From the IMG/VR virus record IMGVR_UViG_3300027816_000052, positions 124,001 through 188,000 of that record: 64,000 nucleotides of DNA; one strand, written 5' to 3'. Both the position numbers and the translations under genes were made by a program. The notes beneath the pieces were generated by a model that was given only the letters and a program-made list of their open reading frames with translations, searched no databases and had not been told where the DNA came from. The first letter of the stretch is position 1; each line of letters opens with the position of its first letter. This document shows, piece by piece, positions 1 through 64,000 of this stretch.

Positions 1-218
1 TATTCCTCTTCTATTTTTTCATTAAGAGATGTGTATCGGTCAAGAATATATTCAGTTTCTAAATTTTTATAAAATTTCTCCCAAGCTAATTGAATTTGTT
101 GTATTTTTCTACCACAAACACCACAACAATCACCTTCAGATTCCAAATCCATAAAATCTGAAATATATTGACATTCCTCGCAATCCCATTTTGGTGAATC
201 TAATTTATTTGTATTCAT
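1..218 (-). CDS. Partial hypothetical protein with CxxC...CxxC (possible zinc ribbon); runs off the window start
   Basis: Manual translation from ATG at 218: MNTNKLDSPKWDCEECQYISDFMDLESEGDCCGVCGRKIQQ..., open to position 1; overlaps the stop of the upstream gene. Confidence 0.7.
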   Translation of the reverse strand, partial: MNTNKLDSPKWDCEECQYISDFMDLESEGDCCGVCGRKIQQIQLAWEKFYKNLETEYILDRYTSLNEKIEEE

Positions 219-402
219 TTTCAATTCTTATTTCGTTTATCGCTAAATTAAGATAAAAATGCGACTTTTCCAAACATTCTGTTAAAGTTTCAGATGAACC
301 ACCATATAATTCACCATAATTAGCATCTGGTTGACATATTGACCAGTACCATCTAAATCCATTTGATGGGTGTGGTTTATCTATTATTGTTTCTAATAAC
401 AT
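205..402 (-). CDS. Hypothetical protein (65 aa)
   Basis: ORF in tightly packed leftward gene run. Confidence 0.65.
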   Translation of the reverse strand: MLLETIIDKPHPSNGFRWYWSICQPDANYGELYGGSSETLTECLEKSHFYLNLAINEIRIENEYK

Positions 403-737
403 TATTGTATTATGTTAATTGGGTCATATAAAATAACTTTTTCATAATTCACACCAACATATAACATATCTTCTGATATTTTTTTATTATCAGCCCCATA
501 CCTATATGTATATTTACACACATAACCTAAATTTTTGTGATTATGTATTTTTGTTTTTGGTTGTGTTATTTCAACTATAAGTTTACTGCGCTCTTGAAGT
601 TTATTATCAAACTGTATAGATAGGTGTTCTAATTGTTTTTCAATAAATCTATCAAACCACCGTTCTTCCACGGTGTATCGTAAATTAACATAACCATCAA
701 TATAATCGGGTTCATAAATAACATAAATATATTTCAT
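402..737 (-). CDS. Hypothetical protein (111 aa)
   Basis: ORF in packed leftward run, A-rich start context. Confidence 0.75.
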   Translation of the reverse strand: MKYIYVIYEPDYIDGYVNLRYTVEERWFDRFIEKQLEHLSIQFDNKLQERSKLIVEITQPKTKIHNHKNLGYVCKYTYRYGADNKKISEDMLYVGVNYEKVILYDPINIIQ

Positions 738-750
738 TTTTTTTAATTAA

Positions 751-1074
751 TTAAAAAGGTAAATCTTCATCAAATTCATTCGGTACACTACTATTCTTAT
801 AACCCATTTCTTCCATCCTTTTAAAATCTTCATCAATAAAATCTTTCCAAGGTTGGTTAAGTTCAGTTAATAATTTTAATATCATTTCTAAATCATATTC
901 ACTTAAAAAACCGCCTCTTCTTGGTGCATCATAATAAAAGAAACCATCCTCAAGCATCTGAAACTCACCAACATAGGCGCTTTCATTAAAATAAATCTTA
1001 TAGTGAGTTGGTTCTTCCTCCTTATTCGGTATTAGTTTAAATTTTTCTTTCATTTTAATATCCAAATGCTTCAA
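751..1074 (-). CDS. Hypothetical protein ending in an SSB-C-terminal-like tail (FDEDLPF)
   Basis: ORF; acidic C-terminus NEFDEDLPF resembles the bacterial SSB tail DDDIPF. Confidence 0.75.
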   Translation of the reverse strand: MKHLDIKMKEKFKLIPNKEEEPTHYKIYFNESAYVGEFQMLEDGFFYYDAPRRGGFLSEYDLEMILKLLTELNQPWKDFIDEDFKRMEEMGYKNSSVPNEFDEDLPF

Positions 1075-1735
1075 TTGTATGTTTAAATGGATTACCTTCG
1101 ATATTTTTAACTAAGTCCAGCATTTCTTGTGTAAGTTCTCTTACTTCAACCTGAGCATGTTCGCTATTGCGTAGTTGTTGGAAGTGTGCAAAACTTCTCC
1201 AGTTAAACATAATATCCATTGTGATTTGTGAATTGAATGTTTTAAAGAATCTAGCAGACTCTTTTGCTCTTTTTCTACCTAAGATGGGTGTTAAATCAGA
1301 CAAACATTCGTGATAGAGAGCGTTACCTAAATCAGTATAAGATTTTAATGCTTCAAACCAACTATTGATATTACCATCGTTATCATAAAAAAACTCATTG
1401 GCGTGACCCTGAGAAATTTCAATTCCTTTCCAATCTTTAGGTAGATACGTCTTATCTTCCTTCAACTCTTTATAACGAGCACTTTCACCATTAACACTTA
1501 CACCTATTCGGTGCTTCAATACATGAATATGTGTTGCTTGATCGACTGTAACTAGAAAATGTAAGCTAGATTTTTCAAAAGGAGTGTGATGACCTTCTTT
1601 TGCTAACATTGTTAATAATTTAGGTACACGTTCTAATTTTTCAGGTGTCAATTCACGCGAGGTAGATGTCCACGCTGAACAAGCGTGTGTTAAATCATCA
1701 CCATAGTAACCAAGTAATTCTACTTTATTGTTCAT
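1055..1735 (-). CDS. thyX: FAD-dependent thymidylate synthase ThyX
   Basis: GHHTPFEK, KHRIGVSVNGESARY (RHRxxSxxxxSxR-type motif), NWRSFAHFQQLRNSEHAQVEVR. Confidence 0.95.
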   Translation of the reverse strand: MNNKVELLGYYGDDLTHACSAWTSTSRELTPEKLERVPKLLTMLAKEGHHTPFEKSSLHFLVTVDQATHIHVLKHRIGVSVNGESARYKELKEDKTYLPKDWKGIEISQGHANEFFYDNDGNINSWFEALKSYTDLGNALYHECLSDLTPILGRKRAKESARFFKTFNSQITMDIMFNWRSFAHFQQLRNSEHAQVEVRELTQEMLDLVKNIEGNPFKHTIEAFGY

Positions 1736-1772
1736 TTCTTATTAATAATTAATGTATTCATATACGCCCATT

Positions 1773-2003
1773 TTAAGAGTGAATTATAAAATGATTATAT
1801 ATGTTTAAAATTGTAAATTGCATTTCAAATTTTGGGCATGGTTTCATTTTCCACAAATCTAAGGAAAATTTTAGATTAAAAAAAGTTATACCATCAGAAA
1901 ATGAACGATTTTTTGCTAATAGCTGCAAATCAATATATTTTCTTTTAAAGAATGAAATTTTTCCGTATATACATAAACCGTTTATTATTCTTGTTTTAAT
2001 CAT
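1773..2003 (-). CDS. Hypothetical protein (76 aa)
   Basis: ORF abuts neighbours in the leftward run. Confidence 0.6.
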   Translation of the reverse strand: MIKTRIINGLCIYGKISFFKRKYIDLQLLAKNRSFSDGITFFNLKFSLDLWKMKPCPKFEMQFTILNIYNHFIIHS

Positions 2004-2228
2004 TTAATCGATATATTCAAATTCAGATTCAAGTAATTTAATTCTACTCCCATCATCAAGTTCTACCCATTTAAATCTAGAATCAAGATAATAATAACCT
2101 AACATACCATTATAATTTTTATGATTGTTAGTAATCTTAATTCGCTTTCTAAATGTATAAATTGGTTTATGATAAACTGATGTAATTTCCCACCCGTCTG
2201 GTGTTTTATCTCCAATTTTATAATCCAT
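2004..2228 (-). CDS. Hypothetical protein (74 aa)
   Basis: ORF in leftward run. Confidence 0.7.
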   Translation of the reverse strand: MDYKIGDKTPDGWEITSVYHKPIYTFRKRIKITNNHKNYNGMLGYYYLDSRFKWVELDDGSRIKLLESEFEYID

Positions 2229-2245
2229 ATTATTTAATTTTAAGT

Positions 2246-2686
2246 TTAGTAGGTTCCATGTTCAATTCTACCAATTTCGTTTATAATTTCTTCAGGTTTC
2301 ATATCAATGACCCGACCACCATTTGCTTTAGAATACGGTGTCGTACTTAATAACCATTCATTAAGTTCTTTTTTATTACCGAATGTATCAATACCCATCT
2401 CAAGAATTTTTGGGTTTTGTTCTAAAAATACAGATGTTTCACTCATATCAAAATAACGTTTAATTTTTTTTATATCATTAGGATTAATAATCATTGAATC
2501 AAAATCACCATATCTTGATTTATATCCAAAAATATATTTTATTGCAACACCAATTCGTTTAAAAAAGTTACGATGTTGTTGTAAGTGCGGCATAAAATGA
2601 ACATCATTAAATTCTTCATCATACCAAAATGCGTATGTATGTTCAAGTGAACCACATTCACAAATAAAAATTTCTGTTTTTTCCAT
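2246..2686 (-). CDS. Phage protein with C-terminal Xre/MbcA/ParS antitoxin-like (DUF2384-type) domain
   Basis: C-terminus GIDTFGNKKELNEWLLSTTPYSKANGG...EIINEIGRIEHGTY matches the remembered pattern FG...WL...GG...RIEHG. Confidence 0.6.
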   Translation of the reverse strand: MEKTEIFICECGSLEHTYAFWYDEEFNDVHFMPHLQQHRNFFKRIGVAIKYIFGYKSRYGDFDSMIINPNDIKKIKRYFDMSETSVFLEQNPKILEMGIDTFGNKKELNEWLLSTTPYSKANGGRVIDMKPEEIINEIGRIEHGTY

Positions 2687-2687
2687 A

Positions 2688-2825
2688 TTATTTAATTTTA
2701 TAACTTAAAAAGGACCAAAATCCCCATTCAATAACAACATACTCAAAGGTATCATTTTTTTCAAAAAAACCAATGGGTAACCAATAAAAAGGTCCACCTT
2801 CAAAAAAACATTCAATTTTAATCAT
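2688..2825 (-). CDS. Small aromatic-rich protein (45 aa) not in the ORF track
   Basis: Manual translation MIKIECFFEGGPFYWLPIGFFEKNDTFEYVVIEWGFWSFLSYKIK; exactly fills the gap between two genes. Confidence 0.6.
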   Translation of the reverse strand: MIKIECFFEGGPFYWLPIGFFEKNDTFEYVVIEWGFWSFLSYKIK

Positions 2826-3063
2826 TATGTGGGTCGGGTTTAAAAGTTATTCCTTCAATTAATTCATAATCACTTGTATCAACAACATCTTGTTTTGTTG
2901 CATCCTCATGTTTTCCCATCCATTCTTCATGATATACATTTAGACCAACGGTGATTTCTTTAATTCCGGTACAATAGTTATAACCACCTTCATATCCTTT
3001 AATAAAAACATGAAGTTCTGGATTAACTTTTGATAGTATTTCTATGAGTTCTTTTATTTTCAT
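2818..3063 (-). CDS. Hypothetical protein (81 aa)
   Basis: ORF in leftward run. Confidence 0.75.
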   Translation of the reverse strand: MKIKELIEILSKVNPELHVFIKGYEGGYNYCTGIKEITVGLNVYHEEWMGKHEDATKQDVVDTSDYELIEGITFKPDPHND

Positions 3064-3065
3064 GT

Positions 3066-3248
3066 TTATATAAAATTATTAATTAATAAATACAATAACA
3101 CCATCATACTAATAAAAAATGCAATTATAACATATGATGAAAAAATATAGTATTTTTTGTTTTGAATGTCAAATTTTGTTGGTAACCAAGCAATTAAAGT
3201 AAATAAAACAAACAAAAAAATTGTTATAATTGAAAATATTTGTATCAT
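3066..3248 (-). CDS. Small two-TM membrane protein (60 aa)
   Basis: Two hydrophobic stretches separated by KFDIQNKKY; first gene after a host-type promoter. Confidence 0.6.
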   Translation of the reverse strand: MIQIFSIITIFLFVLFTLIAWLPTKFDIQNKKYYIFSSYVIIAFFISMMVLLYLLINNFI

Positions 3249-3268
3249 TGTATTAAATTTGATTACCG

Positions 3269-3299
3269 CAAAGCTAAAACTAAAATATCAAATTTCAAA
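3269..3299 (-). promoter_or_regulatory. Bacteroidota sigmaA-type promoter (TTTG-N19-TAGCTTTG) driving the leftward early block
   Basis: Minus strand reads TTTG (3296-3299), 19-nt spacer, TAGCTTTGC; matches the TTTG-N19-21-TANNTTTG consensus; ATG lies about 20 nt downstream. Confidence 0.75.
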
Positions 3300-3311
3300 A
3301 TATTTATAGAT

Positions 3312-4130
3312 ATGAAACAAAAACTTTTTAAGTTAACCGAGCAAATGTCTGAGTTGGGTTCACCAATTTTAAAGTATTATGCTTTTGATTGGGATGATAA
3401 CATCGTTAAAATGCCAACCAGAATTTATCTTATGGATAATAATGGAAATGAGGTTGGAATGACCACAGATGATTATGCAAAATATAGGTCAATGATTGGT
3501 AAAGAAGAATTTGAATACGGAGGAAAAACAATCGTTGGATTCGCTGATGATGCATTTAAGAATTTTAAAACATCTGGTGATAAAAATTTCTTAATTGATG
3601 CGATGCTTGCAAAACCCGGACCATCTTGGAATGATTTCGTTGAAAGCATAAATGGGGGATCAATATTTGCGATTATTACAGCGAGGGGACATTCACCTGA
3701 AATTTTAAAGCAGGGTGTTTATAATTATATTATTTCCGATTTCAACGGAATAGATAGAAAAGAATTGGTTAAAAATTTAAGAAAATATAGAAATATTTCA
3801 GATGAAAAAGATTTAAATGATATCGAACTAATAAGAGAGTATTTAAATCTATGTCGTTTTTATCCGGTAACTTATGGAAACGAAAATGAACTTAATCCTG
3901 AAAATGCTAAAGTTGTTGCATTAAAAGAATTTTCAAATTATGTGAAAGAAATGTCTGCGCAACTAAACCAAAAAGCATACTTAAAAAATGATGTTAAAAA
4001 CTATTTTATTCCTGTAATTGGTTTTTCAGATGATGATTTAAAGAACATTTCAACAATAAAATCACATTTTAAAAACGAACCTGATATAAAAACTTATTAT
4101 ACTGGTACAGGTAAGAAAGAAAAATATTAA
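3312..4130 (+). CDS. HAD-superfamily phosphatase-like protein (start revised from 3240 to 3312)
   Basis: Motif I YAFDWDDNI, motif II ITARG, motif IV GFSDDD; TATTTATA at 3301 precedes ATG 3312. Confidence 0.7.
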   Translation: MKQKLFKLTEQMSELGSPILKYYAFDWDDNIVKMPTRIYLMDNNGNEVGMTTDDYAKYRSMIGKEEFEYGGKTIVGFADDAFKNFKTSGDKNFLIDAMLAKPGPSWNDFVESINGGSIFAIITARGHSPEILKQGVYNYIISDFNGIDRKELVKNLRKYRNISDEKDLNDIELIREYLNLCRFYPVTYGNENELNPENAKVVALKEFSNYVKEMSAQLNQKAYLKNDVKNYFIPVIGFSDDDLKNISTIKSHFKNEPDIKTYYTGTGKKEKY

Positions 4131-4216
4131 TATAATATATTTATATAATAGAACTTCTATAGAGAGAATAATTTTTAAAAAACAAAAGTAAATAGAAAAT
4201 TTTTTAAAAGTTATAG

Positions 4217-4224
4217 TATTTATA
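4217..4224 (+). promoter_or_regulatory. Putative late promoter motif TATTTATA upstream of the tail tube gene (representative of at least 13 copies)
   Basis: TATTTAT(N) recurs shortly upstream of starts at 3301, 4217, 4787, 7332, 9567, 21042, 22929, 24750, 28850(-), 28904, 38306(-), 38346, 42186, 63785. Confidence 0.6.
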
Positions 4225-4257
4225 GATAAGAAATAAAAAAATTAAAAATTATAGAAC

Positions 4258-4746
4258 ATGGCAGACTTACTTATGAAAATGCCCTTACCTTATGAACCTA
4301 AAAGGAAGAATAGATTTATTTTACGTTTTCCATCTTCATTAGGTATTAATGAATGGTACGTTGAGTCAACAAAAAGACCTTCAATTAAAATTAATGCTGT
4401 TACTATTCCTTTTTTAAATACCGAAACTTATGTTGCTGGTAAATTCAATTGGGATACAATTAACGTAACATTTAGAGATCCTATTGGACCTTCAGCAGCG
4501 CAAGCTCTTATGGAGTGGGTTCGTTTACATGCAGAATCAGTCACAGGTAGAATGGGTTACGCAGCCGGTTACAAGAAAGATATTGACTTGGAACTCCTTG
4601 ATCCTACGGGAGTTGTGGTTGAAAAATGGATTTTACAAGGGACGTTCTTATCTGGTGTTGATTTCCAAGATTTGAACTATGGTCAGGATGGTTTAGCAAC
4701 AATTAATGCTACGCTTAGACCGGATCGTTGCATATTGGTATACTAA
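4258..4746 (+). CDS. T4 gp19-like tail tube protein
   Basis: EPKRKNRFIL, WDTINVTFRDP, MEWVR, YKKDIDLELLDPTG, W.LQG.F, YD-like terminal pattern typical of contractile tail tubes. Confidence 0.9.
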   Translation: MADLLMKMPLPYEPKRKNRFILRFPSSLGINEWYVESTKRPSIKINAVTIPFLNTETYVAGKFNWDTINVTFRDPIGPSAAQALMEWVRLHAESVTGRMGYAAGYKKDIDLELLDPTGVVVEKWILQGTFLSGVDFQDLNYGQDGLATINATLRPDRCILVY

Positions 4747-4810
4747 AAATTAAGTATATCCTTTACAACCAAAATTAAATTCCATATATTTATATGAAAA
4801 GTATAGATAT

Positions 4811-6388
4811 ATGGAATTTTCTTTTTTCACAACAGATAATAAATCGGGTTATAAAACAAGAGAAGGTTGGTTTTCTAAAAATCATCCAGAAGTTTATGAT
4901 GAAATTATTAGTTATTCTTCTAAAATAGATTTAAACCTTTCTTTCAAAGAAAAAATTTGGTTTTATTTTAACCAATTATCTGAAAGACCAAAATGTGTAA
5001 CATGTTCTAAAGAACTTAAATTTAGAGAACGATTCGATAATCCATACGGAGAATTTTGTTCATTAATTTGTATTAATACAAATAAAGATGAAATGCTTAA
5101 ACGACAAAAAAATACCTTCAATGAAAAGTATGGAATTGATTTTTATCCTCAACACCAAGACTTTGTAAAGAAACAAAAACAAACAAAATTAGAACGTTAT
5201 GGTGATGAAAATTTTGTTAATGCTGAAAAAATGCTAAAAACAAAATTATTAAAATATGGTAGAGAAAATATTAGTAACTCTAAAAAATATAAAGAAACAT
5301 GTATTAAAAAATACGGTATAGATAATTTTGCAAAAACAACTGAATTTAAAAACAAAATTCATCAAAAATATAGAGATTTATATCCAAATTATAATATAAT
5401 CAATATTGATGGTACACAATTAACTGTTTTTTGTGAAAAATGTGGTGATAATTATGAAATTCATAAACAAGTTTTTTATGAAAGAATTCGTGATAACAAT
5501 ATTGTCTGCACAAATTGTAATAAACTTGGTCAATGTTTCATTTCAAGCAAGGAACAAGAAATTAATGATTTTGTAAGAAGTTTAAATATTGAAACAATTC
5601 AAACATTTAAAACAAAAGACAAAACTGAAATCGACATTTTTGTACCATCAAAAAACTTAGGGATTGAGTTAAATGGTGTTTATTGGCACAACGAACTCTT
5701 TAAAGATAAGAATTTTCATTTAAGCAAAACAAAAAGTGCTGAAAATGATGGAATTGAATTGCTTCACATATTTGAGGATGAATGGAATGGTAAAAAAGAA
5801 ATTGTTAAATCTATAATTAAAAATAGATTAGGATTAGTTGATGAAAAAATCTATGCTAGAAAATGTTACATAAAAGAATTAACCTCAAAGGTTACTAGTG
5901 ATTTTTTAAATGAAAATCATATTCAAGGTGAAACTAAATCATTAGTAAAATTAGGTTTATTTAATGGTGAAAAATTAGTTTCAATTATGACCTTTTCAAA
6001 AGGTAGAATTATAATGGGTGGAAAAGACGATGAATGGGAGTTGGTTAGATTTTGTAATATTTTAAATACAAATGTTATCGGAGCGGCATCAAAATTATTA
6101 AATTATTTTATAAAAAACTATAATCCAAAGAAAATTGTGTCTTATTCAGATATTAGACTTTTTAATGGTAGTTTATATGAAAAAATAGGATTTACAAGAA
6201 TATCACAATCACCACCAAGTTATTGGTATGTTATTAATGGTATTAGGCATTATCGTTTTAATTTTAGGAAATCCATTTTAATTAAAGAAGGTTTTGATTC
6301 AAATAAAACAGAACATCAAATAATGTTAGATAGGAGTATCTATAGAATTTATGACTGTGGTGCGATAAGATGGGAATTAAACTATTGA
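4811..6388 (+). mobile_element. Free-standing Hef-like homing endonuclease: Zn fingers, KYG repeats, PD-(D/E)xK domain, C-terminal GNAT/Mom-like domain
   Basis: CVTC/CSLIC, repeated KYG.DN/EN, EIDIFVPSKNLGIELNGVYWH, IYARKC...NHIQG...WELVRFC...SKLL...IVSYSD; inserted within the tail operon. Confidence 0.75.
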
Positions 6389-6433
6389 TTAAAAAAAAAT
6401 TATAATTATTTTTATGTTTAAACTATTATAATA

Positions 6434-7183
6434 ATGGAAAATCTAGATGCTCAATACGGTCAAATGAATTTTAATTTACCTCACGATGTTGTATTATTAC
6501 CGTCAAAAGGTATTTTTTATAAGAATAAGAAAAAGTCTGTTAAGGTTGGTTATTTGACCGCTGCGGATGAAAATATGTTGTTATCAACAAATAATAATGA
6601 TTTGATTATTAACCTTCTACGTTCAAAAATTTATGAACCAGACTTAAGACCTGAAGATTTGCTAAACGGTGATATTGAAGCAATTCTAATCTTTTTAAGA
6701 AATACTTCATTTACTCCTGAATATAATATAACTGCTACAGATCCAAAAACAGGTAAAAAATTTGATAGCGTAATAGTTTTAGATTCATTAGAGTCAATCA
6801 CACCTGAAGTAGAACCAGATGAAAATGGTTTATACACAACAACATTACCAAAATCAAATTCGGTTGTTAAATTAAAACCTTTAACATATCGAGAAAGAAA
6901 TGAAATCGATAAAAATGCTGAAAATTATCCAAAGAATAGGACAGCGCCGATTGTAACGTGGAGACTACAAAAACAAATTGTTGAAATAAATGGTGATAGA
7001 GACCTTGGTAGTATTTCAAAAGCAATAGAAACTCTTCCAATTATGGATTCGAAATATATCAGAAATTTTATGTTAAGAAATGAACCAAGATTGGATTTAG
7101 AAAAAGAAATTGTTTGTCCTTCCGGAGAGAGGATAAATGTCCAAATTAATTTTGGACCGGAGTTTTTTCGTCCTTTCTTCTGA
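6434..7183 (+). CDS. Baseplate hub/tail assembly chaperone (T4 gp26-like)
   Basis: LPSKG..Y......V.YLTAADENML, LPKS...VKLKPLT pattern; lies between tube and tape measure. Confidence 0.7.
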   Translation: MENLDAQYGQMNFNLPHDVVLLPSKGIFYKNKKKSVKVGYLTAADENMLLSTNNNDLIINLLRSKIYEPDLRPEDLLNGDIEAILIFLRNTSFTPEYNITATDPKTGKKFDSVIVLDSLESITPEVEPDENGLYTTTLPKSNSVVKLKPLTYRERNEIDKNAENYPKNRTAPIVTWRLQKQIVEINGDRDLGSISKAIETLPIMDSKYIRNFMLRNEPRLDLEKEIVCPSGERINVQINFGPEFFRPFF

Positions 7184-7322
7184 GTATAGAAAATCGTCAC
7201 TTGACGAATATTATTATTTGGCGAAGTATTTGAATTTGGATTATAGTTCTTACTTATCCATGCCAATATTCATTCGACGTTATTTAATTGATAAATTGAT
7301 TGAGGAATATACTAAAAAATAA
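7137..7322 (+). CDS. gp51-like/GT-type chaperone extension, possibly expressed by frameshift from the preceding gene
   Basis: YYYLAKYLNL...LSMPIFIRRYLI pattern; 47-nt overlap with the upstream ORF containing GAG TTT TTT CGT. Confidence 0.6.
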   Translation: MSKLILDRSFFVLSSEYRKSSLDEYYYLAKYLNLDYSSYLSMPIFIRRYLIDKLIEEYTKK

Positions 7323-7354
7323 AATAACTTCTATTTATTATAAAAAGTACCTCA

Positions 7355-9550
7355 ATGGCAAGTCAAGATGATTTACTAAAAAGAATAGATGAGTTAGAAG
7401 AAGAAGTTGAAGTTCTTAAAACAAGATTACAACGCTCAGAAAGAAAAGCATCATTTGGTCGTTTAGGTGATGTAGGTCAAGATACTTCAAATCCATTTGA
7501 AGCTATTTCTTTAGGTATTAATAAAATTGCAGAAGGATTTATTAACTTAGATAAAATTACTTCAGGTGTTTTTGTCGATATTAGAAATGCGGCAACAAAT
7601 GCTGCTGCTGAATTTGGCACTGGGTTAAAAAATTATGAAAGTATTAGTCAGGAAATTGCAAAATCAATACCAGATTTAACTAGACTTGGGTTTGAAGTAT
7701 CACAAATTGGTGGTATGCAGGAAAAATTCACAGAAAAGATTCAAACAAATGTTGTTTTAAGTTCTGATGCATTAAAAAATATTGGTGTTTTAGATAAACT
7801 TGGGGCTAATGGCGCTGCTATAGCTGCAAGTTTTAGAGATTCAGCACAATCTGTTTCTGGTATGATTGATGAATTGGAAGTTGCTGGTCAAGTTGCTGGT
7901 GATTATGGTGTTAATGCTAGTAAGATTTTTGCGGATATTGAAAAAACAATGCAAACAACGAACCAATATAGGTTTGAAAATGGTGTTGAAGGTATTTCAA
8001 GAATGGCGGCACAGACAGCGATTATGGGAATTAGTTTTGAGAAAGTTGTTGAATTTGCGGATAGCGTAATGAACCCACAAGGTGCGATTGATGCTGTTGC
8101 AGCATTCCAAAGATTGGGCGTTACTGTTAGTGGATTACAAGATCCTTTTAAACTTATGTATATGGCTCAAAGTGATATGGAAGGTTTAACGGAGGAAATT
8201 GGTAAATCTGTTAGTAATTTAGGTACATTTAATAGAGAAACAGGTAAATTAGAAATTCCACCATCGGCTAGAATGCAGTTGAAAGAAATGGGAGACATTT
8301 TAAAACTTGGACCTGAACAAATGAATAAAATGGTAAGCCAGCAAGCTAAATTTAATGCAATGGCTGGCGATTTTGAAGGTCTTGGTGTCTCGGAAGAAGA
8401 TAGAATGATGATTTCAAATTTAGCTGAGTTTAATAAAGAAACACAACAGTTCGAAGTAAAAGTTGGTGGTGAAACAAAAGCAGTAACATCATTAAGTGAT
8501 GAAGATATTAAAATATTACAACAAAGACCGGAATCTTTAGAAGAAGCGGCATTTCAGCAACTTGATTACGTGAGTTCTATAAATAACAATGTTGCTGCAA
8601 TGTTAAAAACTCCCGGAGCAGCGGTTGCTGCGACAAAAGCTCAGTTAGATACTGAGCGATTAGCTAGGGGAATGTTTGAGTCGGGCGGGGAAGTTATTAC
8701 AAAAGCATTTAAAGATGCTAAAATTAGAGAAGAAGTTGATAGATTTACAAAAGAATTTGGCGGGTCATTAGATGATGTTGTAAATGCATTAAAATCTGGT
8801 AATGTGGAAGAAATTAAAAAAGTGTTCGGAAATCTTTCTTCTATTGGAGAAATTGGGTTTGAAGATGCCTTTAATAGATTCCAAAGTAGTTTTAGCGAAG
8901 GATTATCCAAAATACCTGAAAATTTAAGCGAAGTGTTAGGTGATAAAAATATTTATATGGGACTAAGTGGTGTTATAAAGGAGGTTGTTAATGAATTTGG
9001 TGCTAAAATTAAAGAAACGTTTAATACTTCTATTAACGAAACAACACAATCCCCAATACCAAATCAACCATCCCCCCAAGCAGGAATAACACAAGCAGCA
9101 GAAAATCAAATACAAAGTGTTGGAGTAACTGGGTCACAAGCAACCCCCTCTAGTGAAGTTCCCGCTGAAGATTTCGTAATTAGAACATTACCAGAAGATA
9201 CAATAAAAGTTGTCGGTGGAACAAATCTCCCCCCCGGTGGTGCAGATATAACAAATATTCTAAATAATCAAACAAATAATACTCAAGCATTAACCTCAGT
9301 ACAACCTGTTTTAAACAGAGATTTAGCAAACTTAGAAACACCAAGAACCGCTGAAAATAATAGGATTGAAGAAAAGGAATTAAGAGTAAAATTTGACCCA
9401 TTTATTGTTAAATTAGAAGGTGATGGAAAATCAATAGAGATGGCGTTACAAGATAATGTTGTTAGAGATAAAATAATCGACATGGTTGGTAAAGCTATGA
9501 CATCTGACTACAACACAATGGGTAGACCAATATTAGGTGGTCGTGCATAA
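7355..9550 (+). CDS. Tape measure-like protein
   Basis: 731 aa, Ala/Gly/Gln/Glu-rich helical composition, canonical position after the chaperone pair. Confidence 0.7.
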   Translation: MASQDDLLKRIDELEEEVEVLKTRLQRSERKASFGRLGDVGQDTSNPFEAISLGINKIAEGFINLDKITSGVFVDIRNAATNAAAEFGTGLKNYESISQEIAKSIPDLTRLGFEVSQIGGMQEKFTEKIQTNVVLSSDALKNIGVLDKLGANGAAIAASFRDSAQSVSGMIDELEVAGQVAGDYGVNASKIFADIEKTMQTTNQYRFENGVEGISRMAAQTAIMGISFEKVVEFADSVMNPQGAIDAVAAFQRLGVTVSGLQDPFKLMYMAQSDMEGLTEEIGKSVSNLGTFNRETGKLEIPPSARMQLKEMGDILKLGPEQMNKMVSQQAKFNAMAGDFEGLGVSEEDRMMISNLAEFNKETQQFEVKVGGETKAVTSLSDEDIKILQQRPESLEEAAFQQLDYVSSINNNVAAMLKTPGAAVAATKAQLDTERLARGMFESGGEVITKAFKDAKIREEVDRFTKEFGGSLDDVVNALKSGNVEEIKKVFGNLSSIGEIGFEDAFNRFQSSFSEGLSKIPENLSEVLGDKNIYMGLSGVIKEVVNEFGAKIKETFNTSINETTQSPIPNQPSPQAGITQAAENQIQSVGVTGSQATPSSEVPAEDFVIRTLPEDTIKVVGGTNLPPGGADITNILNNQTNNTQALTSVQPVLNRDLANLETPRTAENNRIEEKELRVKFDPFIVKLEGDGKSIEMALQDNVVRDKIIDMVGKAMTSDYNTMGRPILGGRA

Positions 9551-9588
9551 AATTTTAAAACTCATCTATTTATTGAGAAAGTGATAAT

Positions 9589-12500
9589 ATGCCAAGTCAA
9601 TTAACATTTGAAGCTACTGAATTTTTAAGAAATAAGTTGTTGAATAGAAATTTACCTTCCTATAATAAAGAAGGTCAATTTTCTTCTCCACCTCCCCCAA
9701 ATGCTTATGAATATCAGCAAAATGATTTTAATGTTATTGATTCACCTGATAATTTAATCGACGATGGTATTTTAATTAGTGGACAATACGCTTCAAATAA
9801 ATACGGTCCAGATGGTGGTTATACAACGGATATAGCATCAATAGGTACTGTTAGCATTGGTTCAAATGAGGGACCGTATGGTAACAATGATGCTGACCTA
9901 TTAGAATTTAGCAAAAGTTTTCTATCTAACTTAGGTCTTAATAACATATATTCACCAGTTGCTGGTGTGGTCGGTGAGAATTATAATTTTGTTTATACAA
10001 CAGATGTTAAATTTCCCCAACCATCACCTAAGTGGTTATATTCACCTTATTTACCTTATTGGGATCCCCCTAGTTTTAGACCATCATTTTATTCACCATT
10101 TGAATTATTTATAAATCCGTTCCCTGTTGGGAATAATGGTTCTTTAAGTGATGATTCAGTTTTAGCACAAAATAGTGCTAATTCATTCAGAACCATGATG
10201 CAATATCGAGTACAACAAAATTTATATACCGAAACAATCGGTAGATTGAATTTTATTGATGCTCTTAGCGATCCGACAGATTGGATTGCAATTTTAAATG
10301 GTAATGTACCTTTAATTGAAAGAAATTATCAAATTACCGTACCACAGAGTTTACTTGGAAGGGGTGCGGATTTCTTAGCTAGATTACAAGGGTTATATTA
10401 TCCAGCTTCAACAATTCCGGGTGATTATTTTGAAGAAGCTAATAGAACAGAAAACAACAATACGACATTTATTGGTCGAACAATAGATTATATTGGTGGT
10501 TTATTTGGATTGGGCGGTAGAAGAGGTAGAACACCTTCTCAGTTATTTTTGGATAACACTAGTGCTGGACAAAAGAAACAATTATCAAATAACTTAGAAT
10601 TTAATAAGTATAGACCTTTTTATGTAACAAATTCAGCACAAAATCCTGTTGGTTTTGTATCGAGATTGTTGGGTATTCAGTTTCCCGCTGGAAATTATTA
10701 TGTTGGAAGTCAGGATAGAGACCCAAGCTATATTTCATCACCTCCGGGTCAAATTCCGTTGGATTCAAGTGGAAAACAAATTGATGCGTTGGTTTATGGT
10801 CCCGAATTATTAGCTAAAGATTTTGAAGGTACCGATAATAATTTAAAAATTGGTTTAGCTGGTAAAACGGTTATTGATAGTGGTGGAATTAATGGTGGTA
10901 TGTCTTGGAACTCACAAAAATTCAGCGGTAATGCTGGATTTAAAGTTGGTCCCGGTGGTGATATTGTTAAAAATGATGATGAATTTAATGCGATAAGTTC
11001 ACAATATGAATCAACAAAATCAACAAATTATGATTTTAAAGAGGGAAGCATTCTTTATAATACACAAAAACTAATTGATTCACAACCACCTAATGCGAAT
11101 AGATATTCACATGCTGGTAATGCTATTGACCAAGTTTCAAAAATATTTAATGATGGTTATAAAGAAATAACAAAAGGTTCAAAAGTAATCAGTTATATTA
11201 ACGAAAATGGAATTGAAAAGGGTCAAGAATATTGCAGAATCTTTACCAAAGATACACCATATTTAACGTATGCTGATTTACAAAAGACCGATGGTAATAT
11301 TAGAAAGTTTGAAAATTCAGTATTAAATAATACGTTTAATTTGAATATTGCACCATTTAAAGGTAATGGTAGTACCAATATTTTAAATGATTCTTCAGCA
11401 AATGCTAATGATGGTAAAGTTAAAAAATATATGTTCTCACTTGAGAATTTAGCTTGGAGAACATCATCAAAACCCGGTTTTAGAGTTCAAGATTTACCAA
11501 TTTGCGAAAGAGGACCGAATGGTGGAAGAATAATGTGGTTTCCACCATATGAATTAACTTTTAATGAAGATTCAAGACCAGATTTTGCAACTCACGTATT
11601 CTTGGGTAGACCTGAACCGATTTATACGTACAAAAGTACATCAAGAAGTGGTTCTTTAAGTTGGAAAATAATTGTTGACCATCCATCTGTACTTAACGTT
11701 ATAACAAATAAAGTTTTAAGCAAAGAAACTAGTAAGGAAAAAGTTAATTCAATTATTGATTCATTTTTTGCTGGTTGTAAAAAGTATGATCTTTATGAAT
11801 TAGCTGCGAAATACCCATCAATCCCAATTTCTGAATTAGAACTTTTACAAAATGTAATTAATAATCCGAATTCTTCGGAAGAAGATGTTCGTGAAGCATA
11901 TCGACAAAATACGGTAACTGATGCTGGAGCACAAGACCCCTCAAGTACATCAACAAGTGGGTCAATTGATAGTTTTAATGAAACGATGTTTTATTTCCCT
12001 GTATTAGATAACTCACAAGGGGTTTTAGCTAATACTAGTTATGAAATTTATTATAATGAGTATATTACGCAGAAGCAAAATAATTACGTATCAGATAATT
12101 TAGCAAAAACTTTTATTGAAACTGAAGTTGAGCCAACACTAAATAACCTTGATAGTTTAATAGAGACGGTATATGACGCAATAAAAAATAAAGGTGTCAG
12201 TGTTGTTAAATTAAATTTTGAAGCTTCTATATACCCACCAAATCGTTCATTAGATATTAGTTCTGAACAGATTGCTGGTTCAACACCCTCAAACAAAGTT
12301 AGTACAATTAAAACTTATTTAACTCAAAGAGTTTTACCATCAGGTAATGAGGAAAAAACCTTAAGAGATTATATAAATAATAATAAAGTAATTATTACAA
12401 CATTATCAAGTCTTTCAGATATTGCATCAACTAATACCAACAGTTTTAATTGCTTAAATCCTGAGGAACCACAAACTGAAACTAATAAAATGGCGTGTAA

Positions 12501-14331
12501 TAGTATTAGAATTAAAAGTATTATTACGGAAATAACACCGGAATCAAATACTGTTACTGAAAATGAAACACCAGTAGCACAACCCGCAACAACACAACAA
12601 CCAACATTATCTGAGCAATCAATAACAGGTATTTCAAAAAGATTATTGAGAAATCTTCTTTCAGAATGTGATTATTTCGAAATGATAAAAGAAGATGACC
12701 CAATGTTGTATGACTCAATAAGTCAGAAAATTAAATATTTCCAACCAGCATTTCATAGTATAACACCTGAGGGATTAAATTCTAGATTAACATTTTTGCA
12801 ACAATGTATGAGACCCGGAGAAACAATCCCAACTATTGGTGCTGACGGTCAACCAAAAACAACTGACGCATTAAATACATCATTTGGTGCTCCACCTGTT
12901 CTTGTTTTACGAGTTGGAGATTTCTTTAATACTAAAATAATACCAACTAGTTTAAGTTTAAAATATGAAAATTTAGATATTAATCCAGAAGGCATTGGTG
13001 TCCAACCCATGATTGCGACAGTTACCATGAGCTTTAATTTTATTGGTGGTCATGGACTAAGAGAACCTGTACAAAGATTGCAGAATGCGTTATCATTCAA
13101 TTATTATGCGAATACTGAAATGTATGATGAAAGAGCGATTGCAACCGAAGATACGAAAAAATTTGACCGTCAAGTTCTTGATGCGATATTAGCTCAGGTT
13201 GAACCACCAAAAGCAACAGTTAATAATATAACGAATAATGGTGGTAATACAATTGGAGAAATAATTAATAGCGTTCAAACAAGTACTAGTGAGACGGGTA
13301 CTACTAGCTATATTAAGATTATGGACACATTAATTTCAGAGTCTCAAACATATTTTAATGCAACTATAAATGGATTTGAAGGAATAATTAATAATTATAA
13401 TTATGGAATTCTACAATTGATTTCTGATAATAGAAAATATACCACAGGTAATTTTGGAGCGACTAATGTGGAAATTGTTGGTAAATCAAATAAAATACAA
13501 GATAATATTGATAAATTATTTAAATCGGTCATTTCTGATATTAAAAATGAAAATAATCCCGTTTTTAATAGTTTTAGTGCTTACACAACTAATGCCGAAA
13601 AAAGAATATTTAAGAGAAATTATGAAAATTATTTGAATGAGTTAAGAAATTCATTTACCGATAATTTAAATAACACAATTAATGATTTAACCACAGCACA
13701 AGAAAATTTAATTTTTACCGTTGAAAAAATTAATTATTTAATTGATGAAAAGGCTGATGGATTAATACAGGGAAATGGTGATGTTAAAATATATAAACTA
13801 GCATCAAATAATGAGAAATTTATTATAATGGTTAAAGATTATGGAATTATTGCAACATCAGCAAATACCTTCCAACAAATGCTAGTTGAGAAAAAATTAT
13901 TATTTAATTCTTATATAAATAACATATTTGTTCCGGCAAACAATGATTTTAATACGCTAGAAGATGAGGTTAAAACAGAATATATGATTATTTGTCAAAA
14001 ATTATTAAATAATACTGATGAATTTTTAAACAAAATAACAAAAGACATTAGTGAAGATGTTAGTGATTCAATTATAGGTTATTATAATACTTTAAAAAAT
14101 AATAGTTATAAAGAAGAATTTGATTCTGAGATTAAATTAATTAATGATTTTAAACAAGACAATCCTCAATACACTAAATTTATTCCACTTGATAGCACAC
14201 CAACAGAAAGAACTGTTGAGTTTGAGGTCGCAAAGGCATCAACATCAGAAAGAAATAAATTAATTAAACTTTATGATGAAGAAAATAGTGGTTCAAATAA
14301 TACATATAATGGAAAATACAAATTTTTATAA
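9589..14331 (+). CDS. Large baseplate structural protein with tube-initiator-like segments
   Basis: GGRIMWFPPY...FLGRPEPIYTY and FGAPPVLVLRVGDFFNTKI segments; position after tape measure. Confidence 0.55.
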   Translation: MPSQLTFEATEFLRNKLLNRNLPSYNKEGQFSSPPPPNAYEYQQNDFNVIDSPDNLIDDGILISGQYASNKYGPDGGYTTDIASIGTVSIGSNEGPYGNNDADLLEFSKSFLSNLGLNNIYSPVAGVVGENYNFVYTTDVKFPQPSPKWLYSPYLPYWDPPSFRPSFYSPFELFINPFPVGNNGSLSDDSVLAQNSANSFRTMMQYRVQQNLYTETIGRLNFIDALSDPTDWIAILNGNVPLIERNYQITVPQSLLGRGADFLARLQGLYYPASTIPGDYFEEANRTENNNTTFIGRTIDYIGGLFGLGGRRGRTPSQLFLDNTSAGQKKQLSNNLEFNKYRPFYVTNSAQNPVGFVSRLLGIQFPAGNYYVGSQDRDPSYISSPPGQIPLDSSGKQIDALVYGPELLAKDFEGTDNNLKIGLAGKTVIDSGGINGGMSWNSQKFSGNAGFKVGPGGDIVKNDDEFNAISSQYESTKSTNYDFKEGSILYNTQKLIDSQPPNANRYSHAGNAIDQVSKIFNDGYKEITKGSKVISYINENGIEKGQEYCRIFTKDTPYLTYADLQKTDGNIRKFENSVLNNTFNLNIAPFKGNGSTNILNDSSANANDGKVKKYMFSLENLAWRTSSKPGFRVQDLPICERGPNGGRIMWFPPYELTFNEDSRPDFATHVFLGRPEPIYTYKSTSRSGSLSWKIIVDHPSVLNVITNKVLSKETSKEKVNSIIDSFFAGCKKYDLYELAAKYPSIPISELELLQNVINNPNSSEEDVREAYRQNTVTDAGAQDPSSTSTSGSIDSFNETMFYFPVLDNSQGVLANTSYEIYYNEYITQKQNNYVSDNLAKTFIETEVEPTLNNLDSLIETVYDAIKNKGVSVVKLNFEASIYPPNRSLDISSEQIAGSTPSNKVSTIKTYLTQRVLPSGNEEKTLRDYINNNKVIITTLSSLSDIASTNTNSFNCLNPEEPQTETNKMACNSIRIKSIITEITPESNTVTENETPVAQPATTQQPTLSEQSITGISKRLLRNLLSECDYFEMIKEDDPMLYDSISQKIKYFQPAFHSITPEGLNSRLTFLQQCMRPGETIPTIGADGQPKTTDALNTSFGAPPVLVLRVGDFFNTKIIPTSLSLKYENLDINPEGIGVQPMIATVTMSFNFIGGHGLREPVQRLQNALSFNYYANTEMYDERAIATEDTKKFDRQVLDAILAQVEPPKATVNNITNNGGNTIGEIINSVQTSTSETGTTSYIKIMDTLISESQTYFNATINGFEGIINNYNYGILQLISDNRKYTTGNFGATNVEIVGKSNKIQDNIDKLFKSVISDIKNENNPVFNSFSAYTTNAEKRIFKRNYENYLNELRNSFTDNLNNTINDLTTAQENLIFTVEKINYLIDEKADGLIQGNGDVKIYKLASNNEKFIIMVKDYGIIATSANTFQQMLVEKKLLFNSYINNIFVPANNDFNTLEDEVKTEYMIICQKLLNNTDEFLNKITKDISEDVSDSIIGYYNTLKNNSYKEEFDSEIKLINDFKQDNPQYTKFIPLDSTPTERTVEFEVAKASTSERNKLIKLYDEENSGSNNTYNGKYKFL

Positions 14332-14333
14332 GC

Positions 14334-14654
14334 ATGTATAGGTACTACGATAGATATAAAAATTTTTTAATTAATGGTCAACAAACTGTTGTACCATTTA
14401 TATCTATTCCAGAAAAAAATTCAGATAAACAATACATATATAAAGAGAACGTTAGTCGTTTAGATAAGGTTTCATTTGAATATTATGGTTCGCCATTATT
14501 TACTTGGTTAATATTATCAGCAAATCCAAAATTTGGTGGACTTGAAAGTAATATACCGGATGGATCAGTATTGACAATCCCATTTCCATTGGTAACTTCT
14601 CTACAAGATTATAATTCACAGTTAGAAAACTACTTCTTCTATTATGGTAGATAA
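14334..14654 (+). CDS. LysM-like baseplate wedge protein (gp53/tail X-like)
   Basis: SRLDKVSFEYYGSPLFTWLILSANP...IPDGSVLTIP. Confidence 0.8.
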   Translation: MYRYYDRYKNFLINGQQTVVPFISIPEKNSDKQYIYKENVSRLDKVSFEYYGSPLFTWLILSANPKFGGLESNIPDGSVLTIPFPLVTSLQDYNSQLENYFFYYGR

Positions 14655-17600
14655 CGAAAAAATATTAGTTGAGGTTGATTATGACAATATTGTTTTAATT
14701 GACCCAAATAAAGTAATTGGTGATAATGGAAAATCGCAAGAACGACTTGTTAAGCAAGAAGATTTAGTTATGTATGCAAATCTTGAAGCTATTTTTGTTC
14801 CTCGCACAAAATTTAATATAGGTTCCGCCCAAGACGATACGGTTCAACCAGTAACAATAGCAACAAATAATTTCGGCGCAATAAATTTTTTAAATCCCGG
14901 AAATGAAGGTTTTTTTACAACAGAATGGTCTGATGAAATTACGGGTAAAGATACTTTAAAAAATGAAGGTACAAATCAAATAAGACAGGTAATTGATACA
15001 AATAGTGCTTTTTATTTAAAACAAAAAATCGATAATGTTAAAGATACACAAACGTTAGGTATAACTAACATTCTTGTTGATAATAACGCATCTCAAACAC
15101 CTGTGGTTACAATAGATTTGGTCGATGTTGGTGGAAGAACCCTTTTTGAAAAAGGTGACGAATCCCCATATTCTGTATTTTTTAATTTACCATATCCAAC
15201 ATTCTATTTAACATTAAAAGGTTATTTTGGAAAAGCAATCAGATATCAGTTGATTTTAGCTAAATTCACATCTGAATTAGATTCACAAAATGGTAATTTT
15301 ACTGTTAGATTAACTTTTTATTCATATAAGTATACAATATTAGCTGATTTACAAATAGGTTCTGTTTTGGCGTTACCAAACATGTATAATACAACTTATA
15401 CGTTAATACCAACAACCGAAACCAACCAAAATTCAGATGCAGCAAGAATTTCTGTTGGACAAACAGATAAGCCGGTAACAAATGTTGTTGTTGGTAAAGG
15501 CTATCAAAAAATAAGAGAATTATATTCTGAGTATAAAAGCAAGGACTTAATACCTGAAGATTTTCCTGAATTATCGATACCACAATTAGTGGTTAAACTT
15601 GAAAATTTTGAAAGAAATATAATAGCACAATTAGGCACCGAAAAATTTGATTCATTTACCGACATTAAAAATTATAAAGAAGGTATTAAAAACCTACAAA
15701 CTAAAGTATTCTCAACAAATCTTGAAGCTTGGTCCAGAAAATATTTGGATTTGGAAAATTACTATATTTTAATCAAACTAAAAACAAATGACCCAGAAGT
15801 AAGAGCTTATAGATATAAAAAAGAAATTAGTAGTGATTTACAAAAAATTGAAAATGCTAAAGCCGAACTAACTAAATTAATAGAAGAATTAAAAGAAGTT
15901 TGGACAAAAAATAGCACATTAGGCCCAAATGGAACGTATACTATTAATGGTAAAACAATAGAATCACAAATTAATTTTAACCTAAATGTTGATTTAATAA
16001 ATAAAAATATTAGTGATAACCAAATTGATTGGTGTGAAACCTATAGAAGAAAATTTGGGCGACAGATAAATGAAAAATGTAAAGAAAGTGTTATAGAAAA
16101 TTATGGTGATTTTTCTAGCACAATATATATTGAAAATAGTACAGAAATAGTAATTAATAATATATTTGTTTTTAATGGTGAAAATTCCTTCAATAAGGAA
16201 ATTAATCAAATGATAACCAAAGCAAATAATATTGAAGAACAAATTGAAAAAGAATTAACCGCAATTTTACAAAAAAAATTAGAATCTGCTGAAGGTTTAG
16301 GTTTTAAGCCAACAATTAGAAATATTTTTGCAATTATATTTGCATCGGTAGAAGGTATTTTTAGGTTACTTGATGATGTTCATAAAGATGCTTTTGATCA
16401 GAGATATAGTAGAGTTAGATACGATGCTTTATTTTCCGATGGTAAAGACGATGTTAGCTCTGATTCAACAGATTTAGTATCAAAAACTCAAGAACCAAAT
16501 CAAACTAACGGTGATATTCAGGTATATCCTTGGCCTGAGTTTTTTATAAAAACAGAAACTGAGAATAAAATTAGTTTTCCTTTAGCTTATCCGGCTGATC
16601 CTGAACTAATTGAAAAAACACAAGCAGATAATTACGATATTTGGCCTGAAGTTGAATTTGTTGAAGAAATGATAAAAGGTCTTACACAGAGAGATGTTGT
16701 GTTCAATACTTCCGATGTTACTTCAGACGAAGAATATAGTGTAAATAGATTATCACTTAATGCAATTGAATTTCCAACAACAAATAGGTCTTATGGTCCA
16801 AAAGAATTTGTTAAATTCTTTTATGAAATAAAAGAAAGATTAATTGTAGCTTCAACAATTGATAAACTTAACAGAAATTATAAGCAAACGAATGATATAA
16901 CTGAGGTTATTGCTCAAATGGAGGCGTATAATATACTTACATCATTAAGTGTAGATAATCCTCAGATTATTACCGCATTAAAGAATTTTAAGATAGATAA
17001 TCAAGAAAATTTTGATGCTTATTTGAAACAAATATCAAATGAAGGTATTGGTGAAAGCTGGCAATTATATATTAGAGGTTTATATAGCACACCATATTTA
17101 AGAGAATTAACAGAACAAACAAAAGATTTTAATATATTACCCAGCGATATAATTTCAGGTCCATCACCAAATTCTGAAGTTGAAAGTATTAACAAATTAG
17201 TTATGTTTTTAAATCAGGATTCAAATGTTATTGATTTTACCGATATATATCCGATAGTAAATCTTGAATGGGCAAGACAAAATTTGGCAAATGGTTCCGG
17301 ATTAGGTTCAATAACTAATTTAACTAAAACATCTTCTGTTATTGGGTTTAATTCAGAAAAAAAACATATTACTAATTTTAACACTAATGAAAATGACAAA
17401 ATAAAAAGACCATTAACAAGTTTTTCTTTTACATTACAGACACCGCCAAACACATATAACAACTCAATTGAACTAAATACTTTTTATCAAAATAGATATA
17501 ATAATTATAATAATTTATTACCAACCGAAGGACTTATAACATATGAAAATTCTCCACCTAGTTCAGTTGGTAACAATCAAACTACATCTATATTCAATAC

Positions 17601-20600
17601 ACCTTTTATGATTAATGCACTACAAAGTGCTGCGGATAAACTAAGAAATAATAACCCACACCCATTTACTGAGGCTGCGTACCTTTTTTTAAATTCACTA
17701 CCGCTCTCAACTCTCAAAGAAAAGTATATTTCACAAAATGAAAATTCTATTAACAACTTAGATTACTTAATTTCATCATTTAAAAAATTTGGTGCAACGC
17801 ATAAGCTGCCATACGCTTGGATATTAAAATATGGATCTATTTGGCATAGATATAAAAATTATGTTGATTCAAACGGAACAAATGATTTAATAAACAATGT
17901 TTGGACTAACGCAAATACATTCACAAATTTCGACCCTGTAAATAGTAACCCAACAAGGCAATATAATCTATCAATTAGTGGTGAAACAAATTCAATTGTT
18001 TTACAAAACGTTGGGAATAACGTTACAAGTATGAATTTGGGTTTTTATCCTAAATTAATAAATGATTTTTATTATCTATTAACAAATAAAGAATATTTTC
18101 AAACATATTCAGATTCCGAAATACAGGAAAAAATTGATAACCAAAGTTTGTTTTTAAATCGAAATCAAGTCAATAGTTATGCACAAGGGGTTGATTTATT
18201 AAATCCTAGTAGGTCGATTTCTATAAAATATTGGGATGTATTGTTAAAAACAAATGATTCAAGTGATTTTTCAGATGAAAATAAACAGAAAACAATTGTG
18301 TTACCATCGTTTGGTACAACAACTAATCAATCTAAGTTTGAGTGTTTTAGTGACTCAAACCAACTAAATGTTGAAGTTTTAAATAATCAATCACTTTTTA
18401 ATGGTTCGGCTAGACTTTTCTGGGCAGCACCAAACTATGGATATTTTGACGAGTCTCAAGCGATCAAACCAAATTATGACGAATATCTTAAAGAAATATT
18501 TACTCAAGCACAGAATCAAACACCATTTTCAATTAACTCGTCATATTCAAAAATAGATGAATTAATACCAACATTTAAAAAAGAAATTTTGGATAAATTT
18601 GAAGAGGAGTTTTTAAAATTCTCACAAAGCTCTTTAAATATTCCTGAAGAAAATAGAGGTACAAATTCTTATTTGAAAAACTTTCAATTATTGTTATCAA
18701 ATTTATTAATTATTGATGATGTTTCAGTAAATACATCTGTTGTTAATAACGTTTGGTCAAATCAAACAAAAAAGTTCTCACAAACAATAACCACATTTTT
18801 ATTAAATAATGATATCTATTTTAGATATGGTAATCCATCTAATTTTAATAGAAGAATTTTTAATTCATTTAACACAAAAACTGTTGTAGATCCTTATTCT
18901 TATAATGGTTATATAAATAATACATTACCACCACAAATTAGCTTATCGGCATCAGAAACAAACAATCCTGATGCGTGGAACGCAATGAAGAAATATATTG
19001 GGTTTTACACAATTTCGGGTATGAATTATTCTGATACCGGATCAACACTAACAGATTTTTTCATTGATATTGACGTTGAATTTACAAAAGAAAATGTGGA
19101 AAATCTTTTCCCATTAATTCAAATTTATGGTACACAAAAATTAAATGGTCCAATAAATAAAGAACAATTTAAACAAAAATTATATGATTATTTAATTAAT
19201 AATGTTGATGGTTTTGAAGCAAATATTTTACAAAAAACAATAACCATTTTACAAAAACAACTACCAAATGTAAGTTCTGTTTCACAAGAAAATAGAATAC
19301 CCCCTTCTAATGATAAGCAAGGTAAACTTGAATTATGGCAACATTTTAAGACCTTTAATGACAGATGGATTGCTGGTAATGATTATAAAAACAAAACACT
19401 TTTTGAGGATGTTCTATTTTTAGATAGAGCAAGTAGAGATTTAGGTAATTTAGTTTATGTTGATATCTTTAAATTAAAAGATAGAATAAAAGCAAGATAT
19501 GATGGAAAGGGTAGGGTTATTGATTTAATAAGCGCAATTCTTGAAGAAAACAAATTTATTATGATGCCTTTACCAGCATTCGTTAATTTTTACGGAGTTA
19601 CAACACCACAATTAACAGATAATCCTAGTATTGAATCATCTTTTGATTTTGCAAATGATTTATTTGGTACATTTTTAAATGTAGATTATAGAAATTCATC
19701 ACCAAAATTAGTTTGTTTTTACACCGATATCCCAAGTCAGCATTTAGATTTAAAAAATAATCCAAACTATCTTTATAGAACCGATGCATTTGATTTAGGA
19801 AGACCATCAAATAACACAAATAGAGAAAGTTTAGCTAATAAAAAGGATTGGTATTTCTCAAATCGATGTGTTGGATTTAATGTTGATTTTGGAACTAGAA
19901 ATCAAAGTATGTTTAAAACATTAACTTTAAGTCAAGAAAATACTTCAAACACATCAGAAACATTTAAAATATATGAAATGATGGCTGACCAAGCTGCTGG
20001 CAGGTCTGTTGCACAACAGAACGTTTCGTTATTTACTGAATATAGAAATAGATCATATACTTGTACCGTAATGGGAATGGGTAACGCATTAATCCAACCA
20101 ACAATGTACTTTAATTTAAAACATGTACCAATGTTCAGCGGTCCTTATATGATTTTAAGTGTAAAACATATTTTAAATTCTGGTGAATTTATAACCCAGT
20201 TTACTGGTGTTAGAATGCCGGTATTTTCATTACCAACAATCAACAATTCATTAGCGTCACTAAACACTAATTTATTTAGTAAAATTTTTAGTGATATAAA
20301 AGCAGACGTACAAAAAGCACAAGCCGATGGTGATTTAAGTTCAAACAAAATAAACTCAAATAATTCAATACAACTTCAAACTTCAAAAGATAAATCACCT
20401 GTTTCTGAAGGATGTACAATTTATACTCTTGGTGATAATACAAACACAATATACTCAACATATAGAAAAGCGGGTCAAGCAATTAGAAATTCATACTCAA
20501 TTCAAGAAATAATTTCTATCATAAAAAGTAAAGTGGTTGGTTCAGATGATAATACCAAAAAAATTAGAGCAATGGTATTTTCAACAATTTATCTCGATGG

Positions 20601-21036
20601 TGGCGATAGACAAGAAGTAATTGCGTGGAACAATAATTTTGGAGGTGCGCCGTTAAAAGACCTTCAGGATAATATAATTTCTTATTCAGAATCCGCTAAC
20701 GTATATTTCCAAAAACAATATTTATGTTTAAGAGGAATAGATGGATATACATTACCATACCCAACATTTGAAACCGTCGATAATAATATCTTATTCTTAA
20801 GAGATAAATTTACGAATTTAACGGGAAATATTGATTTATCATCTTACACAAATGACACAATTACAGGAAACACTTTAACAAATACATTATTTAAGAATTG
20901 GGTACAAAATTGGCCCAAGAATAATCAAGTTGATTTTGAAGATTTTGTAAGAACAAATGAAAAAAAGGCGCAAAGTTTAAAAAATAAATTTGGTCAATCG
21001 GTTTCATTAATGAATTCTATGAATCTTTTCACATAA
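14644..21036 (+). CDS. Giant baseplate hub protein (gp27/VgrG-like segments), 2130 aa
   Basis: YTCTVMGMGNALIQPTMYF...SGPYMILSVKH.L..GEFITQFTGVR hub motif; follows the LysM gene. Confidence 0.65.
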   Translation: MVDNEKILVEVDYDNIVLIDPNKVIGDNGKSQERLVKQEDLVMYANLEAIFVPRTKFNIGSAQDDTVQPVTIATNNFGAINFLNPGNEGFFTTEWSDEITGKDTLKNEGTNQIRQVIDTNSAFYLKQKIDNVKDTQTLGITNILVDNNASQTPVVTIDLVDVGGRTLFEKGDESPYSVFFNLPYPTFYLTLKGYFGKAIRYQLILAKFTSELDSQNGNFTVRLTFYSYKYTILADLQIGSVLALPNMYNTTYTLIPTTETNQNSDAARISVGQTDKPVTNVVVGKGYQKIRELYSEYKSKDLIPEDFPELSIPQLVVKLENFERNIIAQLGTEKFDSFTDIKNYKEGIKNLQTKVFSTNLEAWSRKYLDLENYYILIKLKTNDPEVRAYRYKKEISSDLQKIENAKAELTKLIEELKEVWTKNSTLGPNGTYTINGKTIESQINFNLNVDLINKNISDNQIDWCETYRRKFGRQINEKCKESVIENYGDFSSTIYIENSTEIVINNIFVFNGENSFNKEINQMITKANNIEEQIEKELTAILQKKLESAEGLGFKPTIRNIFAIIFASVEGIFRLLDDVHKDAFDQRYSRVRYDALFSDGKDDVSSDSTDLVSKTQEPNQTNGDIQVYPWPEFFIKTETENKISFPLAYPADPELIEKTQADNYDIWPEVEFVEEMIKGLTQRDVVFNTSDVTSDEEYSVNRLSLNAIEFPTTNRSYGPKEFVKFFYEIKERLIVASTIDKLNRNYKQTNDITEVIAQMEAYNILTSLSVDNPQIITALKNFKIDNQENFDAYLKQISNEGIGESWQLYIRGLYSTPYLRELTEQTKDFNILPSDIISGPSPNSEVESINKLVMFLNQDSNVIDFTDIYPIVNLEWARQNLANGSGLGSITNLTKTSSVIGFNSEKKHITNFNTNENDKIKRPLTSFSFTLQTPPNTYNNSIELNTFYQNRYNNYNNLLPTEGLITYENSPPSSVGNNQTTSIFNTPFMINALQSAADKLRNNNPHPFTEAAYLFLNSLPLSTLKEKYISQNENSINNLDYLISSFKKFGATHKLPYAWILKYGSIWHRYKNYVDSNGTNDLINNVWTNANTFTNFDPVNSNPTRQYNLSISGETNSIVLQNVGNNVTSMNLGFYPKLINDFYYLLTNKEYFQTYSDSEIQEKIDNQSLFLNRNQVNSYAQGVDLLNPSRSISIKYWDVLLKTNDSSDFSDENKQKTIVLPSFGTTTNQSKFECFSDSNQLNVEVLNNQSLFNGSARLFWAAPNYGYFDESQAIKPNYDEYLKEIFTQAQNQTPFSINSSYSKIDELIPTFKKEILDKFEEEFLKFSQSSLNIPEENRGTNSYLKNFQLLLSNLLIIDDVSVNTSVVNNVWSNQTKKFSQTITTFLLNNDIYFRYGNPSNFNRRIFNSFNTKTVVDPYSYNGYINNTLPPQISLSASETNNPDAWNAMKKYIGFYTISGMNYSDTGSTLTDFFIDIDVEFTKENVENLFPLIQIYGTQKLNGPINKEQFKQKLYDYLINNVDGFEANILQKTITILQKQLPNVSSVSQENRIPPSNDKQGKLELWQHFKTFNDRWIAGNDYKNKTLFEDVLFLDRASRDLGNLVYVDIFKLKDRIKARYDGKGRVIDLISAILEENKFIMMPLPAFVNFYGVTTPQLTDNPSIESSFDFANDLFGTFLNVDYRNSSPKLVCFYTDIPSQHLDLKNNPNYLYRTDAFDLGRPSNNTNRESLANKKDWYFSNRCVGFNVDFGTRNQSMFKTLTLSQENTSNTSETFKIYEMMADQAAGRSVAQQNVSLFTEYRNRSYTCTVMGMGNALIQPTMYFNLKHVPMFSGPYMILSVKHILNSGEFITQFTGVRMPVFSLPTINNSLASLNTNLFSKIFSDIKADVQKAQADGDLSSNKINSNNSIQLQTSKDKSPVSEGCTIYTLGDNTNTIYSTYRKAGQAIRNSYSIQEIISIIKSKVVGSDDNTKKIRAMVFSTIYLDGGDRQEVIAWNNNFGGAPLKDLQDNIISYSESANVYFQKQYLCLRGIDGYTLPYPTFETVDNNILFLRDKFTNLTGNIDLSSYTNDTITGNTLTNTLFKNWVQNWPKNNQVDFEDFVRTNEKKAQSLKNKFGQSVSLMNSMNLFT

Positions 21037-21062
21037 TCATATATTTATATAATAAAAACAAA

Positions 21063-21287
21063 ATGAACATTCAATCAGCTTTAGATAGTTATTTAAACAA
21101 AAAGACAAGAATTACCCAAAAAGATATGGGTAATGGTTACAATGAAGTTTGTGATTTAGACACAGGCGATTGCTATACAGTTAGAATGAAAGACGGTCTA
21201 ATTGAAAGAATTGACAACACTATGAGTGTAAATAAAAGAGTTCAAGTTGAAACACCTTCAGGTATTAAACAATTATTAAATGGTTAA
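21063..21287 (+). CDS. Hypothetical protein (74 aa)
   Basis: ORF preceded by TATTTATA. Confidence 0.75.
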   Translation: MNIQSALDSYLNKKTRITQKDMGNGYNEVCDLDTGDCYTVRMKDGLIERIDNTMSVNKRVQVETPSGIKQLLNG

Positions 21288-21927
21288 TAAAATGAAAATG
21301 GACGATAGAATCTTAAATGAATTAAAAAGACATAATTCAATAAATAAATATATCTTTGAACAAGATGTTACAATTCCTCCCCCAGAAGGAGAAGAAATTC
21401 CACCCGCTCCAGAAGCTATACCGGATGCTACAATTCCATCGTCACCAATAACAGCAGAACCAACTCCTGTTGTTCCTGAAACAGACCCTGAAGTTGAAAA
21501 AATTGATGCTAGTGGAGCATCAGAAGAACAAACTTCAAGCACAGAAGAATTGGATATTACCGATTTGGTAACGTCACAAAAAAATGTAGAACAAAAACAA
21601 GAAGAATATTTCAAGAATTTATTTTCACAATTGGAAACATTGCAAACCAAACTTTCAGAAATGGATGGAATTGTTGGTAAATTAAATGATATTGAACAGA
21701 AAATTGAAAAATATCGTCAAAAAACACCCCAAGAAAAACTTGAATTAAGAAGTTTGGATAGCGGTCCTTACACACAAAAATTATCCGATTTCTTCACCGA
21801 CAAAGAGAGTGAAATGGAAGCATCTGGAAAAAATGAATATGTTTTAACATCTGATGAAGTAACAGATTTTACACCAAATGAAATTAAAAACACATTTATT
21901 CCACCGACAGAAGACGAAACAATTTAA
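21280..21927 (+). CDS. Acidic Pro/Glu-rich and coiled-coil hypothetical protein
   Basis: ORF; low-complexity PPPEGEEIPPAPE segment followed by heptad-like region. Confidence 0.75.
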   Translation: MVNKMKMDDRILNELKRHNSINKYIFEQDVTIPPPEGEEIPPAPEAIPDATIPSSPITAEPTPVVPETDPEVEKIDASGASEEQTSSTEELDITDLVTSQKNVEQKQEEYFKNLFSQLETLQTKLSEMDGIVGKLNDIEQKIEKYRQKTPQEKLELRSLDSGPYTQKLSDFFTDKESEMEASGKNEYVLTSDEVTDFTPNEIKNTFIPPTEDETI

Positions 21928-21942
21928 TTAAGATTTTAAAAG

Positions 21943-21973
21943 AAAGGAAAAGATAGCATTTGTCTTTTCCTTT
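21943..21973 (+). terminator. Rho-independent terminator
   Basis: AAAGGAAAAGA-N9-TCTTTTCCTTT stem followed by a T-run. Confidence 0.7.
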
Positions 21974-22040
21974 TTTCTTTCCTATATTTAAAAACGGTCG
22001 ATAATGACAAACAAATTAACAATTAAAAACAATTAAAAAC

Positions 22041-22865
22041 ATGAGTACATTAGATTCGATTTTATCGCAGTATGAAAAAAACACAACCAAAGACGGTAAT
22101 AAAATGTCTATGGAGGAGAAGATGAAAAAGTATTTTGCTTGTCTTCTTCCAAATGGAGTATCAAATGGACAAAGGAGAATCAGAATTCTTCCAACAAAAG
22201 ATGGAAGCTCTCCCTTCAAAGAAGTTTGGTTCCACGAAGTTCAAGTTGGTGGTAAATGGGTTAAACTTTATGATCCCGGTAAGAATGACAATGAGCGTTC
22301 ACCCTTAAATGAAATTTTTGAGGAATTAAATTCAACCGGAAAAGAATCCGATAAACAACTTGCTGCGCAATACAGATCCAGAAAGTTCTATATTGTAAAG
22401 GTTGTTGATAGAGATGCTGAAGGTGATGGTGTTAAGTTCTGGAGATTCAAACACAATTATAAGAACGAAGGAATTTTGGATAAAATCATCCCCATCTTTA
22501 GAGCTAAGGGGGATATTACTGACCCAAAAGAAGGTAGAGATTTGATTATTCAGCTTGTCAAATCCAAAACCCCGAAAGGTAAGGAATATACAACAATTCA
22601 GACAATTATGCAAGAAGACCCTTCTGCTTTGAGCAAAAATAAAGAGCAAATGAAAGCTTGGGTTGAAGATGAATTAACTTGGGAGGATGTCTATTCGAAA
22701 AAACCGGTTGAATATCTTGAAGCAATTGCAAGGGGAGAAACACCGCGTTGGGATTCAGCAAAGGGTGGTTATGTTTATGGTGAAGAAGCTGAAAATCTTA
22801 CATCTGAGAGCACCATTGTTATGGATGGTCAAGATGATGAACCAAGCGGAGAATTACCCTTCTAA
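22041..22865 (+). CDS. T4 gp32-like single-stranded DNA-binding protein
   Basis: RIRILPT...PFKEVWFH, RKFYIVKVVDRD, GRDLII, acidic tail DDEPSGELPF. Confidence 0.85.
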   Translation: MSTLDSILSQYEKNTTKDGNKMSMEEKMKKYFACLLPNGVSNGQRRIRILPTKDGSSPFKEVWFHEVQVGGKWVKLYDPGKNDNERSPLNEIFEELNSTGKESDKQLAAQYRSRKFYIVKVVDRDAEGDGVKFWRFKHNYKNEGILDKIIPIFRAKGDITDPKEGRDLIIQLVKSKTPKGKEYTTIQTIMQEDPSALSKNKEQMKAWVEDELTWEDVYSKKPVEYLEAIARGETPRWDSAKGGYVYGEEAENLTSESTIVMDGQDDEPSGELPF

Positions 22866-22886
22866 AATAGAATTATATTAAATCAG

Positions 22887-22916
22887 AATCCCTCAGGTTA
22901 TAGCTTGGGGGATTTT
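22887..22916 (+). terminator. Probable terminator after the SSB gene
   Basis: AATCCCTCAG...CTTGGGGGATTTT imperfect stem followed by Ts. Confidence 0.6.
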
Positions 22917-22939
22917 GCTTTTTTATGATATTTATGGTT

Positions 22940-23656
22940 ATGAAAAAGATTAAATTAACAGAATCAGATTTATATAGGATTGTTAGAAAGGTTCTTCTTG
23001 AGCAAGAGGAAGAAAATAACAGAAGAATTTTTAATGAGAATCCAGAATATTTTAAAACGATTCTTAAAAATGTATTTAAAAATGATTCTAAGAAATTAAC
23101 AAGGTTTTTTAATAAACAATACGATAAGGTTATTATTAATGGAAGTTTGAATTTAGAAGGAGCACCAATTCAATCCTTACCGGATAATCTTTATGTTGGG
23201 GAAAATTTGTATTTAAGTGAAACACCAATTCAATCCTTACCGGATAATCTTTATGTTGGGGGGGAGTTAGATTTATCTTATTGTGAAGAAATTGAAACTT
23301 TACCTGAAACTCTTGAAGTTAAGGGTAATATTGATTTATCCTATTCGTCAATAAAATATTTACCCGATAACTTTAAAGTACCAAAAAACCTATTTTTAGA
23401 TTATTCTAAATTAGAACATTTACCGGATAATCTCACGGTTGGAAATAATTTAATAGTAAGGAGCACACTTATAACAAAACTACCAAATAATTTAAAAGTT
23501 GGTGGTAAATTAAATATCCGCAATACAGAGGTGGAAGAATTACCTGATGATTTAGAAGTAAAATCTCTTATTTTAATAGATTTTACACCATTGTCTTATA
23601 ACTTAGATTTACAAAAGAAATACAAGGAAAAAGGTTTTATACTATATACCAATTAA
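22940..23656 (+). CDS. Leader-tagged leucine-rich-repeat protein LRR-1 (start revised to MKKIK)
   Basis: MKKIKLTESDLYRIVRKVLLEQ leader, then about 7 repeats of 20-21 aa (L.L..T.I..LPDNL.V). Confidence 0.85.
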   Translation: MKKIKLTESDLYRIVRKVLLEQEEENNRRIFNENPEYFKTILKNVFKNDSKKLTRFFNKQYDKVIINGSLNLEGAPIQSLPDNLYVGENLYLSETPIQSLPDNLYVGGELDLSYCEEIETLPETLEVKGNIDLSYSSIKYLPDNFKVPKNLFLDYSKLEHLPDNLTVGNNLIVRSTLITKLPNNLKVGGKLNIRNTEVEELPDDLEVKSLILIDFTPLSYNLDLQKKYKEKGFILYTN

Positions 23657-23721
23657 ATTATCTTATCACAATATGTTGTTTTTTATTGGTTTTTTCTTAT
23701 ATTTTAAGAAAATCTAATAAT

Positions 23722-24714
23722 ATGGCACTTAAGAAAAAAGAAATTACATTAGCGGATATTAAGAATAAATTTTCGACCAAAACAAAATATAAGGAAACCC
23801 AGTTTTATAATTGTGGTGAAGCGTTTTTGGATGCTTGTGGTTTACCGGGACCGGTGATGGGTTCTATAAATTTGTTTATGGGTCATTCAGACACGTCAAA
23901 ATCGACAGCAATGATTTTATCTGCGGTTGATGCACAAAGTAAGGGTCATTTACCCGTATTTATTATTACGGAGAAGAAATTCAGTTGGGAACATGCTATT
24001 GAATTGGGGTTGGACGCACAATTAGATTCAGATGGTTCTTATGTTGGTCAATTTATTTATAATGATTCATTTGATTATGTTGAACAAGCAACCGATTATA
24101 TTAATTCATTATTAGATGCACAAGAAAAGGGGGAGTTACCGTACAATCTATTATTTTGTTTCGACAGTATTGGTTCAATTCCTTGTTTGGCAACATACGA
24201 AGGAAAGGGTGGCGGCATGCATACGGCTAAGGTATTGGCGGATAAGATTGGCATGGGACTTCATTCTAGAATTACTAAATCTAGAAAAGAAGAATATCCG
24301 TATATAAATACTATGGTTGTAATCAACCAAGTTTGGATTGAAATTCCAGATAATCCATATAGTCAACCTGTAGCAAAACCTAAAGGTGGGGAAGCTTTAT
24401 TTTTTTCGGCAGCATTAGTATTTTTATTTGGTAATCATAAAAATTCTGGTGTATCGCACATTACTGCGACAAAAAATGGTAGAACGGTATCATTTGCTAC
24501 AAGAACTAAGATATCAATATTAAAGAATCACATTAATGGTATATCGTTTAAAGATGGTAAAATTATCGCAGTACCTCAAGGGTATATTAAAGACGATAAA
24601 GCAGACATTGATAAATATAAAAAGCAATATTCACAATATTGGAATAAAATATTAGGTGGTGGTGATGATGATATTAATTTAGAAGAAGGTAAAGATGAAT
24701 TATTTGAATCATAA
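23722..24714 (+). CDS. recA: RecA/UvsX-like recombinase
   Basis: P-loop GHSDTSKST, FITEKKF, Walker B FCFDSIGS, VINQVW, PKGGEALFF, KNHING. Confidence 0.85.
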   Translation: MALKKKEITLADIKNKFSTKTKYKETQFYNCGEAFLDACGLPGPVMGSINLFMGHSDTSKSTAMILSAVDAQSKGHLPVFIITEKKFSWEHAIELGLDAQLDSDGSYVGQFIYNDSFDYVEQATDYINSLLDAQEKGELPYNLLFCFDSIGSIPCLATYEGKGGGMHTAKVLADKIGMGLHSRITKSRKEEYPYINTMVVINQVWIEIPDNPYSQPVAKPKGGEALFFSAALVFLFGNHKNSGVSHITATKNGRTVSFATRTKISILKNHINGISFKDGKIIAVPQGYIKDDKADIDKYKKQYSQYWNKILGGGDDDINLEEGKDELFES

Positions 24715-24760
24715 TTTGTTAATAATAACAACTTTTTATAAAATCTAGATATTTATTAAT

Positions 24761-24919
24761 ATGGGAAGAAAGAAAATAACTAACGAAGAAAAAAAACAAA
24801 GTATTTCTATTGCTCTGAAACCGGAGTTATTAGAATATTTTCGCGGACTCCATATTAATCTTTCTTCTCTAATAAATAAATTATTAGAGGATTATAAAAA
24901 TGGAAAAGAAAATATGTAA
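24761..24919 (+). CDS. Small ribbon-helix-helix-like DNA-binding protein (52 aa), not in the ORF track
   Basis: Manual translation MGRKKITNEEKKQSISIALKPELLEYFRGLHINLSSLINKLLEDYKNGKENM; TATTTATT 4 nt upstream; overlaps the start of the next gene. Confidence 0.7.
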   Translation: MGRKKITNEEKKQSISIALKPELLEYFRGLHINLSSLINKLLEDYKNGKENM

Positions 24920-25934
24920 TAAATGTGGAATCGAAGCTCTTATATCGAACCAAGGAAAAGGTTTTTGTGAGACTTGTCGAGTTTTGGACATTAAAGAACA
25001 ACGAAGTCGTAAATATTTTGAAAAAAAAGAGCAAGAGAGGTTAGAGTTATTTTATAGGGATTGTCCGATTTGTGGGAAAGTAATAACCTATAAAACAAGT
25101 AATGGATGTTATAAAGCTAATAAAAAAAACACATCTTGTTTGACTTGTTGTAAAATGGGCGAAAAAAATCCTTTTTATGGTAAAATCCATACCGCTGAAA
25201 GTATGGATAGAATGAAGAAGACCACACTAGAAAGTGAAAAAAGAAAAGACTTTTGGAAAAGACAACAAACACAAGAATTTAGAGATAAATTAAGTGAAAC
25301 TTTAAAGATAAGACAACCAAATAAAGGTAAGGGTTATTATAAAGCGTGGATTAGAGATTATGGGTTAGAAGTTGCAAACCAAATGGTAAAAGAATTTGGT
25401 GATAGAATATCTAAAACAGCTAAAGGTAAACGCTTAGGGATACCACCAAAACACGGGATTGCATGTGGTAACGGATGGTCTGGTTGGTATAAAGAATATT
25501 TCTTTAGAAGTGTTGGTGAGTTAAGTTTTATAATAAATGTGATTGAGAGATTTGGATTTAATGCGATTTCGGCTGAAAGTCAGAAATATAAAGTGCGTTA
25601 TTTTATAGATGGTTTTGAAAGAAATTATTTTCCGGACTTTGTTTTAAATGATAAGTACGTAGTTGAATGTAAACCAAAAAAATTACAAGAAATACCTCAT
25701 AATAAAATTAAGTTTGATGCCGCTAAATTAAAATTCAAAGAAGATGGTTTAATCTTTAAGGTTGTTGACATTCCAATTATTGATTTTAATCTATTATTAG
25801 ATTTACATGATAAGGATTTAATAAAATTTTCTAAAAAAACAAATGAAAAATTTATGGTATACGTTGAAAAGAAAAAAGATATTAAATCTTTTATTGATAA
25901 AATATCTCAGAATATTACTAAACCTTTAACTTAA
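24900..25934 (+). mobile_element. Homing endonuclease with NUMOD3-like motif and TnsA-like PD-(D/E)xK domain
   Basis: Zn-finger CxxC pairs, GEKNPFYGKIHTAES, FRSVGELSF, RNYFPDFVLNDKYVVECKP. Confidence 0.75.
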
Positions 25935-25938
25935 TAAA

Positions 25939-26712
25939 ATGATTCTAAATTATAAAAAACCGCAACCACTTAATTTAGATTCTGTGGTCTTCGTACCAAT
26001 AAGAAAATGTCGAAAATGTGCTGAGATTAAACCGTATTCAGAATTTAGAAAAGAAAAAAATAGAAAATTTGGTATTAGACATATATGTAAAGAATGTAAT
26101 AACATTAGAATAAAAAAATTGAGAGAAAAAAATCCTGAAAAAGTAAGAGAACATGAGAAAAAATGGAGAGAAAAAAATCCTGAAAAAGTAAAGGAAAAAA
26201 ATAAAAGATGGATGAAAAAAAATCCTGAAAAAGCAAAGGAAAAGAATAAAATATGGAGAGAAAAAAATCCTGAAAAAAGAAATCTAATAAATAGAAGATA
26301 TTTAAATAAAAATTTAAATCAAATTATGGAAAGACGTAAAAAAAGAATGGATAAAAACCCCGAATATAAACTAAGAATACTTATGTCATATAGATTAAGT
26401 AAAATGTTTAAACAAAAAAAACTAGCAAAAAATAGCAAAACTCTAGAAATATTAGGAACATCATTTAATAATTTTAAATGTTATCTAGAATCTCAATTTA
26501 ATGACGGAATGACATGGGAAAATCATGGTAAGGTGTGGCAAATTGATCATAAGGTACCGGTATCATATGGAAAAAATGAAGAGGAAATATGTAAGCTAAA
26601 TCATTATACAAATCTTCAACCACTATTCACCTTAGAAAACCAAAAAAAAAGCGATAAACTCCTCCCAGAACACGAAGAGTTATATAAAAAGCTATTAAAT
26701 AGAGAGTTATAA
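25939..26712 (+). mobile_element. HNH-type homing endonuclease
   Basis: CRKC/CKEC, KNPEK repeats, MTWENHG..WQIDHKVP...NHYTNLQPL...NQKKSDK. Confidence 0.85.
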
Positions 26713-26739
26713 TTTTCAAAAAACAAAAAACAAAAAAAC

Positions 26740-27360
26740 ATGAAAATACTCGAATTATTCGCAGGAAGTCGTTCATTCTCAAAGGTAGCAGAAGAACTTG
26801 GTCATCAAACATTTTCAGTTGACTGGGGACCATATGAGAATATTGATTTAAAAATGGACATTAAAGAAATGACCATTAATCATGTTCCTTTTGTACCAGA
26901 TGTTATTTGGTGTTCACCTGATTGCACAACTTATTCAATCGCAGCAATTAGCACACACAGAAATGGTACAGAACCAAAAAGCGAATATGCAAAAGAATGT
27001 GATTTAACAAATCAGCATTTTATTTCTTTAATCAAAGAATGGTTAGTAATTAATCCAAACTTAATCTTCTTTATAGAAAATCCAAGAGGAATGCTAAGAA
27101 AGATGCCATTTATGCAAGAATTTAAGCGACATACTACTTGGTATTGCAAGTATGATGATGAAAGAGCCAAACCCACAGATATTTGGACAAATTCAACAAC
27201 TTGGATACCAAGACCGGTTTGTAAAAATGGTAATAAAGAATGTCATCACCAACCAGCACCAAGGGGTTCAAAAACTGGAACGCAAGGTAGAGGTAATTCG
27301 TATGAGAGAAGTAAAATTCCTTATGAATTATGTTTAGAAATACTTAATAGCATACAATAA
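26740..27360 (+). CDS. Short C5-cytosine DNA methyltransferase-like protein
   Basis: Motif I ELFAGSRS, motif IV WCSPDC, motif VI FIENP; no obvious target-recognition domain. Confidence 0.75.
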   Translation: MKILELFAGSRSFSKVAEELGHQTFSVDWGPYENIDLKMDIKEMTINHVPFVPDVIWCSPDCTTYSIAAISTHRNGTEPKSEYAKECDLTNQHFISLIKEWLVINPNLIFFIENPRGMLRKMPFMQEFKRHTTWYCKYDDERAKPTDIWTNSTTWIPRPVCKNGNKECHHQPAPRGSKTGTQGRGNSYERSKIPYELCLEILNSIQ

Positions 27361-27361
27361 C

Positions 27362-27559
27362 ATGAAACTCTATATTCACGAAGGACCGGGACATTGTGTT
27401 GGTAGTGTTGTTATCGTGGTTTCAGATAATTATGAAACCGCATATGAAATCATTTCAAAACGACTGGATGATATGGGATTAAACAAAGAGAATATTTCAA
27501 TTATAGAAAAAGAAATAATCAATAACGAGATTGTTTTTTCAAAAAGTGGTGATTATTAA
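27362..27559 (+). CDS. Hypothetical protein (65 aa)
   Basis: ORF coupled to the methyltransferase stop. Confidence 0.65.
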   Translation: MKLYIHEGPGHCVGSVVIVVSDNYETAYEIISKRLDDMGLNKENISIIEKEIINNEIVFSKSGDY

Positions 27560-28094
27560 TCTGGAAAATTAAAAAATAATAGGTAAACATCACCATCTCT
27601 AAAATCATCTGAAATTATTACACCATCCATTTCTTCCCAATTTTTTTTACTTAATCTATCAAATTTTGTAATAATTAAAGGTCTTTCTTCACCCCATTTT
27701 GTGGTAATAATTGTATTACCTTCATCATCAATTCCAGTTTTACCTCTTAACATGAAAGGTATTGGATAATCCATATACATTGACCCGTTTTCATAACCTT
27801 CATCTTTTAAATATTTTCTTGCGTTACCAATTGCGTCAAAGGTTTCTGTTGCGGTGAAAAATTTACTATAAACAATTACCCTATCACTTATTGCATAAAC
27901 ACCATTAATATTTGGAAAAACTTCACCAACCTTTTTACCAATAATATCATAAGCTGTTTCATCTTCTTTAAGAACTCGTTTAACTAAATTAATTAAGTCA
28001 GATTCCGTTAATCTTATTATTTTTTTCATAGTGTGTTATTTTAATGTAAATATCTTTAAAAGTAAAAAGCCAAAAAAGTGGTGATTATTAATCT
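27541..28094. repeat. 22-bp direct repeat AAAAAGTGGTGATTATTAATCT at 27541-27562 and 28073-28094
   Basis: Exact match read from the sequence; each copy contains the stop codon of a minus-strand cargo gene. Confidence 0.9.
27556..28029 (-). CDS. Leader-tagged protein of unknown function (157 aa)
   Basis: MKKIIRLTESDLINLVKRVLKE leader; body unrelated to the LRR genes. Confidence 0.8.
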   Translation of the reverse strand: MKKIIRLTESDLINLVKRVLKEDETAYDIIGKKVGEVFPNINGVYAISDRVIVYSKFFTATETFDAIGNARKYLKDEGYENGSMYMDYPIPFMLRGKTGIDDEGNTIITTKWGEERPLIITKFDRLSKKNWEEMDGVIISDDFRDGDVYLLFFNFPD

Positions 28095-28875
28095 CTACTA
28101 ATTCTATATTTTTCTTCATATTTCGCAACCAATTCATCATTATCTTTTAATGGTGTTTCACGAATATAAATTATCCCATTAACATAAAGATTATCCCCTA
28201 AGGATTTAATTGGTGTTCCATTTAACCACAAATCTCCCCCAACACGAAGATTATCCGGTAAGGATTGAATTGGTGTTTCAGTTAAATCCAACCTTCCCTC
28301 AACATGAAGATTATCCGGTAAGGATTGAATTGGTGTTCCTCGTAAATACAAACTTCCCCCAACATGAAGATTATCCGGTAAGGATTGAATTTGCGTTCCT
28401 TCTAAATCCAAATTTCCCTTAACGTCAAGATTATCCGGTAAGGATTGAATTGGTGTTCCATTTAACCACAAACTTCCCCCAACACGAAGATTATCCGGTA
28501 AGGATTGAATTTGTGTTCTTTGTAAATACAAACTTCCCCCAACACGAAGATTATCCGGTAAGGATTTAAGATTTTTGCATCCATATAAATTCAAATATCC
28601 CTCAACATGAAGATTATCCGGTAAGGATTGAATTTGTGTTTTTTCTAAATCCAAACCCCCATTAACAACAATCTCATCATATTTGTTATTAAGATGTTTA
28701 ACAAATCTTTCACCTGATGATGATGTTATAAAAGATGCAAATGCTCCCGGAGAAAATGTAAAACTTCTCTTTTCTTCCTCCTGTTCAAAAAGAACTTGTT
28801 TAATTATCCTATATAAATCTGATTCTGTTAATTTAATCTTTTTCATAACCATAAATATCATTAAAAGTAAAAAGC
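28047..28875. repeat. 24-bp direct repeat TAAATATC[T/A]TTAAAAGTAAAAAGC at 28047-28070 and 28852-28875
   Basis: One mismatch; each copy holds the TATTTA motif upstream of a minus-strand cargo gene. Confidence 0.9.
28088..28846 (-). CDS. Leader-tagged LRR protein LRR-2 (8 repeats plus cap)
   Basis: MKKIKLTESDLYRIIKQVLFEQ leader; G.L.L..T.IQSLPDNL.V repeats with 60/63-bp DNA period. Confidence 0.9.
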   Translation of the reverse strand: MKKIKLTESDLYRIIKQVLFEQEEEKRSFTFSPGAFASFITSSSGERFVKHLNNKYDEIVVNGGLDLEKTQIQSLPDNLHVEGYLNLYGCKNLKSLPDNLRVGGSLYLQRTQIQSLPDNLRVGGSLWLNGTPIQSLPDNLDVKGNLDLEGTQIQSLPDNLHVGGSLYLRGTPIQSLPDNLHVEGRLDLTETPIQSLPDNLRVGGDLWLNGTPIKSLGDNLYVNGIIYIRETPLKDNDELVAKYEEKYRISRD

Positions 28876-28933
28876 ACGTCTTTAATAAACAAGATTCATA
28901 TGATATTTATGGTTTAAATAGACACCCCAAGTC

Positions 28934-29482
28934 ATGAATCAAAGACGACTAATAAAAAAAATATTATTGGAATATACCAATGAGCAAAAAGATGAATATC
29001 AAGACATTGCGCTTGATAATTTATCAAAAATTGGTGATTTTAATAGATTACGTGAAATTGATAAATTAACGTTGCTTGGAAGAAGTGGTGACACACAAAA
29101 GCTAAAACGATTAATGTTATCAAGAATTTATGAAGAAAAGGGTAATACATTTGGAATGCTTGAAATAAAGGTTAAGATAAAGGATTTAAAGGAACAAGCG
29201 GTTAAAAGTAAATTTTCAGAAGAGTTTGCGGGTGAAGAGGGGTATTTACTTCCCTCTATACAGTATTTTGATGACATTCCCTATGTTAGTGTTAAATTTA
29301 AACGTTTTGAACCAAGCGATAAAGCACTTGGTGGTGGTAATTATGAAAGCAGAGTTATACCTCTAGCTAATGTCTATCCTTTGTCTTATGAAAAAATCGA
29401 CGATGAATTTGTTAAATATCAACAAAGAGTTGAAAGAGAAAGAAAAGAATTTAAAGATAGATTTGGACTTGATGAGTTTTGA
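28934..29482 (+). CDS. Hypothetical protein with leader-like N-terminus (RRLIKKILLEY)
   Basis: ORF preceded by ATGATATTTATGGTT, shared with the LRR genes. Confidence 0.75.
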   Translation: MNQRRLIKKILLEYTNEQKDEYQDIALDNLSKIGDFNRLREIDKLTLLGRSGDTQKLKRLMLSRIYEEKGNTFGMLEIKVKIKDLKEQAVKSKFSEEFAGEEGYLLPSIQYFDDIPYVSVKFKRFEPSDKALGGGNYESRVIPLANVYPLSYEKIDDEFVKYQQRVERERKEFKDRFGLDEF

Positions 29483-29511
29483 TTGTTATATTTTAGCAAA
29501 AATATAAAACA

Positions 29512-29955
29512 ATGAATACTTTCGGAACATCTATTATGGTTCAATATAATAAGTTATTTAAAGATAATTTTGAACCACCTCATTTAATTATTATTAAAAA
29601 TAAAGCAATTAAGTTTTATGAAAAAGAGTTGGAAAAACCAAATAAAAAATGGTTTGGTTGGGGATTTTTTAATGATGAAAATGAAAAAATCAATCTTCTA
29701 GATAAAATTTTTAATTCGAAACCGAATACAAAACTTCTTACACTAAAAAAACCCTCACATCCGGATTGTGATGTTGAATTTATTTATTTTGGGAATAATA
29801 TGAAGTATGAAATTTTAAAAAGCGTCCCCGTTGATTTAAATACACCAACAAATGAAATGTCTGAAATTCAAATAAATTTAACTAAAGAAAAGCAACCAGA
29901 TATTCATTATAAGTTTAGTGTAAATGAAGAAGGTGAATTTGTTGAATTTAATTAA
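29512..29955 (+). CDS. Hypothetical protein (147 aa)
   Basis: ORF with A-rich start context. Confidence 0.7.
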   Translation: MNTFGTSIMVQYNKLFKDNFEPPHLIIIKNKAIKFYEKELEKPNKKWFGWGFFNDENEKINLLDKIFNSKPNTKLLTLKKPSHPDCDVEFIYFGNNMKYEILKSVPVDLNTPTNEMSEIQINLTKEKQPDIHYKFSVNEEGEFVEFN

Positions 29956-29963
29956 TTTTATTA

Positions 29964-30959
29964 ATGACAAAAACTTTATTAATTGATGGTGATAATCTCT
30001 TTAAGATTGGTTATCATGCAATAAATTACTTACATAAAGGAAAACATGTTGGAGCAATTTTTCATTTCATTAATACAATAAAAAAATTATTGGAGTCAGA
30101 AAATTACGATAAGGTTGTTGTGTTTTGGGATGGTGAAAATAATTCAATTACCAGAAAAAGAATTTATTCAAAATATAAGGAAACCAGAAAAACTCCAATG
30201 GAGGATTATGAACTAGAATCTTATCTATATCAAAGAATTAGAATCAAACAATATCTTGAAGAAATATTCGTTCGACAAATTGAATTTCCTGAAACCGAAT
30301 CCGATGATTTAATTGCGTATTATTGTCAAATCTCACCAGATGAAAATAAAATAATATTTTCAGCGGATAGAGATTTAATTCAATTAATAAATAAAGATGT
30401 TTCAGTTTATTCACCAAATACAAAAACAACATATAAATTTGGTGACAAAATCAAATTAAAAGATTGTATAATTCCTCATTATAATTTAACAACATATAAA
30501 ATTCTAATTGGTGATAAGTCAGATAACATTGACGGAATTTATCGATTGGGTGAGAAGAATCTTATAACTTTTTTTCCTGAGATACTTGATAAACCGGTAA
30601 GTTATTCCGATATTTTGAATAAGTCAAAAGACTTGGTTAAGGAAAGTAATAGTAACGTTTTAAAAAATATTTTAAGTGGGAAGACGAAAGATGGTGAGCA
30701 CGGAGATGAGTTCTTCGAAAGAAATGACAAGATTATTAATCTCACAAACCCCCTCATATCAGAGGAAGCAAAAAAAATTGTTGAACTTTATTGTCATGAA
30801 TCTTTAGACCCTGATGGTAGGGGTTATAAGGGATTCATTAAAATGATGAATGAGGACGGTTTCTTCAAATTCTTACCAAAATATAATAATGATTGGGTTG
30901 ATTTTATTCGACCATTTTTAAAGCTAACCAGAAAAGAAAAACGAAATTTTAATAACTAA
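29964..30959 (+). CDS. 5'-3' exonuclease (PolI N-terminal/T4 RNase H-like flap nuclease)
   Basis: LLIDGDNL, VVFWDG, RKRIYSKYKETR, ESDDLIA, SADRDL, GDKSDNIDGI. Confidence 0.9.
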   Translation: MTKTLLIDGDNLFKIGYHAINYLHKGKHVGAIFHFINTIKKLLESENYDKVVVFWDGENNSITRKRIYSKYKETRKTPMEDYELESYLYQRIRIKQYLEEIFVRQIEFPETESDDLIAYYCQISPDENKIIFSADRDLIQLINKDVSVYSPNTKTTYKFGDKIKLKDCIIPHYNLTTYKILIGDKSDNIDGIYRLGEKNLITFFPEILDKPVSYSDILNKSKDLVKESNSNVLKNILSGKTKDGEHGDEFFERNDKIINLTNPLISEEAKKIVELYCHESLDPDGRGYKGFIKMMNEDGFFKFLPKYNNDWVDFIRPFLKLTRKEKRNFNN

Positions 30960-30974
30960 AAACAATATAAAAAA

Positions 30975-31421
30975 ATGAAAGAGCAAGATTTAACAAAAAT
31001 GGAGTTTTTAATTAAACTTAATAACAACGTTGTAATTCAGAGATATTTTAATGTTAAAGATTATAATCCCCAAGCAAGACGTTCTATGGAATTATATGAA
31101 TATATTAAAGATGTCGCAGAACTGCTTCAGAGGAAGTTAAAAATTAAGACGGTAACATATATGTTGGATAATTATTATGAGATTGAGGAGAACCCTCAAA
31201 TTATGGAAACTTCAAATACCGATGGTCCCGAAACATTTAACATCTATGTTAAGATAAATGATGAGACAATTTGTCACAGAGTATTTGATGCTAAAGTATA
31301 TCCTCCGAAGGTTAGATATACGATGGATGTACGACCAGAAGCAAAAAACGTCTTAAGAAATTTAACTGACATTTTTTCTGAGAAAAATTTTAATAACGAG
31401 TACCTTGGAATTATCCTATAA
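30975..31421 (+). CDS. Hypothetical protein (148 aa)
   Basis: ORF between exonuclease and helicase. Confidence 0.75.
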   Translation: MKEQDLTKMEFLIKLNNNVVIQRYFNVKDYNPQARRSMELYEYIKDVAELLQRKLKIKTVTYMLDNYYEIEENPQIMETSNTDGPETFNIYVKINDETICHRVFDAKVYPPKVRYTMDVRPEAKNVLRNLTDIFSEKNFNNEYLGIIL

Positions 31422-31457
31422 TCATAGTATTTAGAAGATACAAACTAACAAACACAC

Positions 31458-33908
31458 ATGGGTAAAGATAAAAATTTCGAGTATCTCGGACAAACATTTC
31501 AGCTTCAATTGATTAACCAAATTATCATTGACAAAATATTCGGCTCATCAATTATTGACGTTATGGAAGTCTCTTATTTCGAGAATAAGTATTTTAAAAT
31601 TGTTGTTCAATTTATTAAGGAACATTATGGAAAATATAATGAAATTCCTTCATTTACAACTTTAAAACAAATTATTAAATCTGAGTTAGCACAGGATTTT
31701 CTTGTAAAGGTTGCAATTGATACCTTGGAATCAATAAAAAATGTGTCAACTGACGGTGCTGAGTTTGTACAAGAAAAAGCTTTAAAGTTTTGTAAACAAC
31801 AAGAACTGAAAAAAGTAATGACTAAAGCACAAAAAATTATCGATGGTGGTGAATTTGAAAATTATGACCAAGTTGAATCTTTGGTTAGGAACGCACTTCA
31901 GGTTGGTGAATTGGATAAGGGTCAGATAGATGTTTTTGACGATACTGAGGGCGTTTTAAGTGAGGATTTCAGACATCCGATTGCGATGGGTATTAAGGGT
32001 ATTGATAAGCTCTTAAAGGGTGGTTTAGCGAGGGGTGAAATTGGTGTTATTCTCGCCCCGACAGGGGTGGGCAAAGCCCAAAATGTTAGTGAACCAATTT
32101 TAACACCAACAGGTTGGACCGAAATAGGAAATATTAAACTTGGTGATAAAATAATTGGTTCCGATGGTAATGAACAATATGTGATTGGCGTTTATCCGCA
32201 AGGTCAACGTCCAATTTATAAAATTGAATTTACTGATGATACACATACTTTTTGTGATGCAGAACATTTATGGTATGTTAATACATTAAACATGCGTACA
32301 AGAAAAACACGCATAAAAAATGTGAATAACTATGCTCCGAATTATGGGTATAAAGTGATTAAAACTAGCGATATGTTAGTTGATATAAAAAAACGAGGTA
32401 GATATAATTATAGACTACCTATTGTTAATCCTATTAATTTTAACGAAAAAGATATATTAATTAATCCTTATTTATTGGGTATTTTATTGGGGGATGGTTA
32501 TTTATCTGCAAAAGATAGTATTACTTTAAGTACTAAAGATGATGAAATATTTGATAATATTTCTAATTTAAATCTACACACATCATTTTCTGAATACCAT
32601 AGGGACACTAAAACAATTAAAGTTGTTCGCATTAAAAATGTTATTAAACCTCATTTAACTCATTATGGTTTACTTGGTATGAAATCTGACCAAAAGTTTA
32701 TACCGAAAGATTATATTTTTAATTCAGTAAATAATAGACTTGAATTATTGAGAGGATTAATGGATACTGATGGTTATGCGGATAAAAGAGGTTGTTGTCA
32801 ATTTACAACTGTTTCAGAACAATTAGCAAAAGATGTTAGAGAAATTGTTCTTTCTTTAGGTGGTACAGCTAAAATTAAAACAAAAATACCTAAATATAAG
32901 TATAAAGGTGAGGTAAAGGATGGTAAAATGGCTTATACTGTAACAATATCGTTTGCAAATAATATTGTTCCGTTTAAGTTGTTAAGAAAAGTAAATAGGT
33001 TCGTAAAAAGAAAAAAATATATTGAACAAAAATATATTAAATCAATAAACTATTCTCACGATGAAGAAGCTGTTTGCATAAAAGTATCAAATCCTGATGA
33101 ATTATATGTTACTAGAGATTATGTGTTAACACATAATACAACCGTAATGACAAAAATTGCAAATCACGCATATAATTTGGGTTTCAATGTCCTTCAAATC
33201 TTCTTTGAAGACAATCCAAAAATCATTCAGCGCAAGCATTTTACGATGTGGACCGGAATTAAACCCGATGATTTGACCGCAAATAAGGAAGAAGTTTTGG
33301 AAACGGTTAAAGAGTTGAGAAGTACCTTACCCAATAAATTGATTCTAAAGAAGTTACCTTCAGAATCATTAACCATGTCAAACATTAAAAATCAGGTAAG
33401 AAAAATAATTTCTGAGGGCGTTAAGATTGATTTAATTTGCTTGGATTATATCGATTGTGTATTACCAGAAAAATTCAATGGTGATGAATGGAAGGGTGAG
33501 GGTTCGGTTATCAGAGCATTTGAAGCAATGTGTCATGAATTGGATATTGTTGGATGGACCGCGACCCAAGGTAATCGATCCAGTATTTCAGCAGATGTTG
33601 TAACAACTGACCAAATGGGTGGTAGCATTAAAAAAGCACAAGTTGGTCACGTTATCATATCAATTGCTAAATCTCTTGAACAAAAAGACCAAAAACTTGC
33701 GACAATTGCAATTACAAAATCAAGAATTGGTTCTGATGGTGTGGTGTTTGCAAACTGCAAATTTGACAATGAAATGCTTATTATTGATACAGAGGAATCA
33801 AAAACATTATTAGGTCATGAAAAAGAGGTTGAAGAAATTAATGAAATGAATGCAAAAAAACGATTAGGTGAATTACAATCTAATAAAAAAAGAACAACAA
33901 TAAATTAA
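31458..33908 (+). CDS. dnaB: DnaB-like replicative helicase, intein-interrupted
   Basis: GGLARGEIGVILAPTGVGK|TT Walker A, CLDYIDC, WTATQGNR, IAITKSRIG. Confidence 0.9.
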   Translation: MGKDKNFEYLGQTFQLQLINQIIIDKIFGSSIIDVMEVSYFENKYFKIVVQFIKEHYGKYNEIPSFTTLKQIIKSELAQDFLVKVAIDTLESIKNVSTDGAEFVQEKALKFCKQQELKKVMTKAQKIIDGGEFENYDQVESLVRNALQVGELDKGQIDVFDDTEGVLSEDFRHPIAMGIKGIDKLLKGGLARGEIGVILAPTGVGKAQNVSEPILTPTGWTEIGNIKLGDKIIGSDGNEQYVIGVYPQGQRPIYKIEFTDDTHTFCDAEHLWYVNTLNMRTRKTRIKNVNNYAPNYGYKVIKTSDMLVDIKKRGRYNYRLPIVNPINFNEKDILINPYLLGILLGDGYLSAKDSITLSTKDDEIFDNISNLNLHTSFSEYHRDTKTIKVVRIKNVIKPHLTHYGLLGMKSDQKFIPKDYIFNSVNNRLELLRGLMDTDGYADKRGCCQFTTVSEQLAKDVREIVLSLGGTAKIKTKIPKYKYKGEVKDGKMAYTVTISFANNIVPFKLLRKVNRFVKRKKYIEQKYIKSINYSHDEEAVCIKVSNPDELYVTRDYVLTHNTTVMTKIANHAYNLGFNVLQIFFEDNPKIIQRKHFTMWTGIKPDDLTANKEEVLETVKELRSTLPNKLILKKLPSESLTMSNIKNQVRKIISEGVKIDLICLDYIDCVLPEKFNGDEWKGEGSVIRAFEAMCHELDIVGWTATQGNRSSISADVVTTDQMGGSIKKAQVGHVIISIAKSLEQKDQKLATIAITKSRIGSDGVVFANCKFDNEMLIIDTEESKTLLGHEKEVEEINEMNAKKRLGELQSNKKRTTIN
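32076..33137 (+). mobile_element. Ala-start (class 3-type) intein with LAGLIDADG endonuclease in the helicase Walker A (354 aa)
   Basis: Begins AQNVSEPILTPTGW, ends VLTHN, +1 Thr; EHLW, AVCIKV, LTHN give the WCT triad; LLGILLGDG and LLRGLMDTDG motifs. Confidence 0.9.
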
Positions 33909-33926
33909 TAAAAAATATATAATAAA

Positions 33927-36878
33927 ATGGACAGTAAATTTAAAGAAATTACCCCGCCTTGGGGTGAAATTGGTTATATAACATTTAAGAGAACATACGC
34001 TAGAAGATTAAAAGAAGATGACCCTTTGTCAAAAACTGAAGAGTTTTGGCAAGTAATTGAAAGAGAATTAGAGGCATCAGAAAAACAATTAAATGTTGGG
34101 TTTACAGAAGACGAGAAAAAAAGATATGCGGAATTACGCATGAACCTTAAGTTTTCAACTGCTGGTAGATTTATGTGGCAATTGGGGACTAAAACGGTTG
34201 ATAGATTAGGTTTACCATCTTTACAAAACTGTGCTTTTACCGTTGTTAATTCACCAATAAGACCATTTACTTGGTGTTTTGAAATGTTAATGTTAGGTAG
34301 CGGTGTTGGTTACAATATTCAAAAACATAATGTGTATCAATTACCAAAGTTGAAAAATAAAATTAAAATTGAAAGAAAAGACACAAATGATGCGGATTTT
34401 ATTGTTCCGGATAGCAGAGAAGGGTGGGTTAAACTTTTGGGTAAAGTACTTAAAGCACATTTTTATGGTGGTGAGGGTTTTACATATTCTACTGTTTGTA
34501 TTAGGTCTAAAGGTGCGGTAATAAAAGGGTTCGGGGGAACCGCATCTGGACCCGAAGATTTATGTTGGGGTATAAGTGAAATTAACAAAATATTAAATTC
34601 ACGCTCAAATAAAAAATTAAGACCTATTGATTGTCTTGATATTATGAATATTATCGGTAATATTGTGGTCGCCGGAAACGTCCGAAGATCGGCACAAATC
34701 GCAATTGGTGATTTTGATGATATTGAATTTTTAAAAGCAAAAAGATGGGATTTATATAAAATTCCAAACTGGAGAGCGATGAGTAATAATTCAATCGTTG
34801 CGCCAGAAAATATTGATGATTTACCTAAAGAATTTTGGGATACTTATAACCAAGGCGAACCATATGGATTGATTAATTTAGAATTAGCTAGAAGTGTTGG
34901 TAGAACTGGAGAAAATCAATATCCGGACCCTGAAGTTGAAGGATTTAATCCTTGCAAACCCTTAAATTCGCTTATTTTAACAAATAAGGGATATATTACG
35001 TTTGAACAAGCACTTAATGAGGATGAGCTTACCGTTTTAGGAATTGATGGTCAGTGGAAAAAAGCAACAAAACCATTTAAAACAGGGGAAAATAGGGTTG
35101 TGAATAGAATTTTATTGTCTAATGGTTCTTATCTATATGGTACCGATAATCATCTTCATATGGATAGAGATGGTAATTGGGTTAGAATGGATAAATTAGA
35201 AATTGGTAATCAATTAAAGTGGGAAAATAAACCAATATATACGTCTTTTGATATAGATAATGAAGAAGATTATAAATTAGGTACTTTCGCGGGATGGGTT
35301 CAGGGTGATGGATGGTATAGTAAACGATTAGATAATGTTGGTTATACGGTCGGTATGTGTTTTGGTATTAATGAAATGGATGTCGTTTCTTATTTTGAAC
35401 AAATGTTAAATGTAAAGACAAAACCTCATGAACAAAAACCAAACACATGTTTATATTTTTCATCGCATAGAAATGATTTATCAAAATCATTATCTGATAT
35501 TGGAATGCCAACTAATAAAATGGACTTAAAATGGTTGTATGGAAAATCTAAATCATTTAAACTTGGTTTTATTCGAGCTATTTTCACCGCTGACGGCTCA
35601 GTTAGAAAAATGAATAATGTTGAACTTTATTCTGTTAATAGAAATATTTTGGAAGTTGTTTCGACAATTTTAAACGAATTTGGTATTCATAATACAATAA
35701 CAACACATAATAATGGTCGAGTTTATGTTGGAAAAGATGGAAAAATGAGAAATAATTCCACATGTTTTAAAATTAATGTATATGCTGGTCAATTTAAACA
35801 GATTGGGTTTTTATCTAAATTTAAAAATGAGTTATTAGAAAAACATGAAATTAAACCGATTTATAGATACAAAGATTATGTTACAGTAATCGATATCGAA
35901 CCAGAATATTCGGTAGAGGATGTTTATGATATAACTGTCAATGATGAAACACACGCATTTTATGATACTGGGGTTGTAACACATAATTGTGCAGAACAAT
36001 CATTAGCTAATTTTGAGACCTGTTGTCTAGCTGAAGTTTATCTACCAAACATTGAAACATATGATCAATTATTGGAAGCCTTAACATATGCTTATAGAAT
36101 GAATAAACACTCATTGGCATTAAAATGTTCTTTAAAAGAAACTGAAGAAATTGTTAATCGAAATATGAGAATGGGTATTGGAATGACCGGTGTTTTACAG
36201 GCAACCGAAGAACAAAGGTCTTGGTTAAGTTCTGCATATGAATGGTTAAGAAAATATGATGTGGAATATTCAAAAAAACATGGTTTTCCAAATAGTATAA
36301 AACTTACCACTATTAAGCCATCCGGTACACTTTCGCTTTTAGCAGGAGTAACACCGGGAGTACATCCAAATCCTGCTGGACCGTATTATATTAGAAGAAT
36401 TAGAATTTCATCACAATCTACATTAATTGATGTATGTAGGAAACATGGATTTCCAATAGAATACCAAAGAAATTATGATGGTACTGAGGACAAAACCACA
36501 ATGGTAATATCTTTCCCATGTAAACTTCCGGATGAAACACCTGTAGCATCAAATTATACTTGGAAAGAACAATTAGATATGGTAAGAAGAATGCAAGCTG
36601 AATGGTCGGATAATTCGGTTAGCTGCACTGTTTATTATAAAAAAGAAGATATTGATGATATTAAAAATTACTTACGTGAACATTTTAAACATGAAATAAA
36701 AACTGTATCATTCCTTCTATATTATGGACATGGTTTTGATCAAGCACCATATGAAACAATAACAAAAGAACAATATGATGATATGATAAAAAATATTAAA
36801 CAAATAACATCTATTGAGGTTAAAGAAGATGAGTTTACAATTATGGATTGTGATACCGGTGCTTGTCCAATAAAATAA
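33927..36878 (+). CDS. nrdJ: Class II (B12-dependent) ribonucleotide reductase, intein-interrupted
   Basis: LQNCAF, GNVRRSAQI, NP|CAEQ, TCCLAE, TIKPSGTLSLL, C-terminal CDTGACPIK; monomeric RTPR-like layout. Confidence 0.9.
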   Translation: MDSKFKEITPPWGEIGYITFKRTYARRLKEDDPLSKTEEFWQVIERELEASEKQLNVGFTEDEKKRYAELRMNLKFSTAGRFMWQLGTKTVDRLGLPSLQNCAFTVVNSPIRPFTWCFEMLMLGSGVGYNIQKHNVYQLPKLKNKIKIERKDTNDADFIVPDSREGWVKLLGKVLKAHFYGGEGFTYSTVCIRSKGAVIKGFGGTASGPEDLCWGISEINKILNSRSNKKLRPIDCLDIMNIIGNIVVAGNVRRSAQIAIGDFDDIEFLKAKRWDLYKIPNWRAMSNNSIVAPENIDDLPKEFWDTYNQGEPYGLINLELARSVGRTGENQYPDPEVEGFNPCKPLNSLILTNKGYITFEQALNEDELTVLGIDGQWKKATKPFKTGENRVVNRILLSNGSYLYGTDNHLHMDRDGNWVRMDKLEIGNQLKWENKPIYTSFDIDNEEDYKLGTFAGWVQGDGWYSKRLDNVGYTVGMCFGINEMDVVSYFEQMLNVKTKPHEQKPNTCLYFSSHRNDLSKSLSDIGMPTNKMDLKWLYGKSKSFKLGFIRAIFTADGSVRKMNNVELYSVNRNILEVVSTILNEFGIHNTITTHNNGRVYVGKDGKMRNNSTCFKINVYAGQFKQIGFLSKFKNELLEKHEIKPIYRYKDYVTVIDIEPEYSVEDVYDITVNDETHAFYDTGVVTHNCAEQSLANFETCCLAEVYLPNIETYDQLLEALTYAYRMNKHSLALKCSLKETEEIVNRNMRMGIGMTGVLQATEEQRSWLSSAYEWLRKYDVEYSKKHGFPNSIKLTTIKPSGTLSLLAGVTPGVHPNPAGPYYIRRIRISSQSTLIDVCRKHGFPIEYQRNYDGTEDKTTMVISFPCKLPDETPVASNYTWKEQLDMVRRMQAEWSDNSVSCTVYYKKEDIDDIKNYLREHFKHEIKTVSFLLYYGHGFDQAPYETITKEQYDDMIKNIKQITSIEVKEDEFTIMDCDTGACPIK
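34953..35987 (+). mobile_element. Class 1 intein with LAGLIDADG endonuclease at the RNR NP|C catalytic site (345 aa)
   Basis: Begins CKPLNSLILTNKG, ends VVTHN, +1 Cys; GTDNH block B; GWVQGDG and RAIFTADG motifs. Confidence 0.92.
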
Positions 36879-36936
36879 TTAAATTTTTTTAATTATTTTA
36901 AATGATAACATTAAAAAAAAATAATGAAAAATAGAA

Positions 36937-37146
36937 ATGAAAAACGATTGGATAACAGAACAATACATTAAAGAAACATTGCAAAATAAAGATTCTGATT
37001 TTTATGTCAATTCGGATGGTAAAAAAGTTATGACCGAAAATTTTCATAAAAAACGAGGTTATTGTTGTGGTTCCGGTTGTTTACATTGTCCTTATGAACC
37101 AAGAGCGCAAAAAGGAAATACAAAATTAAAAAATCCCCAATCATAA
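36937..37146 (+). CDS. Small Cys-rich protein (DUF5522-like)
   Basis: DFYVNSDGKKVMTENFHKKRGYCCGSGCLHCPY. Confidence 0.75.
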   Translation: MKNDWITEQYIKETLQNKDSDFYVNSDGKKVMTENFHKKRGYCCGSGCLHCPYEPRAQKGNTKLKNPQS

Positions 37147-37160
37147 GTTGGGGATTTTTT
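37128..37160. terminator. Bidirectional terminator between convergent genes
   Basis: AAAAATCCCCAA-TCATAAG-TTGGGGATTTTT perfect inverted repeat with A/T tails on both sides. Confidence 0.85.
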
Positions 37161-37165
37161 TAATT

Positions 37166-38302
37166 TTATACATAAAACCTATAACCCTTTACCTGATATT
37201 TCAAAATCAAATCAATATCATTATTTAACGGAGTTCCACCGATTGAAATAACACCTACAACCTTAAGATTATCCGGTAAGGATTGAATTGGTGTTCCTAC
37301 TAAACTCAAATCTCCCCCAACATGAAGATTATCCGGTAAGGATTTAAGATTTTTGCATCCATATAAATTCAAATTTCCCCCAACATGAAGATTATCCGGC
37401 AAGGATTGGATTGGTGTATCATATAACTCCAAATTTTTCTTAACATGAAGATTATCCGGTAAGGATTTAATTGGTGTTTCATTTAACCACAAATCTCCCC
37501 CAACATGAAGATTATCCGGTAAGGATTGAATTGGTGTTCCTACTAAACTCAAATCTCCCCCAACATGAAGATTATCCGGTAAGGATTTAAGATTTTTGCA
37601 TCCATATAAATTCAAATTTCCCCCAACATGAAGATTATCCGGCAAGGATTGGATTGGTGTATCATATAACTCCAAATTTTTCTTAACATGAAGATTATCC
37701 GGTAAGGATTTAATTGGTGTTTCATTTAACCACAAATCTCCCCCAACATGAAGATTATCCGGTAAGGATTGAATTGGTGTTCCTACTAAACTCAAATCTC
37801 CCCCAACATGAAGATTATCCGGTAAGGATTGAATTGGTGTTCCTACTAAACTCAAATTTCCCCCAACATGAAGATTATCCGGTAAGGATTGAATTGGTGT
37901 TCCTACTAAACTCAAACTTCCCCCAACACGAAGATTATCCGGTAAGGATTGAATTGGTGTTCCTCTTAAATACAAACTTCCCCCAACATGAAGATTATCC
38001 GGTAAGGATTGAATTGGTGTTCCTTGTAAATACAAACTTCCCCCAACATGAAGATTATCCGGTAATGATTGAATTTGTGTATCTCTTAAATCCAAATCCC
38101 CATTAATAATAACCTTATCATATTGTTTATTAAAAACTCTTGTTAATTTCTCAGAATCATTTCTAAATACATTTTCAAGAATCGTTTTAAAATATTCTGG
38201 ATTCTTATTGAAGATTCTTCTGTTATTTTCTTCCTCTTGCTCAAGAAGAACCTTTCTAACAATCCTATATAAATCTGATTCTGTTAATTTAATCTTTTTC
38301 AT
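37166..38302 (-). CDS. Leader-tagged LRR protein LRR-3 (14 repeats plus cap)
   Basis: Leader almost identical to LRR-1; 14 units of 20-21 aa. Confidence 0.9.
   Translation of the reverse strand: MKKIKLTESDLYRIVRKVLLEQEEENNRRIFNKNPEYFKTILENVFRNDSEKLTRVFNKQYDKVIINGDLDLRDTQIQSLPDNLHVGGSLYLQGTPIQSLPDNLHVGGSLYLRGTPIQSLPDNLRVGGSLSLVGTPIQSLPDNLHVGGNLSLVGTPIQSLPDNLHVGGDLSLVGTPIQSLPDNLHVGGDLWLNETPIKSLPDNLHVKKNLELYDTPIQSLPDNLHVGGNLNLYGCKNLKSLPDNLHVGGDLSLVGTPIQSLPDNLHVGGDLWLNETPIKSLPDNLHVKKNLELYDTPIQSLPDNLHVGGNLNLYGCKNLKSLPDNLHVGGDLSLVGTPIQSLPDNLKVVGVISIGGTPLNNDIDLILKYQVKGYRFYV
37265..38100. repeat. Coding tandem repeat, 60/63-bp unit, with an exact 243-bp higher-order duplication
   Basis: Core AAGATTATCCGGTAAGGATT; identical blocks begin at 37265, 37508 and 37751. 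Confidence 0.92.
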
Positions 38303-38374
38303 AACCATAAATATTATACCATTTCTAAAAATTGTTATTCTACTATATTTATTGTTAACGAATCACTATTTTAA

Positions 38375-38836
38375 ATGGCGGAAGGAAAAACATACGGTAT
38401 AATATTTCCCTTTAGAGAATCCTCAGAGGGGAAATATTTGGAGTTATCCAACTACACAAATGATGAATTGCGTTCAAATTTGATTCATTTATTACTTACA
38501 AAAAAAGGAACCAGATATTATCTTCCCGACTTTGGTACCAGACTTTATGAATATATCTTTGAACCATTGGATGGTCCCACTTTTGGTAGTATTGAATCTG
38601 ATATTAGAGAAGCGGTTGAAAAATTTATACCTCAACTACAAATAAAAAATATTACCGTAACAGCAGCAAGTAGCGAAGAAGATTCATCCTTTGTTACAAC
38701 TGCGGGTAATGTGATTAATAGAACTGTTGGAGAACCGGCAAAACAAACATATGAATATACAGCAAAAGTAAGAATCGATTATGTTGATACAAGTAGTGCT
38801 TTTGGTTCCACAGATTTTATTATTCTTAATATTTAA
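38375..38836 (+). CDS. gp25-like baseplate wedge protein
   Basis: LRSNLIHLLLTKKGTRYYLPDFGTRL...FEP...IREAVEKFIPQ. Confidence 0.9.
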   Translation: MAEGKTYGIIFPFRESSEGKYLELSNYTNDELRSNLIHLLLTKKGTRYYLPDFGTRLYEYIFEPLDGPTFGSIESDIREAVEKFIPQLQIKNITVTAASSEEDSSFVTTAGNVINRTVGEPAKQTYEYTAKVRIDYVDTSSAFGSTDFIILNI

Positions 38837-38844
38837 TTATTAAA

Positions 38845-40683
38845 ATGGCAGAAAGAAGAATAAATTATACCGATAGAGATTTTGTTGCAATAAGACAAGA
38901 TTTAATTAATTATGTTAATACGTATTATCCCGACTTAATTAGCAATTTTAATGATGCTTCGGTATTTTCTGTTTTAATGGATTTAAATGCTGCTGTCACA
39001 GATAACTTACATTTTCATATTGATAGAAGCATACAAGAAACGGTATTACAGTATGCGCAACAAAAATCATCAGTTTTTAATATCGCAAGAACTTACGGAT
39101 TAAAAATACCGGGTCAAAGACCTTCTGTTGCGCTCGTTGATTTTTCAATTACGGTTCCAGTTTTTGGTGATAAAGAAGATGAAAGATATTTGGGAATATT
39201 AAGAAGGGGAAGTCAGGTATCGGGTGCGGGACAAATTTTTGAAACCGTTCACGATATTGATTTTGCGTCACCTTTTAATAATGAAGGGTTCCCAAACAGA
39301 TTAAAAATTCCAAATTTTGATGCAAACAATATTCTTATAAATTATACCATAGTTAAAAGAGATGTTGTTGTTAATGGTATCACAAAGGTGTTCAAAAAAG
39401 TTATAACAAATGCTGATGTTAGACCATTTCTTGACTTATTTTTACCAGAAAAGAATGTTTTGGGTGTTACATCGGTTATTCAAAAAGATGGTGTATCATA
39501 TGCTAATGTTCCTTCAGTACAAGAATTTCTTGGTACTTCAGGAAGATGGTATGAAGTTGATGCTCTTGTTGAAGATAGAATTTTTATCGAAGACCCAACA
39601 AAACCATCAGACCAACCCGGAATTAAGGTTGGAAAATACATAACAACAAATCAACGATTTATAACAGAATTTACCCCTCAAGGATTTTTGAAAATGACAT
39701 TTGGTGGTGGTAATGTAAGTGCTGAAGAGCAACTTAGGGAGTTTACCAGATTAGGAACTCCGCTTAATATACAAAAATATCAAAATAATATGGCGTTAGG
39801 TTCCGCACTAAAACCTAACACAACATTATTTGTTCAATATCGAGTTGGTGGCGGTTTATCAACGAATTTAGGTGTTAACGTAATCACACAAGTTAATACA
39901 GCAAATTTTGCGGTTAACGGTCCATCACAAAGTGTTAATACCTCAGTTATAAATTCATTAAGATGTTCAAACGTTACCGCAGCTATTGGTGGAGCAAATG
40001 CACCAACATTAGAAGAGGTTAGGAATTATGTTTCATTTAATTTTTCCGCACAAAATAGAGCGGTAACAATAAGCGATTATGAAGCATTAATTAGAAAAAT
40101 GCCGGGACAATTTGGCGCACCAGCAAAAGTTGCAATTGTTGAGGAAGATAATAAAATTAAGGTTAAAATATTATCATTTGATTCTTCGGGTAAATTAACA
40201 CAAATAGTTTCAAATACATTAAAAAATAATTTAGCTAATTATTTATCGAACTATAGAATGATAAATGATTATGTTTCAATTGAAACCGCTGAAGTTATTG
40301 ATTTAACTGTTGATGTTTCAGTTGTTTTAGATGCAACACAAAATCAAGGTGCGGTTGTTTCTGATATTATTAATACAATAACAACTTATTTTAATCCTTT
40401 AACAAGACAACTTGGTGAAAATGCTTATATATCCGAAATAAGAAGATTGATTCAATCATTAAATGGCGTTATTACAATAACATCATTGGATTTCTTTAAT
40501 AAGGTAGGCGGACAATATTCATCAGCAGAAACATCTCAACCCTATTTGGATAACAACACCAAACAAATTCAACCGATTGATGATACACTTTTTGCAGAAC
40601 CAAAACAAATTTATCAAATTAGATATCCTCAAAAAGATATTACGGTAAGGGTTAAGAATTTTAAAGGTGTTAGCTTTTCATAA
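38845..40683 (+). CDS. gp6-like baseplate wedge protein (baseplate J family)
   Basis: YTDRDF..IRQDL, FGGG, YRVGGG, QNRAVTISDY. Confidence 0.9.
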   Translation: MAERRINYTDRDFVAIRQDLINYVNTYYPDLISNFNDASVFSVLMDLNAAVTDNLHFHIDRSIQETVLQYAQQKSSVFNIARTYGLKIPGQRPSVALVDFSITVPVFGDKEDERYLGILRRGSQVSGAGQIFETVHDIDFASPFNNEGFPNRLKIPNFDANNILINYTIVKRDVVVNGITKVFKKVITNADVRPFLDLFLPEKNVLGVTSVIQKDGVSYANVPSVQEFLGTSGRWYEVDALVEDRIFIEDPTKPSDQPGIKVGKYITTNQRFITEFTPQGFLKMTFGGGNVSAEEQLREFTRLGTPLNIQKYQNNMALGSALKPNTTLFVQYRVGGGLSTNLGVNVITQVNTANFAVNGPSQSVNTSVINSLRCSNVTAAIGGANAPTLEEVRNYVSFNFSAQNRAVTISDYEALIRKMPGQFGAPAKVAIVEEDNKIKVKILSFDSSGKLTQIVSNTLKNNLANYLSNYRMINDYVSIETAEVIDLTVDVSVVLDATQNQGAVVSDIINTITTYFNPLTRQLGENAYISEIRRLIQSLNGVITITSLDFFNKVGGQYSSAETSQPYLDNNTKQIQPIDDTLFAEPKQIYQIRYPQKDITVRVKNFKGVSFS

Positions 40684-40740
40684 TTTATATGTTGAATTAA
40701 AAATAAAATAAAATTTTTTAAAAAAAATCAATCTTTTTTT

Positions 40741-40771
40741 TTTGGATATATTTATCAAATAGGTAATTTTG
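40741..40771 (+). promoter_or_regulatory. Bacteroidota sigmaA-type promoter (TTTG-N19-TAATTTTG) with an internal TATTTATC motif
   Basis: Exact consensus spacing; TATTTATC at 40749 lies in the spacer. Confidence 0.65.
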
Positions 40772-40827
40772 CAAATATCAGTCATATTACTTATTTTTGA
40801 TAAATAAACAATTAATACAATTAAAAT

Positions 40828-41178
40828 ATGAATTTTAAAATTTCTAAAACCGAAAAACAAGCTATTTTGGAAATGTACCAAAATAAAAAAAATATTAATG
40901 AACTTATTGGTATTAAACCGGGTCCGGAATCCTCTACTGAGGATTCGTTCCAAGAATATTTAGAGATTGGTTCCACAGTTGCAAACCAGATTAATGGATT
41001 TTTTCCATTATGGGATGTTACTAAAAACAATCAGTTTATTGGTAGAATACAAATGACATTTGGTATATTTACATTTGTAAATAAAGATTTTGAACCCCGT
41101 AATTCTAAAAACGATAAAAGAATTAAAATGGCATCCTTAGAAAAATTAGTAAAATATATTGATGAAAATTATAACTAA
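40828..41178 (+). CDS. Hypothetical protein (116 aa) with a distantly leader-like N-terminus
   Basis: MNFKISKTEKQAILEMY. Confidence 0.75.
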   Translation: MNFKISKTEKQAILEMYQNKKNINELIGIKPGPESSTEDSFQEYLEIGSTVANQINGFFPLWDVTKNNQFIGRIQMTFGIFTFVNKDFEPRNSKNDKRIKMASLEKLVKYIDENYN

Positions 41179-41180
41179 AA

Positions 41181-41939
41181 ATGAAAATTATAATAACAGA
41201 AAGTCAACTTAAATATTTATATAATTTAACTGAAAGTGGTGGCATTACGTCAAAATCTAGAGTATGGACACCTATTGTTATGAAATTTTTAGATACTGAG
41301 GAAGATAAGATTATAATTTTGGGTAAAGATTACCCAGAACAATATAAAGATTTTCCAATTGATAAAATGGTTGTTACTTTAAATGGAATACCACATTATG
41401 ATGAACAAAAATCAGGTTATGATAAAAAAACAGGTTTATATACCGTTTATATAACAATTAATAGTAGCGTTTCTTTTATCCAACATGAATTTAAACACGC
41501 ATATCAAGACTTAATGCGTTATTTAAATAAATCAAAACCATTTAAAGAAAGTAATTTTATTAAAGATTTATATACACCAGATTTTGAAAAATTTGTAATA
41601 AATGTTTTTGGTGGTTCAGATAATACACTAGAATTAATTTTATATTATTATTACATTACTTCAAAAGTTGAACAAGACGCTTATTTAGAAAATATGTATG
41701 ATGACAGTGAAACACTAAATTCATTTATTAAAGATTTAAATGAAATAAATAACTTTGATTTTAATAAAAATTTATCAGAAAAAAAATGGAACGAAATAAA
41801 GAGTTCTAATATTCCATTTATTAAAAAATTTAAATCAAAGGAAGATTTTGCATCTTATAGCGAAAAACGAATCAAAGGTGAAATAAACAACTTTAAAAAG
41901 AAAATTTATAAAATGAAGGTGGTTCATAATTTAAAATGA
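41181..41939 (+). CDS. Leader-tagged protein with HExxH motif (possible zinc metallopeptidase)
   Basis: MKIIITESQLKYL leader; IQHEFKHAYQD and downstream EQDAY. Confidence 0.7.
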   Translation: MKIIITESQLKYLYNLTESGGITSKSRVWTPIVMKFLDTEEDKIIILGKDYPEQYKDFPIDKMVVTLNGIPHYDEQKSGYDKKTGLYTVYITINSSVSFIQHEFKHAYQDLMRYLNKSKPFKESNFIKDLYTPDFEKFVINVFGGSDNTLELILYYYYITSKVEQDAYLENMYDDSETLNSFIKDLNEINNFDFNKNLSEKKWNEIKSSNIPFIKKFKSKEDFASYSEKRIKGEINNFKKKIYKMKVVHNLK

Positions 41940-41959
41940 GTTATTTTCCAAATCCAGTT

Positions 41960-42140
41960 GTAATCATTTGTGATTATTTTTTACAGTTAAATGATATTTT
42001 TTTAACCAAACACCTTGTACTTTTATCACCTTTCCAAATTTCATTATCCATTTTCTTTTTTTGTATGATAATATGTATTACTAAATTTAATTGGGTTACA
42101 ATGTCAATAATCACCATAAAATTCAATTAATTTATATTTA
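41960..42140 (-). pseudogene. Decayed PD-(D/E)xK homing endonuclease relic
   Basis: Minus strand reads KLIEFYGDY*HCNPIKFSNTYYH, then a frameshift to NEIWKGD; TGA at 42104-42106 sits where Trp of EFxGDYWH is expected. Confidence 0.6.
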
Positions 42141-42205
42141 ATTTAATATAAATTGTTGTATGTTTTCTAAAAAAACATCATCAACTATTTATCGTTAAAG
42201 AAGAA

Positions 42206-45200
42206 ATGGGAAAATCGTATAGGATAAGGACTGAGCTTGGAATTAACAAACAAATACAGGTTAATTTAGAACAGGATTATGATTTTCTTGAAATTCTTTC
42301 TTTAAAATTTAGACCCGAAGAAATATATCCAAGATCTTGCGCTGATTTTGGAGTAATCACTGGTAGGGTAATAGCAAATGGTGGTTACGGTATTCCAAAT
42401 GCTAAAATTAGCGTATTTGTACCAATATCCGATGAAGACGCTTTAAATCCTGTAATATCAACTTTATATCCTTATAGAAAAGTTTCTGATGTTAACGAAG
42501 ACGGATATCGTTATAATCTTTTACCATATATAAAACAACATGCTGGTCATACACCAACAGGAACATTTCCATCCATAAATGATGTTTTGGTTGATAATAC
42601 AGTTATTGAAATATATGACAAATATTATAAATTCACGGTTAAAACAAACGAAAGTGGTGATTATATGATATTTGGAGTACCACTTGGTAATCAAACGGTT
42701 TTTATGGATTTAGATTTATCGGATATGGGACCATTTTCATTATCGCCACAAGATTTGATAAGAATGGGTCGTGCAACACAAACACAAATTGATGGTACTC
42801 TTTTTAAAGCATCAGAAAATCTTGATTCATTACCACAAATTGTAAGTGAAGTAATTGAAATATCAGTTGAACCATTTTGGGGACAAGAAGATTTATGTCA
42901 AACCAAAATTCATCGTTTGGATTTCGATTTAAGAAAATTGGGTATTGAGATTGAACCGACATCTGTTTTTATCGGTTCCATGATTTCAGATGCTGATAAA
43001 TATAAGATAAAAAGAAGATGTAAACCAGCATCTGAAGGTGGTGATTTATGTAATTTGGTTGCTGGTCCGGGAGAAATATTGGCAATAAGACAAACAATTT
43101 TTTTAGATGATAATAATCGACCAGTTTTAGAAGAGTTCAGATTAGAAAACGGTGGTAGAGTAATCGATGAAGACGGTACTTGGGTTGTTGATTTACCAAT
43201 GAATTTGGACTTTGTAACAACAAATGAATTTGGTGAAACGATATTAAGTGCTAATCCATCAATCGGTATTCCAACCTCAGCAAAATATCGATTTAAAGTT
43301 AAATGGCAACAATCTTCTGATTTATCTGAGGGAACAAAAAGAGGTTATTACTTGGTTCCAAATATACGAGAATATGGTTGGACATCATCAGATGATGACC
43401 CAGTACCAACAGCACAAGATACAAATCAACCACCATCAACAATTCCTTTTGATGTTTTAGCATCATATGCTTTTAGTTTAGATTGGAATGACTATGGTAA
43501 TACTGGGACGACAATTGGAAATCAAATGATTTTTGATGCAATTAATTGTGTTGATAAGTTTTATGTGTTTAAATACAAAAAATTATATACAGTATCACAA
43601 TTAATTGACCAATACCATAATGGTACTGGTAAACAAAGATTTATTGGAATAAAAGAAATTACTGATACGAGATGTGAAAGCGAAAATAATAAGTTTCCAA
43701 CCACAGATGGTGTAAGAAATACTAATTTATTTTATACGATATCATCAATATTTTTATTGATTATTTATTTTTTAATTTTTGGTTTATTAATACCGATTCA
43801 TTTAATAGCATTCATTTCACGATTATTTTGTAGAATTTATAATTCAATAATCATACCAGCATGTAGATTATTAAGAAGTTTAGGTTTAAGAAGAAAACCA
43901 TGTCCAGAACCAATCGAGTGTAAAGATATTTTAACCCTTAGATTACCGATGTTAACATATCCAGATTGTTCATTATGTGAAGATTGTAAATCGGATGTAA
44001 CAGATAGTAATTCAGCGGTAAATGATGAAGTCCCCGGAATTGAAGATGTGGGCAATACGGGGCTGTTGTTGGCACCAATAGATGTTACATCGGTTAATTT
44101 AAACACACCATGCCTCACCCAAGGCGATGTTGTTGATCAAAATGTTGCATTGGTTTTACAAGCCGGTAGATATTTTGGGCAACCAACTAATTCAATAACT
44201 GGAAATGCACAAGATTCTTTTAATAGTCCTTGGAGACATACATCTATGTACATAAATCGAATTGACACCGTAATTGGCTTAGGTTCTTATCTTGGGGAAG
44301 ATAGGTATTTTGCATGTGAGTTACCATTTGCTGAAAAAATTAATTTATTTAATACTAAAGCAAAATATTTTGATGGTGATTTTGGCGGTTCATTTGTTAA
44401 CGGTGGTATTGGTGGTGCAAACCAAATTAAAGTTTATGTTGAACCTAATTTAAATAATAGTGCAACAACTTACCACTTAGATAATACATATATTTTAATT
44501 GTTGATCCAGAAACTTTAGAAAATTATACGCAGGGTAGATTAGTTTCTTTTCAAGACTTTTTACTATCAAACGATTTTAATGTAACAGGAAATTCAGGTA
44601 ATTCGATTATTGGTTCTGGAAATACTGGATTAACACAAATTAATGTAACTTATGCTAATCCGCAAGACACACCTCTCGTTTTAAATCCAACACCTTTATC
44701 AACAACATATAATGTTAATTTTACCGAAGGAAGTCCAGAATATAAATACCCAACAGATATTGAGTATTTCCAAGTAATAACCGGAATGACATATACCGAA
44801 TTTATGTCAAAAGTTAATCCAAGTGGAGTTAATGATTTAGCATCAAGATATCTTAATTACATAGTTAACATTAAGCGTTCTCGTAAGTTATTTACACCTC
44901 TAACACAACTCGGTTTCCCGCCATATAATTTTACGACTTTATTACCAGTTGATTCGTCTTGCCCCCCAATTCAACCATACGGAAATTTATCAATTTGTGA
45001 TAATACAATAACGGATGTTTGTTCTTTAAGTGCAATAACAGCATTCAATAATTACCAAAATTTTGGTGTTATTATTTTAAATAGAGGTGTTGATGTTAAC
45101 ACTGAAAGGGTTAATATTAGCTATGATTTAAGTAGAATTTTCGGTTATACCACGTATACAGACAATAATATTGTAAACGGAAACTATAAACTTAATGTTC

Positions 45201-47320
45201 CAATACAACCAAATTATCGATTAGCAAATCATAATAATCTATCAAATAATGCAAATGATGGGGATTATTTTAATAGATTTATATATTATCCATCATACAA
45301 TACAGATTTTAATACCTCCTTTAGTTCTTATACAACAAATTTACACACATATTATTCTTCATTAGATTTATCATCGGTAACATCAAATTTCACAGTTAAT
45401 AATAATTATCCTTGGACGCAATTAACTGTTGGACATATTACTGTTGCTGCTGGTAGCCAATTAGAGCTAAGAACCGGTGGTCCAATCAGTTCAGCTTTTA
45501 TTGGTTGTGGTGGTTATTTTGAAACAACATTCGGCGGTAGTGATATTGGTGAATATATTGAGGGTGGTTCTTATACTTACCAAAGACCTGAAGGTTATTT
45601 TGTCTATGATCAAAATTGTGTATCAACACCCTCATCCCCCAATGCGAATAATTGCGATAATAACGAGGAAACCTTTATTTATTTTGCACCAAAATATGAT
45701 TCCGGTAACACACTAACTGTATCAGCATCAACTAGATTGGTATTTAGGTCCGATAGATTGCCAACATCAACTAATCTAGATCAGGATTTTGTTTATTTTG
45801 GCTTATTCGGTAATCAAAATAATTCTGCTCCGGGACAGCAAAATAATAACTTCTTTATTTATCTTTATGGTGAGGATTCAACAGGTGAAGGAATTGGTCA
45901 ACCTTGGTTAGATAGTGCTGTGGATGTTGAAGTTACAAGTGATGTTGATGGTAATACTATATCTGACACTCAAGATGATTATGATAATAATTCGGGTGGT
46001 CCAAATATTAGTGGTATAATTAATTCATTAAGTTGTGAATCATTGGTTGATTTAAGTTGTTATCAGAATGGAACACCAGCAACTCTTTCGGAAACAGCAT
46101 CAACAGATAATTGTAATAGGACCGGACCAAATATTGCAGTAGACAATGGTTGTTATATTTTAGTAAAAAGAGCAATACTTGATTTAAATCCTCTCCAAGA
46201 AAACAATGATTTTGCACAATTAGGTGAGTGGGTTGGTAGATTAAGACTAAATTTAGGTGCGTGTTTAGGCGTTATCTCTCATACATTCGTTAATTCATGG
46301 GTAAATGGTGTATTATATCATTTTGCAATTAAAAATAATAGATTTTTTGATAACCAAAATAATCAACCATATTCATTATATTGCTCAGATGTGGTTATTT
46401 TAGACCCAAACACAAATAACTATTATTATCGCTCATCACCTTATAATACGACTTTTAATCAATTTATTGGTAAATCTACAATTAATTCAGTACAAGATAA
46501 AAATTTATTATATCCCACAACAATTATGGATTTAGGACCATTAAATTCATACACAAATGAACTTATTTATGGTCCCGAATATGAAGGTTATGTCGCAAAT
46601 AAATTAAAACCAACATCATATCAAGATGTTACAGAAATATTACAATTATTTTTCTTAAGTAGATTAACTAACGCTAATTCATTAGCATTAGCTTTGGGTG
46701 TTGGACAAAATTCTGGCGTTGCTGCATTATTTAAAAATCAAAGAGGTGATAGTAAAAAAAGAATTGATGGTGATTATGCACAGTCAATTCAAATTAATAG
46801 CCAATTTGGTGTATTTGAGTTTTCTCCAGACCAATACAATAATTCGGATATTTACTTTGGCGGAAATGCCGATGGTGGGTTATTAGGTATTTTCTTTGAT
46901 GGTGATAACCAAAATAGAGATTTAATCTCACCGAGAAGACTCATTTTTAGTGAATCCCCATTAGTAGGTCAACAAATACCCATTTTTACTCAAAAAGTTC
47001 CATATTACAAATGGTACATAGAACCAAACACATCATTGATTTTTGGTAATCAAAATAATGATTGGTCTATGTCTATAGGTTCACATCCATATCAATTATT
47101 GGATAGAATATCTTCAGACTTTTTTAGAGGTAACGCTAATAGTGCGGAAGAATCATATAGAGGTTTTATAACAAATGTTAATCCATCTGGAACTAATATT
47201 TCGTTACTTGGTAGTAGCGGACCAAACCCAACAATAATTGGCGGTCCTTGGTATTTTTATTTTGGTTTAAAGAATGCGGCAACAGCAATCGATAAATTCT
47301 ACTTAAAATATGTTGAATAA
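42206..47320 (+). CDS. Large virion/baseplate protein (1704 aa) with an internal hydrophobic segment
   Basis: N-terminal GRVIANGGYGIPNAKISVF beta-sandwich motif; position after gp6. Confidence 0.6.
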   Translation: MGKSYRIRTELGINKQIQVNLEQDYDFLEILSLKFRPEEIYPRSCADFGVITGRVIANGGYGIPNAKISVFVPISDEDALNPVISTLYPYRKVSDVNEDGYRYNLLPYIKQHAGHTPTGTFPSINDVLVDNTVIEIYDKYYKFTVKTNESGDYMIFGVPLGNQTVFMDLDLSDMGPFSLSPQDLIRMGRATQTQIDGTLFKASENLDSLPQIVSEVIEISVEPFWGQEDLCQTKIHRLDFDLRKLGIEIEPTSVFIGSMISDADKYKIKRRCKPASEGGDLCNLVAGPGEILAIRQTIFLDDNNRPVLEEFRLENGGRVIDEDGTWVVDLPMNLDFVTTNEFGETILSANPSIGIPTSAKYRFKVKWQQSSDLSEGTKRGYYLVPNIREYGWTSSDDDPVPTAQDTNQPPSTIPFDVLASYAFSLDWNDYGNTGTTIGNQMIFDAINCVDKFYVFKYKKLYTVSQLIDQYHNGTGKQRFIGIKEITDTRCESENNKFPTTDGVRNTNLFYTISSIFLLIIYFLIFGLLIPIHLIAFISRLFCRIYNSIIIPACRLLRSLGLRRKPCPEPIECKDILTLRLPMLTYPDCSLCEDCKSDVTDSNSAVNDEVPGIEDVGNTGLLLAPIDVTSVNLNTPCLTQGDVVDQNVALVLQAGRYFGQPTNSITGNAQDSFNSPWRHTSMYINRIDTVIGLGSYLGEDRYFACELPFAEKINLFNTKAKYFDGDFGGSFVNGGIGGANQIKVYVEPNLNNSATTYHLDNTYILIVDPETLENYTQGRLVSFQDFLLSNDFNVTGNSGNSIIGSGNTGLTQINVTYANPQDTPLVLNPTPLSTTYNVNFTEGSPEYKYPTDIEYFQVITGMTYTEFMSKVNPSGVNDLASRYLNYIVNIKRSRKLFTPLTQLGFPPYNFTTLLPVDSSCPPIQPYGNLSICDNTITDVCSLSAITAFNNYQNFGVIILNRGVDVNTERVNISYDLSRIFGYTTYTDNNIVNGNYKLNVPIQPNYRLANHNNLSNNANDGDYFNRFIYYPSYNTDFNTSFSSYTTNLHTYYSSLDLSSVTSNFTVNNNYPWTQLTVGHITVAAGSQLELRTGGPISSAFIGCGGYFETTFGGSDIGEYIEGGSYTYQRPEGYFVYDQNCVSTPSSPNANNCDNNEETFIYFAPKYDSGNTLTVSASTRLVFRSDRLPTSTNLDQDFVYFGLFGNQNNSAPGQQNNNFFIYLYGEDSTGEGIGQPWLDSAVDVEVTSDVDGNTISDTQDDYDNNSGGPNISGIINSLSCESLVDLSCYQNGTPATLSETASTDNCNRTGPNIAVDNGCYILVKRAILDLNPLQENNDFAQLGEWVGRLRLNLGACLGVISHTFVNSWVNGVLYHFAIKNNRFFDNQNNQPYSLYCSDVVILDPNTNNYYYRSSPYNTTFNQFIGKSTINSVQDKNLLYPTTIMDLGPLNSYTNELIYGPEYEGYVANKLKPTSYQDVTEILQLFFLSRLTNANSLALALGVGQNSGVAALFKNQRGDSKKRIDGDYAQSIQINSQFGVFEFSPDQYNNSDIYFGGNADGGLLGIFFDGDNQNRDLISPRRLIFSESPLVGQQIPIFTQKVPYYKWYIEPNTSLIFGNQNNDWSMSIGSHPYQLLDRISSDFFRGNANSAEESYRGFITNVNPSGTNISLLGSSGPNPTIIGGPWYFYFGLKNAATAIDKFYLKYVE

Positions 47321-49101
47321 TGGAAAGTAGAAACAACACAACCGTGGTTTTAGGTTCATTGCGATATAAATCAGCAATTGATACAGATATATCATTAATT
47401 CCGCCATTTGAACAAAAACAGAAAGAATTATTAGAAACAAATAGAAATTCAGCAATTAGTTTAAATCAAATTTTTGATAATGAAAGACAACAATCAACAA
47501 ATTTTAGATTTACATTTAATGTTAAGTTTTTATACGAGAACGACTTAATTGGTAGAACTGATTATGACCCATTTTTAAATAATTTATATTATGTTAATAA
47601 TACATATCAATCAGCATGGAGCGGTTATCCCCAGAATATTGAATTTGATTTAATTAGAAATGATATCAATAATGCGCATATTAACTTTATTAGTAAAAGT
47701 GCGTCAACATATAATTGGAATTATTTTTTAAGTTATGGTTATAGTAACGACCAATCAACAACTTTACAATATGTTGATTCCACAAACACAATAACTTGGA
47801 CCGCTGGTGATGGTATTCCTGTTTTTATCGCAAGAAGCGAAATTAACGGAACTAATGTTATCCAGTTTAGAACATTTGTTAACCATAATTTAACCGCTGG
47901 TGAGTTTGTTATGTTAAATGGTTTACAGAATCAAAATGAGTTTGTTTTTAATGGAACGAATATCTATGAAGTTTATTCATTAGGAAACGGTGAGTTTGCA
48001 TCAGATGAAAAAATATTTAATGTTATTGATGTTGGGTATTCATTATCGTTGTTTAATACGCAAACCGCTTTATTTAAGCGTGTATTGGACCCAAATAATA
48101 TAAATGAAACAACTTCAAAATATTACATAAGAAAAAATAAAATATTAACCAATTTAGATGATTTAACGTTAACATATAATGGTTATCAAAATAACTCATT
48201 TAAAGATGTTAAAAAATATGAGTTTAGTGCGTTAACTCCAAATTTGGAAAGTAGAATCAGTATTAGAAATACAAATAGAACATACAACGTAACGAACGCG
48301 AATGATTTAAATATTTCAGGATTAACTGATAATAATGGTAAACCTGTAAGTGAAATCTTTTTAACGTTTATTCATAAAGGTTATATGGGTTGGTTTAACT
48401 ATCCAAATATAGCTTTACCACCACAAACACAAACAACCCCCTCAGCATTAAAAAAAGGTTGGTATTTTAACATAACAAATAATACCATTAATAGCTGGTG
48501 GGAAAATACAAATACGTTGTCGGATACAAATATTCCAACTGAGTGGTATTCAGATAGTACAAATGCTTATTATTTTTTCTATAATAAAACATTAAATATA
48601 GGTGATATTATTGACGGTGATTTTTGTGAATACAATGATTTCGAACAAAAAGAAAATATTATTTCAGAACATTATCATAAAATAAAATACAATCCAAATT
48701 TATTTGATGTTTCTTTAGGTAATCAAATAAACCAAAACAATTTACCCGGTTATTATTATCAAGCGCATTTTCCATGTAAAATAAGAGCTTTTTCACCTTA
48801 TATTGAAACAGGAACAAATAATTCTAGCACATTTTTTGAGTCAACAACTAATTACTCTGGATACACCGCTGTTGATATACCACCATATAGTTTCTACTCA
48901 ACATTCATGCAAGAATGGAGATGGAGAGATGTATATACTTATGGTTATATTGATGCTGATGAAGTTGGTGTAGATTTTCCATTTTTAAATAAAACACATT
49001 ATCCATATAATTCAATATTCTTCAGATTAATACCTGACCAAGCAAATTATTTAGGATATTCAAATGTAATTATAGACCCAGTAATTGATGAGTGTGAATA
49101 A
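47320..49101 (+). CDS. Putative virion structural protein (593 aa)
   Basis: Translationally coupled in the structural run; Asn/Thr/Tyr-rich. Confidence 0.6.
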   Translation: MESRNNTTVVLGSLRYKSAIDTDISLIPPFEQKQKELLETNRNSAISLNQIFDNERQQSTNFRFTFNVKFLYENDLIGRTDYDPFLNNLYYVNNTYQSAWSGYPQNIEFDLIRNDINNAHINFISKSASTYNWNYFLSYGYSNDQSTTLQYVDSTNTITWTAGDGIPVFIARSEINGTNVIQFRTFVNHNLTAGEFVMLNGLQNQNEFVFNGTNIYEVYSLGNGEFASDEKIFNVIDVGYSLSLFNTQTALFKRVLDPNNINETTSKYYIRKNKILTNLDDLTLTYNGYQNNSFKDVKKYEFSALTPNLESRISIRNTNRTYNVTNANDLNISGLTDNNGKPVSEIFLTFIHKGYMGWFNYPNIALPPQTQTTPSALKKGWYFNITNNTINSWWENTNTLSDTNIPTEWYSDSTNAYYFFYNKTLNIGDIIDGDFCEYNDFEQKENIISEHYHKIKYNPNLFDVSLGNQINQNNLPGYYYQAHFPCKIRAFSPYIETGTNNSSTFFESTTNYSGYTAVDIPPYSFYSTFMQEWRWRDVYTYGYIDADEVGVDFPFLNKTHYPYNSIFFRLIPDQANYLGYSNVIIDPVIDECE

Positions 49102-49864
49102 ATTTAAAATAGCATTTGATAGTAGAGACCAAGAAATTAATCTTCGGTTTAATTCTGATTGGGAATATAATGGATTAGATGATGGTTATTCAGTTTATGA
49201 AGCTGGCGCTATTGAACGTTCAATAAACCCACCAGTTGATTTTGAAGTTAGTAGATTTTCAAATGATTTTTATTTGGAAGATGGAGAACAAAAAACAGAA
49301 ATTAATTATGAATTTAATTTTTATAATCAAATAAATAGTACATACTACAGTAGTTATGTCCAATCCAATTTATTTACACCACAAGAATGTTATTATAATT
49401 CAAATTCATTTAGTAAATCATTTTTTAAACTGGATTTTTATGATTTTAGCGCATCAACAGAACAAAAAAACTACATTACAATAATTTTACCAACACAACA
49501 AGGACTAACACAATCAGCACTTATTGGTAATAATTCCGTTAATATAAAAAAACCAGTCTTTCCATTAGATTTTATTGGTGACAAAGAAGGGTTTTTTATT
49601 TATTGGTTAAAAAATAGAGATTATCTTAATATTGATACATTTTATATGTCAGCAAAGTTTTTTGACGCTAAAAATGGAAGATTTGTTAGACTCATAAATA
49701 AACAATTAACAAATATTACAAATTTTAATCCTGATGAGTATTTTTATTATAAGGTGAAGTTAGATTATCCAACACAAACATATAGAGTATATGATTATTG
49801 GACTCAAAATAGAGTTGGAGATTCCTTAACACCCATAAAATGGTTTGAATATATTAATCCATAA
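49085..49864 (+). CDS. Putative virion structural protein (259 aa)
   Basis: Coupled ORF in the structural run. Confidence 0.6.
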   Translation: MMSVNKFKIAFDSRDQEINLRFNSDWEYNGLDDGYSVYEAGAIERSINPPVDFEVSRFSNDFYLEDGEQKTEINYEFNFYNQINSTYYSSYVQSNLFTPQECYYNSNSFSKSFFKLDFYDFSASTEQKNYITIILPTQQGLTQSALIGNNSVNIKKPVFPLDFIGDKEGFFIYWLKNRDYLNIDTFYMSAKFFDAKNGRFVRLINKQLTNITNFNPDEYFYYKVKLDYPTQTYRVYDYWTQNRVGDSLTPIKWFEYINP

Positions 49865-50985
49865 TGGAAGAAAATACGATATATATAAAAATTTCTCCTG
49901 AGGTTTTATTAACAAACGACACAACTGTTACTTATAGTGGGGGTACCGCTCAAGTTTTTTCTTCCATGACCCAAATGTTGAGTGGTGGAACAAATGGTAG
50001 TTCTTTATATACCGATATGACTTTACCCGTTTATTTAAATCAAAATTTTGAAGATATTGGTTATTATAGCACATGGGATGGTGATATAATACAGAAAGAA
50101 ATTTTAAATAACTTCATATATTCTGCTGATTCAGCGGATACAACATTTAATACAATTTGTGTATACAATACATCGGATGTTCAGTTCAACACTTTTTTAG
50201 TAAATCAAAATACAACATATACAATTAATTGGGGCGATGGGACACCAACACAACCGATTAATATTTTTTCACCCTTAAGTAGTTGTCATTTTTATGCATC
50301 AAGTGGAAATTATCAAATAACATTAACTTCTTTAAATATTTTTGGGGTTATTGAAACAACTAGAAATATAGTAATACCTTTAAATCAATCTCCAATTAGT
50401 TCAAACCCATCCGGAACGGTATTATTTGATGTTACGACAGGTTCTTGGACAGCAACACCAGCGTCTTATGATTTTATTTATGATTATGATGCAAATAATT
50501 CTGTTGCAGAACAAATCTCAATCCCAAATTATATTTCATCACCATTTGCAATAACTGGTTATACTTATTCTAGAATTAATGATTTAGCTCGTTATGGTTC
50601 AAATCCATTCGCGCCCGGACCTGTATTTTTAGGTGGTGAACAAATTGGTAGTATTGATTGTAATCCGTGTCTTGATGGGAGTACTGGATACACAATTGGA
50701 ACAGGTGTAACTCAGTCAGTACAATTTTTTGATTTACCCGATGGATCAACAATTTATAGCGGATTAAGCAGTGGGTTAATTGCTGAATGGTTGCTTGAGG
50801 AACCAATTGTAAAAGAAGAACACCTTCTTAAGATTTCTATGCAACCAGAAGTACAATCTAATATATTTATTGAGAGAGGAAAAAATTCTGCGTATGAAAG
50901 AATACAAAGAATAGGTGAAGTTGATAATCTTGGTGATTTAGAAAAATATGGTTATGGATTTTTTAATGTGGTAAAAATAAACTAA
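49864..50985 (+). CDS. Putative virion protein with PKD-like domain
   Basis: YTINWGDGTP...HFYASSGNYQITLT. Confidence 0.65.
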   Translation: MEENTIYIKISPEVLLTNDTTVTYSGGTAQVFSSMTQMLSGGTNGSSLYTDMTLPVYLNQNFEDIGYYSTWDGDIIQKEILNNFIYSADSADTTFNTICVYNTSDVQFNTFLVNQNTTYTINWGDGTPTQPINIFSPLSSCHFYASSGNYQITLTSLNIFGVIETTRNIVIPLNQSPISSNPSGTVLFDVTTGSWTATPASYDFIYDYDANNSVAEQISIPNYISSPFAITGYTYSRINDLARYGSNPFAPGPVFLGGEQIGSIDCNPCLDGSTGYTIGTGVTQSVQFFDLPDGSTIYSGLSSGLIAEWLLEEPIVKEEHLLKISMQPEVQSNIFIERGKNSAYERIQRIGEVDNLGDLEKYGYGFFNVVKIN

Positions 50986-50998
50986 ATAATGATTTAAA

Positions 50999-51904
50999 AT
51001 GGCTTTAGGAGCATATGGAACAATAAGACCTGCGGACGTTAGTCCGGAAGATGTGGAAATAATTTTAAATTATACACCATCAAGAGATGTTACAAATGAT
51101 TTTGTTTTAACAAAATTAGATGCCCCGTCAATTTTAAGACCGTATTTTAGCAACTCAACAGTAGGAGGTACTAATTTAGAGATTTTAGGTGGATTGTATA
51201 ATCTTAGATTACCTGCTGATCAGTTTAATAAATTAGGAATTTATACTTTATACATTAGACCAAAACAAATTAGAACAACAATTACTGATTGTGGAGTACT
51301 TTCGTCATTACCAAACGTTAAAGGTATTGTTATTGATTTAAATAATGTACCCGCACAAGATTTAAATAAATTTATCGCACAAGGACTTGTTGGTTATAGA
51401 GTTGAATATTTAAATGCAGACGGCACAAAAATACCAAATTTTTTTAGAGTTATAACATCTAATTTTTTCTGTGAACCTGTTGTTCAAAACTTAACAAATA
51501 CGGTTCAAAAAGCAATTAGATATCGATATGTTGATGGAACAACTAATTTAATGTTCTGCACACTATCACCATCTTCTGCACCAACAAACAAACCAAATGC
51601 AACACCGTTTATTGGACAACCAGCACAAACTATATTATTAAATAATACGTATTTTAATCCAATTACTTTAGATATTGAAATTGTTGAACACGACATTCAA
51701 ACACTTTCTTATGCAATCTATGGTAATCAAACTAAGTCGATTGAAGATGGTATTTACACAATTTACGATGGTGAAAATAACATTTACAGACAATATAACC
51801 TATATGAAATCAAAGATGAGTTTAATAATCTACTCTATGAAGTTAGAGAAGATCGTGAAAATAATATTGATTTCAGTAAAAACTTTGTCAATATAACATC
51901 ATAA
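50999..51904 (+). CDS. Putative virion structural protein (301 aa)
   Basis: ORF in the structural run. Confidence 0.6.
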   Translation: MALGAYGTIRPADVSPEDVEIILNYTPSRDVTNDFVLTKLDAPSILRPYFSNSTVGGTNLEILGGLYNLRLPADQFNKLGIYTLYIRPKQIRTTITDCGVLSSLPNVKGIVIDLNNVPAQDLNKFIAQGLVGYRVEYLNADGTKIPNFFRVITSNFFCEPVVQNLTNTVQKAIRYRYVDGTTNLMFCTLSPSSAPTNKPNATPFIGQPAQTILLNNTYFNPITLDIEIVEHDIQTLSYAIYGNQTKSIEDGIYTIYDGENNIYRQYNLYEIKDEFNNLLYEVREDRENNIDFSKNFVNITS

Positions 51905-54873
51905 TGGCAAAATTTAAATGTCCTCCACAATATGCTAGCGGCTCTCAAACGCCATTTGACAACATAGTTGGCTTCCAATTAGTTGATGGTGGTGGCTTGA
52001 CACAAGCAAATTTTGAGTTTACGACATCAGCAAGTGAAAAAGTAAACAGGACTTTTAGTATTGGTTCGTTTTCCGAACCAATATCTCTTGAAAATCTTGA
52101 ATTAGACTCAACACTAGAGTCCAGAATTTTATTTGCAAAAAATTATGGTGTATTCCCTAATTTAGACTTAAGTGACGTAACTAATTTTACTCTTTATGGT
52201 TCACTATCAAAACGATTAGAAGTTTCTATACAAAAAATAATAAATTATTTTCCTGCGGCAATTGAAGTTTTAAACTTAAATTCCGACTATTCAACAGGGG
52301 TAACTGCTTATAATTCAGCATACAATTCAATTGAAGATGAAACTGAGTTCACAATTAATATTTATCAATTAAGAAATCCATTCTTAATTGATTATTCTGT
52401 TAATGCAACCAGAAATTTAGAAACAAGAGAAATTAAAGTTTCTGGATTAAGAAACCTTAAAACAGAATTTGAGAAATATTCATTATTTTATAACAATAAT
52501 GAATATGAAATCATTGATTTTACTCCATCTGAAACATTAGATTCTGGGACATTAACATTTATTGTTAGAGGTAATCCATTTAGTGGTCTTTCATATATAC
52601 TTGAAGATTTTTACATTAAACCAAATTCTTATTACACCGAACTTTCATTTAATCAAGATTTTGATGAAGTCGAAAAATTTCTCTTAAATAGATTAATTGT
52701 TCCTGAATATACCGCAGTATTTAAAGTACCAAAACAAACTGATGATGGTAAATTTTATATAAATAATGTATCATTAACTTGGCCTAAAAGATTTATATGG
52801 AATTTAGATATTGAATCAACAAAGTTTTCATCATATTTGGAAAATCTATCAGAAATTGGAGCATCATTTGATATTGTTAAAACGAATCTAATTTCTAGAT
52901 TTTTAACAACTGAGGCTATTAAAGAATTTGATACTTCTGACCAAAAAATTGAAAAAGTTTTACAAATTTATGGTAGAAGTTTTGATGAAGTTAAAAAATT
53001 TATTGATGGATTGGCTTATATGAATTCGGTTCATTATAACCCATCTAATGATATTCCATCTCAGTTACTTAAAAATCTTTCGATGACTTTGGGTTGGAAA
53101 ATTAATGTTTCACCAATATCTGAAGACGAATTTTTAAATGCTATATTCTCAACTGGAGGTGAATCTCAATATCAAGGATTTAGCGTAAACAAAACGCCTG
53201 ATGAATTAAACTATCAATTTTATAGAAACTTAATACTTAATTCCGCTTACTTATTTAAGTCAAAAGGAACCAGACGTTCAATTGAATTTTTATTAAGGAT
53301 GATTGGTGCTCCGGATGCTCTTATTGAATTTAATGAGAATATTTACATGGCGGATCAAAGAATTAATATGTTTCAATTTGAGACCAAATTTGCACAAATT
53401 TCTGCTGGGACGTTTACACAAATAAATCCGGAACTTATTCCCGGAAATACATTTAATTTACTTGGTATACAATATACAGCATTTACATCTGTAACATCTT
53501 TTGAGCAAGTAAATGTCTTACTTGAAAACTATCCAGTTGATGAGTTTGGTTTCCCAAAACCACCAGAAGATAATGAATCGTTCTTTTTCCAACAAGGTGC
53601 TGGTTGGTATCAGTCAACACCTCAACATAGAAGTCCTGAGGAAGTTAATTTAACAAATTCAGTTTTCACGGGAAATAATCCATCAATTCAAACGCAATTA
53701 GAACCATTTACTTACGGTCAAAAATACCTTGAAAGATTTAGAAAATTCCCATATATGAGGGAAGGTTTTAAATTACAAAGAGTATTAGATAATAAAAAAT
53801 CTTGGCCCTCAACAGAAGTTGGATTAAGAGAAAATTTTGATGGTAATTATAACGCATATTATTATGCTTATGATGAAAAATTAGTTTTAAATGTTAAAAA
53901 TACTGAAATTTTCTTAAATCCAGCACAAGGATTGGTTTACGATGTTTGGTCATCATCTCAAAAATATAATTATCCAATTCCAGATTCTGGACTAACTTCA
54001 CCATATCCAGTACCCGGAGGTATTGATTGGACAATAATTAATCCACAACCAAAAAGAAGAACATTTTTTGAATTTGCTCAAACATTTTGGACAAATATGA
54101 TTAATGTTCGTAATCGAATGTATATAACGGATGGAAAAACTGGTGGATATCCAACATTAGCATCTGTATTTTGGAAATACATACAAACTAATCAAGCTGT
54201 TTGCATTCCATTTGATGATTTTACGTATCAAAAATTAATTGATTACGTGGAACAAATAGGTGATTATTGGATTCAATTAATTGAACAAATGGTTCCCGCA
54301 ACAACGATATGGGATACGGGTATTAAATATGAAAATTCAATCTTTCATCGACAAAAATTTGTTTATAGAAGACAAAGAGGTTGTCAGATTATTCCAGTCC
54401 CATGTAAACCATGTATTGCACAAGACAATTTATTTACGTATGATTGTAATTATGGATTATATTCTTGTTCCATTTTACCAAGAGTTGGTGGTGGATTACA
54501 AACACTACAAACAACATCATTTAATACGGTTCTTTATCAAACATTAATTTCTTATTTAATAAGTCAGGGACTAACAATAAATGAATGTATTTTAAGTTCA
54601 CTTGTTTCTGAATGGTACGTTGATATTAGAATTGACGGTAATTCTATCGTACAAGAACCATTTTTTACAGGATATGGAATAAATCAAGTTCCCACACAAT
54701 TACAGTGGACAAATGCAATTATTGCAAATCTTGGTGAATTGAATGATAATGGATATTATGGGTATTTAGATGGTAATACTCTATATGTAAGAACTTTAGG
54801 TTGTGTATTTTCTATTTCAAATAATCCACTAGAATTAAATGTGGGAATAAATTTATCGATTAATTGTAATTAA
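51904..54873 (+). CDS. Putative baseplate wedge/virion protein (989 aa)
   Basis: YLFKSKGTRRSIEFLLRMIG resembles the KGT motif of gp7/tail-I-type wedge proteins. Confidence 0.55.
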   Translation: MAKFKCPPQYASGSQTPFDNIVGFQLVDGGGLTQANFEFTTSASEKVNRTFSIGSFSEPISLENLELDSTLESRILFAKNYGVFPNLDLSDVTNFTLYGSLSKRLEVSIQKIINYFPAAIEVLNLNSDYSTGVTAYNSAYNSIEDETEFTINIYQLRNPFLIDYSVNATRNLETREIKVSGLRNLKTEFEKYSLFYNNNEYEIIDFTPSETLDSGTLTFIVRGNPFSGLSYILEDFYIKPNSYYTELSFNQDFDEVEKFLLNRLIVPEYTAVFKVPKQTDDGKFYINNVSLTWPKRFIWNLDIESTKFSSYLENLSEIGASFDIVKTNLISRFLTTEAIKEFDTSDQKIEKVLQIYGRSFDEVKKFIDGLAYMNSVHYNPSNDIPSQLLKNLSMTLGWKINVSPISEDEFLNAIFSTGGESQYQGFSVNKTPDELNYQFYRNLILNSAYLFKSKGTRRSIEFLLRMIGAPDALIEFNENIYMADQRINMFQFETKFAQISAGTFTQINPELIPGNTFNLLGIQYTAFTSVTSFEQVNVLLENYPVDEFGFPKPPEDNESFFFQQGAGWYQSTPQHRSPEEVNLTNSVFTGNNPSIQTQLEPFTYGQKYLERFRKFPYMREGFKLQRVLDNKKSWPSTEVGLRENFDGNYNAYYYAYDEKLVLNVKNTEIFLNPAQGLVYDVWSSSQKYNYPIPDSGLTSPYPVPGGIDWTIINPQPKRRTFFEFAQTFWTNMINVRNRMYITDGKTGGYPTLASVFWKYIQTNQAVCIPFDDFTYQKLIDYVEQIGDYWIQLIEQMVPATTIWDTGIKYENSIFHRQKFVYRRQRGCQIIPVPCKPCIAQDNLFTYDCNYGLYSCSILPRVGGGLQTLQTTSFNTVLYQTLISYLISQGLTINECILSSLVSEWYVDIRIDGNSIVQEPFFTGYGINQVPTQLQWTNAIIANLGELNDNGYYGYLDGNTLYVRTLGCVFSISNNPLELNVGINLSINCN

Positions 54874-57005
54874 TGAATATTTTTGATGTCAATATAATAT
54901 TAACCGGTGATTGTACAAATAGTAATCTTGGTGCTGCGACTTTAACCGCAGTACCTAATGTTAATACCACATCTCCTTTTAGTTATTTGTGGTATGACCC
55001 ATATTTAGGTACCGGACAAACACAAACTGGATTATCCGCTGGAACATATTTTGTGGAGGTAAACGACTCAAGTACACCAAATAATATTAGCTTAGTAAAC
55101 GTTACAATTAGTTCGGGTGCTTGCGCATCAATAATAAATGTAGTAGATACAACTTGTAATCAAAATAATGGTGAAATCACAATATCAGGTAATACAAGTT
55201 CTCCATTTGAAAATGTTTTTTATTTATATAGTGGTACATCTTTAGTTGATAGCTATACAGCAACAAGTGAAAGTCATACATTTATCTCATTATCTCCCGG
55301 AATCTATTATGGGGTTATTGAAGATGCTGGTGGATGTACTGGTGTTACTGAAACATGTATTATTCACGAATCTACTAATTTAACATATGGTGCATTTATT
55401 ATACCCGCAACTAGTTGTGTCGGCACTGGTGGAAAAATAATTATAACAGGGGAAACTGGAACACCACCATTTACTTATCAGTGGAGCGATATTAATGGAC
55501 CTATTTTAAGCGAAACTGGAAGTACAATCAGTGGTTTAACAAGTGGTCTATATACCGTTAATGTGACTTCAGCAGATAACTGCTCTTTGACTACGGCTTA
55601 TAACTTACCTCAAACAGATTCGTTGGGTGCTTTTGTAACTAGTGTAATTTCTCCAAGCTGTTTTTCTTCTGATGGGGAAATAACTATAACAGTAACGGGA
55701 GGTACCGGCCCATTTTTTTATTCCGGTTCTAATGCTACAACAGAAATTACATATTCAACAAATTATGTGTTTACTGGACTTTCTTCAGGACCATTTAGCG
55801 TATCAATAACTGATGTTGGTTTATGCAATACGCAATTAACAACCTCATTAGAAACACCAAATACCTTTGATATTGTTTCTGTAAATGTCGTTAATACAAC
55901 TTGTGGTGCAACCGATGGTCAAATTAGTGTTGTAATAAATGGAGGAACAGCACCATATTTCTATCAAATAGACGGACCAAATGGTACTGAGTCGTTAATA
56001 TCTAATTTTTTAACACAAACTTTCACTAATTTATCAGGTGGCTCATACACTTTAATTATTTCAGCAAGTAGTACAACTTGTGTTTATACACAATCGTTGT
56101 CAATAATATCAACACCCTTATTTAACGTTTCTACCTCAACAACCGGGTCAACTTGCGGACAAAATAATGGCGTTGTTTTAATACAAAAAACAACAGGCGG
56201 CACATCACCATTTTTATATGAAATAAGTGGACCCGTTAATTTAAGTTCATTGTCTGTTGATGATAATTTTACATTTACAAATTTACCCACAGGAAATTAT
56301 GTTGCAAATGTAACTAGCCAAGAAGGTTGCGTAATCAGTTCAAGTTTTTATATACAAGAAGAACCACCATTAAACTTCACATTATTTGGCACAGATTGTG
56401 GTTTAGGTAGTGAAGGAACAATAACTGTAATATTAACATCTGGTGCACCACCGTTTACAATAAATTGGTTCCCAAGCGTTTCTAGCGGTATTTATGCAAC
56501 AGGATTAACTTCTGGTAACTACTCAGTAACTATAACCGATAGTAATGGTTGTACAGATACGCAAGAAATAGAAATTACTTGTAGCGCACTTTATACTGGA
56601 TATAGAACATTCAATATTTGTTCCGATAATATGGAGTTAAGTTATGGTAATAAATTTGGGTTAATTGAAATGTTAAATTATGGTTTTCAGGATATAACAA
56701 CCGGCGACACTACATGTGTTCTTAACAATGCTCAATTTATTGCAAGCGTCACTGCAAATACAATAACAACATCTGGTTCGGTTTATACAAGTTATTCATT
56801 AATTGATGTACCAACAGATGAACAACTTTATGGAACAATAGAAACTTTACTTGAATCTATAAGTGGTATTGGTGATGTTACAATTGATTATACAAATAAC
56901 CAAATAATTATAAATTCCGATTGCACATTAAATAATAATTTAAGTGATATTGGAGTAAAAATTGAACTTATAATTATTTATGATATAACATGTGACGATA
57001 TATAA
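54873..57005 (+). CDS. SprB-repeat-like beta-rich virion surface protein
   Basis: Repeated C...DG.I.V...GGT.PY.Y...F.GL..G.Y.V.V.D..GC units. Confidence 0.7.
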   Translation: MNIFDVNIILTGDCTNSNLGAATLTAVPNVNTTSPFSYLWYDPYLGTGQTQTGLSAGTYFVEVNDSSTPNNISLVNVTISSGACASIINVVDTTCNQNNGEITISGNTSSPFENVFYLYSGTSLVDSYTATSESHTFISLSPGIYYGVIEDAGGCTGVTETCIIHESTNLTYGAFIIPATSCVGTGGKIIITGETGTPPFTYQWSDINGPILSETGSTISGLTSGLYTVNVTSADNCSLTTAYNLPQTDSLGAFVTSVISPSCFSSDGEITITVTGGTGPFFYSGSNATTEITYSTNYVFTGLSSGPFSVSITDVGLCNTQLTTSLETPNTFDIVSVNVVNTTCGATDGQISVVINGGTAPYFYQIDGPNGTESLISNFLTQTFTNLSGGSYTLIISASSTTCVYTQSLSIISTPLFNVSTSTTGSTCGQNNGVVLIQKTTGGTSPFLYEISGPVNLSSLSVDDNFTFTNLPTGNYVANVTSQEGCVISSSFYIQEEPPLNFTLFGTDCGLGSEGTITVILTSGAPPFTINWFPSVSSGIYATGLTSGNYSVTITDSNGCTDTQEIEITCSALYTGYRTFNICSDNMELSYGNKFGLIEMLNYGFQDITTGDTTCVLNNAQFIASVTANTITTSGSVYTSYSLIDVPTDEQLYGTIETLLESISGIGDVTIDYTNNQIIINSDCTLNNNLSDIGVKIELIIIYDITCDDI

Positions 57006-57008
57006 AAT

Positions 57009-57806
57009 ATGTGTACATTAACCTTCAATAGTATTACTGGCGCATCACCATTTGATGTGTTTGTTTCTGATGTAAATGGGTATTATCCACCTGTAAATAT
57101 TGGACCCATTCCCAGTGGTGCAACATTTCCTGTAACATTATCTTTACCACCTTATTTGAATTCAGCACCTTCAATTTTAATTGAGATTGTTGATGCTAGC
57201 GGGTGTACGGATTCTACAATAATTATACCACCCGGTCCACCCTCAACAGCAAATTTATTTGCTTTATTATTTATAGAACCAATAAGCAGAAGTTCAGAAA
57301 TTTATACGTATTTATCAGCACAAGGAAATACCACATTTTTTGGGTTTGGTTATGGTACACCACCATTAAATGGTACAGAATTTATTGAATATATGAAAAT
57401 GTATGCAACTTCTGGTGTAACAGGACTTCCTCCCGTTTTTTATCAAAGTGTACCACAAACAACGTCAGGTAATGATTCATTTGGAAATCCAAATATAACA
57501 TATAATTTTACAACAACGCAAGTTCCCGCTGGAACAGCAATAGAGGATGCTTGGTATACTTGGGTTATACCAAATAGCTTAACAAATAATCAACTCCAAA
57601 CTGAAATTTCATATGGTAATCAAAATTCACCATTTATATTAAATGGTGCTATTATGAATACTAACATTGATTCCTATATTTTTAATTACACGGGGTCAAC
57701 ATTTGCAAATACATTTTATCGAACATATACGACTTTCCCAAGTACAGAATTTTATTTAAATAACATAAACGTTGATATTTATTTTAGAGGTTTAACAGTT
57801 CAATAA
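57009..57806 (+). CDS. Putative virion/fibre-associated protein (265 aa)
   Basis: Thr/Pro-rich ORF in the structural run. Confidence 0.6.
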   Translation: MCTLTFNSITGASPFDVFVSDVNGYYPPVNIGPIPSGATFPVTLSLPPYLNSAPSILIEIVDASGCTDSTIIIPPGPPSTANLFALLFIEPISRSSEIYTYLSAQGNTTFFGFGYGTPPLNGTEFIEYMKMYATSGVTGLPPVFYQSVPQTTSGNDSFGNPNITYNFTTTQVPAGTAIEDAWYTWVIPNSLTNNQLQTEISYGNQNSPFILNGAIMNTNIDSYIFNYTGSTFANTFYRTYTTFPSTEFYLNNINVDIYFRGLTVQ

Positions 57807-57807
57807 T

Positions 57808-60800
57808 ATGTCATTATATAAAAATCCACAAACAGCAACGCAATTAAATGCGCCCGAATCGGTAAATCCAAATCGATTTTATGGAACTAATTTTAGTATA
57901 TTAGGTATTGGTGGTTATGTTGAAGTATATTCTGTAAATGATTTAATTTATACAATACCGGTGGGTTCTTCTGGACCTGTTGAAACTTCAGGAAATACAA
58001 TTCCAATACGTTTAAATATAAACACACCAAATCCTGATGTATTAACTTTAAATTCTGATAATATATCTTCTGGTAGAAGAAGATTAGGAATGTTAGCATA
58101 TGTTTATGAAAATGAAACAACATATCAATATAACATTCCGAATTATACATCATTATTTAGTGCGGCAACAGGAACAACCGCAGTCACAATAACACAATTT
58201 GGTACTACGGTTGATAGCTCAACTCCCGAAGGTCAAGCATTTATTGATGCTTGGACAGCATCAACAATTGAAGGAATAACTCCGGGTGCAACATATGCGA
58301 CAGCAAATTGGAGAATTTTATCACAAAGTGGATCTTCATCATTTGATGTATATGTAACGGGTGGAACATATTCTGCTGGTACTCTAAGTTTTACTAACAA
58401 TTCTGGTGGGACATTTGATATCAGTGGTTTAACATCTACGGATATATTTGTTACGGGATTAACATATACCGGAGCATCATATACTTTAGGTGCAACAAGA
58501 AATGATGGAACTTTATTAACGGTAACATTACCCGGATATGGTGATGTTTTTGTAACTGGTGGCACATATAATCCATTAAATGGTGAAGTAACCTACTTTA
58601 ATAATTCTGGTGGAACATTTGTTGTTAGTGGATTTACAAGTGGATATACTGATTTCTATGTTACTGGTGGAACTTATGATGATAATACAAATACATTAAC
58701 ATTAACTAGAACCGATGCCGGTACTGTACAGGTTACTGGATGGACACAACCAGTAATTATTTCTGGAAGCGGAAGTTGTAGTTCGGTTAGGCGAGACAAT
58801 CTTAATGTTGCGTCCGGCGCTTACTCGACGGTGTATGGTCATTCAAATAACACATGCCAAATAGGTACCGTTATTGCTGGTGGTCAAGGTAATTCTGCTT
58901 TAAATAACGGTTTTAATAACTTTATTGGTGGGGGTATTTTAAATTGGTATGGTTTGAATAATACAACGCAAAGTGCGTATTATAATGTAGGTAATACCGT
59001 GTGTGTTCCCGGAGATTTGACTTCAATATATCAAATTGGTAATTTAGCGTCTTTTTATAATGGGATTGATAATGTGATATATAGTGCGGCAATAACTAAT
59101 AGTACATATAATCCACCTTATACTGAAATACAATTAGATGTTTTTGATACCGGTTCTAATGTTTATTTTCAGGGTTCCATCACTAATTTAAGTTGTTTTA
59201 GTGGAAATTCATTTTATTCTACTATAAGTGGTGGTTATAATAATAAAATATGTGGTTCATTTTCATCTATAATTGGAGGTAGTAACAATTTAATTTGCAA
59301 TAATAATGCATCAATTGGTGGTGGATGTTTAAATATTGCGAGTGGTTTTGGTTCGGTTATAACCGGTGGTTATTTAAATAGAACGACAAATTTTTATTCA
59401 AGCGTTGTTGGAGGATTATCAAATATTGCTAGTGGTAGTGGTTCATTTATCGGTGGAGGTTGTTCTAATAGTGCAACAACAACATATTCGACTATTGTTG
59501 CTGGTGAATGTAATTTATCATCCGGAAACTGTTCATTTATAGGAGGTGGAAGTTCAAATAAAGCATTATCTTCAGGTTCATTTATAGGGGGTGGTTTTAA
59601 CAATAGTGCAACAACGTGTTGTTCAGTTATTGTTGCAGGTGAAAATAATTTATCATCTGGAAACAATTCATTTGTTGGAGGTGGTGGTTCGAATAGTGCA
59701 ACAACGTGTTGTTCAGTTATTGTTGCAGGTGAAAATAATTTATCTTGTGGTCCTTGTTCATTTATCGGTGGAGGTAGTTCAAATTGTGCAACATCTGACG
59801 CTTCTGTGGTTGTTGGAGGTGCATTAAATGTTAATATTGGTACTTATTCATTTATTGGCGGTGGTCGCTGTAATATAATTTCTGGCGCAACAACTCTTTA
59901 TTCATCAGTTGTTGGAGGATTATCAAATATTGTTAGTTGCGATGGTTCATTTATCGGTGGAGGTAGTTCAAATTGTGTAACATCAGCTATTTCTGTAGTT
60001 GTTGGAGGATTATCAAATATTGCTAGTGGTAGTGGTTCATTTATCGGTGGAGGTTGTTCTAATAGTGCGACAACAACTTACGCAACTGTTGTTGGTGGTC
60101 AAAATAATTTATCTTCTAATAATTATTCATTTATTGGTGGCGGATTTTTAAATACCGCAACAGGTTTATGTTCATTAATTGTTGGTGGAAGTTGCAATAG
60201 TGCTACAACAATCTTTTCTACAATTGTTGGTGGTCGTTCTAATTTAATTTCACCAATAGTCGGTCTTCAAAATGCCGAAGGTTCATTTATCGGTGGTGGT
60301 TACAATAATTCAATATATGCCCAAAAATATAGCGTTATTGGCGGAGGTTCAGGGAATACTATAACTGGAAGCGGTAATTGTATTTTATGCGACTCAACAA
60401 TAGCCGGTGGGAGGGAAAATTATATTTATGGATTAGTATCAACAATCGGTGGCGGTAGGGCAAATAGCGCCACAACAAGATCAACAATAACCGGTGGAGC
60501 TAGAAATAGTGCTAGCGGTAACTACTCAACAATAAATGCTGGCGTTAATAATTTTGCAACAGGGTGTGGTTCTATTGCAGCAGGAATTGGTGCTAACACA
60601 ACAGGAGGTACAAGTGACGCACAAGCAATATTAATTAATGCGATAGGGATTCCAAATGGTGATTTCTCTGTGGTATCAGGTGGATTTCAAAATAGATCGC
60701 AAGGAAATTATTCATTTGTTGGTGGAGGACAATTAAATATATCATCTGGTTGTCGCTCAACAATTGCTGGAGGATTTAATAATTCCGAAAGCGGTGTTTA

Positions 60801-61059
60801 TTCATTTATTGGCGGTGGTTGCGGTAATATAATTTCTGGAGCAACCACATCATCTGGTATTTTAGGCGGTGTAAATAATACTATAACAGGTAATACAAAC
60901 ACCTTTATTATTGGGTCAAATATCATACCAAATAGAAATTGTGCTACGTTTGTTAATAATTTATCAATAATTGGATTACCAAACGGACCTATTGGGCTAC
61001 CGTCAGGGTCAATATATTATTGCTCAACCGATTCAAATCGACTATATTACGTACCTTAA
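57808..61059 (+). CDS. Tail fibre/adhesin with FVTGGTY repeats and about 15-aa SFIGGGxxN beta-roll repeats
   Basis: Long Gly/Ser/Cys/Asn-rich repeat region; exact internal DNA duplications. Confidence 0.75.
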   Translation: MSLYKNPQTATQLNAPESVNPNRFYGTNFSILGIGGYVEVYSVNDLIYTIPVGSSGPVETSGNTIPIRLNINTPNPDVLTLNSDNISSGRRRLGMLAYVYENETTYQYNIPNYTSLFSAATGTTAVTITQFGTTVDSSTPEGQAFIDAWTASTIEGITPGATYATANWRILSQSGSSSFDVYVTGGTYSAGTLSFTNNSGGTFDISGLTSTDIFVTGLTYTGASYTLGATRNDGTLLTVTLPGYGDVFVTGGTYNPLNGEVTYFNNSGGTFVVSGFTSGYTDFYVTGGTYDDNTNTLTLTRTDAGTVQVTGWTQPVIISGSGSCSSVRRDNLNVASGAYSTVYGHSNNTCQIGTVIAGGQGNSALNNGFNNFIGGGILNWYGLNNTTQSAYYNVGNTVCVPGDLTSIYQIGNLASFYNGIDNVIYSAAITNSTYNPPYTEIQLDVFDTGSNVYFQGSITNLSCFSGNSFYSTISGGYNNKICGSFSSIIGGSNNLICNNNASIGGGCLNIASGFGSVITGGYLNRTTNFYSSVVGGLSNIASGSGSFIGGGCSNSATTTYSTIVAGECNLSSGNCSFIGGGSSNKALSSGSFIGGGFNNSATTCCSVIVAGENNLSSGNNSFVGGGGSNSATTCCSVIVAGENNLSCGPCSFIGGGSSNCATSDASVVVGGALNVNIGTYSFIGGGRCNIISGATTLYSSVVGGLSNIVSCDGSFIGGGSSNCVTSAISVVVGGLSNIASGSGSFIGGGCSNSATTTYATVVGGQNNLSSNNYSFIGGGFLNTATGLCSLIVGGSCNSATTIFSTIVGGRSNLISPIVGLQNAEGSFIGGGYNNSIYAQKYSVIGGGSGNTITGSGNCILCDSTIAGGRENYIYGLVSTIGGGRANSATTRSTITGGARNSASGNYSTINAGVNNFATGCGSIAAGIGANTTGGTSDAQAILINAIGIPNGDFSVVSGGFQNRSQGNYSFVGGGQLNISSGCRSTIAGGFNNSESGVYSFIGGGCGNIISGATTSSGILGGVNNTITGNTNTFIIGSNIIPNRNCATFVNNLSIIGLPNGPIGLPSGSIYYCSTDSNRLYYVP

Positions 61060-61106
61060 TCTATTTACTTAAATTAATTTATTAAGATTTTTTCTATAAA
61101 AAAATT

Positions 61107-61985
61107 ATGGAAAAATATTGTCTTTTTCACATAGAAGGTGGTCTTGGAAAGAATGTTGCAGCAACAGCAGTTGCAAAATGTATTAAGAATAACTATCAAG
61201 ATAGAAAATTAATTGTTGTTGCGAGTTATCCTGAGGTATTTTTAACATTACCTTTTGTTGATAGAGTTTTTAGAATTGGAATTACGCCATATTTCTATCA
61301 GGATTACATATTAAATAATGATACTTTAATATTTAAACATGAACCATACTTTACAACAGACCATATTTACAAGAGGAAACATCTAATTGAAAATTGGTGT
61401 AATATATATAATTTAACATATAATAATGAAACACCTGAATTAGTTTTTAATTTAAGACATAAACAATTAGCAATTAGAGATTGGAGACGTAATAAACCAA
61501 TTATGATACTTCAGACAAATGGTGGTCCAATAAATGAACAACCATATAATTACTCTTGGACAAGAGATATGCCATTTTCTACATCACAAGCAATTGTAAA
61601 TGCTTTTAAAAATGATTATCATATAATACAGATTTGTAGAAATGAAAATAATGTAATTGAAGGAACTGAACCCTTATTTAAACCCATGACAAATATGGAG
61701 CTTTTTTCGCTATTAATGGCATCAGAAAAAAGAGTTTTAATTGATTCTAGTTTACAACACGCTGCTGCGGCAATGGGTTTACCTTCAGTGGTTCTCTGGG
61801 TCGGGACTAGTCCAACAGTTTTTGGTTATGGACTACATAAAAATATCATATCTAATTTACCCGAAATAAAACTACCAGACAGTTATTTATTCGATTATTC
61901 ATTTAATGGTTCAACACAAGAATGCCCATTTATTGATGATAATATTTTTAATCCTGAAATCGTAATTCAAACAATTTTACAATAA
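61107..61985 (+). CDS. GT-B glycosyltransferase (GT9/heptosyltransferase-like)
   Basis: IEGGLGKNV, LIDSSLQHAAAAMGLPSVVLWVGT. Confidence 0.75.
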   Translation: MEKYCLFHIEGGLGKNVAATAVAKCIKNNYQDRKLIVVASYPEVFLTLPFVDRVFRIGITPYFYQDYILNNDTLIFKHEPYFTTDHIYKRKHLIENWCNIYNLTYNNETPELVFNLRHKQLAIRDWRRNKPIMILQTNGGPINEQPYNYSWTRDMPFSTSQAIVNAFKNDYHIIQICRNENNVIEGTEPLFKPMTNMELFSLLMASEKRVLIDSSLQHAAAAMGLPSVVLWVGTSPTVFGYGLHKNIISNLPEIKLPDSYLFDYSFNGSTQECPFIDDNIFNPEIVIQTILQ

Positions 61986-62806
61986 TGCCAGAACAAATAT
62001 TTTTTCAATCCTCATTACCTAGAGCGGGGTCAACTTTATTACAAAATATAATAGGACAAAATCCAAATTTTTATGTAACACCGACTTCTGGTGTTCTTGA
62101 ATTGGTTTATGCTGCTAGAAATAATTATACAAATTCACCAGAATTTAAAGCACAAGAATATGAATTAATGAAAAGTGGTTTTAATAAATTTTGTCATGAC
62201 GGTATGTTTGGTTTTTTTAATGCAATTACAGATAAAAAATATGTTTTAGATAAAAGTAGAGGGTGGGGAATACATTACAATTTTTTAGATGGATTTTATC
62301 CAAATCCAAAAATAATTTGTATGGTTAGAGATTTACGAGACATATTTTGTTCTCTTGAAAAAAAGTTTAGGGAAAATCAGCATATGGATTCCGGTTTAAT
62401 AGACCACTCAAAAATGCTAGGCACAACAACCGAGAAAAGAGTTGATATTTGGGCAAATAGTCAACCAGTTGGTTTAGCAGTTGAAAGACTATATCAAATT
62501 TTTAGGGAAGGAAATAATCAAAAAATGCTTTTTATAAGATACGAAGATTTGGTAACTAACCCAAGAAGAGAAGTTGAAAGGATTTATAATTATTTTGAAT
62601 TACCAACTTTTTATCACTCTTTTGATAGAATTGATCAAATAACAAAAGAAGATGATTCTGTATATGGAATATATGGCGACCACACAATCAAAACAAAACT
62701 TGAATTACCAAAAAGTAACGCAAAAGAAATCTTAGGTGAGGGTGTTTGTAATTGGATTCAAGACCGTTATAAATGGTATTATGATATTTTTTATAGAAAC
62801 CTTTGA
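61985..62806 (+). CDS. PAPS-dependent sulfotransferase
   Basis: 5'-PSB loop SSLPRAGSTLL, 3'-PB VRDLRDIFCS, IRYEDLVTNP. Confidence 0.85.
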   Translation: MPEQIFFQSSLPRAGSTLLQNIIGQNPNFYVTPTSGVLELVYAARNNYTNSPEFKAQEYELMKSGFNKFCHDGMFGFFNAITDKKYVLDKSRGWGIHYNFLDGFYPNPKIICMVRDLRDIFCSLEKKFRENQHMDSGLIDHSKMLGTTTEKRVDIWANSQPVGLAVERLYQIFREGNNQKMLFIRYEDLVTNPRREVERIYNYFELPTFYHSFDRIDQITKEDDSVYGIYGDHTIKTKLELPKSNAKEILGEGVCNWIQDRYKWYYDIFYRNL

Positions 62807-63783
62807 GTGAATTATTATTTGTATCGGCACAACATGATGTACCTTACTTCCATTGGCAAGCAGAGGTATATATAAATAATTTTATTGAAAAGGGAGTACC
62901 CCCAGAAAATATTCATGTTATTTTTTCTCTTCATAATGGCGCGGACAAACCATCTAAGGGTGCTAGGACGCTAAAATTAAAATATGGTAATGTTCATTTT
63001 TACAAAGATGATAGAGAAAAAACTCATTATATTCCAAGCATAAAACCATTTTTAATTTCAAAGTGGTTAAAAGAAGAACCAAGCAGAGGTAATTTATTTT
63101 TTTTACATGATTCCGATATTCTATTAACCAGAATTCCTAATTTTTCAAAACTTTTAGATGACGATATTATTTATATGTCTGATACTGTTGGATATATAGG
63201 TTATAGTTACTTAAATGAATGTTCTAAAAGATATGAACAAAAACATCCAATATTATCTGAAAATAAATTAATCGATGAAATGTCGGAAGTTATTGGATTA
63301 CATCCTGAAACAATAAGGATAAATCAAAAAAATTCAGGCGGTGCTCAATATGTTTTTAAAAAACAAGAATGGAAATTATGGGATAAAATCCATAAAGATT
63401 CAACTGAATTATATGATAAACTTTTAAGTTTTCATAAAAAATATCCAATTTCTCCCGGTGAAATACAATTTTGGACCGCTGAAATGTGGTCCATTCTATG
63501 GAATATGTGGTATGCGGGGTATAAAACCGAAGTGGTGAATGAATTAAATTTTTCTTGGGCAACCGATGACATTCACAAATATGAAACAAACCCAATTTTT
63601 CATTTAGCTGGAATTACCGAACAACAAAAAAACGAAAGATTTTATAAGGCGGATTTTATTAATAAAAATCCGTTAGACTCATTAAGAAATAATATTGATT
63701 TTTTTGATTATGTTGATAAAAATAATGCAACATATAAATACGTTGAAAATATGAGGTTGCTTGTTAAAAAACAAGGTTACTGA
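62803..63783 (+). CDS. GT-A glycosyltransferase resembling HPAT/serine O-glycosyltransferase families (TTG start)
   Basis: SIKPFLISKWL, DxD motif HDSDILL, WTAEMWS. Confidence 0.6.
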   Translation: MSELLFVSAQHDVPYFHWQAEVYINNFIEKGVPPENIHVIFSLHNGADKPSKGARTLKLKYGNVHFYKDDREKTHYIPSIKPFLISKWLKEEPSRGNLFFLHDSDILLTRIPNFSKLLDDDIIYMSDTVGYIGYSYLNECSKRYEQKHPILSENKLIDEMSEVIGLHPETIRINQKNSGGAQYVFKKQEWKLWDKIHKDSTELYDKLLSFHKKYPISPGEIQFWTAEMWSILWNMWYAGYKTEVVNELNFSWATDDIHKYETNPIFHLAGITEQQKNERFYKADFINKNPLDSLRNNIDFFDYVDKNNATYKYVENMRLLVKKQGY

Positions 63784-63807
63784 TTATTTATGTTTAAAGA
63801 ATAGAAT

Positions 63808-64000
63808 ATGGCTGATTATCAACTTAGAGATTGTGCAAATAATGATTATCTATTCATTTTAAGTGCATATACGTTAACCTCCCTATCAACAGGGTCAACA
63901 TATTTTATTGAATATACCGGAAACACATCGAATGGAGCGCAACCATACTCTGGTTGTTCTACTGTCGTAAATTTTTCAGGCTCCGGATATACCTTTGAGG
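63808..64000 (+). CDS. Partial Ser/Thr-rich putative virion protein; runs off the window end
   Basis: Manual translation MADYQLRDCANNDYLFILSAYTLTSLSTGST..., TATTTATG upstream. Confidence 0.65.
   Translation, partial: MADYQLRDCANNDYLFILSAYTLTSLSTGSTYFIEYTGNTSNGAQPYSGCSTVVNFSGSGYTFE

What the first reader, a model, noticed from the sequence alone, without database searches (positions are those of the whole stretch)
22929..38313. Three dispersed LRR genes exchanging near-identical repeat modules with variable beta-strand faces
Seen: the 20/21-aa units have an invariant IQSLPDNL.V backbone with near-identical DNA, while the exposed xLxLxx positions vary (SLYLRG, DLWLNE, NLELYD, DLSLVG, RLDLTE). 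The same modules (LNLYGCKNLKSLPDNL, SLYLRGTPIQSLPDNLHV, DLWLN.TPIKSL) occur in both LRR-2 and LRR-3. LRR-1 is chimeric: its N-terminus and first two units are near-identical to LRR-3, and the rest are old and diverged. Established: LRR concave faces are binding surfaces, and lamprey VLRs diversify by LRR cassette assembly. Inference: a recombination-driven repertoire of variable binders, possibly targeting host defence proteins.
Basis: partly seen in the sequence, partly recalled or inferred. Interest (0 to 1): 0.75.

Follow-up and report, generated by a model that had tools for sequence, protein, structure and literature searches.

The report
Phage family of variable LRR proteins
The three genes belong to an eleven-copy family in a 256-kb freshwater phage: small leucine-rich-repeat proteins whose scaffold DNA stays nearly identical between copies while the exposed strand residues are driven apart by selection, which is the signature of a repertoire of binding proteins, although what they bind is unknown.

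Summary
The window lies in a 256-kb T4-like freshwater phage contig. LRR1, LRR2 and LRR3 are three of eleven paralogs. Each has a promoter-like motif, a shared 25-residue N-terminal helix, a helical cap, 3-14 units of 20/21 residues and a C-cap. The units are a leucine-rich-repeat subtype whose only close solved relative is Vibrio FlrP (E 2e-26; rmsd 1.5 A).

In 62 homogenised units the backbone codons are nearly fixed even at synonymous sites. Codons 2, 4 and 6 (less so 7, 18, 20) alternate with the buried leucines and are hypervariable. They hold 76% of the differences between nearest units, 94 non-synonymous to 6 synonymous.

Dispersed paralogs share exact tracts up to 189 nt in mosaic order. 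Near-identical relatives (0-3 SNPs in 7-12 kb) differ only by whole-unit indels. No reverse transcriptase is present, and every copy is a complete gene.

So recombination plus diversifying selection is supported. Programmed VLR-like assembly and host-defence targets are not shown. The motif also precedes structural genes. The shared helix ends in L-x-E in a phage with a gp21-like protease, which hints at late expression and possibly capsid packaging. That part is inference.

The parts
22925..23656 (+). LRR1. The conserved start (MKKIK) is at 22940. Leader helix plus acidic stretch, 22940-23014. N-cap runs to 23140. Seven units, 23141-23563. C-cap, 23564-23656. The gene is chimeric: units 1-2 are homogenised and units 3-7 are diverged.
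   Evidence: In relative L089 one unit (23163-23222) is absent, with only 3 SNPs in 11.7 kb.
22884..22917 (+). Strong intrinsic-terminator-like hairpin between the gp32-like SSB gene and LRR1. It makes LRR1 its own transcription unit.
   Evidence: 15-bp stem, T tail; SSB identified.
22927..22935 (+). GATATTTAT promoter-like motif, starting 13 nt upstream of the MKKIK start codon of LRR1.
   Evidence: The same motif lies 22-43 nt upstream of the tail sheath (41 nt), gp25-like, adaptor, tail-fibre and head-decoration genes.
27556..28029 (-). 157-aa gene just downstream of LRR2 on the same strand. It has the same kind of N-terminal helix (MKKIIRLTESDL...LKE) on an unrelated alpha/beta domain, plus its own GATATTTAC motif.
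   Evidence: no known fold match.
28088..28861 (-). LRR2. Conserved start at 28846. Leader plus N-cap, 28661-28861. Eight units, 28178-28660. C-cap, 28088-28177. The promoter-like motif is at 28851-28859.
   Evidence: The ortholog in L089 is identical except for 1 SNP.
37128..37160 (.). Bidirectional terminator-like hairpin between the end of the RNR gene and the end of LRR3.
37166..38308 (-). LRR3. Conserved start at 38302. Leader plus N-cap, 38102-38308. Fourteen units, 37256-38101. C-cap, 37166-37255. The promoter-like motif is at 38304-38314.
   Evidence: The gene sits between RNR and gp25, which are 195-784 nt apart in 12 more distant relatives.
37265..37830 (-). Perfect tandem duplication of 243 bp (four units): a 323-nt exact repeat at offset 243, so that units 7-9 equal units 11-13 and unit 10 equals unit 6.
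   Evidence: It is absent in relative L009, which has 0 mismatches in 7,428 nt. The unitig unique to the duplicated segment has 1.9x, 1.7x and 1.4x the flank depth in three DNA runs.

Best explanation
The three genes are members of an eleven-copy paralogous family of small, soluble leucine-rich-repeat proteins. The family is encoded by an uncultured 256-kb T4-like freshwater phage.

Each gene is a self-contained cassette. It consists of a promoter-like ATATTTAT motif, a shared 25-residue N-terminal helix with an acidic tail, a helical N-cap, 3-14 FlrP-type units of 20/21 residues, and a C-cap.

Shown:
- The arrays change by gain and loss of whole units. This is what unequal exchange or slippage between adjacent units would produce.
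- The arrays also change by short gene-conversion patches of 60-190 nt copied between dispersed paralogs. This keeps the scaffold DNA nearly identical.
- The residues that alternate with the buried leucines in the two short strands of each unit are diversified by positive selection. These are positions 2, 4 and 6, and to a lesser degree 7, 18 and 20.

Inferred:
- The diversified stripe is a ligand-binding surface, so the family is a repertoire of binders with different specificities. The binders would act on bacterial or phage macromolecules inside the infected cell, because there is no signal peptide.
- The binding partners are unknown.

Weaker inference:
- The genes belong to the late, structural-gene regulon.
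- The shared helix, which ends in L-x-E, is a targeting or processing signal read by the T4-type head-maturation system. If so, the proteins could travel in the capsid and enter the next cell with the DNA.
For: Family and anatomy.

Fold: AF2 pLDDT 86. FlrP (PDB 8z5u) matches at E 2e-26 with rmsd 1.5 A and TM 0.85. FlrP is a solved LRR solenoid.

Scaffold homogenised even at synonymous sites: pS of the backbone is 0.053, against pN of 0.55 at codons 2, 4 and 6.

On a minimum spanning tree of 53 distinct units, 129 of 170 differences fall in six codons that make up 30% of the unit (p 8e-35). Codon changes there are 94 non-synonymous to 6 synonymous.

The same positions vary in 70 + 50 metagenomic homologs.

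Mosaic example: paralog G unit 12 equals LRR2 unit 8 (97 nt exact). It is flanked by tracts identical to paralog F (93 and 119 nt). Unit sharing between LRR3 and paralog D is non-colinear.

Relatives differ only by unit indels.

No hydrophobic N-terminal stretch is present.

Late-type motif. Absent upstream of SSB, DnaB, RNR and FEN.

A gp21-like protease and a gp23-like capsid protein with an I-N-E/A-A-S site are present.

The leader is a low-confidence, detached helix in two different cargo proteins.
Against: No binding partner is known and none was tested.

Exposure of the variable residues rests on the alternation pattern, DSSP strands of a predicted model and general LRR geometry, not on coordinates I could measure.

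The 243-bp copy-number difference could be an assembly collapse of a perfect repeat. Only the 60-bp LRR1 indel is robust.

Population-level variation could not be read from the public runs.

Lateness rests on a motif shared with structural genes, not on expression data. The motif also sits closer to the start codon in the LRR genes: it begins 13 nt upstream, against 22-30 nt in most motif-bearing genes (9-43 nt overall).

The complex prediction of leader with protease gave no answer.

Pfam LRR models do not reach their cut-offs.
Confidence: 0.6

Rival explanations
1. Virion-surface adhesins or receptor-binding modules. The shared N-terminal helix anchors each LRR protein to a common docking site on the tail, baseplate or head. 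The diversified faces then recognise different host surface structures, giving a host-range repertoire.
For: The same promoter-like motif precedes structural genes. A conserved N-terminus with a variable distal part is the usual layout of interchangeable phage receptor-binding proteins (established knowledge). LRR or beta-helix domains are proposed as host-recognition modules in phage Goslar. LRR3 sits next to the baseplate genes.
Against: The proteins are small (160-380 aa), with no predicted trimerisation domain. Most copies lie among replication or unknown genes, not in the tail module. The same helix heads unrelated small globular proteins. No similarity to known fibre anchors was found.
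Confidence: 0.17
2. Relaxed constraint rather than selection for diversity. The arrays are recently amplified repeats homogenised by recombination, and the variable positions are simply the only ones free to drift. The paralogs would then be functionally redundant.
For: Exposed residues of any solenoid tolerate change. Backbone pN/pS is about 1.1 at very low divergence. Some paralogs are identical between relatives.
Against: pN at codons 2, 4 and 6 is about ten times the synonymous divergence of the backbone. It is also three times the synonymous divergence of the same codons. Changes run 94 non-synonymous to 6 synonymous. Drift cannot push non-synonymous change above the neutral rate. The residues favoured (Y, W, D, N, S, R) are typical of binding surfaces.
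Confidence: 0.1
3. Programmed diversification: a diversity-generating retroelement, or VLR-like cassette assembly, rewrites the variable codons.
For: Variation is confined to defined codons in an otherwise fixed DNA backbone. Many variable codons have the form NNT.
Against: No reverse transcriptase was found in 256 kb (the contig is about 85% complete). Invariant codons contain many unchanged adenines, for example AAT 62/62, CAA 57/62 and ACA 53/62. All copies are complete genes, not silent cassettes. Independent assemblies from different samples give identical sequences.
Confidence: 0.02
4. Assembly artefact: the mosaics and copy-number differences come from mis-assembly of short reads across repeats.
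For: Contigs in four runs and in several IMG/VR records break inside the arrays. LRR3 holds a perfect 323-nt repeat that short reads cannot count.
Against: LRR1, LRR2, the first ten units of LRR3 and paralog K are reproduced with 0-3 mismatches in independent assemblies. The 60-bp LRR1 indel lies between units only 88% alike, so it is resolvable by reads. k-mer depth of the duplicated LRR3 segment is about 2x the flanks in two DNA runs.
Confidence: 0.03

Closest known systems
FlrP, the leucine-rich-repeat protein of the Vibrio polar flagellar motor (PDB 8Z5U/8Z5W/8Z60; bioRxiv 10.64898/2025.12.04.692373)
   Same: It has the same 20-residue unit, G-x-L-x-L-x-x-T-x-I-x-x-L-P-x-x-L-x-V. Sequence E-value is 2e-26, identity 34%, and the model superposes at 1.5 A over 164 columns. 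It is a small single-domain solenoid.
   Different: FlrP has a Sec signal peptide and sits in the periplasm on the flagellar rod as one conserved gene. The phage proteins have no signal peptide, and carry an N-terminal helix plus helical cap. They occur as eleven diversified paralogs.
LRR domains of type III secreted effectors (IpaH/SspH/SlrP, YopM, XopL)
   Same: These are short bacterial-type LRR units with an L-P motif that serve as substrate-recognition modules. Weak profile and fold matches were found.
   Different: Scores are far below the family cut-offs (20-35 bits against 450-1113). Superposition is poor, at rmsd 4-10 A. There is no NEL ligase domain and no secretion signal, and the host is a phage rather than a pathogen chromosome.
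Lamprey variable lymphocyte receptors and engineered repebodies
   Same: An LRR scaffold with an invariant framework and diversified concave-face residues. Weak sequence matches were found.
   Different: VLRs are assembled somatically from incomplete cassettes by a deaminase-linked process. Here all copies are complete germ-line genes that diversify on an evolutionary timescale.
T4 internal proteins (IPI, IPII, IPIII) with their capsid targeting sequence
   Same: Several unrelated small proteins of one T4-like phage share a short N-terminal sequence ending in (L/I)-x-E. The phage has gp21-like protease and gp23-like capsid genes. T4 IPI* is an injected inhibitor of a host restriction enzyme (textbook knowledge).
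   Different: There is no sequence similarity to the T4 leader. Packaging and cleavage are untested, and the leader here is longer (about 25 residues).
Expanded repeat-protein families of large viruses and mobile elements (ankyrin, FNIP and LRR families of giant viruses; ankyrin genes of Wolbachia phage WO); survey of viral LRRs by Matsushima et al. 2021, cited in PMC10945359
   Same: Many paralogs of a repeat-protein binder are scattered over a large viral genome, with short LRR units.
   Different: Those cases concern eukaryote-facing viruses or symbiont phages. A lytic-type T4-like phage of free-living freshwater bacteria with eleven homogenised LRR genes has not, to my knowledge, been described.

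Membership tests
Leucine-rich repeat superfamily | Tandem 20-30-residue units carrying L-x-x-L-x-L-x-x-(N/C/T)-x-L | tested here: met
   Units of 20/21 aa carry L3-x-L5-x-x-T8-x-I10-x-x-L13-P14. The 21-aa variant has Cys in the Asn position.
Leucine-rich repeat superfamily | Right-handed solenoid with one parallel sheet, and matches to solved LRR structures | tested here: met
   AF2 pLDDT is 86, with one strand pair per unit. All Foldseek top hits are LRR proteins at probability about 1.0.
Leucine-rich repeat superfamily | Pfam LRR models above the gathering score | tested here: not met
   The best match is LRR_EndoS at 17.9-18.3 bits against a cut-off of 27.9. The subtype is poorly covered by Pfam.
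FlrP (flagellar rod LRR protein) | Significant full-domain sequence and structural similarity | tested here: met
   E 2e-26; rmsd 1.5 A; TM 0.85 by target.
FlrP (flagellar rod LRR protein) | Sec signal peptide and periplasmic location | tested here: not met
   The N-terminus is a charged amphipathic helix followed by E-Q-E-E-E, with no hydrophobic stretch. FlrP has a signal peptide at M1-A19.
FlrP (flagellar rod LRR protein) | Binding to FlgC/FlgG/FliF of the rod | not testable with these tools
   The host is unknown and no partner sequences are available.
Diversity-generating retroelement target | Reverse transcriptase plus a template repeat nearby | tested here: not met
   PF00078 is absent from the 256-kb record, while the control genomes gave hits.
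Diversity-generating retroelement target | Variation restricted to template adenines | tested here: not met
   Adenines in the backbone codons AAT, CAA, ACA and GAT are invariant.
VLR-type cassette assembly | An incomplete expressed gene plus silent partial cassettes | tested here: not met
   Ten of the eleven copies are seen with a start codon, leader, caps and stop. The eleventh is cut only by the contig end.
NEL/IpaH-type or Xop-type LRR effectors | Family-specific profile above cut-off and an effector domain (NEL ligase etc.) | tested here: not met
   NCBIfam scores are 16-35 bits against cut-offs of 450-1113. There is no domain beyond the LRR and its caps.
T4-type capsid-targeted internal proteins | The same short N-terminal sequence on unrelated cargo proteins of one phage | tested here: met
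   The leader HMM hits eleven LRR paralogs and two non-LRR ORFs at E < 1e-11. Weaker variants occur on further small ORFs. The cargo fold of the 157-aa protein is unrelated.
T4-type capsid-targeted internal proteins | The leader ends in the (L/I)-x-E site of a gp21-type prohead protease encoded by the phage | tested here: inconclusive
   L-L-E/Q, L-K-E/D and I-N-E/Q are present in the leaders. A Peptidase_S77 homolog is present at E 5e-23. The capsid protein has I-N-E/A-A-S. Cleavage itself is not shown, and the complex prediction gave no answer.
T4-type capsid-targeted internal proteins | Presence in the mature capsid and ejection into the host | not testable with these tools
   This needs virion proteomics.

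The most novel reading that the evidence does not exclude
A giant T4-like phage packages a diversified repertoire of LRR binders into its capsid by means of a common N-terminal targeting helix. The head protease removes the helix at L-x-E. The phage then injects the binders with its DNA to neutralise variable host defence proteins. This would be a counter-immunity repertoire built on the same scaffold, and evolving by the same rules, as the immune receptors of plants and animals.
Probability: 0.15. Interest if true: 0.85.

Novelty: new variant of a known kind. Interest (0 to 1): 0.58.

Why it matters
Repeat-protein repertoires with a fixed frame and selected variable faces are the classic solution for recognising many targets. 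Examples are plant R genes, VLRs, internalins and TAL effectors. Finding the same evolutionary signature in eleven genes of a lytic-type phage of free-living bacteria points to an unexplored class of phage specificity factors.

The subtype is abundant. 6,188 cluster representatives match at E <= 1e-3, and dozens of virus-only clusters exist, almost all unnamed. A function assigned here would therefore annotate thousands of proteins.

The very regular 20-residue module with six defined variable positions is also an attractive natural template for engineered binders.

If the leader proves to be a capsid-targeting signal, it would extend the T4 internal-protein paradigm to a large, evolvable cargo family.

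Tried and rejected
DGR: rejected. There is no RT, and the adenines in the backbone codons are invariant.

Population polymorphism from public runs: the 24 runs found are Logan contigs, and in all four runs laid the contigs stop at 37292 and resume at 38285. Array length per molecule therefore cannot be read. Only k-mer depth was usable.

Cultured-phage relatives: megablast of 17 kb found nothing. tblastn found only the LRR gene of Edwardsiella phage Edno5 at 45% identity. The leader and the 157-aa leader protein have no match in cultured phages.

Pfam, PHROGs and NCBIfam give no family above cut-off for the LRR proteins.

Complex prediction of the leader (residues 1-48) with the gp21-like protease returned 'no answer'. 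It is not used as evidence either way.

The fold of the 157-aa leader protein has no PDB match.

The conserved C-terminal domain on longer LRR homologs from other contigs has no Pfam or PHROG match.

I first read the partial LRR3 in L010 as a one-unit deletion. Alignment shows only two mismatches at the contig end, so I dropped that reading as ambiguous.

The host could not be assigned. There are no tRNAs in the window, and the nearest cultured phages (Flavobacterium, Microcystis) are only 26-27% identical in a baseplate protein.


Full report
WHAT THE WINDOW IS. The window is bases 124001-188000 of a 256,029-bp IMG/VR virus record, classed as linear and about 85% complete. GC content is about 30%. 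The record carries these genes:
- a gp32-like SSB, a 5'-3' exonuclease, a DnaB-like helicase and a class II ribonucleotide reductase, the last two each with a LAGLIDADG intein;
- gp25-like and gp6-like baseplate wedge genes;
- a tail sheath, tail fibre and head-tail adaptor;
- a Peptidase_S77 (T4 gp21-like) prohead protease;
- a gp23-like capsid protein.

It is therefore an uncultured T4-like jumbo myophage. Runs that hold it are freshwater metagenomes and metatranscriptomes, plus samples labelled 'fungus metagenome'. The nearest cultured phages infect Flavobacterium and Microcystis, at only 26-27% identity in a baseplate protein. The host is unknown.

THE OBSERVATION. Splitting them on the L-P-D-N-L anchor gives 7, 8 and 14 units of 20 residues. 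A 21-residue variant carries Cys where LRRs usually have Asn. TRF reports period-60 arrays in all three and a period-243 array in LRR3.

The family is larger than three. A search of the whole record and a motif scan find eleven paralogs. In genome coordinates they are at about 2-622 (cut by the contig start; the ORF listed starts at 119), 635-1114, 26441-27148, 42873-43697, about 64.7-65.1 kb, 91139-91900, 116421-117539, 146925-147656 (LRR1), 152088-152861 (LRR2), 161166-162308 (LRR3) and 226947-227534.

All share one plan: a leader (M-K-K-I-K-L-T-E-S-D-L-Y-R-I-V-R-K-V-L-L-E-Q-E-E-E), one of two N-cap types, 3-14 units and a helix-strand C-cap.

FOLD. No Pfam LRR model reaches its cut-off. LRR2 nevertheless matches one solved protein strongly: the 'LRR protein' chain of PDB 8Z5U/8Z5W/8Z60, at E 2e-26. 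This chain is FlrP, a periplasmic LRR solenoid bound to the rod of the Vibrio polar flagellar motor.

An AlphaFold2 model of LRR2 without an alignment has pLDDT 86, and above 90 through the repeats. Each unit has two short strands, at L3-x4 and at x18-V19. Foldseek puts FlrP first (rmsd 1.5 A, TM 0.85 by target, 34% identity). Every other hit is also an LRR protein but superposes poorly, at rmsd 4-10 A.

So this is a genuine LRR of a distinct FlrP-like subclass. The phage proteins lack FlrP's signal peptide.

WHERE THE VARIATION LIES. I took 62 homogenised 20-residue units from the eleven paralogs. Positions 3, 5, 10, 13, 16, 17 and 19 are essentially invariant. Positions 2, 4 and 6 carry 2.5-3.3 bits of entropy, and positions 7, 18 and 20 carry 1.5-1.9 bits.

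The variable positions alternate with the conserved hydrophobic ones along L17-x-V19-x-G1-x-L3-x-L5-x. Their side chains must therefore point away from the core. In an LRR the x-L-x-L-x strand lines the concave face (established LRR geometry). I could not measure solvent exposure from coordinates.

The same positions vary in 185 distinct units from 70 leader-type metagenomic homologs, and in 286 distinct units from 50 others. The preferred residues are D, N, S, Y, W, R and E.

SELECTION VERSUS HOMOGENISATION. Backbone codons are fixed even at synonymous sites: TTA 62/62, AAT 62/62, ATT 60/62, TTG 60/62 and CTT 59/62.

Nei-Gojobori proportions are as follows:
- backbone: pS 0.053, pN 0.059;
- codons 2, 4 and 6: pS 0.18, pN 0.55.

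On a minimum spanning tree of 53 distinct units (46 edges with 6 or fewer differences), 129 of 170 nucleotide differences fall in the six variable codons, which are 30% of the unit (binomial p 8e-35). Codon changes there are 94 non-synonymous to 6 synonymous.

The near absence of synonymous divergence shows that the scaffold is young or continually homogenised. The tenfold excess of non-synonymous change at defined exposed codons is what diversifying selection produces.

A DGR is excluded. There is no reverse transcriptase in the record, and backbone adenines never vary.

EXCHANGE BETWEEN PARALOGS. Dispersed paralogs share exact tracts of up to 189 nt. Nine 60-nt units recur identically, five of them in different genes.

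The order is mosaic. In paralog G, nt 745-837 equal paralog F (93 nt). Nt 807-903 equal LRR2 unit 8 (97 nt). Nt 899-1017 again equal F (119 nt). This is a one-unit patch.

Paralog D shares unit 6 with LRR3 unit 6, and unit 8 with LRR3 unit 3. The order is reversed between the two genes.

The two N-cap types pair consistently with C-cap types, yet interior units cross between the two subfamilies.

Its first 261 nt are 92% identical to LRR3. Units 1-2 are 92-95% identical to homogenised units elsewhere. Units 3-7 are only 57-65% identical to anything.

RELATIVES.
- An ENA contig (L089) aligns to window 16934-28742 with 3 mismatches and one gap: exactly 60 bp, one unit of LRR1. The neighbouring units are only 88% alike, so this indel is not an assembly collapse.
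- An IMG/VR contig (L009) aligns to 34132-41802 with 0 mismatches and one gap of 243 bp, four units of LRR3.
- The LRR3 segment concerned is a perfect tandem duplication, a 323-nt exact repeat, so a collapse in L009 cannot be excluded. However, the unitig whose 31-mers occur only in the two copies has 1.9x, 1.7x and 1.4x the depth of single-copy flanks in three DNA runs. The two-copy form is therefore real in at least two of them.
- A relative with 93% identical flanks (L011) has a paralog of the other N-cap type, with different units, at the LRR3 locus.
- Paralog K is 100% identical in a 102-kb relative.
- In twelve more distant relatives the RNR and gp25 genes are 195-784 nt apart, against 1,497 nt here. 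LRR3 is thus a lineage-specific insertion.

In short, whole-unit changes in the arrays are the only structural differences between genomes that otherwise differ by 0-3 point changes per 7-12 kb.

LIMITS OF THE READ DATA. All runs offered are k=31 contigs. In four runs the contigs stop at 37292 and resume at 38285, with short fragments in between. Several IMG/VR contigs, and the window's own contig, begin or end inside family members. Within-population variation in array order and number remains untested.

EXPRESSION AND THE LEADER (inference). Every paralog has (G/A/T)ATATTTAT(G/A) beginning 13 nt before the conserved start codon. The same motif lies 9-43 nt (mostly 22-30 nt) upstream of 55 ORFs. 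These include the tail sheath, the gp25-like wedge, the head-tail adaptor, a tail fibre, a virion-type peptidoglycan hydrolase and a head-decoration-like protein. It is not found upstream of the SSB, helicase, RNR or exonuclease genes.

LRR1 is preceded by a strong terminator, and LRR3 is followed by a bidirectional one. These are consistent with independent cassettes.

The leader also heads unrelated proteins: window 27556-28029 and genome 207543-207944 at E below 1e-11. Looser variants (I-x-I/L-T-E-x-Q/D-L ... L/I/V-x-E) occur on about ten further small ORFs. It is conserved as a motif in the metagenomic family of the 157-aa protein.

In both AF2 models the leader is a low-confidence helix detached from the confident domain.

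It ends in L-L-E/Q (or L-K-E/D, I-N-E/Q). T4's gp21 protease cleaves after (L/I)-x-E, and T4 internal proteins share a short N-terminal capsid-targeting sequence ending in such a site (textbook knowledge). This phage has a gp21 homolog, and its capsid protein has I-N-E/A-A-S at residues 58-64.

These facts make late expression likely and capsid packaging possible, but nothing here demonstrates either. The complex prediction gave no answer.

HOW WIDESPREAD. A word-indexed search found 508 homologs, nearly all unnamed metagenome proteins, and 70 of the best 120 carry the same leader. An exhaustive HMMER search found 6,188 cluster representatives at E <= 1e-3 and 466 at E <= 1e-30. The ESM Atlas lists many virus-only clusters.

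Among long homologs the same LRR subtype is fused to ToxN plus SpoVG, to a PcfJ-like domain and to an amidoligase domain. By my recollection, these domains are typical of mobile-element conflict proteins.

In the literature held here, phage LRR proteins are mentioned only in passing: Edno5 gene 47 (PMC6372524), a vibriophage tail-module ORF (PMC10945359) and Goslar DUF7941 proteins (bioRxiv 10.64898/2026.04.21.720040). I found no description of a homogenised multigene LRR family in a phage.

VERDICT. The functional part, that the targets are host defence proteins, is an open hypothesis, and the VLR-like mechanism does not apply.

It is a new variant of a known kind: a repeat-protein binder repertoire under concerted evolution and diversifying selection, in an unusual carrier. 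I found no broken genes and left out no steps.

Noticed in passing
window 38344-38353 and many other sites; genome-wide list: An AT-rich motif, (N)ATATTTAT(N), lies 9-43 nt (mostly 22-30 nt) upstream of the start codons of 55 ORFs. These include the tail sheath, gp25-like wedge, adaptor, tail fibre and head-decoration genes, but not the replication genes. It is a candidate late promoter of this phage group.
   Followed up: partly
window 31458-33908 and 33927-36878: Both the DnaB-like helicase and the class II ribonucleotide reductase are interrupted by LAGLIDADG-type inteins (Pfam LAGLIDADG_3, Hom_end, Intein_splicing).
   Followed up: partly
window 40688-42128: This segment of about 1.4 kb is absent in relatives L011 and L012, whose alignments jump from about 40688 to about 42128. 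At least one small ORF within the segment (40828-41178) is therefore missing from them. A leader-type ORF starts inside the segment, at about window 41175 (L009:6801-7427).
   Followed up: no
window 26113-26299: A 45-bp tandem repeat encodes K-W-R-E-K-N-P-E-K-like motifs inside ORF 25939-26712. The neighbouring ORF 24900-25934 has a NUMOD3 motif and may be a homing-endonuclease-like gene.
   Followed up: no
genome 17647, 67557-68423, 87716, 165175 (window 41175), 207543, 225346, 246508: About ten further small ORFs start with a looser version of the same N-terminal helix, I-x-(I/L)-T-E-x-(Q/D)-L ... (L/I/V)-x-E. Several also carry the late-type motif. This may be a common targeting or processing signal.
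   Followed up: partly
genome 26441-27148 and 63455-65134: There are two atypical paralogs. One replaces the C-cap with three K-W-...-R-G-x-A-N repeats. The other is in frame with a 410-residue upstream ORF that contains a Cys/Lys-rich C-G-R...Y-P-K-C-R segment.
   Followed up: no
P0148, P0147, P0143 (metagenome proteins): The same LRR subtype occurs fused to a ToxN-type toxin domain plus SpoVG, to a PcfJ-like domain and to an amidoligase domain. A further set of 350-400-aa phage proteins joins it to a conserved unnamed C-terminal domain of about 150 aa.
   Followed up: partly
window 14644-21036: A 2,130-residue ORF with no obvious repeats lies just upstream of the finding. It is 100% conserved in relative L089. 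Its function was not examined.
   Followed up: no
runs X5, X12: Metatranscriptome libraries from freshwater hold the phage region at depths similar to the DNA runs. This could mean active infection in situ or DNA carry-over, and it was not resolved.
   Followed up: no

What the first reader, a model, noticed from the sequence alone, without database searches (positions are those of the whole stretch)
22940..41939. Shared N-terminal leader on unrelated late-expressed cargo genes: candidate capsid-packaging and injection system
Seen: five ORFs with different bodies begin with the same leader: MKKIKLTESDLYRIVRKVLLE (22940, 38302), MKKIKLTESDLYRIIKQVLFE (28846), MKKIIRLTESDLINLVKRVLKE (28029) and MKIIITESQLKYLYNLTE (41181). 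Weaker versions occur at 28934 (LIKKILLE) and 40828 (KISKTEKQAILE). The cargo bodies are LRR arrays, an HExxH protein and unknown folds. Nearly all have their own TATTTA(T) motif and interrupt core gene runs. Established: T4 internal proteins carry a short N-terminal capsid-targeting sequence removed by gp21 protease after hydrophobic-X-Glu. Each leader here ends in L-x-E. Inference: the leader is a portable tag that loads diverse effectors into the head for injection with the DNA, for example anti-defence or host-takeover cargo.
Basis: partly seen in the sequence, partly recalled or inferred. Interest (0 to 1): 0.85.

Follow-up and report, generated by a model that had tools for sequence, protein, structure and literature searches.

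The report
Portable leader peptide on phage proteins
A 20-residue peptide that begins five genes of this large T4-like water phage also begins thousands of unrelated proteins in uncultured phages but almost none in cells, and it ends in the cutting site of the phage's head protease, so it is most likely a removable tag that loads proteins into the phage head, which would let injected phage proteins be read from sequence alone.

Summary
Five genes (22940+, 28029-, 28846-, 38302-, 41181+) start with one leader; a profile scores them 24-31 bits against 1.6 for the next ORF. Three of the five are LRR paralogues, so the window holds three bodies, not five. It heads 91 unrelated body clusters in the fetched viral loci and about 9,000 protein clusters in 1.84 billion representatives. 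A DNA pattern for it hit cellular genomes once in 596 Gb. Selection acts on the amino acids. The long form ends in [L/I]-x-Glu at one fixed position in 92% of cases, then conservation collapses. That is the T4 gp21 cleavage motif, and this phage lineage encodes a gp21-family (S77) protease, a T4-type portal and a Gp23 capsid protein. The TATTTAT element before the leader genes also precedes the protease, scaffold and tail genes. In orthologues, leader forms swap while the junction Glu never changes. The capsid-tag reading is therefore the best explanation (about 0.5) but is unproven. Some tagged bodies are ordinary enzymes, bodies are not basic, and no virion data exist. It looks like a new, much expanded variant of the T4 capsid-targeting principle.

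The parts
22940..23656 (+). LRR protein 1 (238 aa); leader = codons 1-21 (22940-23002)
   Evidence: It lies between the gp32-like SSB gene and a RecA/UvsX-sized gene.
27556..28029 (-). 157-aa protein of unknown fold; long-form leader = codons 1-22 (28029-27964)
   Evidence: Orthologues carry long, short or other N-termini.
28088..28846 (-). LRR protein 2 (252 aa); leader 28846-28784
37166..38302 (-). LRR protein 3 (378 aa); leader 38302-38240. The body holds 13.6 copies of a 60-nt repeat and is a FlrP-type LRR.
41181..41939 (+). 252-aa HExxH protein; short-form leader = codons 1-18 (41181-41234), ending LTE then SGG
28934..29482 (+). 182-aa protein with a possible 'half leader' (residues 5-13, LIKKILLE)
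   Evidence: Not found by the profile. It has the same form as the half leader of HExxH-family orthologues.
40828..41178 (+). 116-aa ORF; the claimed weak leader is not supported. It belongs to the same insertion as the HExxH gene.
22929..22935 (+). TATTTAT promoter-like element 11 nt before the LRR1 start
28851..28857 (-). TATTTAT 11 nt before the LRR2 start
38307..38313 (-). TATTTAT 11 nt before the LRR3 start
28047..28052 (-). TATTTA(C) 23 nt before the 157-aa gene. Its upstream flank is shared with LRR2.
22884..22917 (+). Terminator-like hairpin plus T run directly before the LRR1 promoter element
37128..37160 (.). Two-way terminator-like hairpin at the 3' end of LRR3
40688..42128 (+). Insertion, absent from a 93%-identical relative, that holds ORF 40828, the HExxH gene and a 64-aa ORF
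   Evidence: L008

Best explanation
The leader is a removable address tag for the phage head. It works like the capsid-targeting sequence of T4 internal proteins but belongs to a different and far larger sequence family.

Shown: it is an 18-22-residue N-terminal module made of a short hydrophobic start (MKKIIRL or MKIII), a TE-x-(D/Q)-L helix cap and a basic amphipathic helix. It ends at [L/I]-x-Glu and is followed by a polar, disordered linker.

Inferred: late in infection the tag binds the prohead core, perhaps the very acidic scaffold protein, so that whatever protein it carries is built into the prohead. The gp21-family (S77) head protease then cuts after the Glu. This frees the body inside the head, and the body leaves with the DNA at the next infection.

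In this window the cargo would be three LRR binding proteins, a 157-aa protein and an HExxH protein.
For: (1) The cleavage-type ending is fixed. Among 142 long-form leaders picked by their N-terminal half only, Glu is at +14 in 136 and [LI]-x-E at +12..+14 in 131. Position +12 is L or I in 134. Control N-termini have [LI]-x-E anywhere in residues 8-30 in 37% of cases. Conservation collapses right after the Glu.
(2) T4 gp21 cuts after L/I-X-E and removes propeptides of 7-65 residues that target proteins to the core (PMC9026906). T4 IPII and IPIII start MKTYQEFIAE then A; IPI has a 19-residue start ending ITE then A.
(3) The window's phage lineage encodes Peptidase_S77, Portal_T4 and Gp23. Its protease and capsid protein carry ILIE, IIKE-S and LINE-A at the positions expected for T4-like maturation sites.
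(4) In 22 orthologues of the HExxH protein the leader is long, short or half, yet E18 and G21 are invariant. The same pattern is seen in the 157-aa family.
(5) TATTTAT precedes the leader genes and also the protease, scaffold, a head gene, tail tube and baseplate genes. It mostly does not precede replication genes.
(6) AlphaFold leaves the leader unpacked, with pLDDT about 50 next to a body at 86.
(7) Chains with two or three leader copies exist, one before each module, as expected for protease-processed chains.
(8) The leader is specific to viruses: a DNA pattern gave 1 hit in 596 Gb of cellular genomes against more than 120 in viral contigs.
(9) Several bodies would be useful at entry: lysozyme+LysM, peptidoglycan-binding domains and a SAM-lyase family protein.
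Against: There are no virion proteomics, no cleavage data and no cultured phage with the canonical leader. tblastn of leaders against 50,697 phage records found nothing.

Some tagged bodies are ordinary cytoplasmic enzymes: tRNA nucleotidyltransferase, HD, pterin-4a-carbinolamine dehydratase and nucleoside 2-deoxyribosyltransferase.

The number is very large: about 9,000 clusters, and up to 6 genes per 12-14 kb.

Bodies are not basic (median pI 5.7), and the window's LRR and 157-aa bodies are acidic, unlike T4 internal proteins.

In 80 capsid-centred loci of the same clade only 4 leader genes occur in 741 kb. Leader genes lie between protease and capsid gene in only one sublineage.

The leader has no sequence similarity to the T4 tag. 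[L/I]-x-E is short, and E-rich helices make it common.
Confidence: 0.5

Rival explanations
1. The leader is a docking or pairing helix that stays on the mature protein. It gathers many different phage proteins on a common partner other than the prohead, such as a phage-built compartment, a chaperone or a hub, or it joins tagged proteins to each other.
For: Housekeeping-type enzymes carry it. In L128 the head domain and the HD domain of a CCA-adding enzyme are separate ORFs, each with a leader, and a pairing helix could bring them together. Internal copies in multi-module chains would also work as docking helices. It is an amphipathic helix with one hydrophobic face. Its density and family number are high.
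Against: This does not explain why the module must end in an invariant Glu preceded by L/I at one fixed position, followed by a disordered linker. It also does not explain the link to the late TATTTAT element. No candidate partner was found.
Confidence: 0.2
2. The leader is a processing signal only. The head protease or another Glu-specific protease cuts it to split multi-module chains or to switch proteins on late, and the bodies are not packaged.
For: The [L/I]-x-E ending is fixed. Chains with two or three leaders exist. An S77 protease is present. This reading fits enzyme bodies that need not be in virions.
Against: gp21-family proteases are known to act inside the prohead (PMC9026906), so substrates must get there. 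The conserved 12-14 residues before the cut site are more than a cut site needs.
Confidence: 0.12
3. The conserved unit is really a gene-start cassette: terminator, TATTTAT and a start codon 11-12 nt later, giving a message with almost no untranslated leader. It serves expression and the swapping of gene bodies by recombination, and the peptide is a by-product or only aids early translation.
For: TATTTA sits 11-12 nt before the ATG in 63 leader genes and is often preceded by a hairpin and T run. Ile codons 3-4 depend on whether that element is present (6/63 vs 54/85 ATA-ATA, p = 9e-12). The 5' codons are A-rich. The LRR paralogues share identical DNA over promoter and leader. P0187 and P0192 share module 1 and the internal leader but differ after it.
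Against: Synonymous codons vary freely: three Ile codons, four Thr codons and both Ser codon families. Conservation runs to residue 22. About half of the leader genes have no such promoter. Internal leader copies are kept far from any start codon.
Confidence: 0.08

Closest known systems
Capsid targeting sequence (CTS) of T4 internal proteins IPI, IPII, IPIII, removed by the gp21 prohead protease
   Same: It is a short N-terminal peptide starting MK and ending [L/I]-x-Glu plus a small residue. It sits on proteins with unrelated bodies in plastic genome regions. A gp21-family protease is present in the same phage. T4 IPI's propeptide is 19 residues, similar in length (PMC9026906, PMC3012670).
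   Different: There is no sequence similarity: the leader profile scores T4 IPs below 0 bits. It is usually 18-22 residues rather than 10 and comes in long, short and half forms. It heads thousands of families including enzymes, not a handful of small basic proteins. It also occurs inside chains. Packaging and cleavage are not shown here.
N-terminal propeptides of head and ejection proteins of giant phages (PhiKZ, 201phi2-1, SPN3US), cut by gp21-like proteases
   Same: These are large phages with many head proteins, paralogue families, cleavage after x-Glu and some short propeptides of 20 and 24 residues (PMC10052503).
   Different: Their motif is A/S/G-x-E and most propeptides are 111-254 residues. 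No shared portable leader sequence is reported for them. Here the P3 residue is L/I as in T4.
Cargo-loading peptides of encapsulins
   Same: A short portable peptide directs unrelated cargo into an HK97-fold shell (own knowledge).
   Different: They are usually C-terminal, are not cleaved, are cellular and have an unrelated sequence. Not tested here.
Mobile promoter/stem-loop cassettes (PeSL) that flank small genes in plastic regions of T4-type phages (own knowledge, Arbiol et al. 2010)
   Same: A hairpin plus promoter unit stands before many small accessory genes, and bodies appear to be shuffled at a conserved junction.
   Different: PeSLs are non-coding early-promoter units. Here the conserved part is a peptide under amino-acid selection, and the promoter element is shared with morphogenesis genes.
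Polyvalent proteins of phages and plasmids (PMC5512222)
   Same: They are multi-module chains thought to be delivered with the DNA. There are weak structural hints between the HExxH body and polyvalent-protein-associated domains.
   Different: The hints are below significance (E 0.018, TM 0.27). The proteins here are mostly single modules, each with its own leader.

Membership tests
T4-type capsid-targeting propeptide (functional class) | N-terminal peptide shared by proteins with unrelated bodies | tested here: met
   There are 3 bodies in the window, 91 body clusters in fetched loci and 8,985 representative clusters for the long form.
T4-type capsid-targeting propeptide (functional class) | Ends in the prohead protease motif L/I-x-Glu | tested here: met
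   131 of 142 long-form leaders have it at one fixed position. The junction Glu is invariant in 22 orthologues.
T4-type capsid-targeting propeptide (functional class) | Same phage encodes a gp21-family (S77) prohead protease | tested here: met
   L255:16210-16932 is Peptidase_S77 and lies beside Portal_T4 and Gp23, on a contig that shares exact proteins with the window. The L013 protease is also S77.
T4-type capsid-targeting propeptide (functional class) | Made late, together with prohead proteins | tested here: inconclusive
   The TATTTAT element is shared with protease, scaffold, tail tube and baseplate genes. There are no expression data.
T4-type capsid-targeting propeptide (functional class) | Protein present in virions with the leader removed; the leader is enough to load a foreign protein | not testable with these tools
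   No cultured host-phage pair or proteome was found.
T4 CTS sequence family (MKTYQEFIAE-like) | Sequence similarity to T4 IP N-termini | tested here: not met
   The leader profile scores T4 IPI, IPII and IPIII below 0 bits.
Leucine-rich repeat proteins (FlrP-type, 20-residue repeat) | Tandem LRR units with sequence match to a solved LRR solenoid | tested here: met
   PDB 8z5u scores E 2e-30 over 163 residues. The DNA repeat is 60 nt, 13.6 copies.
Zincin metallopeptidases (for the HExxH body) | HExxH with a downstream Glu, conserved in the family | tested here: met
   H102, E103, H106, E164 and E170 are invariant in 22 sequences.
Zincin metallopeptidases (for the HExxH body) | Zincin fold or profile match | tested here: not met
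   Pfam gave no match. The PDB profile search found nothing. Foldseek's best PDB hit has E 0.05 and TM 0.15 for a model of pLDDT 86.
Secretion signal peptides (Sec/Tat) | Uncharged hydrophobic core of about 8 or more residues after a basic start | tested here: not met
   Read from the sequence. The consensus has 7 K/R and 3 D/E in 22 residues and no uncharged stretch longer than 3. No predictor was run.

The most novel reading that the evidence does not exclude
The leader is not a capsid tag but a general sorting code of infected cells. It would be one peptide label, used by a large group of aquatic T4-like and jumbo phages, that sends thousands of different proteins, enzymes included, to a so-far unknown phage-made structure or hub. 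The Glu-specific cut would serve as the release step.
Probability: 0.15. Interest if true: 0.9.

Novelty: new variant of a known kind. Interest (0 to 1): 0.72.

Why it matters
If the tag loads proteins into heads, one short profile would list the injected proteins of thousands of uncultured phages directly from metagenomes. That would be a ready catalogue of candidate entry enzymes, anti-defence proteins and host-takeover factors, most of them of unknown fold. It would also show that the T4 capsid-targeting principle, so far known from a few internal proteins of T-even phages, is a major organising rule of phage accessory genomes. The tag might serve as a packaging handle for engineering phages beyond T4. 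If the tag does something else, a virus-only label on about 9,000 protein clusters is an unexplained feature of phage biology worth solving. Either way the question can be tested with one protease, one fusion protein and one virion proteome.

Tried and rejected
- Chance or AT-rich bias: rejected. There is a profile score gap in the window. A DNA pattern gave one hit in 596 Gb of cellular genomes against more than 120 viral hits.
- Nucleotide-level conservation alone: rejected by free synonymous variation.
- Known families: Pfam and PHROGs give nothing for the leader, the 157-aa body or the HExxH body.
- Literature: searches for six-letter motif strings found no biology paper, and a concept search found none describing such a leader.
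- Cultured phages: tblastn of leaders against 50,697 phage records found nothing. The nearest cultured relative, Flavobacterium phage immuto, has only faint look-alikes such as MKKSQLRQIIKE. Its homologue of one leader family lacks the canonical leader.
- 'Leader genes mark the prohead-core slot': six fetched loci (likely about four phages, since some share a leader sequence) have two or three leader genes between protease and scaffold. An unbiased set of 80 capsid-centred loci showed this in 1 of 54, so it is a sublineage insertion and I do not count it as evidence.
- 'Cargo should be basic like T4 internal proteins': not found.
- AlphaFold of the 157-aa protein was too poor to use (pLDDT 62).
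- Fold searches of the HExxH model found only uncharacterised phage proteins.
- Finding the head genes took eight walking steps, six of them blank, before searches found them.
Full report
OBSERVATION. I built a profile from 98 non-redundant leaders collected elsewhere. It scores the five at 31.0, 31.0, 29.5, 28.5 and 23.8 bits, and the next best N-terminus of any ORF in the window scores 1.6. Three of the five (22940+, 28846-, 38302-) are paralogous LRR proteins. They share about 70 N-terminal residues and an identical 56-nt stretch that runs from the promoter-like element into the leader. The window therefore shows three bodies, not five. The LRR assignment is solid: PDB 8z5u (the Vibrio protein FlrP) scores E 2e-30, and the arrays are 60-nt tandem repeats. 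The 157-aa body and the 252-aa HExxH body match no Pfam, PHROG or PDB family.

THE PHAGE. The window is positions 124001-188000 of a 256-kb viral contig, IMGVR_UViG_3300027816_000052. G+C is about 30%. The window carries the following genes:
- a tail tube and a baseplate hub;
- gp25-like and gp6-like wedge proteins;
- a gp32-like SSB;
- a DnaB-like helicase and a class II ribonucleotide reductase, each with a LAGLIDADG intein.
The nearest cultured phage is Flavobacterium phage immuto, at 27% identity in the gp6-like protein. After a walk along contigs that carry exactly the same proteins, I found the head genes of this lineage. Their order is terminase, Portal_T4 with an intein, two small genes, Peptidase_S77 (the T4 gp21 family), a 71-aa gene, a very acidic 515-aa scaffold-like protein and a Gp23-family capsid protein. 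The phage carries at least 12 leader genes spread over the whole contig.

ANATOMY OF THE LEADER. There are two main forms.
- The long form has the consensus MKKIIRLTESDL-x-RIVKRVL-x-E. Taking the T of the TE pair as position 0, positions 0, 1, 4, 7, 8, 11, 12 and 14 are nearly fixed.
- The short form is MKIIITE-x-Q-(L/F/Y)-xx-(L/I)-x-E.
Both forms occur in the same loci. A third, 'half' form (MK-x-LIKKIL-x-E) lacks the TESDL part. In an alignment of 22 orthologues of the HExxH protein, all three forms replace each other. Glu18 and Gly21 at the junction (for example LTE-SGG, LKE-SAG) never change. The 157-aa family behaves the same way. I then selected 142 long-form leaders by their first half only. 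Glu is at +14 in 136 of them, and [L/I]-x-E sits at +12 to +14 in 131. Ordinary N-termini from the same loci have such a triplet anywhere in residues 8-30 in 37% of cases. Directly after the Glu, conservation collapses into polar and acidic residues. AlphaFold leaves the leader as a low-confidence helix that does not pack on the body: pLDDT is about 50 for the leader against 86 for the HExxH body. Codon choice shows that the peptide is what is selected. All three Ile codons, four Thr codons and both Ser codon families are used, with only a mild excess of A-rich codons.

DISTRIBUTION. A degenerate DNA pattern for MKKIxLTESDL found 40 stretches in IMG/VR. The second pattern found one match in 596 Gb of bacterial and archaeal genomes, on a 9.6-kb contig of an archaeal MAG. 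In the fetched loci, 266 complete leader proteins fall into 91 body clusters, with up to six leader genes in 12-14 kb. A 30-column profile of the long form was searched against 1.84 billion representative proteins. It found 8,985 clusters at E <= 0.001 and 832 at E <= 1e-10. Many of these are gene fragments, so the number of true families is lower. All named sources are metagenomes. The leader profile found no canonical leader in the two stretches of phage immuto scanned (about 92 kb of its 160-kb genome). tblastn of two leaders against 50,697 deposited phage records found nothing.

BODIES. Beyond the window, tagged bodies include:
- phage lysozyme plus LysM, and peptidoglycan-binding domains;
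- a DUF3293 / SAM-lyase family protein;
- a nucleoside 2-deoxyribosyltransferase;
- a tRNA nucleotidyltransferase head domain and an HD domain, encoded as separate ORFs each with its own leader;
- a pterin-4a-carbinolamine dehydratase;
- many proteins of 27-826 residues with no match.
Some chains carry two or three leader copies, one before each module. P0187 and P0192 share the first module and the internal leader but differ after it.

EXPRESSION SIGNALS. In the window, sense-strand TATTTA lies 8-45 nt before 22 gene starts. A uniform spread would give 3.3, and the antisense control gives 5. The motif precedes the tail tube gene, the gp25-like gene, several large structural genes, the three LRR genes and (as TATTTAC) the 157-aa gene. 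It mostly does not precede replication genes. In the head module it precedes the protease, the scaffold-like gene and another head gene. Across all fetched phages, 50% of 181 non-redundant leader genes have TATTTAT upstream, against 24% of 1,299 other genes. The motif sits sharply at -11/-12, often just after a hairpin with a T run. Such units would give messages with almost no untranslated leader. Ile codons 3-4 are ATA-ATA in 6 of 63 genes with this arrangement and in 54 of 85 without it (p = 9e-12, not corrected for relatedness). A sigma-70-family factor is encoded in the same lineage. Whether it reads TATTTAT is untested.

HOW IT MOST LIKELY WORKS. T4 gp21 cuts after L/I-X-Glu. The N-terminal propeptides of T4 internal proteins target them to the prohead core and are then removed. 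Reviewers have suggested that such tags let T4-like phages load varied proteins into their heads (PMC9026906, PMC3012670). Read from the T4 record, T4 IPII and IPIII begin MKTYQEFIAE followed by A, and IPI has a 19-residue start ending ITE followed by A. The leader here has the same logic:
- it starts MK;
- it ends in L/I-x-Glu at a fixed place;
- a flexible linker follows;
- it sits on unrelated bodies;
- it shares a promoter element with morphogenesis genes;
- a gp21-family protease is encoded in the same phage.
The lineage's own protease and capsid protein carry ILIE, IIKE-S and LINE-A where T4-like maturation sites are expected, and these are conserved in about 50 relatives. The steps 'binds the core', 'is cut' and 'is injected' are inferences. 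The net charge of about +4 on the long leader and the strongly acidic scaffold suggest a partner, but nothing more than that.

WHAT SPEAKS AGAINST IT. Ordinary enzymes carry the tag. Bodies are not basic: median pI is 5.7 against 6.2 for other ORFs, and the window's LRR and 157-aa bodies have pI 4.5-5.4. The family is very large. Six fetched loci (likely about four phages, since some share a leader sequence) have two or three leader genes between protease and scaffold, which at first looked like strong support. An unbiased sample of 80 capsid-centred loci showed this in only 1 of 54, and only 4 leader genes in 741 kb, so I discount it. The rivals are a retained docking helix, a processing-only signal and an expression and shuffling cassette. 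Each explains part of the data but not the fixed Glu, the internal copies or the amino-acid selection taken together.

COMPARISON AND NOVELTY. Functionally the closest thing is the T4 capsid-targeting sequence. As a sequence family the leader is unrelated to it, longer, multiform, also found inside chains, and expanded by orders of magnitude. I found no description of it in Pfam, PHROGs or the searchable literature. I rate it a new variant of a known kind, with about 0.5 confidence in the mechanism.

LIMITS. There is no experimental evidence of any kind. The 'virus-only' statement rests on one DNA pattern for the short form. The head module was read from a relative contig that shares exact proteins with the window's contig, not from the window itself.

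Noticed in passing
window 31458-33908 and 33927-36878; L255:11783-14923; L171:10691-12511: LAGLIDADG inteins interrupt the DnaB-like helicase and the class II ribonucleotide reductase. In the same phage lineage the T4-type portal gene carries an intein signal and PhoH carries a LAGLIDADG domain.
   Followed up: partly
window 4811-6388: A 525-aa homing-endonuclease-like gene (phrog_3339 at 9e-118, DUF7487) sits between the tail tube and baseplate hub genes.
   Followed up: partly
window 37166-38302; L003:3501; L028:26; L255:2391-2967: The LRR gene at this locus has 378, 297, 337 or 192 residues in genomes that are otherwise more than 99% identical. The 60-nt repeat array therefore expands and contracts quickly.
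   Followed up: partly
window 37166-38302 (body): The phage LRR repeats are of the same class as Vibrio FlrP (PDB 8z5u), a periplasmic LRR protein bound to the flagellar rod. The phage proteins have the leader where FlrP has a Sec signal.
   Followed up: partly
L167:14802-15602: The same phage lineage encodes a sigma-70-family factor (regions 2 and 4). It is a candidate reader of the TATTTAT elements, which do not resemble the usual sigma-70 consensus (promoter-like sigma-70 sites are at chance, 121 vs 118).
   Followed up: no
all fetched leader loci (L003-L160) and the window: Ile codons 3-4 of MKII... leaders are ATT/ATC when TATTTA lies 11-12 nt upstream and ATA-ATA when it does not (6/63 vs 54/85, p = 9e-12). 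This is a nucleotide-level constraint laid over the peptide. It is not corrected for relatedness.
   Followed up: partly
L128:5088-6263 and L128:6275-6793: A CCA-adding enzyme is split into a nucleotidyltransferase ORF and an HD ORF, each with its own leader. A pterin dehydratase with a leader lies nearby.
   Followed up: partly
proteins P0184, P0185, P0187, P0188, P0192, P0251, P0177: Single chains carry two or three leader copies, one in front of each module. Related chains share module 1 and the internal leader but have different second modules.
   Followed up: partly
window 25939-26712 (repeat 26113-26277): A 45-nt tandem repeat encodes a repeated KEKNPEK-type peptide in an HNH-like protein next to a NUMOD3-containing protein (24900-25934).
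   Followed up: no
window 61985-62806; L164:13698-16334; window 54873-57005: Sulfotransferase-domain, RCC1-repeat and SprB-repeat proteins lie among the very large tail-fibre-region genes.
   Followed up: no
L013:11228-11407: A further leader variant, MKTILLTESELIYLIE, heads a 59-aa basic protein in a head module. It starts MKT like the T4 tag.
   Followed up: no

What the first reader, a model, noticed from the sequence alone, without database searches (positions are those of the whole stretch)
27541..28875. Two tandem gene cassettes with identical flanking boxes but unrelated cargo
Seen: the layout is [A22]-157-aa gene-[B24]-CA-[A22]-LRR-2 gene-[B24]. A22 = AAAAAGTGGTGATTATTAATCT (27541 and 28073, exact). 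B24 = TAAATATC(T/A)TTAAAAGTAAAAAGC (28047 and 28852, one mismatch). B24 holds the promoter-like motif; A22 holds the stop codon and duplicates the 3' end of the convergent 65-aa gene. The two genes share only the leader. Inference: cargo genes are stacked as promoter-to-stop cassettes by recombination at short boxes, giving an integron-like accordion with no visible integrase. The phage RecA could act on these boxes.
Basis: partly seen in the sequence, partly recalled or inferred. Interest (0 to 1): 0.75.

Follow-up and report, generated by a model that had tools for sequence, protein, structure and literature searches.

The report
Stacked late-gene cassettes in a jumbo phage
Two unrelated accessory genes of a T4-like jumbo phage sit in duplicated copies of one short promoter-to-stop frame, a one-off scar of the modular gene shuffling already known in T4-type phages and not an integron; a real integron-like cassette array lies elsewhere in the same genome.

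Summary
A22 occurs twice exactly (27541, 28073). B24 occurs twice with one mismatch (28047, 28852). Neither has another copy in the 256-kb genome, even at 5 mismatches. Both genes are on the minus strand and share only a 24-residue leader.

The locus lies in a 5.2-kb accessory island between a RecA-like gene and the flap-endonuclease gene; these two genes are adjacent in about 35 relatives. In the nearest diverged lineage the 65-aa gene abuts the 182-aa gene and both cassettes are absent. In another relative the 157-aa cargo sits next to the tail-sheath gene, 29 kb away.

The right A22 copy is a pseudo-copy of the last six codons of the 65-aa gene. B24 carries the genome-wide late-type promoter motif TATTTAT.

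Best reading: one cassette frame was duplicated and its cargo replaced through very short homologies. This resembles PeSL modular shuffling and the T-even internal-protein locus.

It is not an integron. There is no hairpin site, each gene has its own promoter, and no copy-number variants or circles were seen.

Separately, at 236-245 kb, about 13 attC-like hairpin sites lie directly upstream of a conserved Xer-like recombinase. Relatives carry the same kind of array with entirely different cargo.

The parts
23686..24714 (+). RecA/UvsX-like gene (342 aa), the conserved left border of the accessory island
   Evidence: Weak Pfam RecA match, E=0.0043, below the cut-off. Directly followed by the flap-endonuclease gene in about 35 relatives.
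24715..29963 (.). Accessory (hyperplastic) island. It holds a NUMOD3/TnsA-like endonuclease gene, an HNH-like gene, a DNA methyltransferase, the 65-aa gene, the two cassettes, and the 182-aa and 147-aa genes.
   Evidence: Absent between the g342 and g331 homologs in about 35 related contigs. Family matches.
27362..27559 (+). 65-aa gene, convergent with the 157-aa gene. Its last six codons and stop lie in A22 copy 1.
   Evidence: ORF list. A homolog at 69% identity lies directly before the g182 homolog in L014.
27541..27562 (+). A22 copy 1. This is the original: native 3' end of the 65-aa gene, overlapping the stop of the 157-aa gene.
   Evidence: Exact repeat. L014 has AAAAAGTGGAGATTATTAG at the end of its 65-aa gene homolog.
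27556..28029 (-). 157-aa cargo gene with an MKKIIRLTESDL leader. No family or fold match.
   Evidence: A homolog with 92% nucleotide identity in the gene body sits at the tail-sheath locus in L007/L008.
28030..28046 (-). 17-nt spacer (5' UTR) between the promoter motif and the ATG of the 157-aa gene
   Evidence: Sequence. A metatranscriptome contig ends at 28032.
28047..28070 (-). B24 copy 1: late-type promoter motif (GATATTTA on the minus strand, 28047-28054) plus 16 nt upstream
28071..28072 (.). Duplication junction ('CA'; in L096 it reads GC|CAAAAAG)
28073..28094 (+). A22 copy 2: a non-coding pseudo-copy of the 3' end of the 65-aa gene, holding the stop of the LRR gene
28088..28846 (-). LRR-like gene (252 aa, eight 20-residue repeats). 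It is one of at least 10 dispersed paralogs with the leader MKKIKLTESDLYRI.
28852..28875 (-). B24 copy 2, ending 5 nt before the ATG of the LRR gene. Its promoter-proximal 14 nt are shared with paralog m227504.
28876..28892 (.). Insert-specific sequence of unknown origin. Homology with the empty slot of L014 resumes at 28893 (ATTC...).
28847..28914 (.). Perfect 15-nt inverted repeat AACCATAAATATCAT / ATGATATTTATGGTT: two divergent copies of the promoter motif, one for the LRR gene (minus strand) and one for the 182-aa gene (plus strand)
   Evidence: I4. Fold z-scores -3.2 and -5.1. The copy on the 182-aa gene side is native, since L014 has GAATATTTATGGTAG there.
28934..29482 (+). 182-aa gene, right neighbour of the slot
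29964..30959 (+). Flap endonuclease / RNase H-like gene (331 aa), the conserved right border of the island
   Evidence: The precomputed Pfam listing gives PF02739 (5_3_exonuc_N) for this 331-aa gene and its homologs. Synteny.

Best explanation
The window comes from a T4-like jumbo phage of fresh water (256 kb, 30% GC). The locus lies in a hypervariable accessory island.

Each of the two minus-strand genes is a self-contained late-gene cassette. It has a late-type promoter with only a -10 element (TATTTAT), a very short 5' UTR, a shared N-terminal leader of about 24 residues, an unrelated cargo domain, and a stop codon. There is no terminator.

The identical boxes are the two ends of one cassette frame that exists twice. 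The most likely history has three steps:
1. An LRR-family cassette was inserted convergently against the end of the 65-aa gene, using the 8-nt overlap TTAATAAT.
2. The segment from C-A22 to B24 was duplicated in tandem by an illegitimate join (...AAAAAGC|CAAAAAG...), or by unequal crossing-over between two co-infecting genomes that carried different cargo in the same frame.
3. In one copy the cargo was replaced by the 157-aa gene. The crossovers fell at the promoter motif or leader on the 5' side and in the last codon and stop (A GAT TAA) on the 3' side.

Shown: the duplication, the absence of the cassettes in a relative, the different location of the 157-aa cargo in a relative, and the late-gene association of the motif. 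Inferred: the order of events, the role of the phage's general recombination system, and the function of the leader.

The boxes are a scar of this history and re-used regulatory sequence. They are not sites of a dedicated recombinase.
For: Boxes:
- Real and unique to this locus.
- A22 copy 2 reproduces the last six codons of the 65-aa gene. That sequence is native to that gene in a relative without cassettes, so it must be a duplicate.
- In L096 the duplicate is 23 nt and the junction is a blunt join.

Frame versus cargo:
- Only the leader is shared between the two proteins.
- Window versus L007 identity for the 157-aa gene: 53% over the 45 nt upstream, 70.5% in the leader, 91.9% in the body, 41% downstream. 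The body moves on its own history.
- Among LRR paralogs, homology begins at the promoter motif and ends at the stop.
- The 14 promoter-proximal nt of B24 are shared with paralog m227504. The TTAATAAT after the stop is shared with paralog m42894.

Gain, loss and movement:
- The island is absent in about 35 relatives.
- The slot is empty in L014 and L172-L174.
- The 157-aa cargo lies next to a homing-endonuclease-like gene at the tail-sheath locus in L007/L008. Our genome has only a terminator hairpin there.

Late-type promoter:
- The motif is found upstream of 64 of 281 ORFs, with no -35 element.
- It precedes the prohead protease, tail sheath and tail lysozyme genes and is absent before the replication genes.
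- 10 of 14 leader-bearing genes carry it.

T4-like nature: gp21-type protease and gp23-type capsid protein.

Precedent: recombination at short conserved regulatory motifs shuffles ORFans in hyperplastic regions of T4-type phages (PMC2839356, PMC4122927).
Against: - No intermediate was found. No contig has a single cassette between the same boxes, so the order of events rests on inference.
- The arrangement is fixed over about 6% divergence and in several samples. Any shuffling here is rare.
- The origin of the distal 10 nt of B24 and of 28876-28892 is unknown.
- The 5' UTR of the 157-aa gene is not clearly homologous to that in L007, so the donor is unknown.
- The read evidence is only assembled Logan contigs, which drop rare variants.
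- Contigs L096, L179 and L180 join this LRR gene to other genomic contexts. They may be assembly chimeras or real recombinants between LRR paralogs, and I could not tell which.
Confidence: 0.65

Rival explanations
1. An active cassette-stacking system. A22 and B24 would be recombination sites at which promoter-to-stop cassettes are repeatedly inserted, excised as circles and stacked, either by a dedicated enzyme or preferentially by the phage recombinase.
For: Identical boxes flank unrelated cargo. The cassettes are absent in one relative and the cargo lies elsewhere in another. PeSL mini-circles give a precedent in T4-type phages.
Against: - Only two copies of each box in 256 kb, even at 5 mismatches.
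- All carriers have the same two cassettes.
- No skip or back joints between box copies in four runs.
- No secondary structure at the composite box.
- In L007 the cargo has neither box.
- The genome's tyrosine recombinase has its own, different sites.
Confidence: 0.1
2. An old tandem duplication of one gene, followed by divergence. The two genes would be full-length homologs whose middles have diverged beyond recognition, with the flanks and leader kept by selection.
For: The leader and both flanks are shared, and a tandem arrangement is typical of duplications.
Against: - The boxes are 100% and 96% identical, the leaders about 70% at nucleotide level, and the rest is unrelated. This gradient is the reverse of what neutral decay would give.
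- The LRR gene has at least 9 close paralogs elsewhere.
- The 157-aa gene has its own family of non-LRR homologs in other phages.
- The predicted fold of the 157-aa protein is a mixed alpha/beta domain, not a repeat solenoid.
Confidence: 0.03
3. Co-conversion driven by homing endonucleases. The cassettes would be copied in during repair of double-strand breaks made by the neighbouring endonucleases (g344 NUMOD3/TnsA-like, g257 HNH-like; a 505-aa endonuclease-like gene next to the 157-aa gene in L007). The box duplications would come from template switching during that repair.
For: The island holds two endonuclease-like genes within 2 kb. In L007 the 157-aa gene directly follows an inserted 505-aa gene that our genome lacks. 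In L014, L096 and L097 a Cas12f-like TnpB gene occupies the endonuclease position, so this spot turns over.
Against: There is no evidence for a cleavage site at the boxes. The endonuclease genes differ between the lineages that share the cassette pair. This explains delivery, not the duplicated frame. It is compatible with the best explanation as the trigger of the event.
Confidence: 0.15

Closest known systems
PeSL (promoter-early stem-loop) modular shuffling in hyperplastic regions of T4-type phages (Arbiol et al. 2010, PMC2839356; Comeau et al. 2014, PMC4122927)
   Same: Both occur in T4-like phages, in hyperplastic regions between core genes. In both, ORFans that differ between relatives are bounded by a short composite of the upstream gene's stop and the next gene's promoter, and each ORF brings its own promoter. 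Indels and replacements are explained by recombination in these motifs, without an integrase.
   Different: PeSLs are about 100 bp, number about 50 per genome, carry sigma-70-type early promoters and hold a stable stem-loop terminator. Here the long boxes occur only twice, the promoter is a late-type -10-only motif, there is no stem-loop, and no circles were seen.
Polymorphic internal-protein (IP) genes of T-even phages, which share only the capsid targeting sequence (PMC3012670, PMC9026906)
   Same: Unrelated, fast-evolving cargo proteins share only a short N-terminal leader. The leader contains L/I-x-E, the cleavage motif of the gp21 prohead protease, and this genome encodes a gp21-type protease. 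The genes carry the promoter motif that here precedes virion structural genes.
   Different: The T4 capsid targeting sequence is 10 residues (MKTYQEFIAE), whereas this leader has about 24 residues and a different sequence. Packaging, cleavage and injection are untested here. The leader genes are dispersed through the genome and are not at one IP locus.
Phage morons
   Same: An extra gene with its own promoter is inserted between two genes that are adjacent in related phages.
   Different: Classical morons carry a terminator and were described in temperate phages, where they are expressed from the prophage. Here there is no terminator and the phage is of the lytic T4 type.
Integron (IntI, attI, attC cassettes)
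   Same: Tandem single-gene units have repeated sequences at their borders.
   Different: Integron cassettes are promoterless and end in a folded attC hairpin that IntI recognises. Here each unit has a promoter, the borders do not fold, and no recombinase is adjacent. The same genome does contain a separate array of the attC type (see Noticed in passing).

Membership tests
Integron cassette array | Integron-type tyrosine recombinase next to the array | tested here: not met
   The only PF00589 match in the genome is at 244867-245667, about 93 kb from the locus. None lies in the island.
Integron cassette array | attC sites: imperfect inverted repeats with RYYYAAC...GTTRRRY ends that fold as hairpins | tested here: not met
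   The A22/B24 junction folds no better than shuffles (z = +0.35 as RNA; +0.23 and -1.04 as DNA). The attC-like heuristic finds nothing at the locus. There is no Rfam match.
Integron cassette array | Promoterless cassettes expressed from a common promoter | tested here: not met
   Each gene has its own TATTTA motif, 5 nt and 17 nt before the ATG.
Integron cassette array | Variable cassette number and content between close relatives | tested here: not met
   All box-bearing contigs have the same two cassettes. The only alternative state seen is the empty slot in a lineage about 80% identical.
PeSL regulatory cassettes | Location in a hyperplastic region, next to ORFans that differ between related T4-type phages | tested here: met
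PeSL regulatory cassettes | Sigma-70-like -35/-10 early promoter | tested here: not met
   Sigma-70-type matches are not above shuffle expectation (18 found, 17.2 expected). The conserved element is TATTTAT with no -35, and it is associated with structural genes.
PeSL regulatory cassettes | Stable stem-loop acting as terminator or attenuator | tested here: not met
   No terminator-like sites in 26700-29700. The intergenic fold is not better than shuffles.
PeSL regulatory cassettes | Many dispersed copies with about 100 bp of conservation | tested here: not met
   Only two copies of each box. Only the 8-nt promoter core is dispersed.
PeSL regulatory cassettes | Mini-circles or deletion forms from recombination between flanking motifs | tested here: inconclusive
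   None appear in Logan contigs of 2 DNA and 2 RNA runs, but contigs drop rare forms and raw reads were not available.
T4-type internal proteins with a capsid targeting sequence | gp21-type prohead protease encoded by the phage | tested here: met
   Peptidase_S77, 78.8 bits, at genome 56986-57708.
T4-type internal proteins with a capsid targeting sequence | Short shared N-terminal propeptide ending in L/I-x-E on otherwise unrelated proteins | tested here: met
   14 genes share the leader. They carry LTE or ITE at residues 6-9 and a second L/I-x-E near residue 21. The motif definition is from PMC9026906.
T4-type internal proteins with a capsid targeting sequence | Incorporation into the prohead, cleavage by the protease, ejection with the DNA | not testable with these tools
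   Needs virion proteomics or N-terminal sequencing.

The most novel reading that the evidence does not exclude
The shared leader may be a capsid-targeting propeptide. The late promoter plus leader would then form a re-usable loading frame into which this phage clade swaps cargo: at least 10 LRR proteins, the 157-aa protein and others. That would build a shufflable arsenal of proteins packaged in the head and injected into the host. On this reading the duplicated A22/B24 frame is a caught-in-the-act example of loading new cargo into an existing frame.
Probability: 0.2. Interest if true: 0.7.

Novelty: new variant of a known kind. Interest (0 to 1): 0.45.

Why it matters
The locus gives a cleanly resolved example, down to the junction nucleotides, of how a T4-like jumbo phage adds and replaces accessory genes without a site-specific recombinase. 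An existing promoter-to-stop frame is duplicated and its cargo exchanged through homologies of about 8 to 24 nt.

It extends the PeSL idea from early sigma-70 promoters with stem-loops to late-type promoters and a shared protein leader. It also points to a testable family of leader-tagged proteins that may be packaged.

It exposed a real integron-like array with a conserved Xer-like recombinase in this phage clade. That array may matter more than the original finding.

Tried and rejected
Function of the 157-aa protein:
- Pfam, PHROGs and the protein atlas gave nothing.
- An AlphaFold model (pLDDT 68.5) had no Foldseek match in PDB or BFVD.

Searches for relatives and variants:
- blastn of the locus against GenBank phages gave no match.
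- Synteny through the methyltransferase failed. The gene is promiscuous, and 60 of its 66 loci are unrelated contexts.
- The 182-aa gene brought only identical contigs from IMG/VR.
- Exact A22 scans of IMG/VR and JGI metagenomes returned only contigs with both copies 532 nt apart.

Ideas rejected or left open:
- Contigs L096, L179 and L180 looked like alternative contexts for the LRR gene. Their breakpoints fall inside LRR repeats shared with paralogs at 43 kb and at the contig start. I did not count them as evidence, because assembly chimeras cannot be told from real recombinants.
- I considered that B24 is native to the 157-aa gene. I rejected this because the upstream region in L007 is only 53% identical.
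- I considered excision through the AAAAAG microhomology at the box ends. I rejected this because the junction keeps both copies of that sequence.
- I looked for attC-like sites near the 157-aa gene homologs of other phages and found none adjacent.
- The similarity of the distal TGCTTTTT of B24 to the upstream region of LRRa may be only a terminator T-tail, so I did not use it.
Full report
OBSERVATION

- A22 (AAAAAGTGGTGATTATTAATCT) is exact at 27541 and 28073.
- B24 is at 28047 and 28852 with one T/A difference.
- 'CA' separates B24 from the second A22.
- Neither box appears in any of 100 dinucleotide shuffles at up to 3 mismatches.
- Neither has a further copy in the whole genome even at 5 mismatches.

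The two genes are on the minus strand: 157 aa at 27556-28029, and an LRR-like gene at 28088-28846 with eight 20-residue repeats. BLASTP aligns only residues 1-24 (15/24 identical) and nothing else. A22 contains the stop codon of both genes and, on the other strand, the last six codons and stop of the convergent 65-aa gene.

WHAT THE GENOME IS

The window is positions 124001-188000 of a 256,029-bp IMG/VR virus record with 29.9% GC. The genome encodes a gp21-type prohead protease (Peptidase_S77) and a gp23-type major capsid protein. It is therefore a T4-like jumbo myovirus. Runs that hold the locus are labelled freshwater or 'fungus' metagenomes.

THE PROMOTER MOTIF

The 7-mers most enriched in the 60 nt upstream of 281 crude ORF calls are TATTTAT and ATATTTA (64 and 54 observed against about 8 expected). 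Aligned on this core there is no conserved -35 region.

The motif precedes the prohead protease, a 1129-aa tail-sheath protein, a tail lysozyme and other genes of the structural modules. It is absent before the replication genes around the locus. By analogy with the -10-only late promoter of T4, I read it as the late promoter of this phage. This is an inference.

The GATATTTA of B24 is this motif. The other 16 nt of B24 go beyond any consensus, so the 23/24 identity of the two copies reflects common descent.

THE GENE FAMILIES

The LRR gene is one of at least 10 dispersed paralogs that all begin MKKIKLTESDLYRI. Four more genes, among them the 157-aa gene, share only the leader.

Among LRR paralogs, nucleotide homology starts at the promoter motif, 11-19 nt before the ATG, and ends at the stop codon. 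The family therefore spreads as promoter-to-stop units. Ten of the 14 leader genes carry the motif, against 64 of 281 genes overall.

The 157-aa protein has homologs in other large phages. All carry an MK..(I/L)(I/L)TE.QL-type leader and end in FFNFP(D/E). No family or fold match was found.

COMPARISON WITH RELATIVES

1. In about 35 contigs at about 60% protein identity, the backbone runs g2130-g74-g215-g274-g342 (RecA-like)-g331 (flap endonuclease)-g148-DnaB. There g342 abuts g331. Window 24715-29963 is therefore an accessory island.

2. The nearest diverged lineage (L014, and independently L172-L174) has methyltransferase, 65-aa gene, 182-aa gene and g331, all on the plus strand. Only 24-40 nt separate the stop of the 65-aa gene from the ATG of the 182-aa gene. 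Neither cassette is present.
   - The junction there reads ...AAAAAGTGGAGATTATTAG|ATTCCGAATATTTATGG...
   - The window therefore carries an insert of about 1.33 kb (27560-28892).
   - The A22 sequence is native to the 65-aa gene.
   - It follows that the second A22 copy, which no ORF precedes, is a duplicate of that gene's end.

3. A 94%-identical lineage (L096, L097) and identical contigs from other samples (L003, L004, L178) have the same two cassettes in the same order. In L096 the duplicated box is 23 nt and the junction is ...AAAAAAGC|CAAAAAGTGG..., a blunt join.

4. In L007 and L008 a homolog of the 157-aa gene lies after the tail-sheath gene and a 505-aa endonuclease-like gene. This place corresponds to genome position ~122.8 kb, 29 kb from our locus, and our genome has only a terminator hairpin there.
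   - Identity to the window is 53% over the 45 nt upstream, 70.5% in the leader, 91.9% in the body and 41% downstream.
   - The cargo body moves without either box.
   - L008 and the empty-slot contig L172 come from the same sample, so they may belong to one phage. This is an inference.

POPULATION DATA

Logan contigs of two DNA runs and of one run from an RNA library (which may contain DNA) cover 26745-28147 without a single difference. No joint links the box copies. This argues against frequent excision or deletion. Assembled contigs cannot exclude rare forms, however, and no raw reads were available.

In one metatranscriptome a 557-nt contig spans 27476-28032. That is the 157-aa gene from 3 nt before its ATG to 80 nt past its stop. 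Another contig begins 1 nt before the ATG of the 182-aa gene. This is suggestive of short leaders and is not proof.

STRUCTURE OF THE BOXES

The composite A22-CA-B24 has no terminator-like hairpin, and its fold is no better than shuffles as RNA or DNA. Sigma-70-type promoter matches in the region are at chance level.

The only strong symmetry is a perfect 15-nt inverted repeat at 28847-28861 and 28900-28914. It consists of two divergent copies of the promoter motif, for the LRR gene and for the 182-aa gene.

MOST LIKELY HISTORY

- The 14 promoter-proximal nt of B24 are shared with LRR paralog m227504.
- The TTAATAAT after the LRR stop is shared with paralog m42894, and it is also the reverse complement of the end of the 65-aa gene.

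An LRR cassette therefore probably first joined the 65-aa gene through this 8-nt overlap. The frame from C-A22 to B24 was then duplicated, either in one genome or by unequal crossing-over between co-infecting genomes. In one copy the cargo was replaced by the 157-aa gene, keeping the frame's promoter and its last four nucleotides plus stop (A GAT TAA, in frame for both genes).

Any history that fits the data needs at least one cargo replacement between the promoter motif and the stop codon, using homologies of about 8 nt or a little more. The enzymes are unknown. A RecA/UvsX-like gene lies 3 kb away (weak match) and two endonuclease-like genes lie within 2 kb.

COMPARISON WITH KNOWN SYSTEMS

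The closest precedent is PeSL-mediated modular shuffling in T4-type phages (PMC2839356, PMC4122927).
- Shared: the setting, the composite of stop and promoter, and integrase-free indels and replacements.
- Different: the promoter class, the lack of a stem-loop, the copy number, and the lack of circles.

The second precedent is the set of T-even internal proteins. These are diverse proteins that share only a capsid targeting sequence, which the gp21 protease removes after L/I-x-E (PMC3012670, PMC9026906). The leader here has LTE at residues 6-8 (7-9 in the 157-aa protein) and a second L-x-E near residue 21. The genome has a gp21-type protease, and the genes carry the late-type motif. Packaging is untested.

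The locus fails every defining feature of an integron that I could test.

SIDE RESULT

To test 'no visible integrase' I searched the genome for PF00589. I found a 266-aa tyrosine recombinase at 244867-245667. Its nearest matches are XerA, XerC/D and IntI, and it lacks the IntI-specific insert.

The 8.5 kb upstream of it holds about 13 small plus-strand ORFs. They are separated by imperfect palindromes of 48-150 nt bounded by ATAACG...TGTTAT, and several of these fold as strong single-strand hairpins. A simple detector finds 13 such sites in the genome, 11 of them in this stretch.

Homologs of the recombinase (56-80% identity) occur in 80 contigs of large phages.
- In the relatives' loci, 313 sites lie upstream of the gene and 10 downstream.
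- In the 45 loci with at least 4 kb upstream, there are 0 to 19 sites per locus.
- The 248 distinct elements have conserved ends that the detector did not impose: G after TAAC in 97% and T before GTTA in 99%.
- The ORFs between sites lie on the recombinase strand 208 times against 13.
- None of the 13 ORFs of our array that lie upstream of the recombinase has a homolog near the recombinase in 78 relatives, although the recombinase itself is conserved.

This is an integron-like architecture, with the recombinase at the far end of the array and in the same orientation as the cassettes. Clusters of attC sites in virulent phages have been reported (PMC9892861). In the library searched I found no description of a clade-wide array with a conserved Xer-like recombinase in jumbo phages. 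The sites have no sequence relation to A22 or B24, and none lies at the locus.

VERDICT

It is wrong in treating this as an integron-like, repeatedly acting system.

The locus is a new variant of a known kind of phage genome plasticity and is of moderate interest. The leader and late-promoter frame, and the separate integron-like array, are the leads worth following.

Noticed in passing
Outside the window, same genome: G000:C1:236200-245667 (L191:1200-10668): A candidate phage integron. About 13 attC-like imperfect palindromes (ATAACG...TGTTAT, 48-150 nt, several strong ssDNA hairpins) separate small plus-strand ORFs directly upstream of a 266-aa Xer/IntI-like tyrosine recombinase. In the loci of up to 80 related large-phage contigs the same recombinase is preceded by variable arrays (0 to 19 sites in the 45 loci with at least 4 kb upstream; 313 sites upstream against 10 downstream overall). 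Cargo is entirely different: no homolog of any of our 13 upstream array ORFs was found in 78 relatives..
   Followed up: partly
L014:2669-4557 (relative IMGVR_UViG_3300044732_001094); also L096 and L097: In relatives, the place that holds the two endonuclease-like genes in our genome (window 24900-26712) carries a 451-454-aa Cas12f1-like/TnpB-type protein (PF07282, E=1e-24). In L014 this is followed by a 4.6-copy array of period 66 nt, that is, a repeat of about 36 nt plus a spacer of about 30 nt. This may be a miniature phage-borne type V CRISPR locus.
   Followed up: partly
Genome-wide; in the window at 22940-23656, 28088-28846 and 37166-38302: At least 10 dispersed paralogs of a leader-tagged protein built of 20-residue LRR-like repeats (GTPIQSLPDNLHVGGSLYL). 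Repeat numbers vary. Metagenome contigs join different paralogs (L096, L179, L180), which may reflect either assembly chimeras or recombination and inversion between paralogs.
   Followed up: partly
window 31458-33908: The DnaB-type helicase gene (816 aa) carries an intein with a LAGLIDADG homing-endonuclease domain. The homolog in relative L172 has 460 aa and lacks it.
   Followed up: no
window 2205-2243 and 2663-2701 (minus strand): Two adjacent small minus-strand genes are each preceded by the same 19-nt sequence, TAAAATTAAATAATATGGA, which runs into the start codon. This is a second, smaller case of a repeated translation-start box before unrelated neighbours.
   Followed up: partly
Genome 87663 and 164724 (the latter is window 40724-40755): An exact 32-nt intergenic repeat, AAAATCAATCTTTTTTTTTTGGATATATTTAT, that ends in the late-type promoter motif occurs at two loci 77 kb apart.
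   Followed up: no
window 27476-28032 and 28933-29334: Metatranscriptome contigs (run X12) begin 3 nt and 1 nt before the ATGs of the 157-aa and 182-aa genes. This hints at leaderless or nearly leaderless late mRNAs. The 157-aa transcript runs 80 nt antisense into the 65-aa gene.
   Followed up: no

Follow-up and report, generated by a model that had tools for sequence, protein, structure and literature searches.

What is the function of three back-to-back genes for two putative sugar-adding enzymes and a putative sulfate-adding enzyme in the tail-fibre region of a phage? The genes are located in a 64,000-nucleotide window (the whole stretch of DNA analysed) from a 256-kb, T4-like jumbo phage. 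A sequence-only reading had proposed that two glycosyltransferases and a PAPS sulfotransferase build a sulfated O-glycan on the fibres. Here we examined whether the genes and enzyme identities hold, and which substrates are likely. The features needed are listed below.

38845-40683, + strand: baseplate wedge subunit (phrog_219, E 3.5e-25), which marks the start of the baseplate and fibre module.
54873-57005, + strand: 710-aa fibre or adhesin protein with SprB repeats (Pfam SprB, E 1.7e-17), part of the same structural gene array; the position is kept in relatives.
57808-61059, + strand: fibre-like protein of 1083 aa, candidate substrate of the ORF1-ORF2 pair.
61107-61985, + strand: ORF1, 292 aa, ATG start, predicted GT-B glycosyltransferase with a GT9 (heptosyltransferase) fold.
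61985-62806, + strand: ORF2, 273 aa, ATG start, PAPS-type sulfotransferase.
62803-63783, + strand: ORF3, 326 aa, TTG start, predicted GT-A glycosyltransferase of the unnamed family phrog_4417.
63808-64000, + strand: start of a 616-aa fibre-like protein that runs past the window end to window coordinate 65658 (808-2658 of the genome stretch L001), candidate substrate of ORF3.

The observation was confirmed: all three genes exist, are tightly coupled and lie between fibre genes. The TTG start of ORF3 is supported because homologues align from residue 1-3. The junctions are TAATG (1-nt overlap) and TTGA (4-nt overlap). A 47-nt AT-rich spacer follows the upstream fibre gene and 24 nt precede the next ATG at 63808. 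A promoter and terminator scan yielded nothing above chance; no terminator-like site lies inside the cluster. The upstream fibre-like protein is rich in Gly, Ser, Asn and Thr (24% Ser+Thr) and has a 15-residue (30-residue) repeat of the type S-F-I-G-G-G-x-x-N, with autocorrelation peaks at lags 15, 30 and 45; it had no Pfam or PHROG hit. The protein starting at 63808 carries four poly-Thr/Thr-Pro tracts. The cluster lies inside the baseplate and fibre module of a gp23-type myovirus, and the three-gene arrangement is conserved in relatives at 65-84% protein identity. Identical contigs occur in three freshwater metatranscriptome libraries, one spanning the fibre end, ORF1 and ORF2. This is weak evidence because DNA carry-over is not excluded.

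Next we asked whether the enzyme assignments are correct. ORF2 scored above the gathering thresholds of Pfam Sulfotransfer_3 (E 2e-19, 71.2 bits against 27) and Sulfotransfer_1 (E 5.6e-14, 52.6 bits against 22), in agreement with the precomputed Pfam assignments of its homologues, and matched phrog_27463 (E 7e-44). The 5'-phosphosulfate-binding loop (P-x-x-G-[ST]-T), P12-R-A-G-S-T17, is nearly invariant; R115, D116 and S123 of the 3'-phosphate-binding motif (R-D-x-x-x-x-x-x-S) are invariant in 23 sequences. The sulfotransferase fold was predicted with a pTM of 0.90, and the clade is mostly viral. The best sequence hits among solved structures were the tyrosylprotein sulfotransferases TPST1 and TPST2, yet only at E 6.5e-5 over two short stretches, as expected for any Sulfotransfer_3 member; the nodulation-factor sugar sulfotransferase NoeE matched about as well (E 1.8e-7, far below its cutoff).

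ORF1 did not reach the Pfam GT9 (Glyco_transf_9) cutoff (16.5 bits against 22, E 0.0056, C-terminal 50 residues only). Nevertheless, its AlphaFold model (pLDDT 83) showed a GT-B two-Rossmann fold closest to GT9 structures. Foldseek (E 6e-10) gave TM 0.65-0.69 to 3tov, 0.62 to WaaF and 0.70 to Campylobacter jejuni WaaF; over the LPS/LOS heptosyltransferases WaaC, WaaF and WaaQ the range was 0.60-0.70. The segment D213-S-S-x-Q-H-A-A-A aligns to the donor-binding segment of WaaC (residues 261-270; D-[ST]-x-x-x-H-x-A-A-A), and structure-atlas neighbours carry PF01075. However, the N-terminal catalytic G-D motif is replaced by E-G-G-L-G-K, and the context is viral fibre genes, not an LPS-core operon. 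Similarity to the bacterial autotransporter heptosyltransferases Aah/TibC (BAHT), which O-glycosylate Ser of repetitive beta-helical adhesins in the cytoplasm, was somewhat lower (TM 0.59-0.65). ORF1 is about 100 residues shorter than TibC and had no hit to the respective model, TIGR04414, at E up to 1. At least 3872 homologue clusters of ORF1 exist.

ORF3 matched phrog_4417, a family always annotated 'hypothetical', over nearly its full length (E 1.8e-66, residues 6-318 against profile positions 3-289 of 293); prophage members score 6.6e-118 and 1.1e-122. It is 34% identical to gp51 of Enterococcus phage phiFL1A (E 7e-56). The sequence-only reading would have failed had the third gene lacked a GT-A fold. 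The model (pLDDT 93.3, pTM 0.91) is a GT-A fold with 172 PDB matches at E<=1e-3, led by GT24 and GT8 catalytic domains. The nearest folds are Arabidopsis peptidyl-Ser alpha-galactosyltransferase SGT1 (GT96; TM 0.66) and the hydroxyproline O-arabinosyltransferases HPAT1-3/RDN (GT95; TM 0.54-0.60), which share the GT-A fold with DxD and use peptide hydroxyls in Ser/Pro-rich, mucin-like sequences. D103-x-D105 and H267 are invariant in 29 sequences down to 31% identity, as is the W224..M228-W229 motif; the motifs KP..W, DxD and W.AEMW named in the sequence-only reading are invariant across the family. Assignment of a metal site thus rests on sequence conservation. At the sequence level ORF3 and 29 family members had no match to Pfam HPAT (PF23452), DUF7164, GT8 or any other Pfam family. 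In the six-frame genome the HPAT model found nothing at E<=10, although the controls were silent as well, and the only DUF7164 hit is a different gene. Some neighbouring atlas clusters carry PF23452. The link to peptide O-glycosyltransferases is therefore structural, at about 15% identity, and ORF3 is a cytoplasmic, soluble enzyme, not a Golgi membrane protein. No prolyl-hydroxylase-type or PhyH dioxygenase was found in the genome, although the PhyH control was silent, which makes that negative weak. Hence, Thr or Ser is a more likely acceptor than Hyp. Other contexts of the family are peptide-related: fusions with GT60 (Skp1 Hyp-GlcNAc transferase family) and protein O-fucosyltransferase domains, neighbours of the LanC-like and HlyD types, and structural neighbours fused to PqqD. 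All three enzyme assignments of the sequence-only reading, i.e. GT9-like GT-B, PAPS sulfotransferase and HPAT/SGT-like GT-A, were right.

What are the substrates? In a tract scan of the whole genome only 6 of 284 ORFs carried poly-Thr/Thr-Pro tracts. Four are the consecutive genes directly downstream of the cluster and one is the tail sheath. In 49 of 58 distinct related jumbo-phage loci a tract protein lies within two genes downstream of the ORF3 homologue. Synteny among related jumbo phages is not independent evidence, however, and Thr/Pro linkers are common in fibre proteins whatever their modification state. Independent lineages were examined as well. Where the ORF3 family occurs as a stand-alone gene in bacterial genomes, mostly in siphovirus prophages of Bacillota, the upstream gene has a poly-Thr tract in 32 of 39 loci, against a background of 34 of 478 other ORFs (p 7e-26). 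The tract is usually the C-terminal tail of the major tail protein. The enzyme gene sits directly after virion proteins that end in poly-Thr tails in Enterococcus, Lactococcus, Lactobacillus and Bacillaceae phages. Among 62 non-duplicate homologous major tail proteins, 17 of 17 with a poly-Thr tail have the enzyme gene next to them and 44 of 45 without a tail lack it; the single exception has a TTTSTTSA tail. On a tree of the protein cores the trait changes 10 times, at least 5 on well-supported branches, and the enzyme follows every time. Named isolates show the same pairing: phiFL1A gp50/gp51, Lactococcus phage 1706 orf13/orf14, and Lactobacillus phage iLp84 capsid and decoration proteins with gp9. 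A complex prediction of ORF3 with the C-terminal poly-Thr peptide of the downstream protein scored 0.02, which is not evidence either way.

These data bear on two other readings. First, glycosylation of hydroxymethyl bases in phage DNA, as in T4, could be considered because the phage is T4-like and phage glycosyltransferases are often DNA-modifying (literature cited in PMC12619734). This is very unlikely: the folds are GT9 and HPAT/GT8-like, not those of the T4 alpha- or beta-glucosyltransferases, the genes lie in the structural and not in the nucleotide-metabolism module, a sulfotransferase has no known DNA role, and the co-variation is with protein tails. Second, the enzymes, at least ORF1 and ORF2, might modify the host envelope (LPS core, O-antigen or capsule) during infection to block superinfection or to stop progeny from sticking to debris, their place among fibre genes reflecting only late timing. 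Besides the nearest structures of ORF1, the GT8, GT25 and HtrL/YibB families in the relatives' islands, typical of LPS cores, argue for this; similar clusters in large cyanophages are usually read as cell-surface modification (PMC12801897), and homologous sulfotransferases occur in Synechococcus phages. On the other hand, the ORF3 family co-varies with poly-Thr tails in phages of Gram-positive bacteria, which have no LPS. The genome itself encodes an Aah/TibC-type protein O-heptosyltransferase domain (positions 3792-6527 of genome stretch L177; 302 bits against a curated TIGR04414 cutoff of 200), and relatives place one directly before the ORF1 homologue and beside repeat fibres. The linkage to homologous fibre genes is tight and repeated, and no lipid-carrier, flippase or polymerase genes were seen in the loci examined. 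Host-LPS modification, already raised in the sequence-only reading, remains a live but minority alternative and is unlikely.

Are the three genes a single pathway? ORF1 and ORF2 form a separate conserved pair. ORF2 follows the ORF1 homologue directly in 47 of 74 viral loci (47-57 of 74 counted as coupled to a glycosyltransferase), and homologues of the repeat fibre lie within 9 kb of the ORF1 homologue in 51 of 74. In relatives the pair is also linked to an APS kinase. In 74 of 74 other viral loci, however, the pair lies away from the ORF3 homologue. Possibly the three genes are two modules that became neighbours only in this sub-lineage, and a single three-step pathway is not implied by conservation. 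ORF2 might then sulfate protein residues of the fibre directly (Tyr, Ser/Thr or a hydroxylated residue), with ORF1 acting separately and without a sulfated glycan. The weak TPST matches would fit, and bacterial operons joining a dioxygenase, a sulfotransferase and a PAPS synthetase with phage tail-collar or collagen-like proteins have been predicted to hydroxylate and then sulfate those proteins directly (Iyer et al. 2010, PMC2938197). The present genome also has a collagen-like protein beside its second glycosylation locus. Yet no 2OG dioxygenase was found in the genome, glycosyltransferases take that place, and the coupling of ORF2 to a glycosyltransferase fits a sugar acceptor. We consider direct protein sulfation unlikely. 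No APS kinase and no second sulfotransferase were found in the 256 kb, which is 85% complete by CheckV; the phage would have to depend on host PAPS.

The sequence-only reading had further suggested that the glycan mimics sulfated polysaccharides which Bacteroidota bind via Sus/SprB systems. We found no evidence for this. According to the sequencing-run records the phage comes from freshwater, not marine, samples, and SprB repeats alone do not establish a Bacteroidota host. A cyanophage identity was considered and rejected; no psbA was found. A nucleotide search of isolated phages returned only an 84-nt match, to a marine single-cell virus. The earlier interpretation is therefore supported in part: O-glycosylation of virion proteins gained strong independent support for ORF3, the single sulfated O-glycan pathway is plausible but unproven, and host mimicry has no support.

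The best explanation at present is that the genes are late, co-transcribed virion-modification enzymes, to which we assign a probability of about 0.55. In this view ORF3 would transfer a sugar from a nucleotide sugar onto Thr (or Ser) hydroxyls in the poly-Thr and Thr-Pro tracts of the four downstream fibre-like proteins and probably of the tail sheath. ORF1 would add a further sugar, either extending that glycan or glycosylating the adjacent Ser-rich repeat fibre, its conserved neighbour. ORF2 would then sulfate a sugar hydroxyl using host PAPS; many relatives carry their own APS kinase beside the pair. The predicted result is a mucin-like, negatively charged glycan coat on fibres. The analysis itself demonstrated the gene structure, the enzyme folds and motifs, the synteny and the co-variation of the ORF3 family with poly-Thr tails. 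For this uncultured phage, attachment of a glycan to virion proteins, the acceptor residues, the sugars, the order of steps, and the placement of sulfate on the glycan rather than on protein or host lipopolysaccharide are inferred from sequence, predicted structure and genetic association only. That ORF3 glycosylates Thr-rich virion proteins is likely; that ORF1 and ORF2 act on virion glycans is tentative and somewhat less probable than not.

This is reminiscent of mycobacteriophages, where phage-encoded glycosyltransferases are reported to decorate the phage's own structural proteins, with glycans at C-terminal extensions of capsid and tail-tube subunits (Freeman et al. 2023, as summarised in PMC12619734). 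This is exactly where poly-Thr tails occur next to ORF3-family genes in phiFL1A, 1706 and iLp84. The systems differ in that the enzyme family here is the unnamed phrog_4417, the hosts are those of Bacillota phages and aquatic jumbo myoviruses, the candidate targets include fibres and internal linkers, and a sulfotransferase and, in relatives, an APS kinase are attached. Literature searches found no paper describing this family or sulfated virions.

Glycosylation of phage particles is so far documented essentially for mycobacteriophages, where it changes how the immune system recognises the virion. The data suggest that the phenomenon is much wider. An unannotated enzyme family, present in at least 77 sequenced isolates and hundreds of metagenomic clusters, is genetically locked to poly-threonine tails on capsid, tail-tube and fibre proteins; several of those isolates are laboratory or therapeutic-type phages of Enterococcus, Staphylococcus and lactic acid bacteria. 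A farther-reading possibility, which we regard as less likely than not, is that particles of a widespread aquatic jumbo-phage lineage carry sulfated, mucin-like O-glycans on fibres and sheath, built entirely by phage enzymes, with some relatives even supplying their own PAPS via a phage APS kinase, and that, separately, phrog_4417 is a general poly-threonine tail O-glycosyltransferase of tailed phages. Many well-known Enterococcus, Lactococcus, Lactobacillus and Staphylococcus phages would then have glycosylated tail tubes or capsids that have gone unnoticed. A glycan coat could affect adsorption, mucus or matrix adherence, protease resistance, aggregation and antibody recognition. Sulfation of a phage particle has, to our knowledge, not been described. 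If true, it would add a strongly anionic surface chemistry to phage biology and explain why abundant aquatic phages carry sulfotransferase and APS-kinase genes, which are usually filed as 'auxiliary metabolic genes'.

The window (bases 124001-188000) belongs to a single viral contig of 256,029 bp with 29.9% G+C, which IMG/VR classes as linear and which CheckV estimates to be 85% complete. The contig encodes a gp23-type major capsid protein, a tail sheath of 1129 aa and a gp6-like baseplate wedge. Therefore, it is a T4-like jumbo myovirus. A search for psbA was negative in this genome. Near-identical sequence occurs in freshwater metagenomes. The features of concern here are, in window coordinates:

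31458-33908, a protein of 816 aa which matches DnaB-like helicase, primase and 'terminase large subunit' PHROGs at once, probably a primase-helicase whose P-loop region attracts mislabelled families
38845-40683, the gp6-like baseplate wedge
57808-61059, a fibre-like protein of 1083 aa
61107-61985, ORF1, 292 aa, predicted GT9-type GT-B glycosyltransferase
61985-62806, ORF2, 273 aa, sulfotransferase by profile score
62803-63783, ORF3, 326 aa, TTG start, predicted GT-A glycosyltransferase of phrog_4417
63808 onward, four fibre-like proteins with Thr-rich tracts (L001:808-12144, L001 being the stretch of this genome which runs on beyond the window end)

The sequence-only reading had claimed three coupled genes for a GT9-like GT-B enzyme, a PAPS sulfotransferase and a GT-A enzyme between Ser/Thr-rich fibre genes. 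This observation held: the three ORFs are real. The junctions are TAATG and TTGA. A spacer of 47 nt separates ORF1 from the upstream fibre gene, and 24 nt separate ORF3 from the next gene. A scan for terminator-like sites found none inside the cluster. Three freshwater metatranscriptome libraries hold contigs 100% identical to the region 59000-64000; one contig of 2535 nt spans the fibre end, ORF1 and most of ORF2. This is compatible with expression as part of the late fibre transcript; however, DNA carry-over is not excluded. Thus, the phage, or its DNA, was present and possibly active in those lake samples. In the DNA run, contigs break repeatedly inside the repeat region of the fibre gene (59313-60139), and one joint links 60139 back to 59313 with 37 foreign letters. 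This points to assembly ambiguity or strain variation in repeat number.

ORF2 is a sulfotransferase by curated thresholds (Sulfotransfer_3, 71 bits against a cutoff of 27). Both PAPS-binding motifs are conserved across 23 homologues. By sequence its closest solved relatives are tyrosylprotein sulfotransferases, but only weakly. Homologues are annotated as sulfotransferase in the Synechococcus phages S-SKS1, S-SCSM1 and S-SRM01. Direct sulfation of protein, either TPST-like or as proposed for tail-collar and collagen-like proteins (PMC2938197), cannot be excluded for ORF2. ORF1 falls below the Pfam GT9 cutoff. Nevertheless, its model (pLDDT 83) is a GT9-type GT-B which matches an uncharacterised GT9 and WaaF/WaaC-type heptosyltransferases at TM 0.60-0.70, and the protein heptosyltransferases TibC and BAHT at 0.59-0.65. 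The donor-site segment aligns to WaaC.

ORF3 has no hit in Pfam or NCBIfam but belongs to phrog_4417, annotated as 'unknown function'. Its model (pLDDT 93.3) is a GT-A fold. In the PDB it resembles the GT24 and GT8 catalytic domains. Among Swiss-Prot models its best matches are Arabidopsis peptidyl-serine alpha-galactosyltransferase (TM 0.66, E 1e-8) and the hydroxyproline O-arabinosyltransferases (TM 0.54-0.60). D103-x-D105, H267, K81-P82, W88 and the W224-T-A-E-M-W229 motif are invariant or nearly so down to 31% identity. Thus, every structural call of the sequence-only reading was correct; the lack of a GT-A fold in the third gene, which had been set beforehand as a ground for rejection, was not borne out. 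Elsewhere in this genome an ORF of 274 aa has a weak match to Pfam DUF7164 (L096, own genome 84230-84565, minus strand; E 9.8e-5, below cutoff). This family appears among the Atlas neighbours of ORF3. The ORF may be a further GT-A-like gene.

Next, the genomic context was examined. The upstream protein of 1083 aa consists of 17% Gly, 14% Ser, 11% Asn and 11% Thr and has a clear periodicity of 15 and 30 residues, which suggests a fibre of the beta-roll or beta-helix type. We scanned all 284 ORFs of the genome for poly-Thr/Thr-Pro tracts, defined as a window of 10 residues with at least 8 T/P/S and at least 4 T. Six ORFs qualified. Four are the fibre-like proteins immediately downstream of ORF3, including a SprB-repeat protein. 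One is the tail sheath and one is a marginal hit in a protein of 1580 aa. An RCC1 beta-propeller protein among the downstream proteins has only a short Pro-Thr linker which did not pass the filter. Two tandem paralogues of 779 and 783 aa (L001:7450-9789 and L001:9793-12144; window coordinates 70450-75144, beyond the window end) share most of their sequence, and at the same position one carries a poly-Thr linker and the other a Pro/Thr-alternating linker. The tail sheath (L178:7371-10760, own genome 119371-122760) is unusually long. Its sheath domains occupy only the last ~280 residues and the protein carries a poly-Thr/Ser tract. Possibly, the sheath surface is a glycosylation target as well.

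About 22-27 kb before the window the genome has a second modification locus (stretch L177 of this genome). A protein of 911 aa (L177:3792-6527, own genome 99792-102527) joins an N-terminal SAM methyltransferase to a C-terminal Aah/TibC-type autotransporter O-heptosyltransferase domain (TIGR04414, E 5.3e-90, 302 bits against a cutoff of 200), i.e. a protein-Ser heptosyltransferase in a phage. At L177:1060-3792, 6493-7740 and 8663-9931 (own genome 97-106 kb) the same locus holds a GT4 + FkbM methyltransferase fusion (910 aa), a GT60-family PF11397 enzyme (E 2e-76) and a collagen-like protein (PF01391, E 1e-41). Together these form a second glycosylation and methylation locus. A phage carrying what is, by sequence, a bona fide protein O-heptosyltransferase is evidently in the business of glycosylating proteins.

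The key evidence came from the ORF3 family elsewhere. The family is large, with 823 clusters at 50% identity (E<=1e-3), and 77 isolated phages carry it, always as 'hypothetical protein'. In bacterial genomes it occurs as a stand-alone gene of about 300-360 aa, mostly in siphovirus prophages of Bacillota, as fused proteins of 500-590 aa in Chitinophaga, Pedobacter and Mucilaginibacter, and as proteins of about 1000 aa in Acidimicrobiia, fused to F5/8 and GT60 domains. The fused proteins of soil Bacteroidota have no poly-Thr neighbours. In one case, Chitinophaga polysaccharea (L026:7998-9722, with neighbours at 2293-3579 and 9707-10873), the gene lies beside HlyD-type and LanC-like genes, and structural neighbours in the Atlas include PqqD (RiPP recognition element) fusions. 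This hints at glycosylated ribosomal peptides. In a Gracilibacillus prophage (L073:7995-9029) the family member carries a C-terminal extension which matches an Arc-like repressor PHROG (residues 289-344, E 1.4e-13).

In the prophages the gene sits between the major tail protein and the tape-measure region. The gene immediately upstream of a stand-alone member carries a poly-Thr tract in 32 of 39 loci, compared with 34 of 478 other ORFs and 0 of 42 downstream genes (Fisher p 7e-26). Usually, the tract is the extreme C-terminus of the major tail protein. To control for relatedness we collected 69 viral loci encoding homologues of that tail protein. Among non-duplicates, 17 of 17 proteins with a poly-Thr tail are followed by the enzyme gene and 44 of 45 without the tail are not (p 2e-14). 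The one exception ends in TTTSTTSA. On a maximum-likelihood tree of the protein cores, with tails removed, the state changes 10 times, at least 5 of these forced by well-supported branches. In every independent contrast the enzyme gene goes with the tail. With only 5 strongly supported contrasts the sign test by itself gives p 0.06.

The pairing is seen in named isolates. In Enterococcus phage phiFL1A the tail protein gp50 ends in a Thr/Ser run of 23 residues and gp51 is the enzyme. In Lactococcus phage 1706 orf13 ends in ten Thr and is paired with orf14. In Lactobacillus phage iLp84 the capsid protein ends in seven Thr, a protein of 126 aa is mostly poly-Thr and gp9 is the enzyme. ORF3 of the window is 34% identical to phiFL1A gp51 over 319 residues with all motifs kept. 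In the jumbo-phage lineage the orientation is reversed but the association holds: in 49 of 58 distinct loci a tract-bearing protein lies within two genes downstream. These loci are syntenic relatives and count as one line of evidence. The pattern parallels that reported for mycobacteriophages, where glycans sit on C-termini of capsid and tail-tube subunits (as summarised in PMC12619734).

ORF1 and ORF2 homologues are even more numerous, with at least 3872 and 2986 clusters, respectively, at 90% identity. We examined 74 viral loci holding an ORF1 homologue. The sulfotransferase follows directly in 47 and lies within 1.8 kb in 57. An APS kinase with an NMNAT-like adenylyltransferase is present in 25, homologues of the 1083-aa fibre in 51, and an Aah/TibC-like gene (E 2.5e-35) in 28, directly upstream of the ORF1 homologue. 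An ORF3 homologue is present in none. In L007:11717-12636, from a relative, and in 25 other viral loci the APS kinase is followed by an NMNAT-like nucleotidyltransferase of 154 aa (PF01467) and a DUF2061 protein, right after the sulfotransferase. The nucleotidyltransferase could be an unusual sulfate adenylyltransferase or an ADP-sugar synthase. One relative has two ORF1-ORF2 pairs flanking two fibre genes. Another lacks the sulfotransferase and has ORF1 directly followed by ORF3. The full arrangement of the window, i.e. fibre, ORF1, ORF2, ORF3, then tract and RCC1 proteins, is kept in three relatives at 65-84% identity. Therefore, the cluster is best seen as two conserved modules that became adjacent in this sub-lineage, on the one hand fibre, GT9-like enzyme and sulfotransferase, on the other ORF3 and the Thr-tract proteins.

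We propose that ORF3, a metal-dependent GT-A by prediction, transfers a sugar to Thr/Ser hydroxyls of the poly-Thr/Thr-Pro tracts in the cytoplasm, before or during assembly. ORF1 is GT9-like, and GT9 enzymes typically add a sugar to a sugar. In this view it would either extend this or another O-glycan or glycosylate the neighbouring repeat fibre, and ORF2 would sulfate the product with host PAPS. None of these steps is shown biochemically; all functional statements rest on sequence, predicted structure and gene context. Comparative genomics lends strong support to the link from the ORF3 family to poly-Thr proteins and moderate support, from synteny only, to that from ORF1 and ORF2 to the fibre. 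A dependence of ORF2 on PAPS is supported by its motifs and by the APS kinase in relatives. The acceptor atoms, the sugars, the order of steps and the biological role, be it a charge or hydration coat, protease protection, adhesion or masking, are inferred.

Modification of the host envelope, which the sequence-only reading had listed as an alternative, fits the LPS-type folds and families. However, it does not explain the co-variation with virion-protein tails in Gram-positive phages, the protein heptosyltransferase and the fibre linkage. DNA glycosylation is very unlikely. Taken together, the interpretation put forward in the sequence-only reading, a pathway building a sulfated O-glycan on fibres, was supported in part. 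For its further idea that such a glycan mimics the sulfated polysaccharides bound by Sus/SprB systems there is no evidence for or against, in a phage of freshwater habitat and unknown host.

Phage-encoded glycosylation of virions as such is known. Full-text searches, which did not extend to subscription literature, found no description of this family or of sulfated virions. What appears to be new is the enzyme family, which is unnamed in Pfam, PHROGs and GenBank, its breadth across phage groups, its rule-like association with poly-Thr tails and the attached sulfation machinery.
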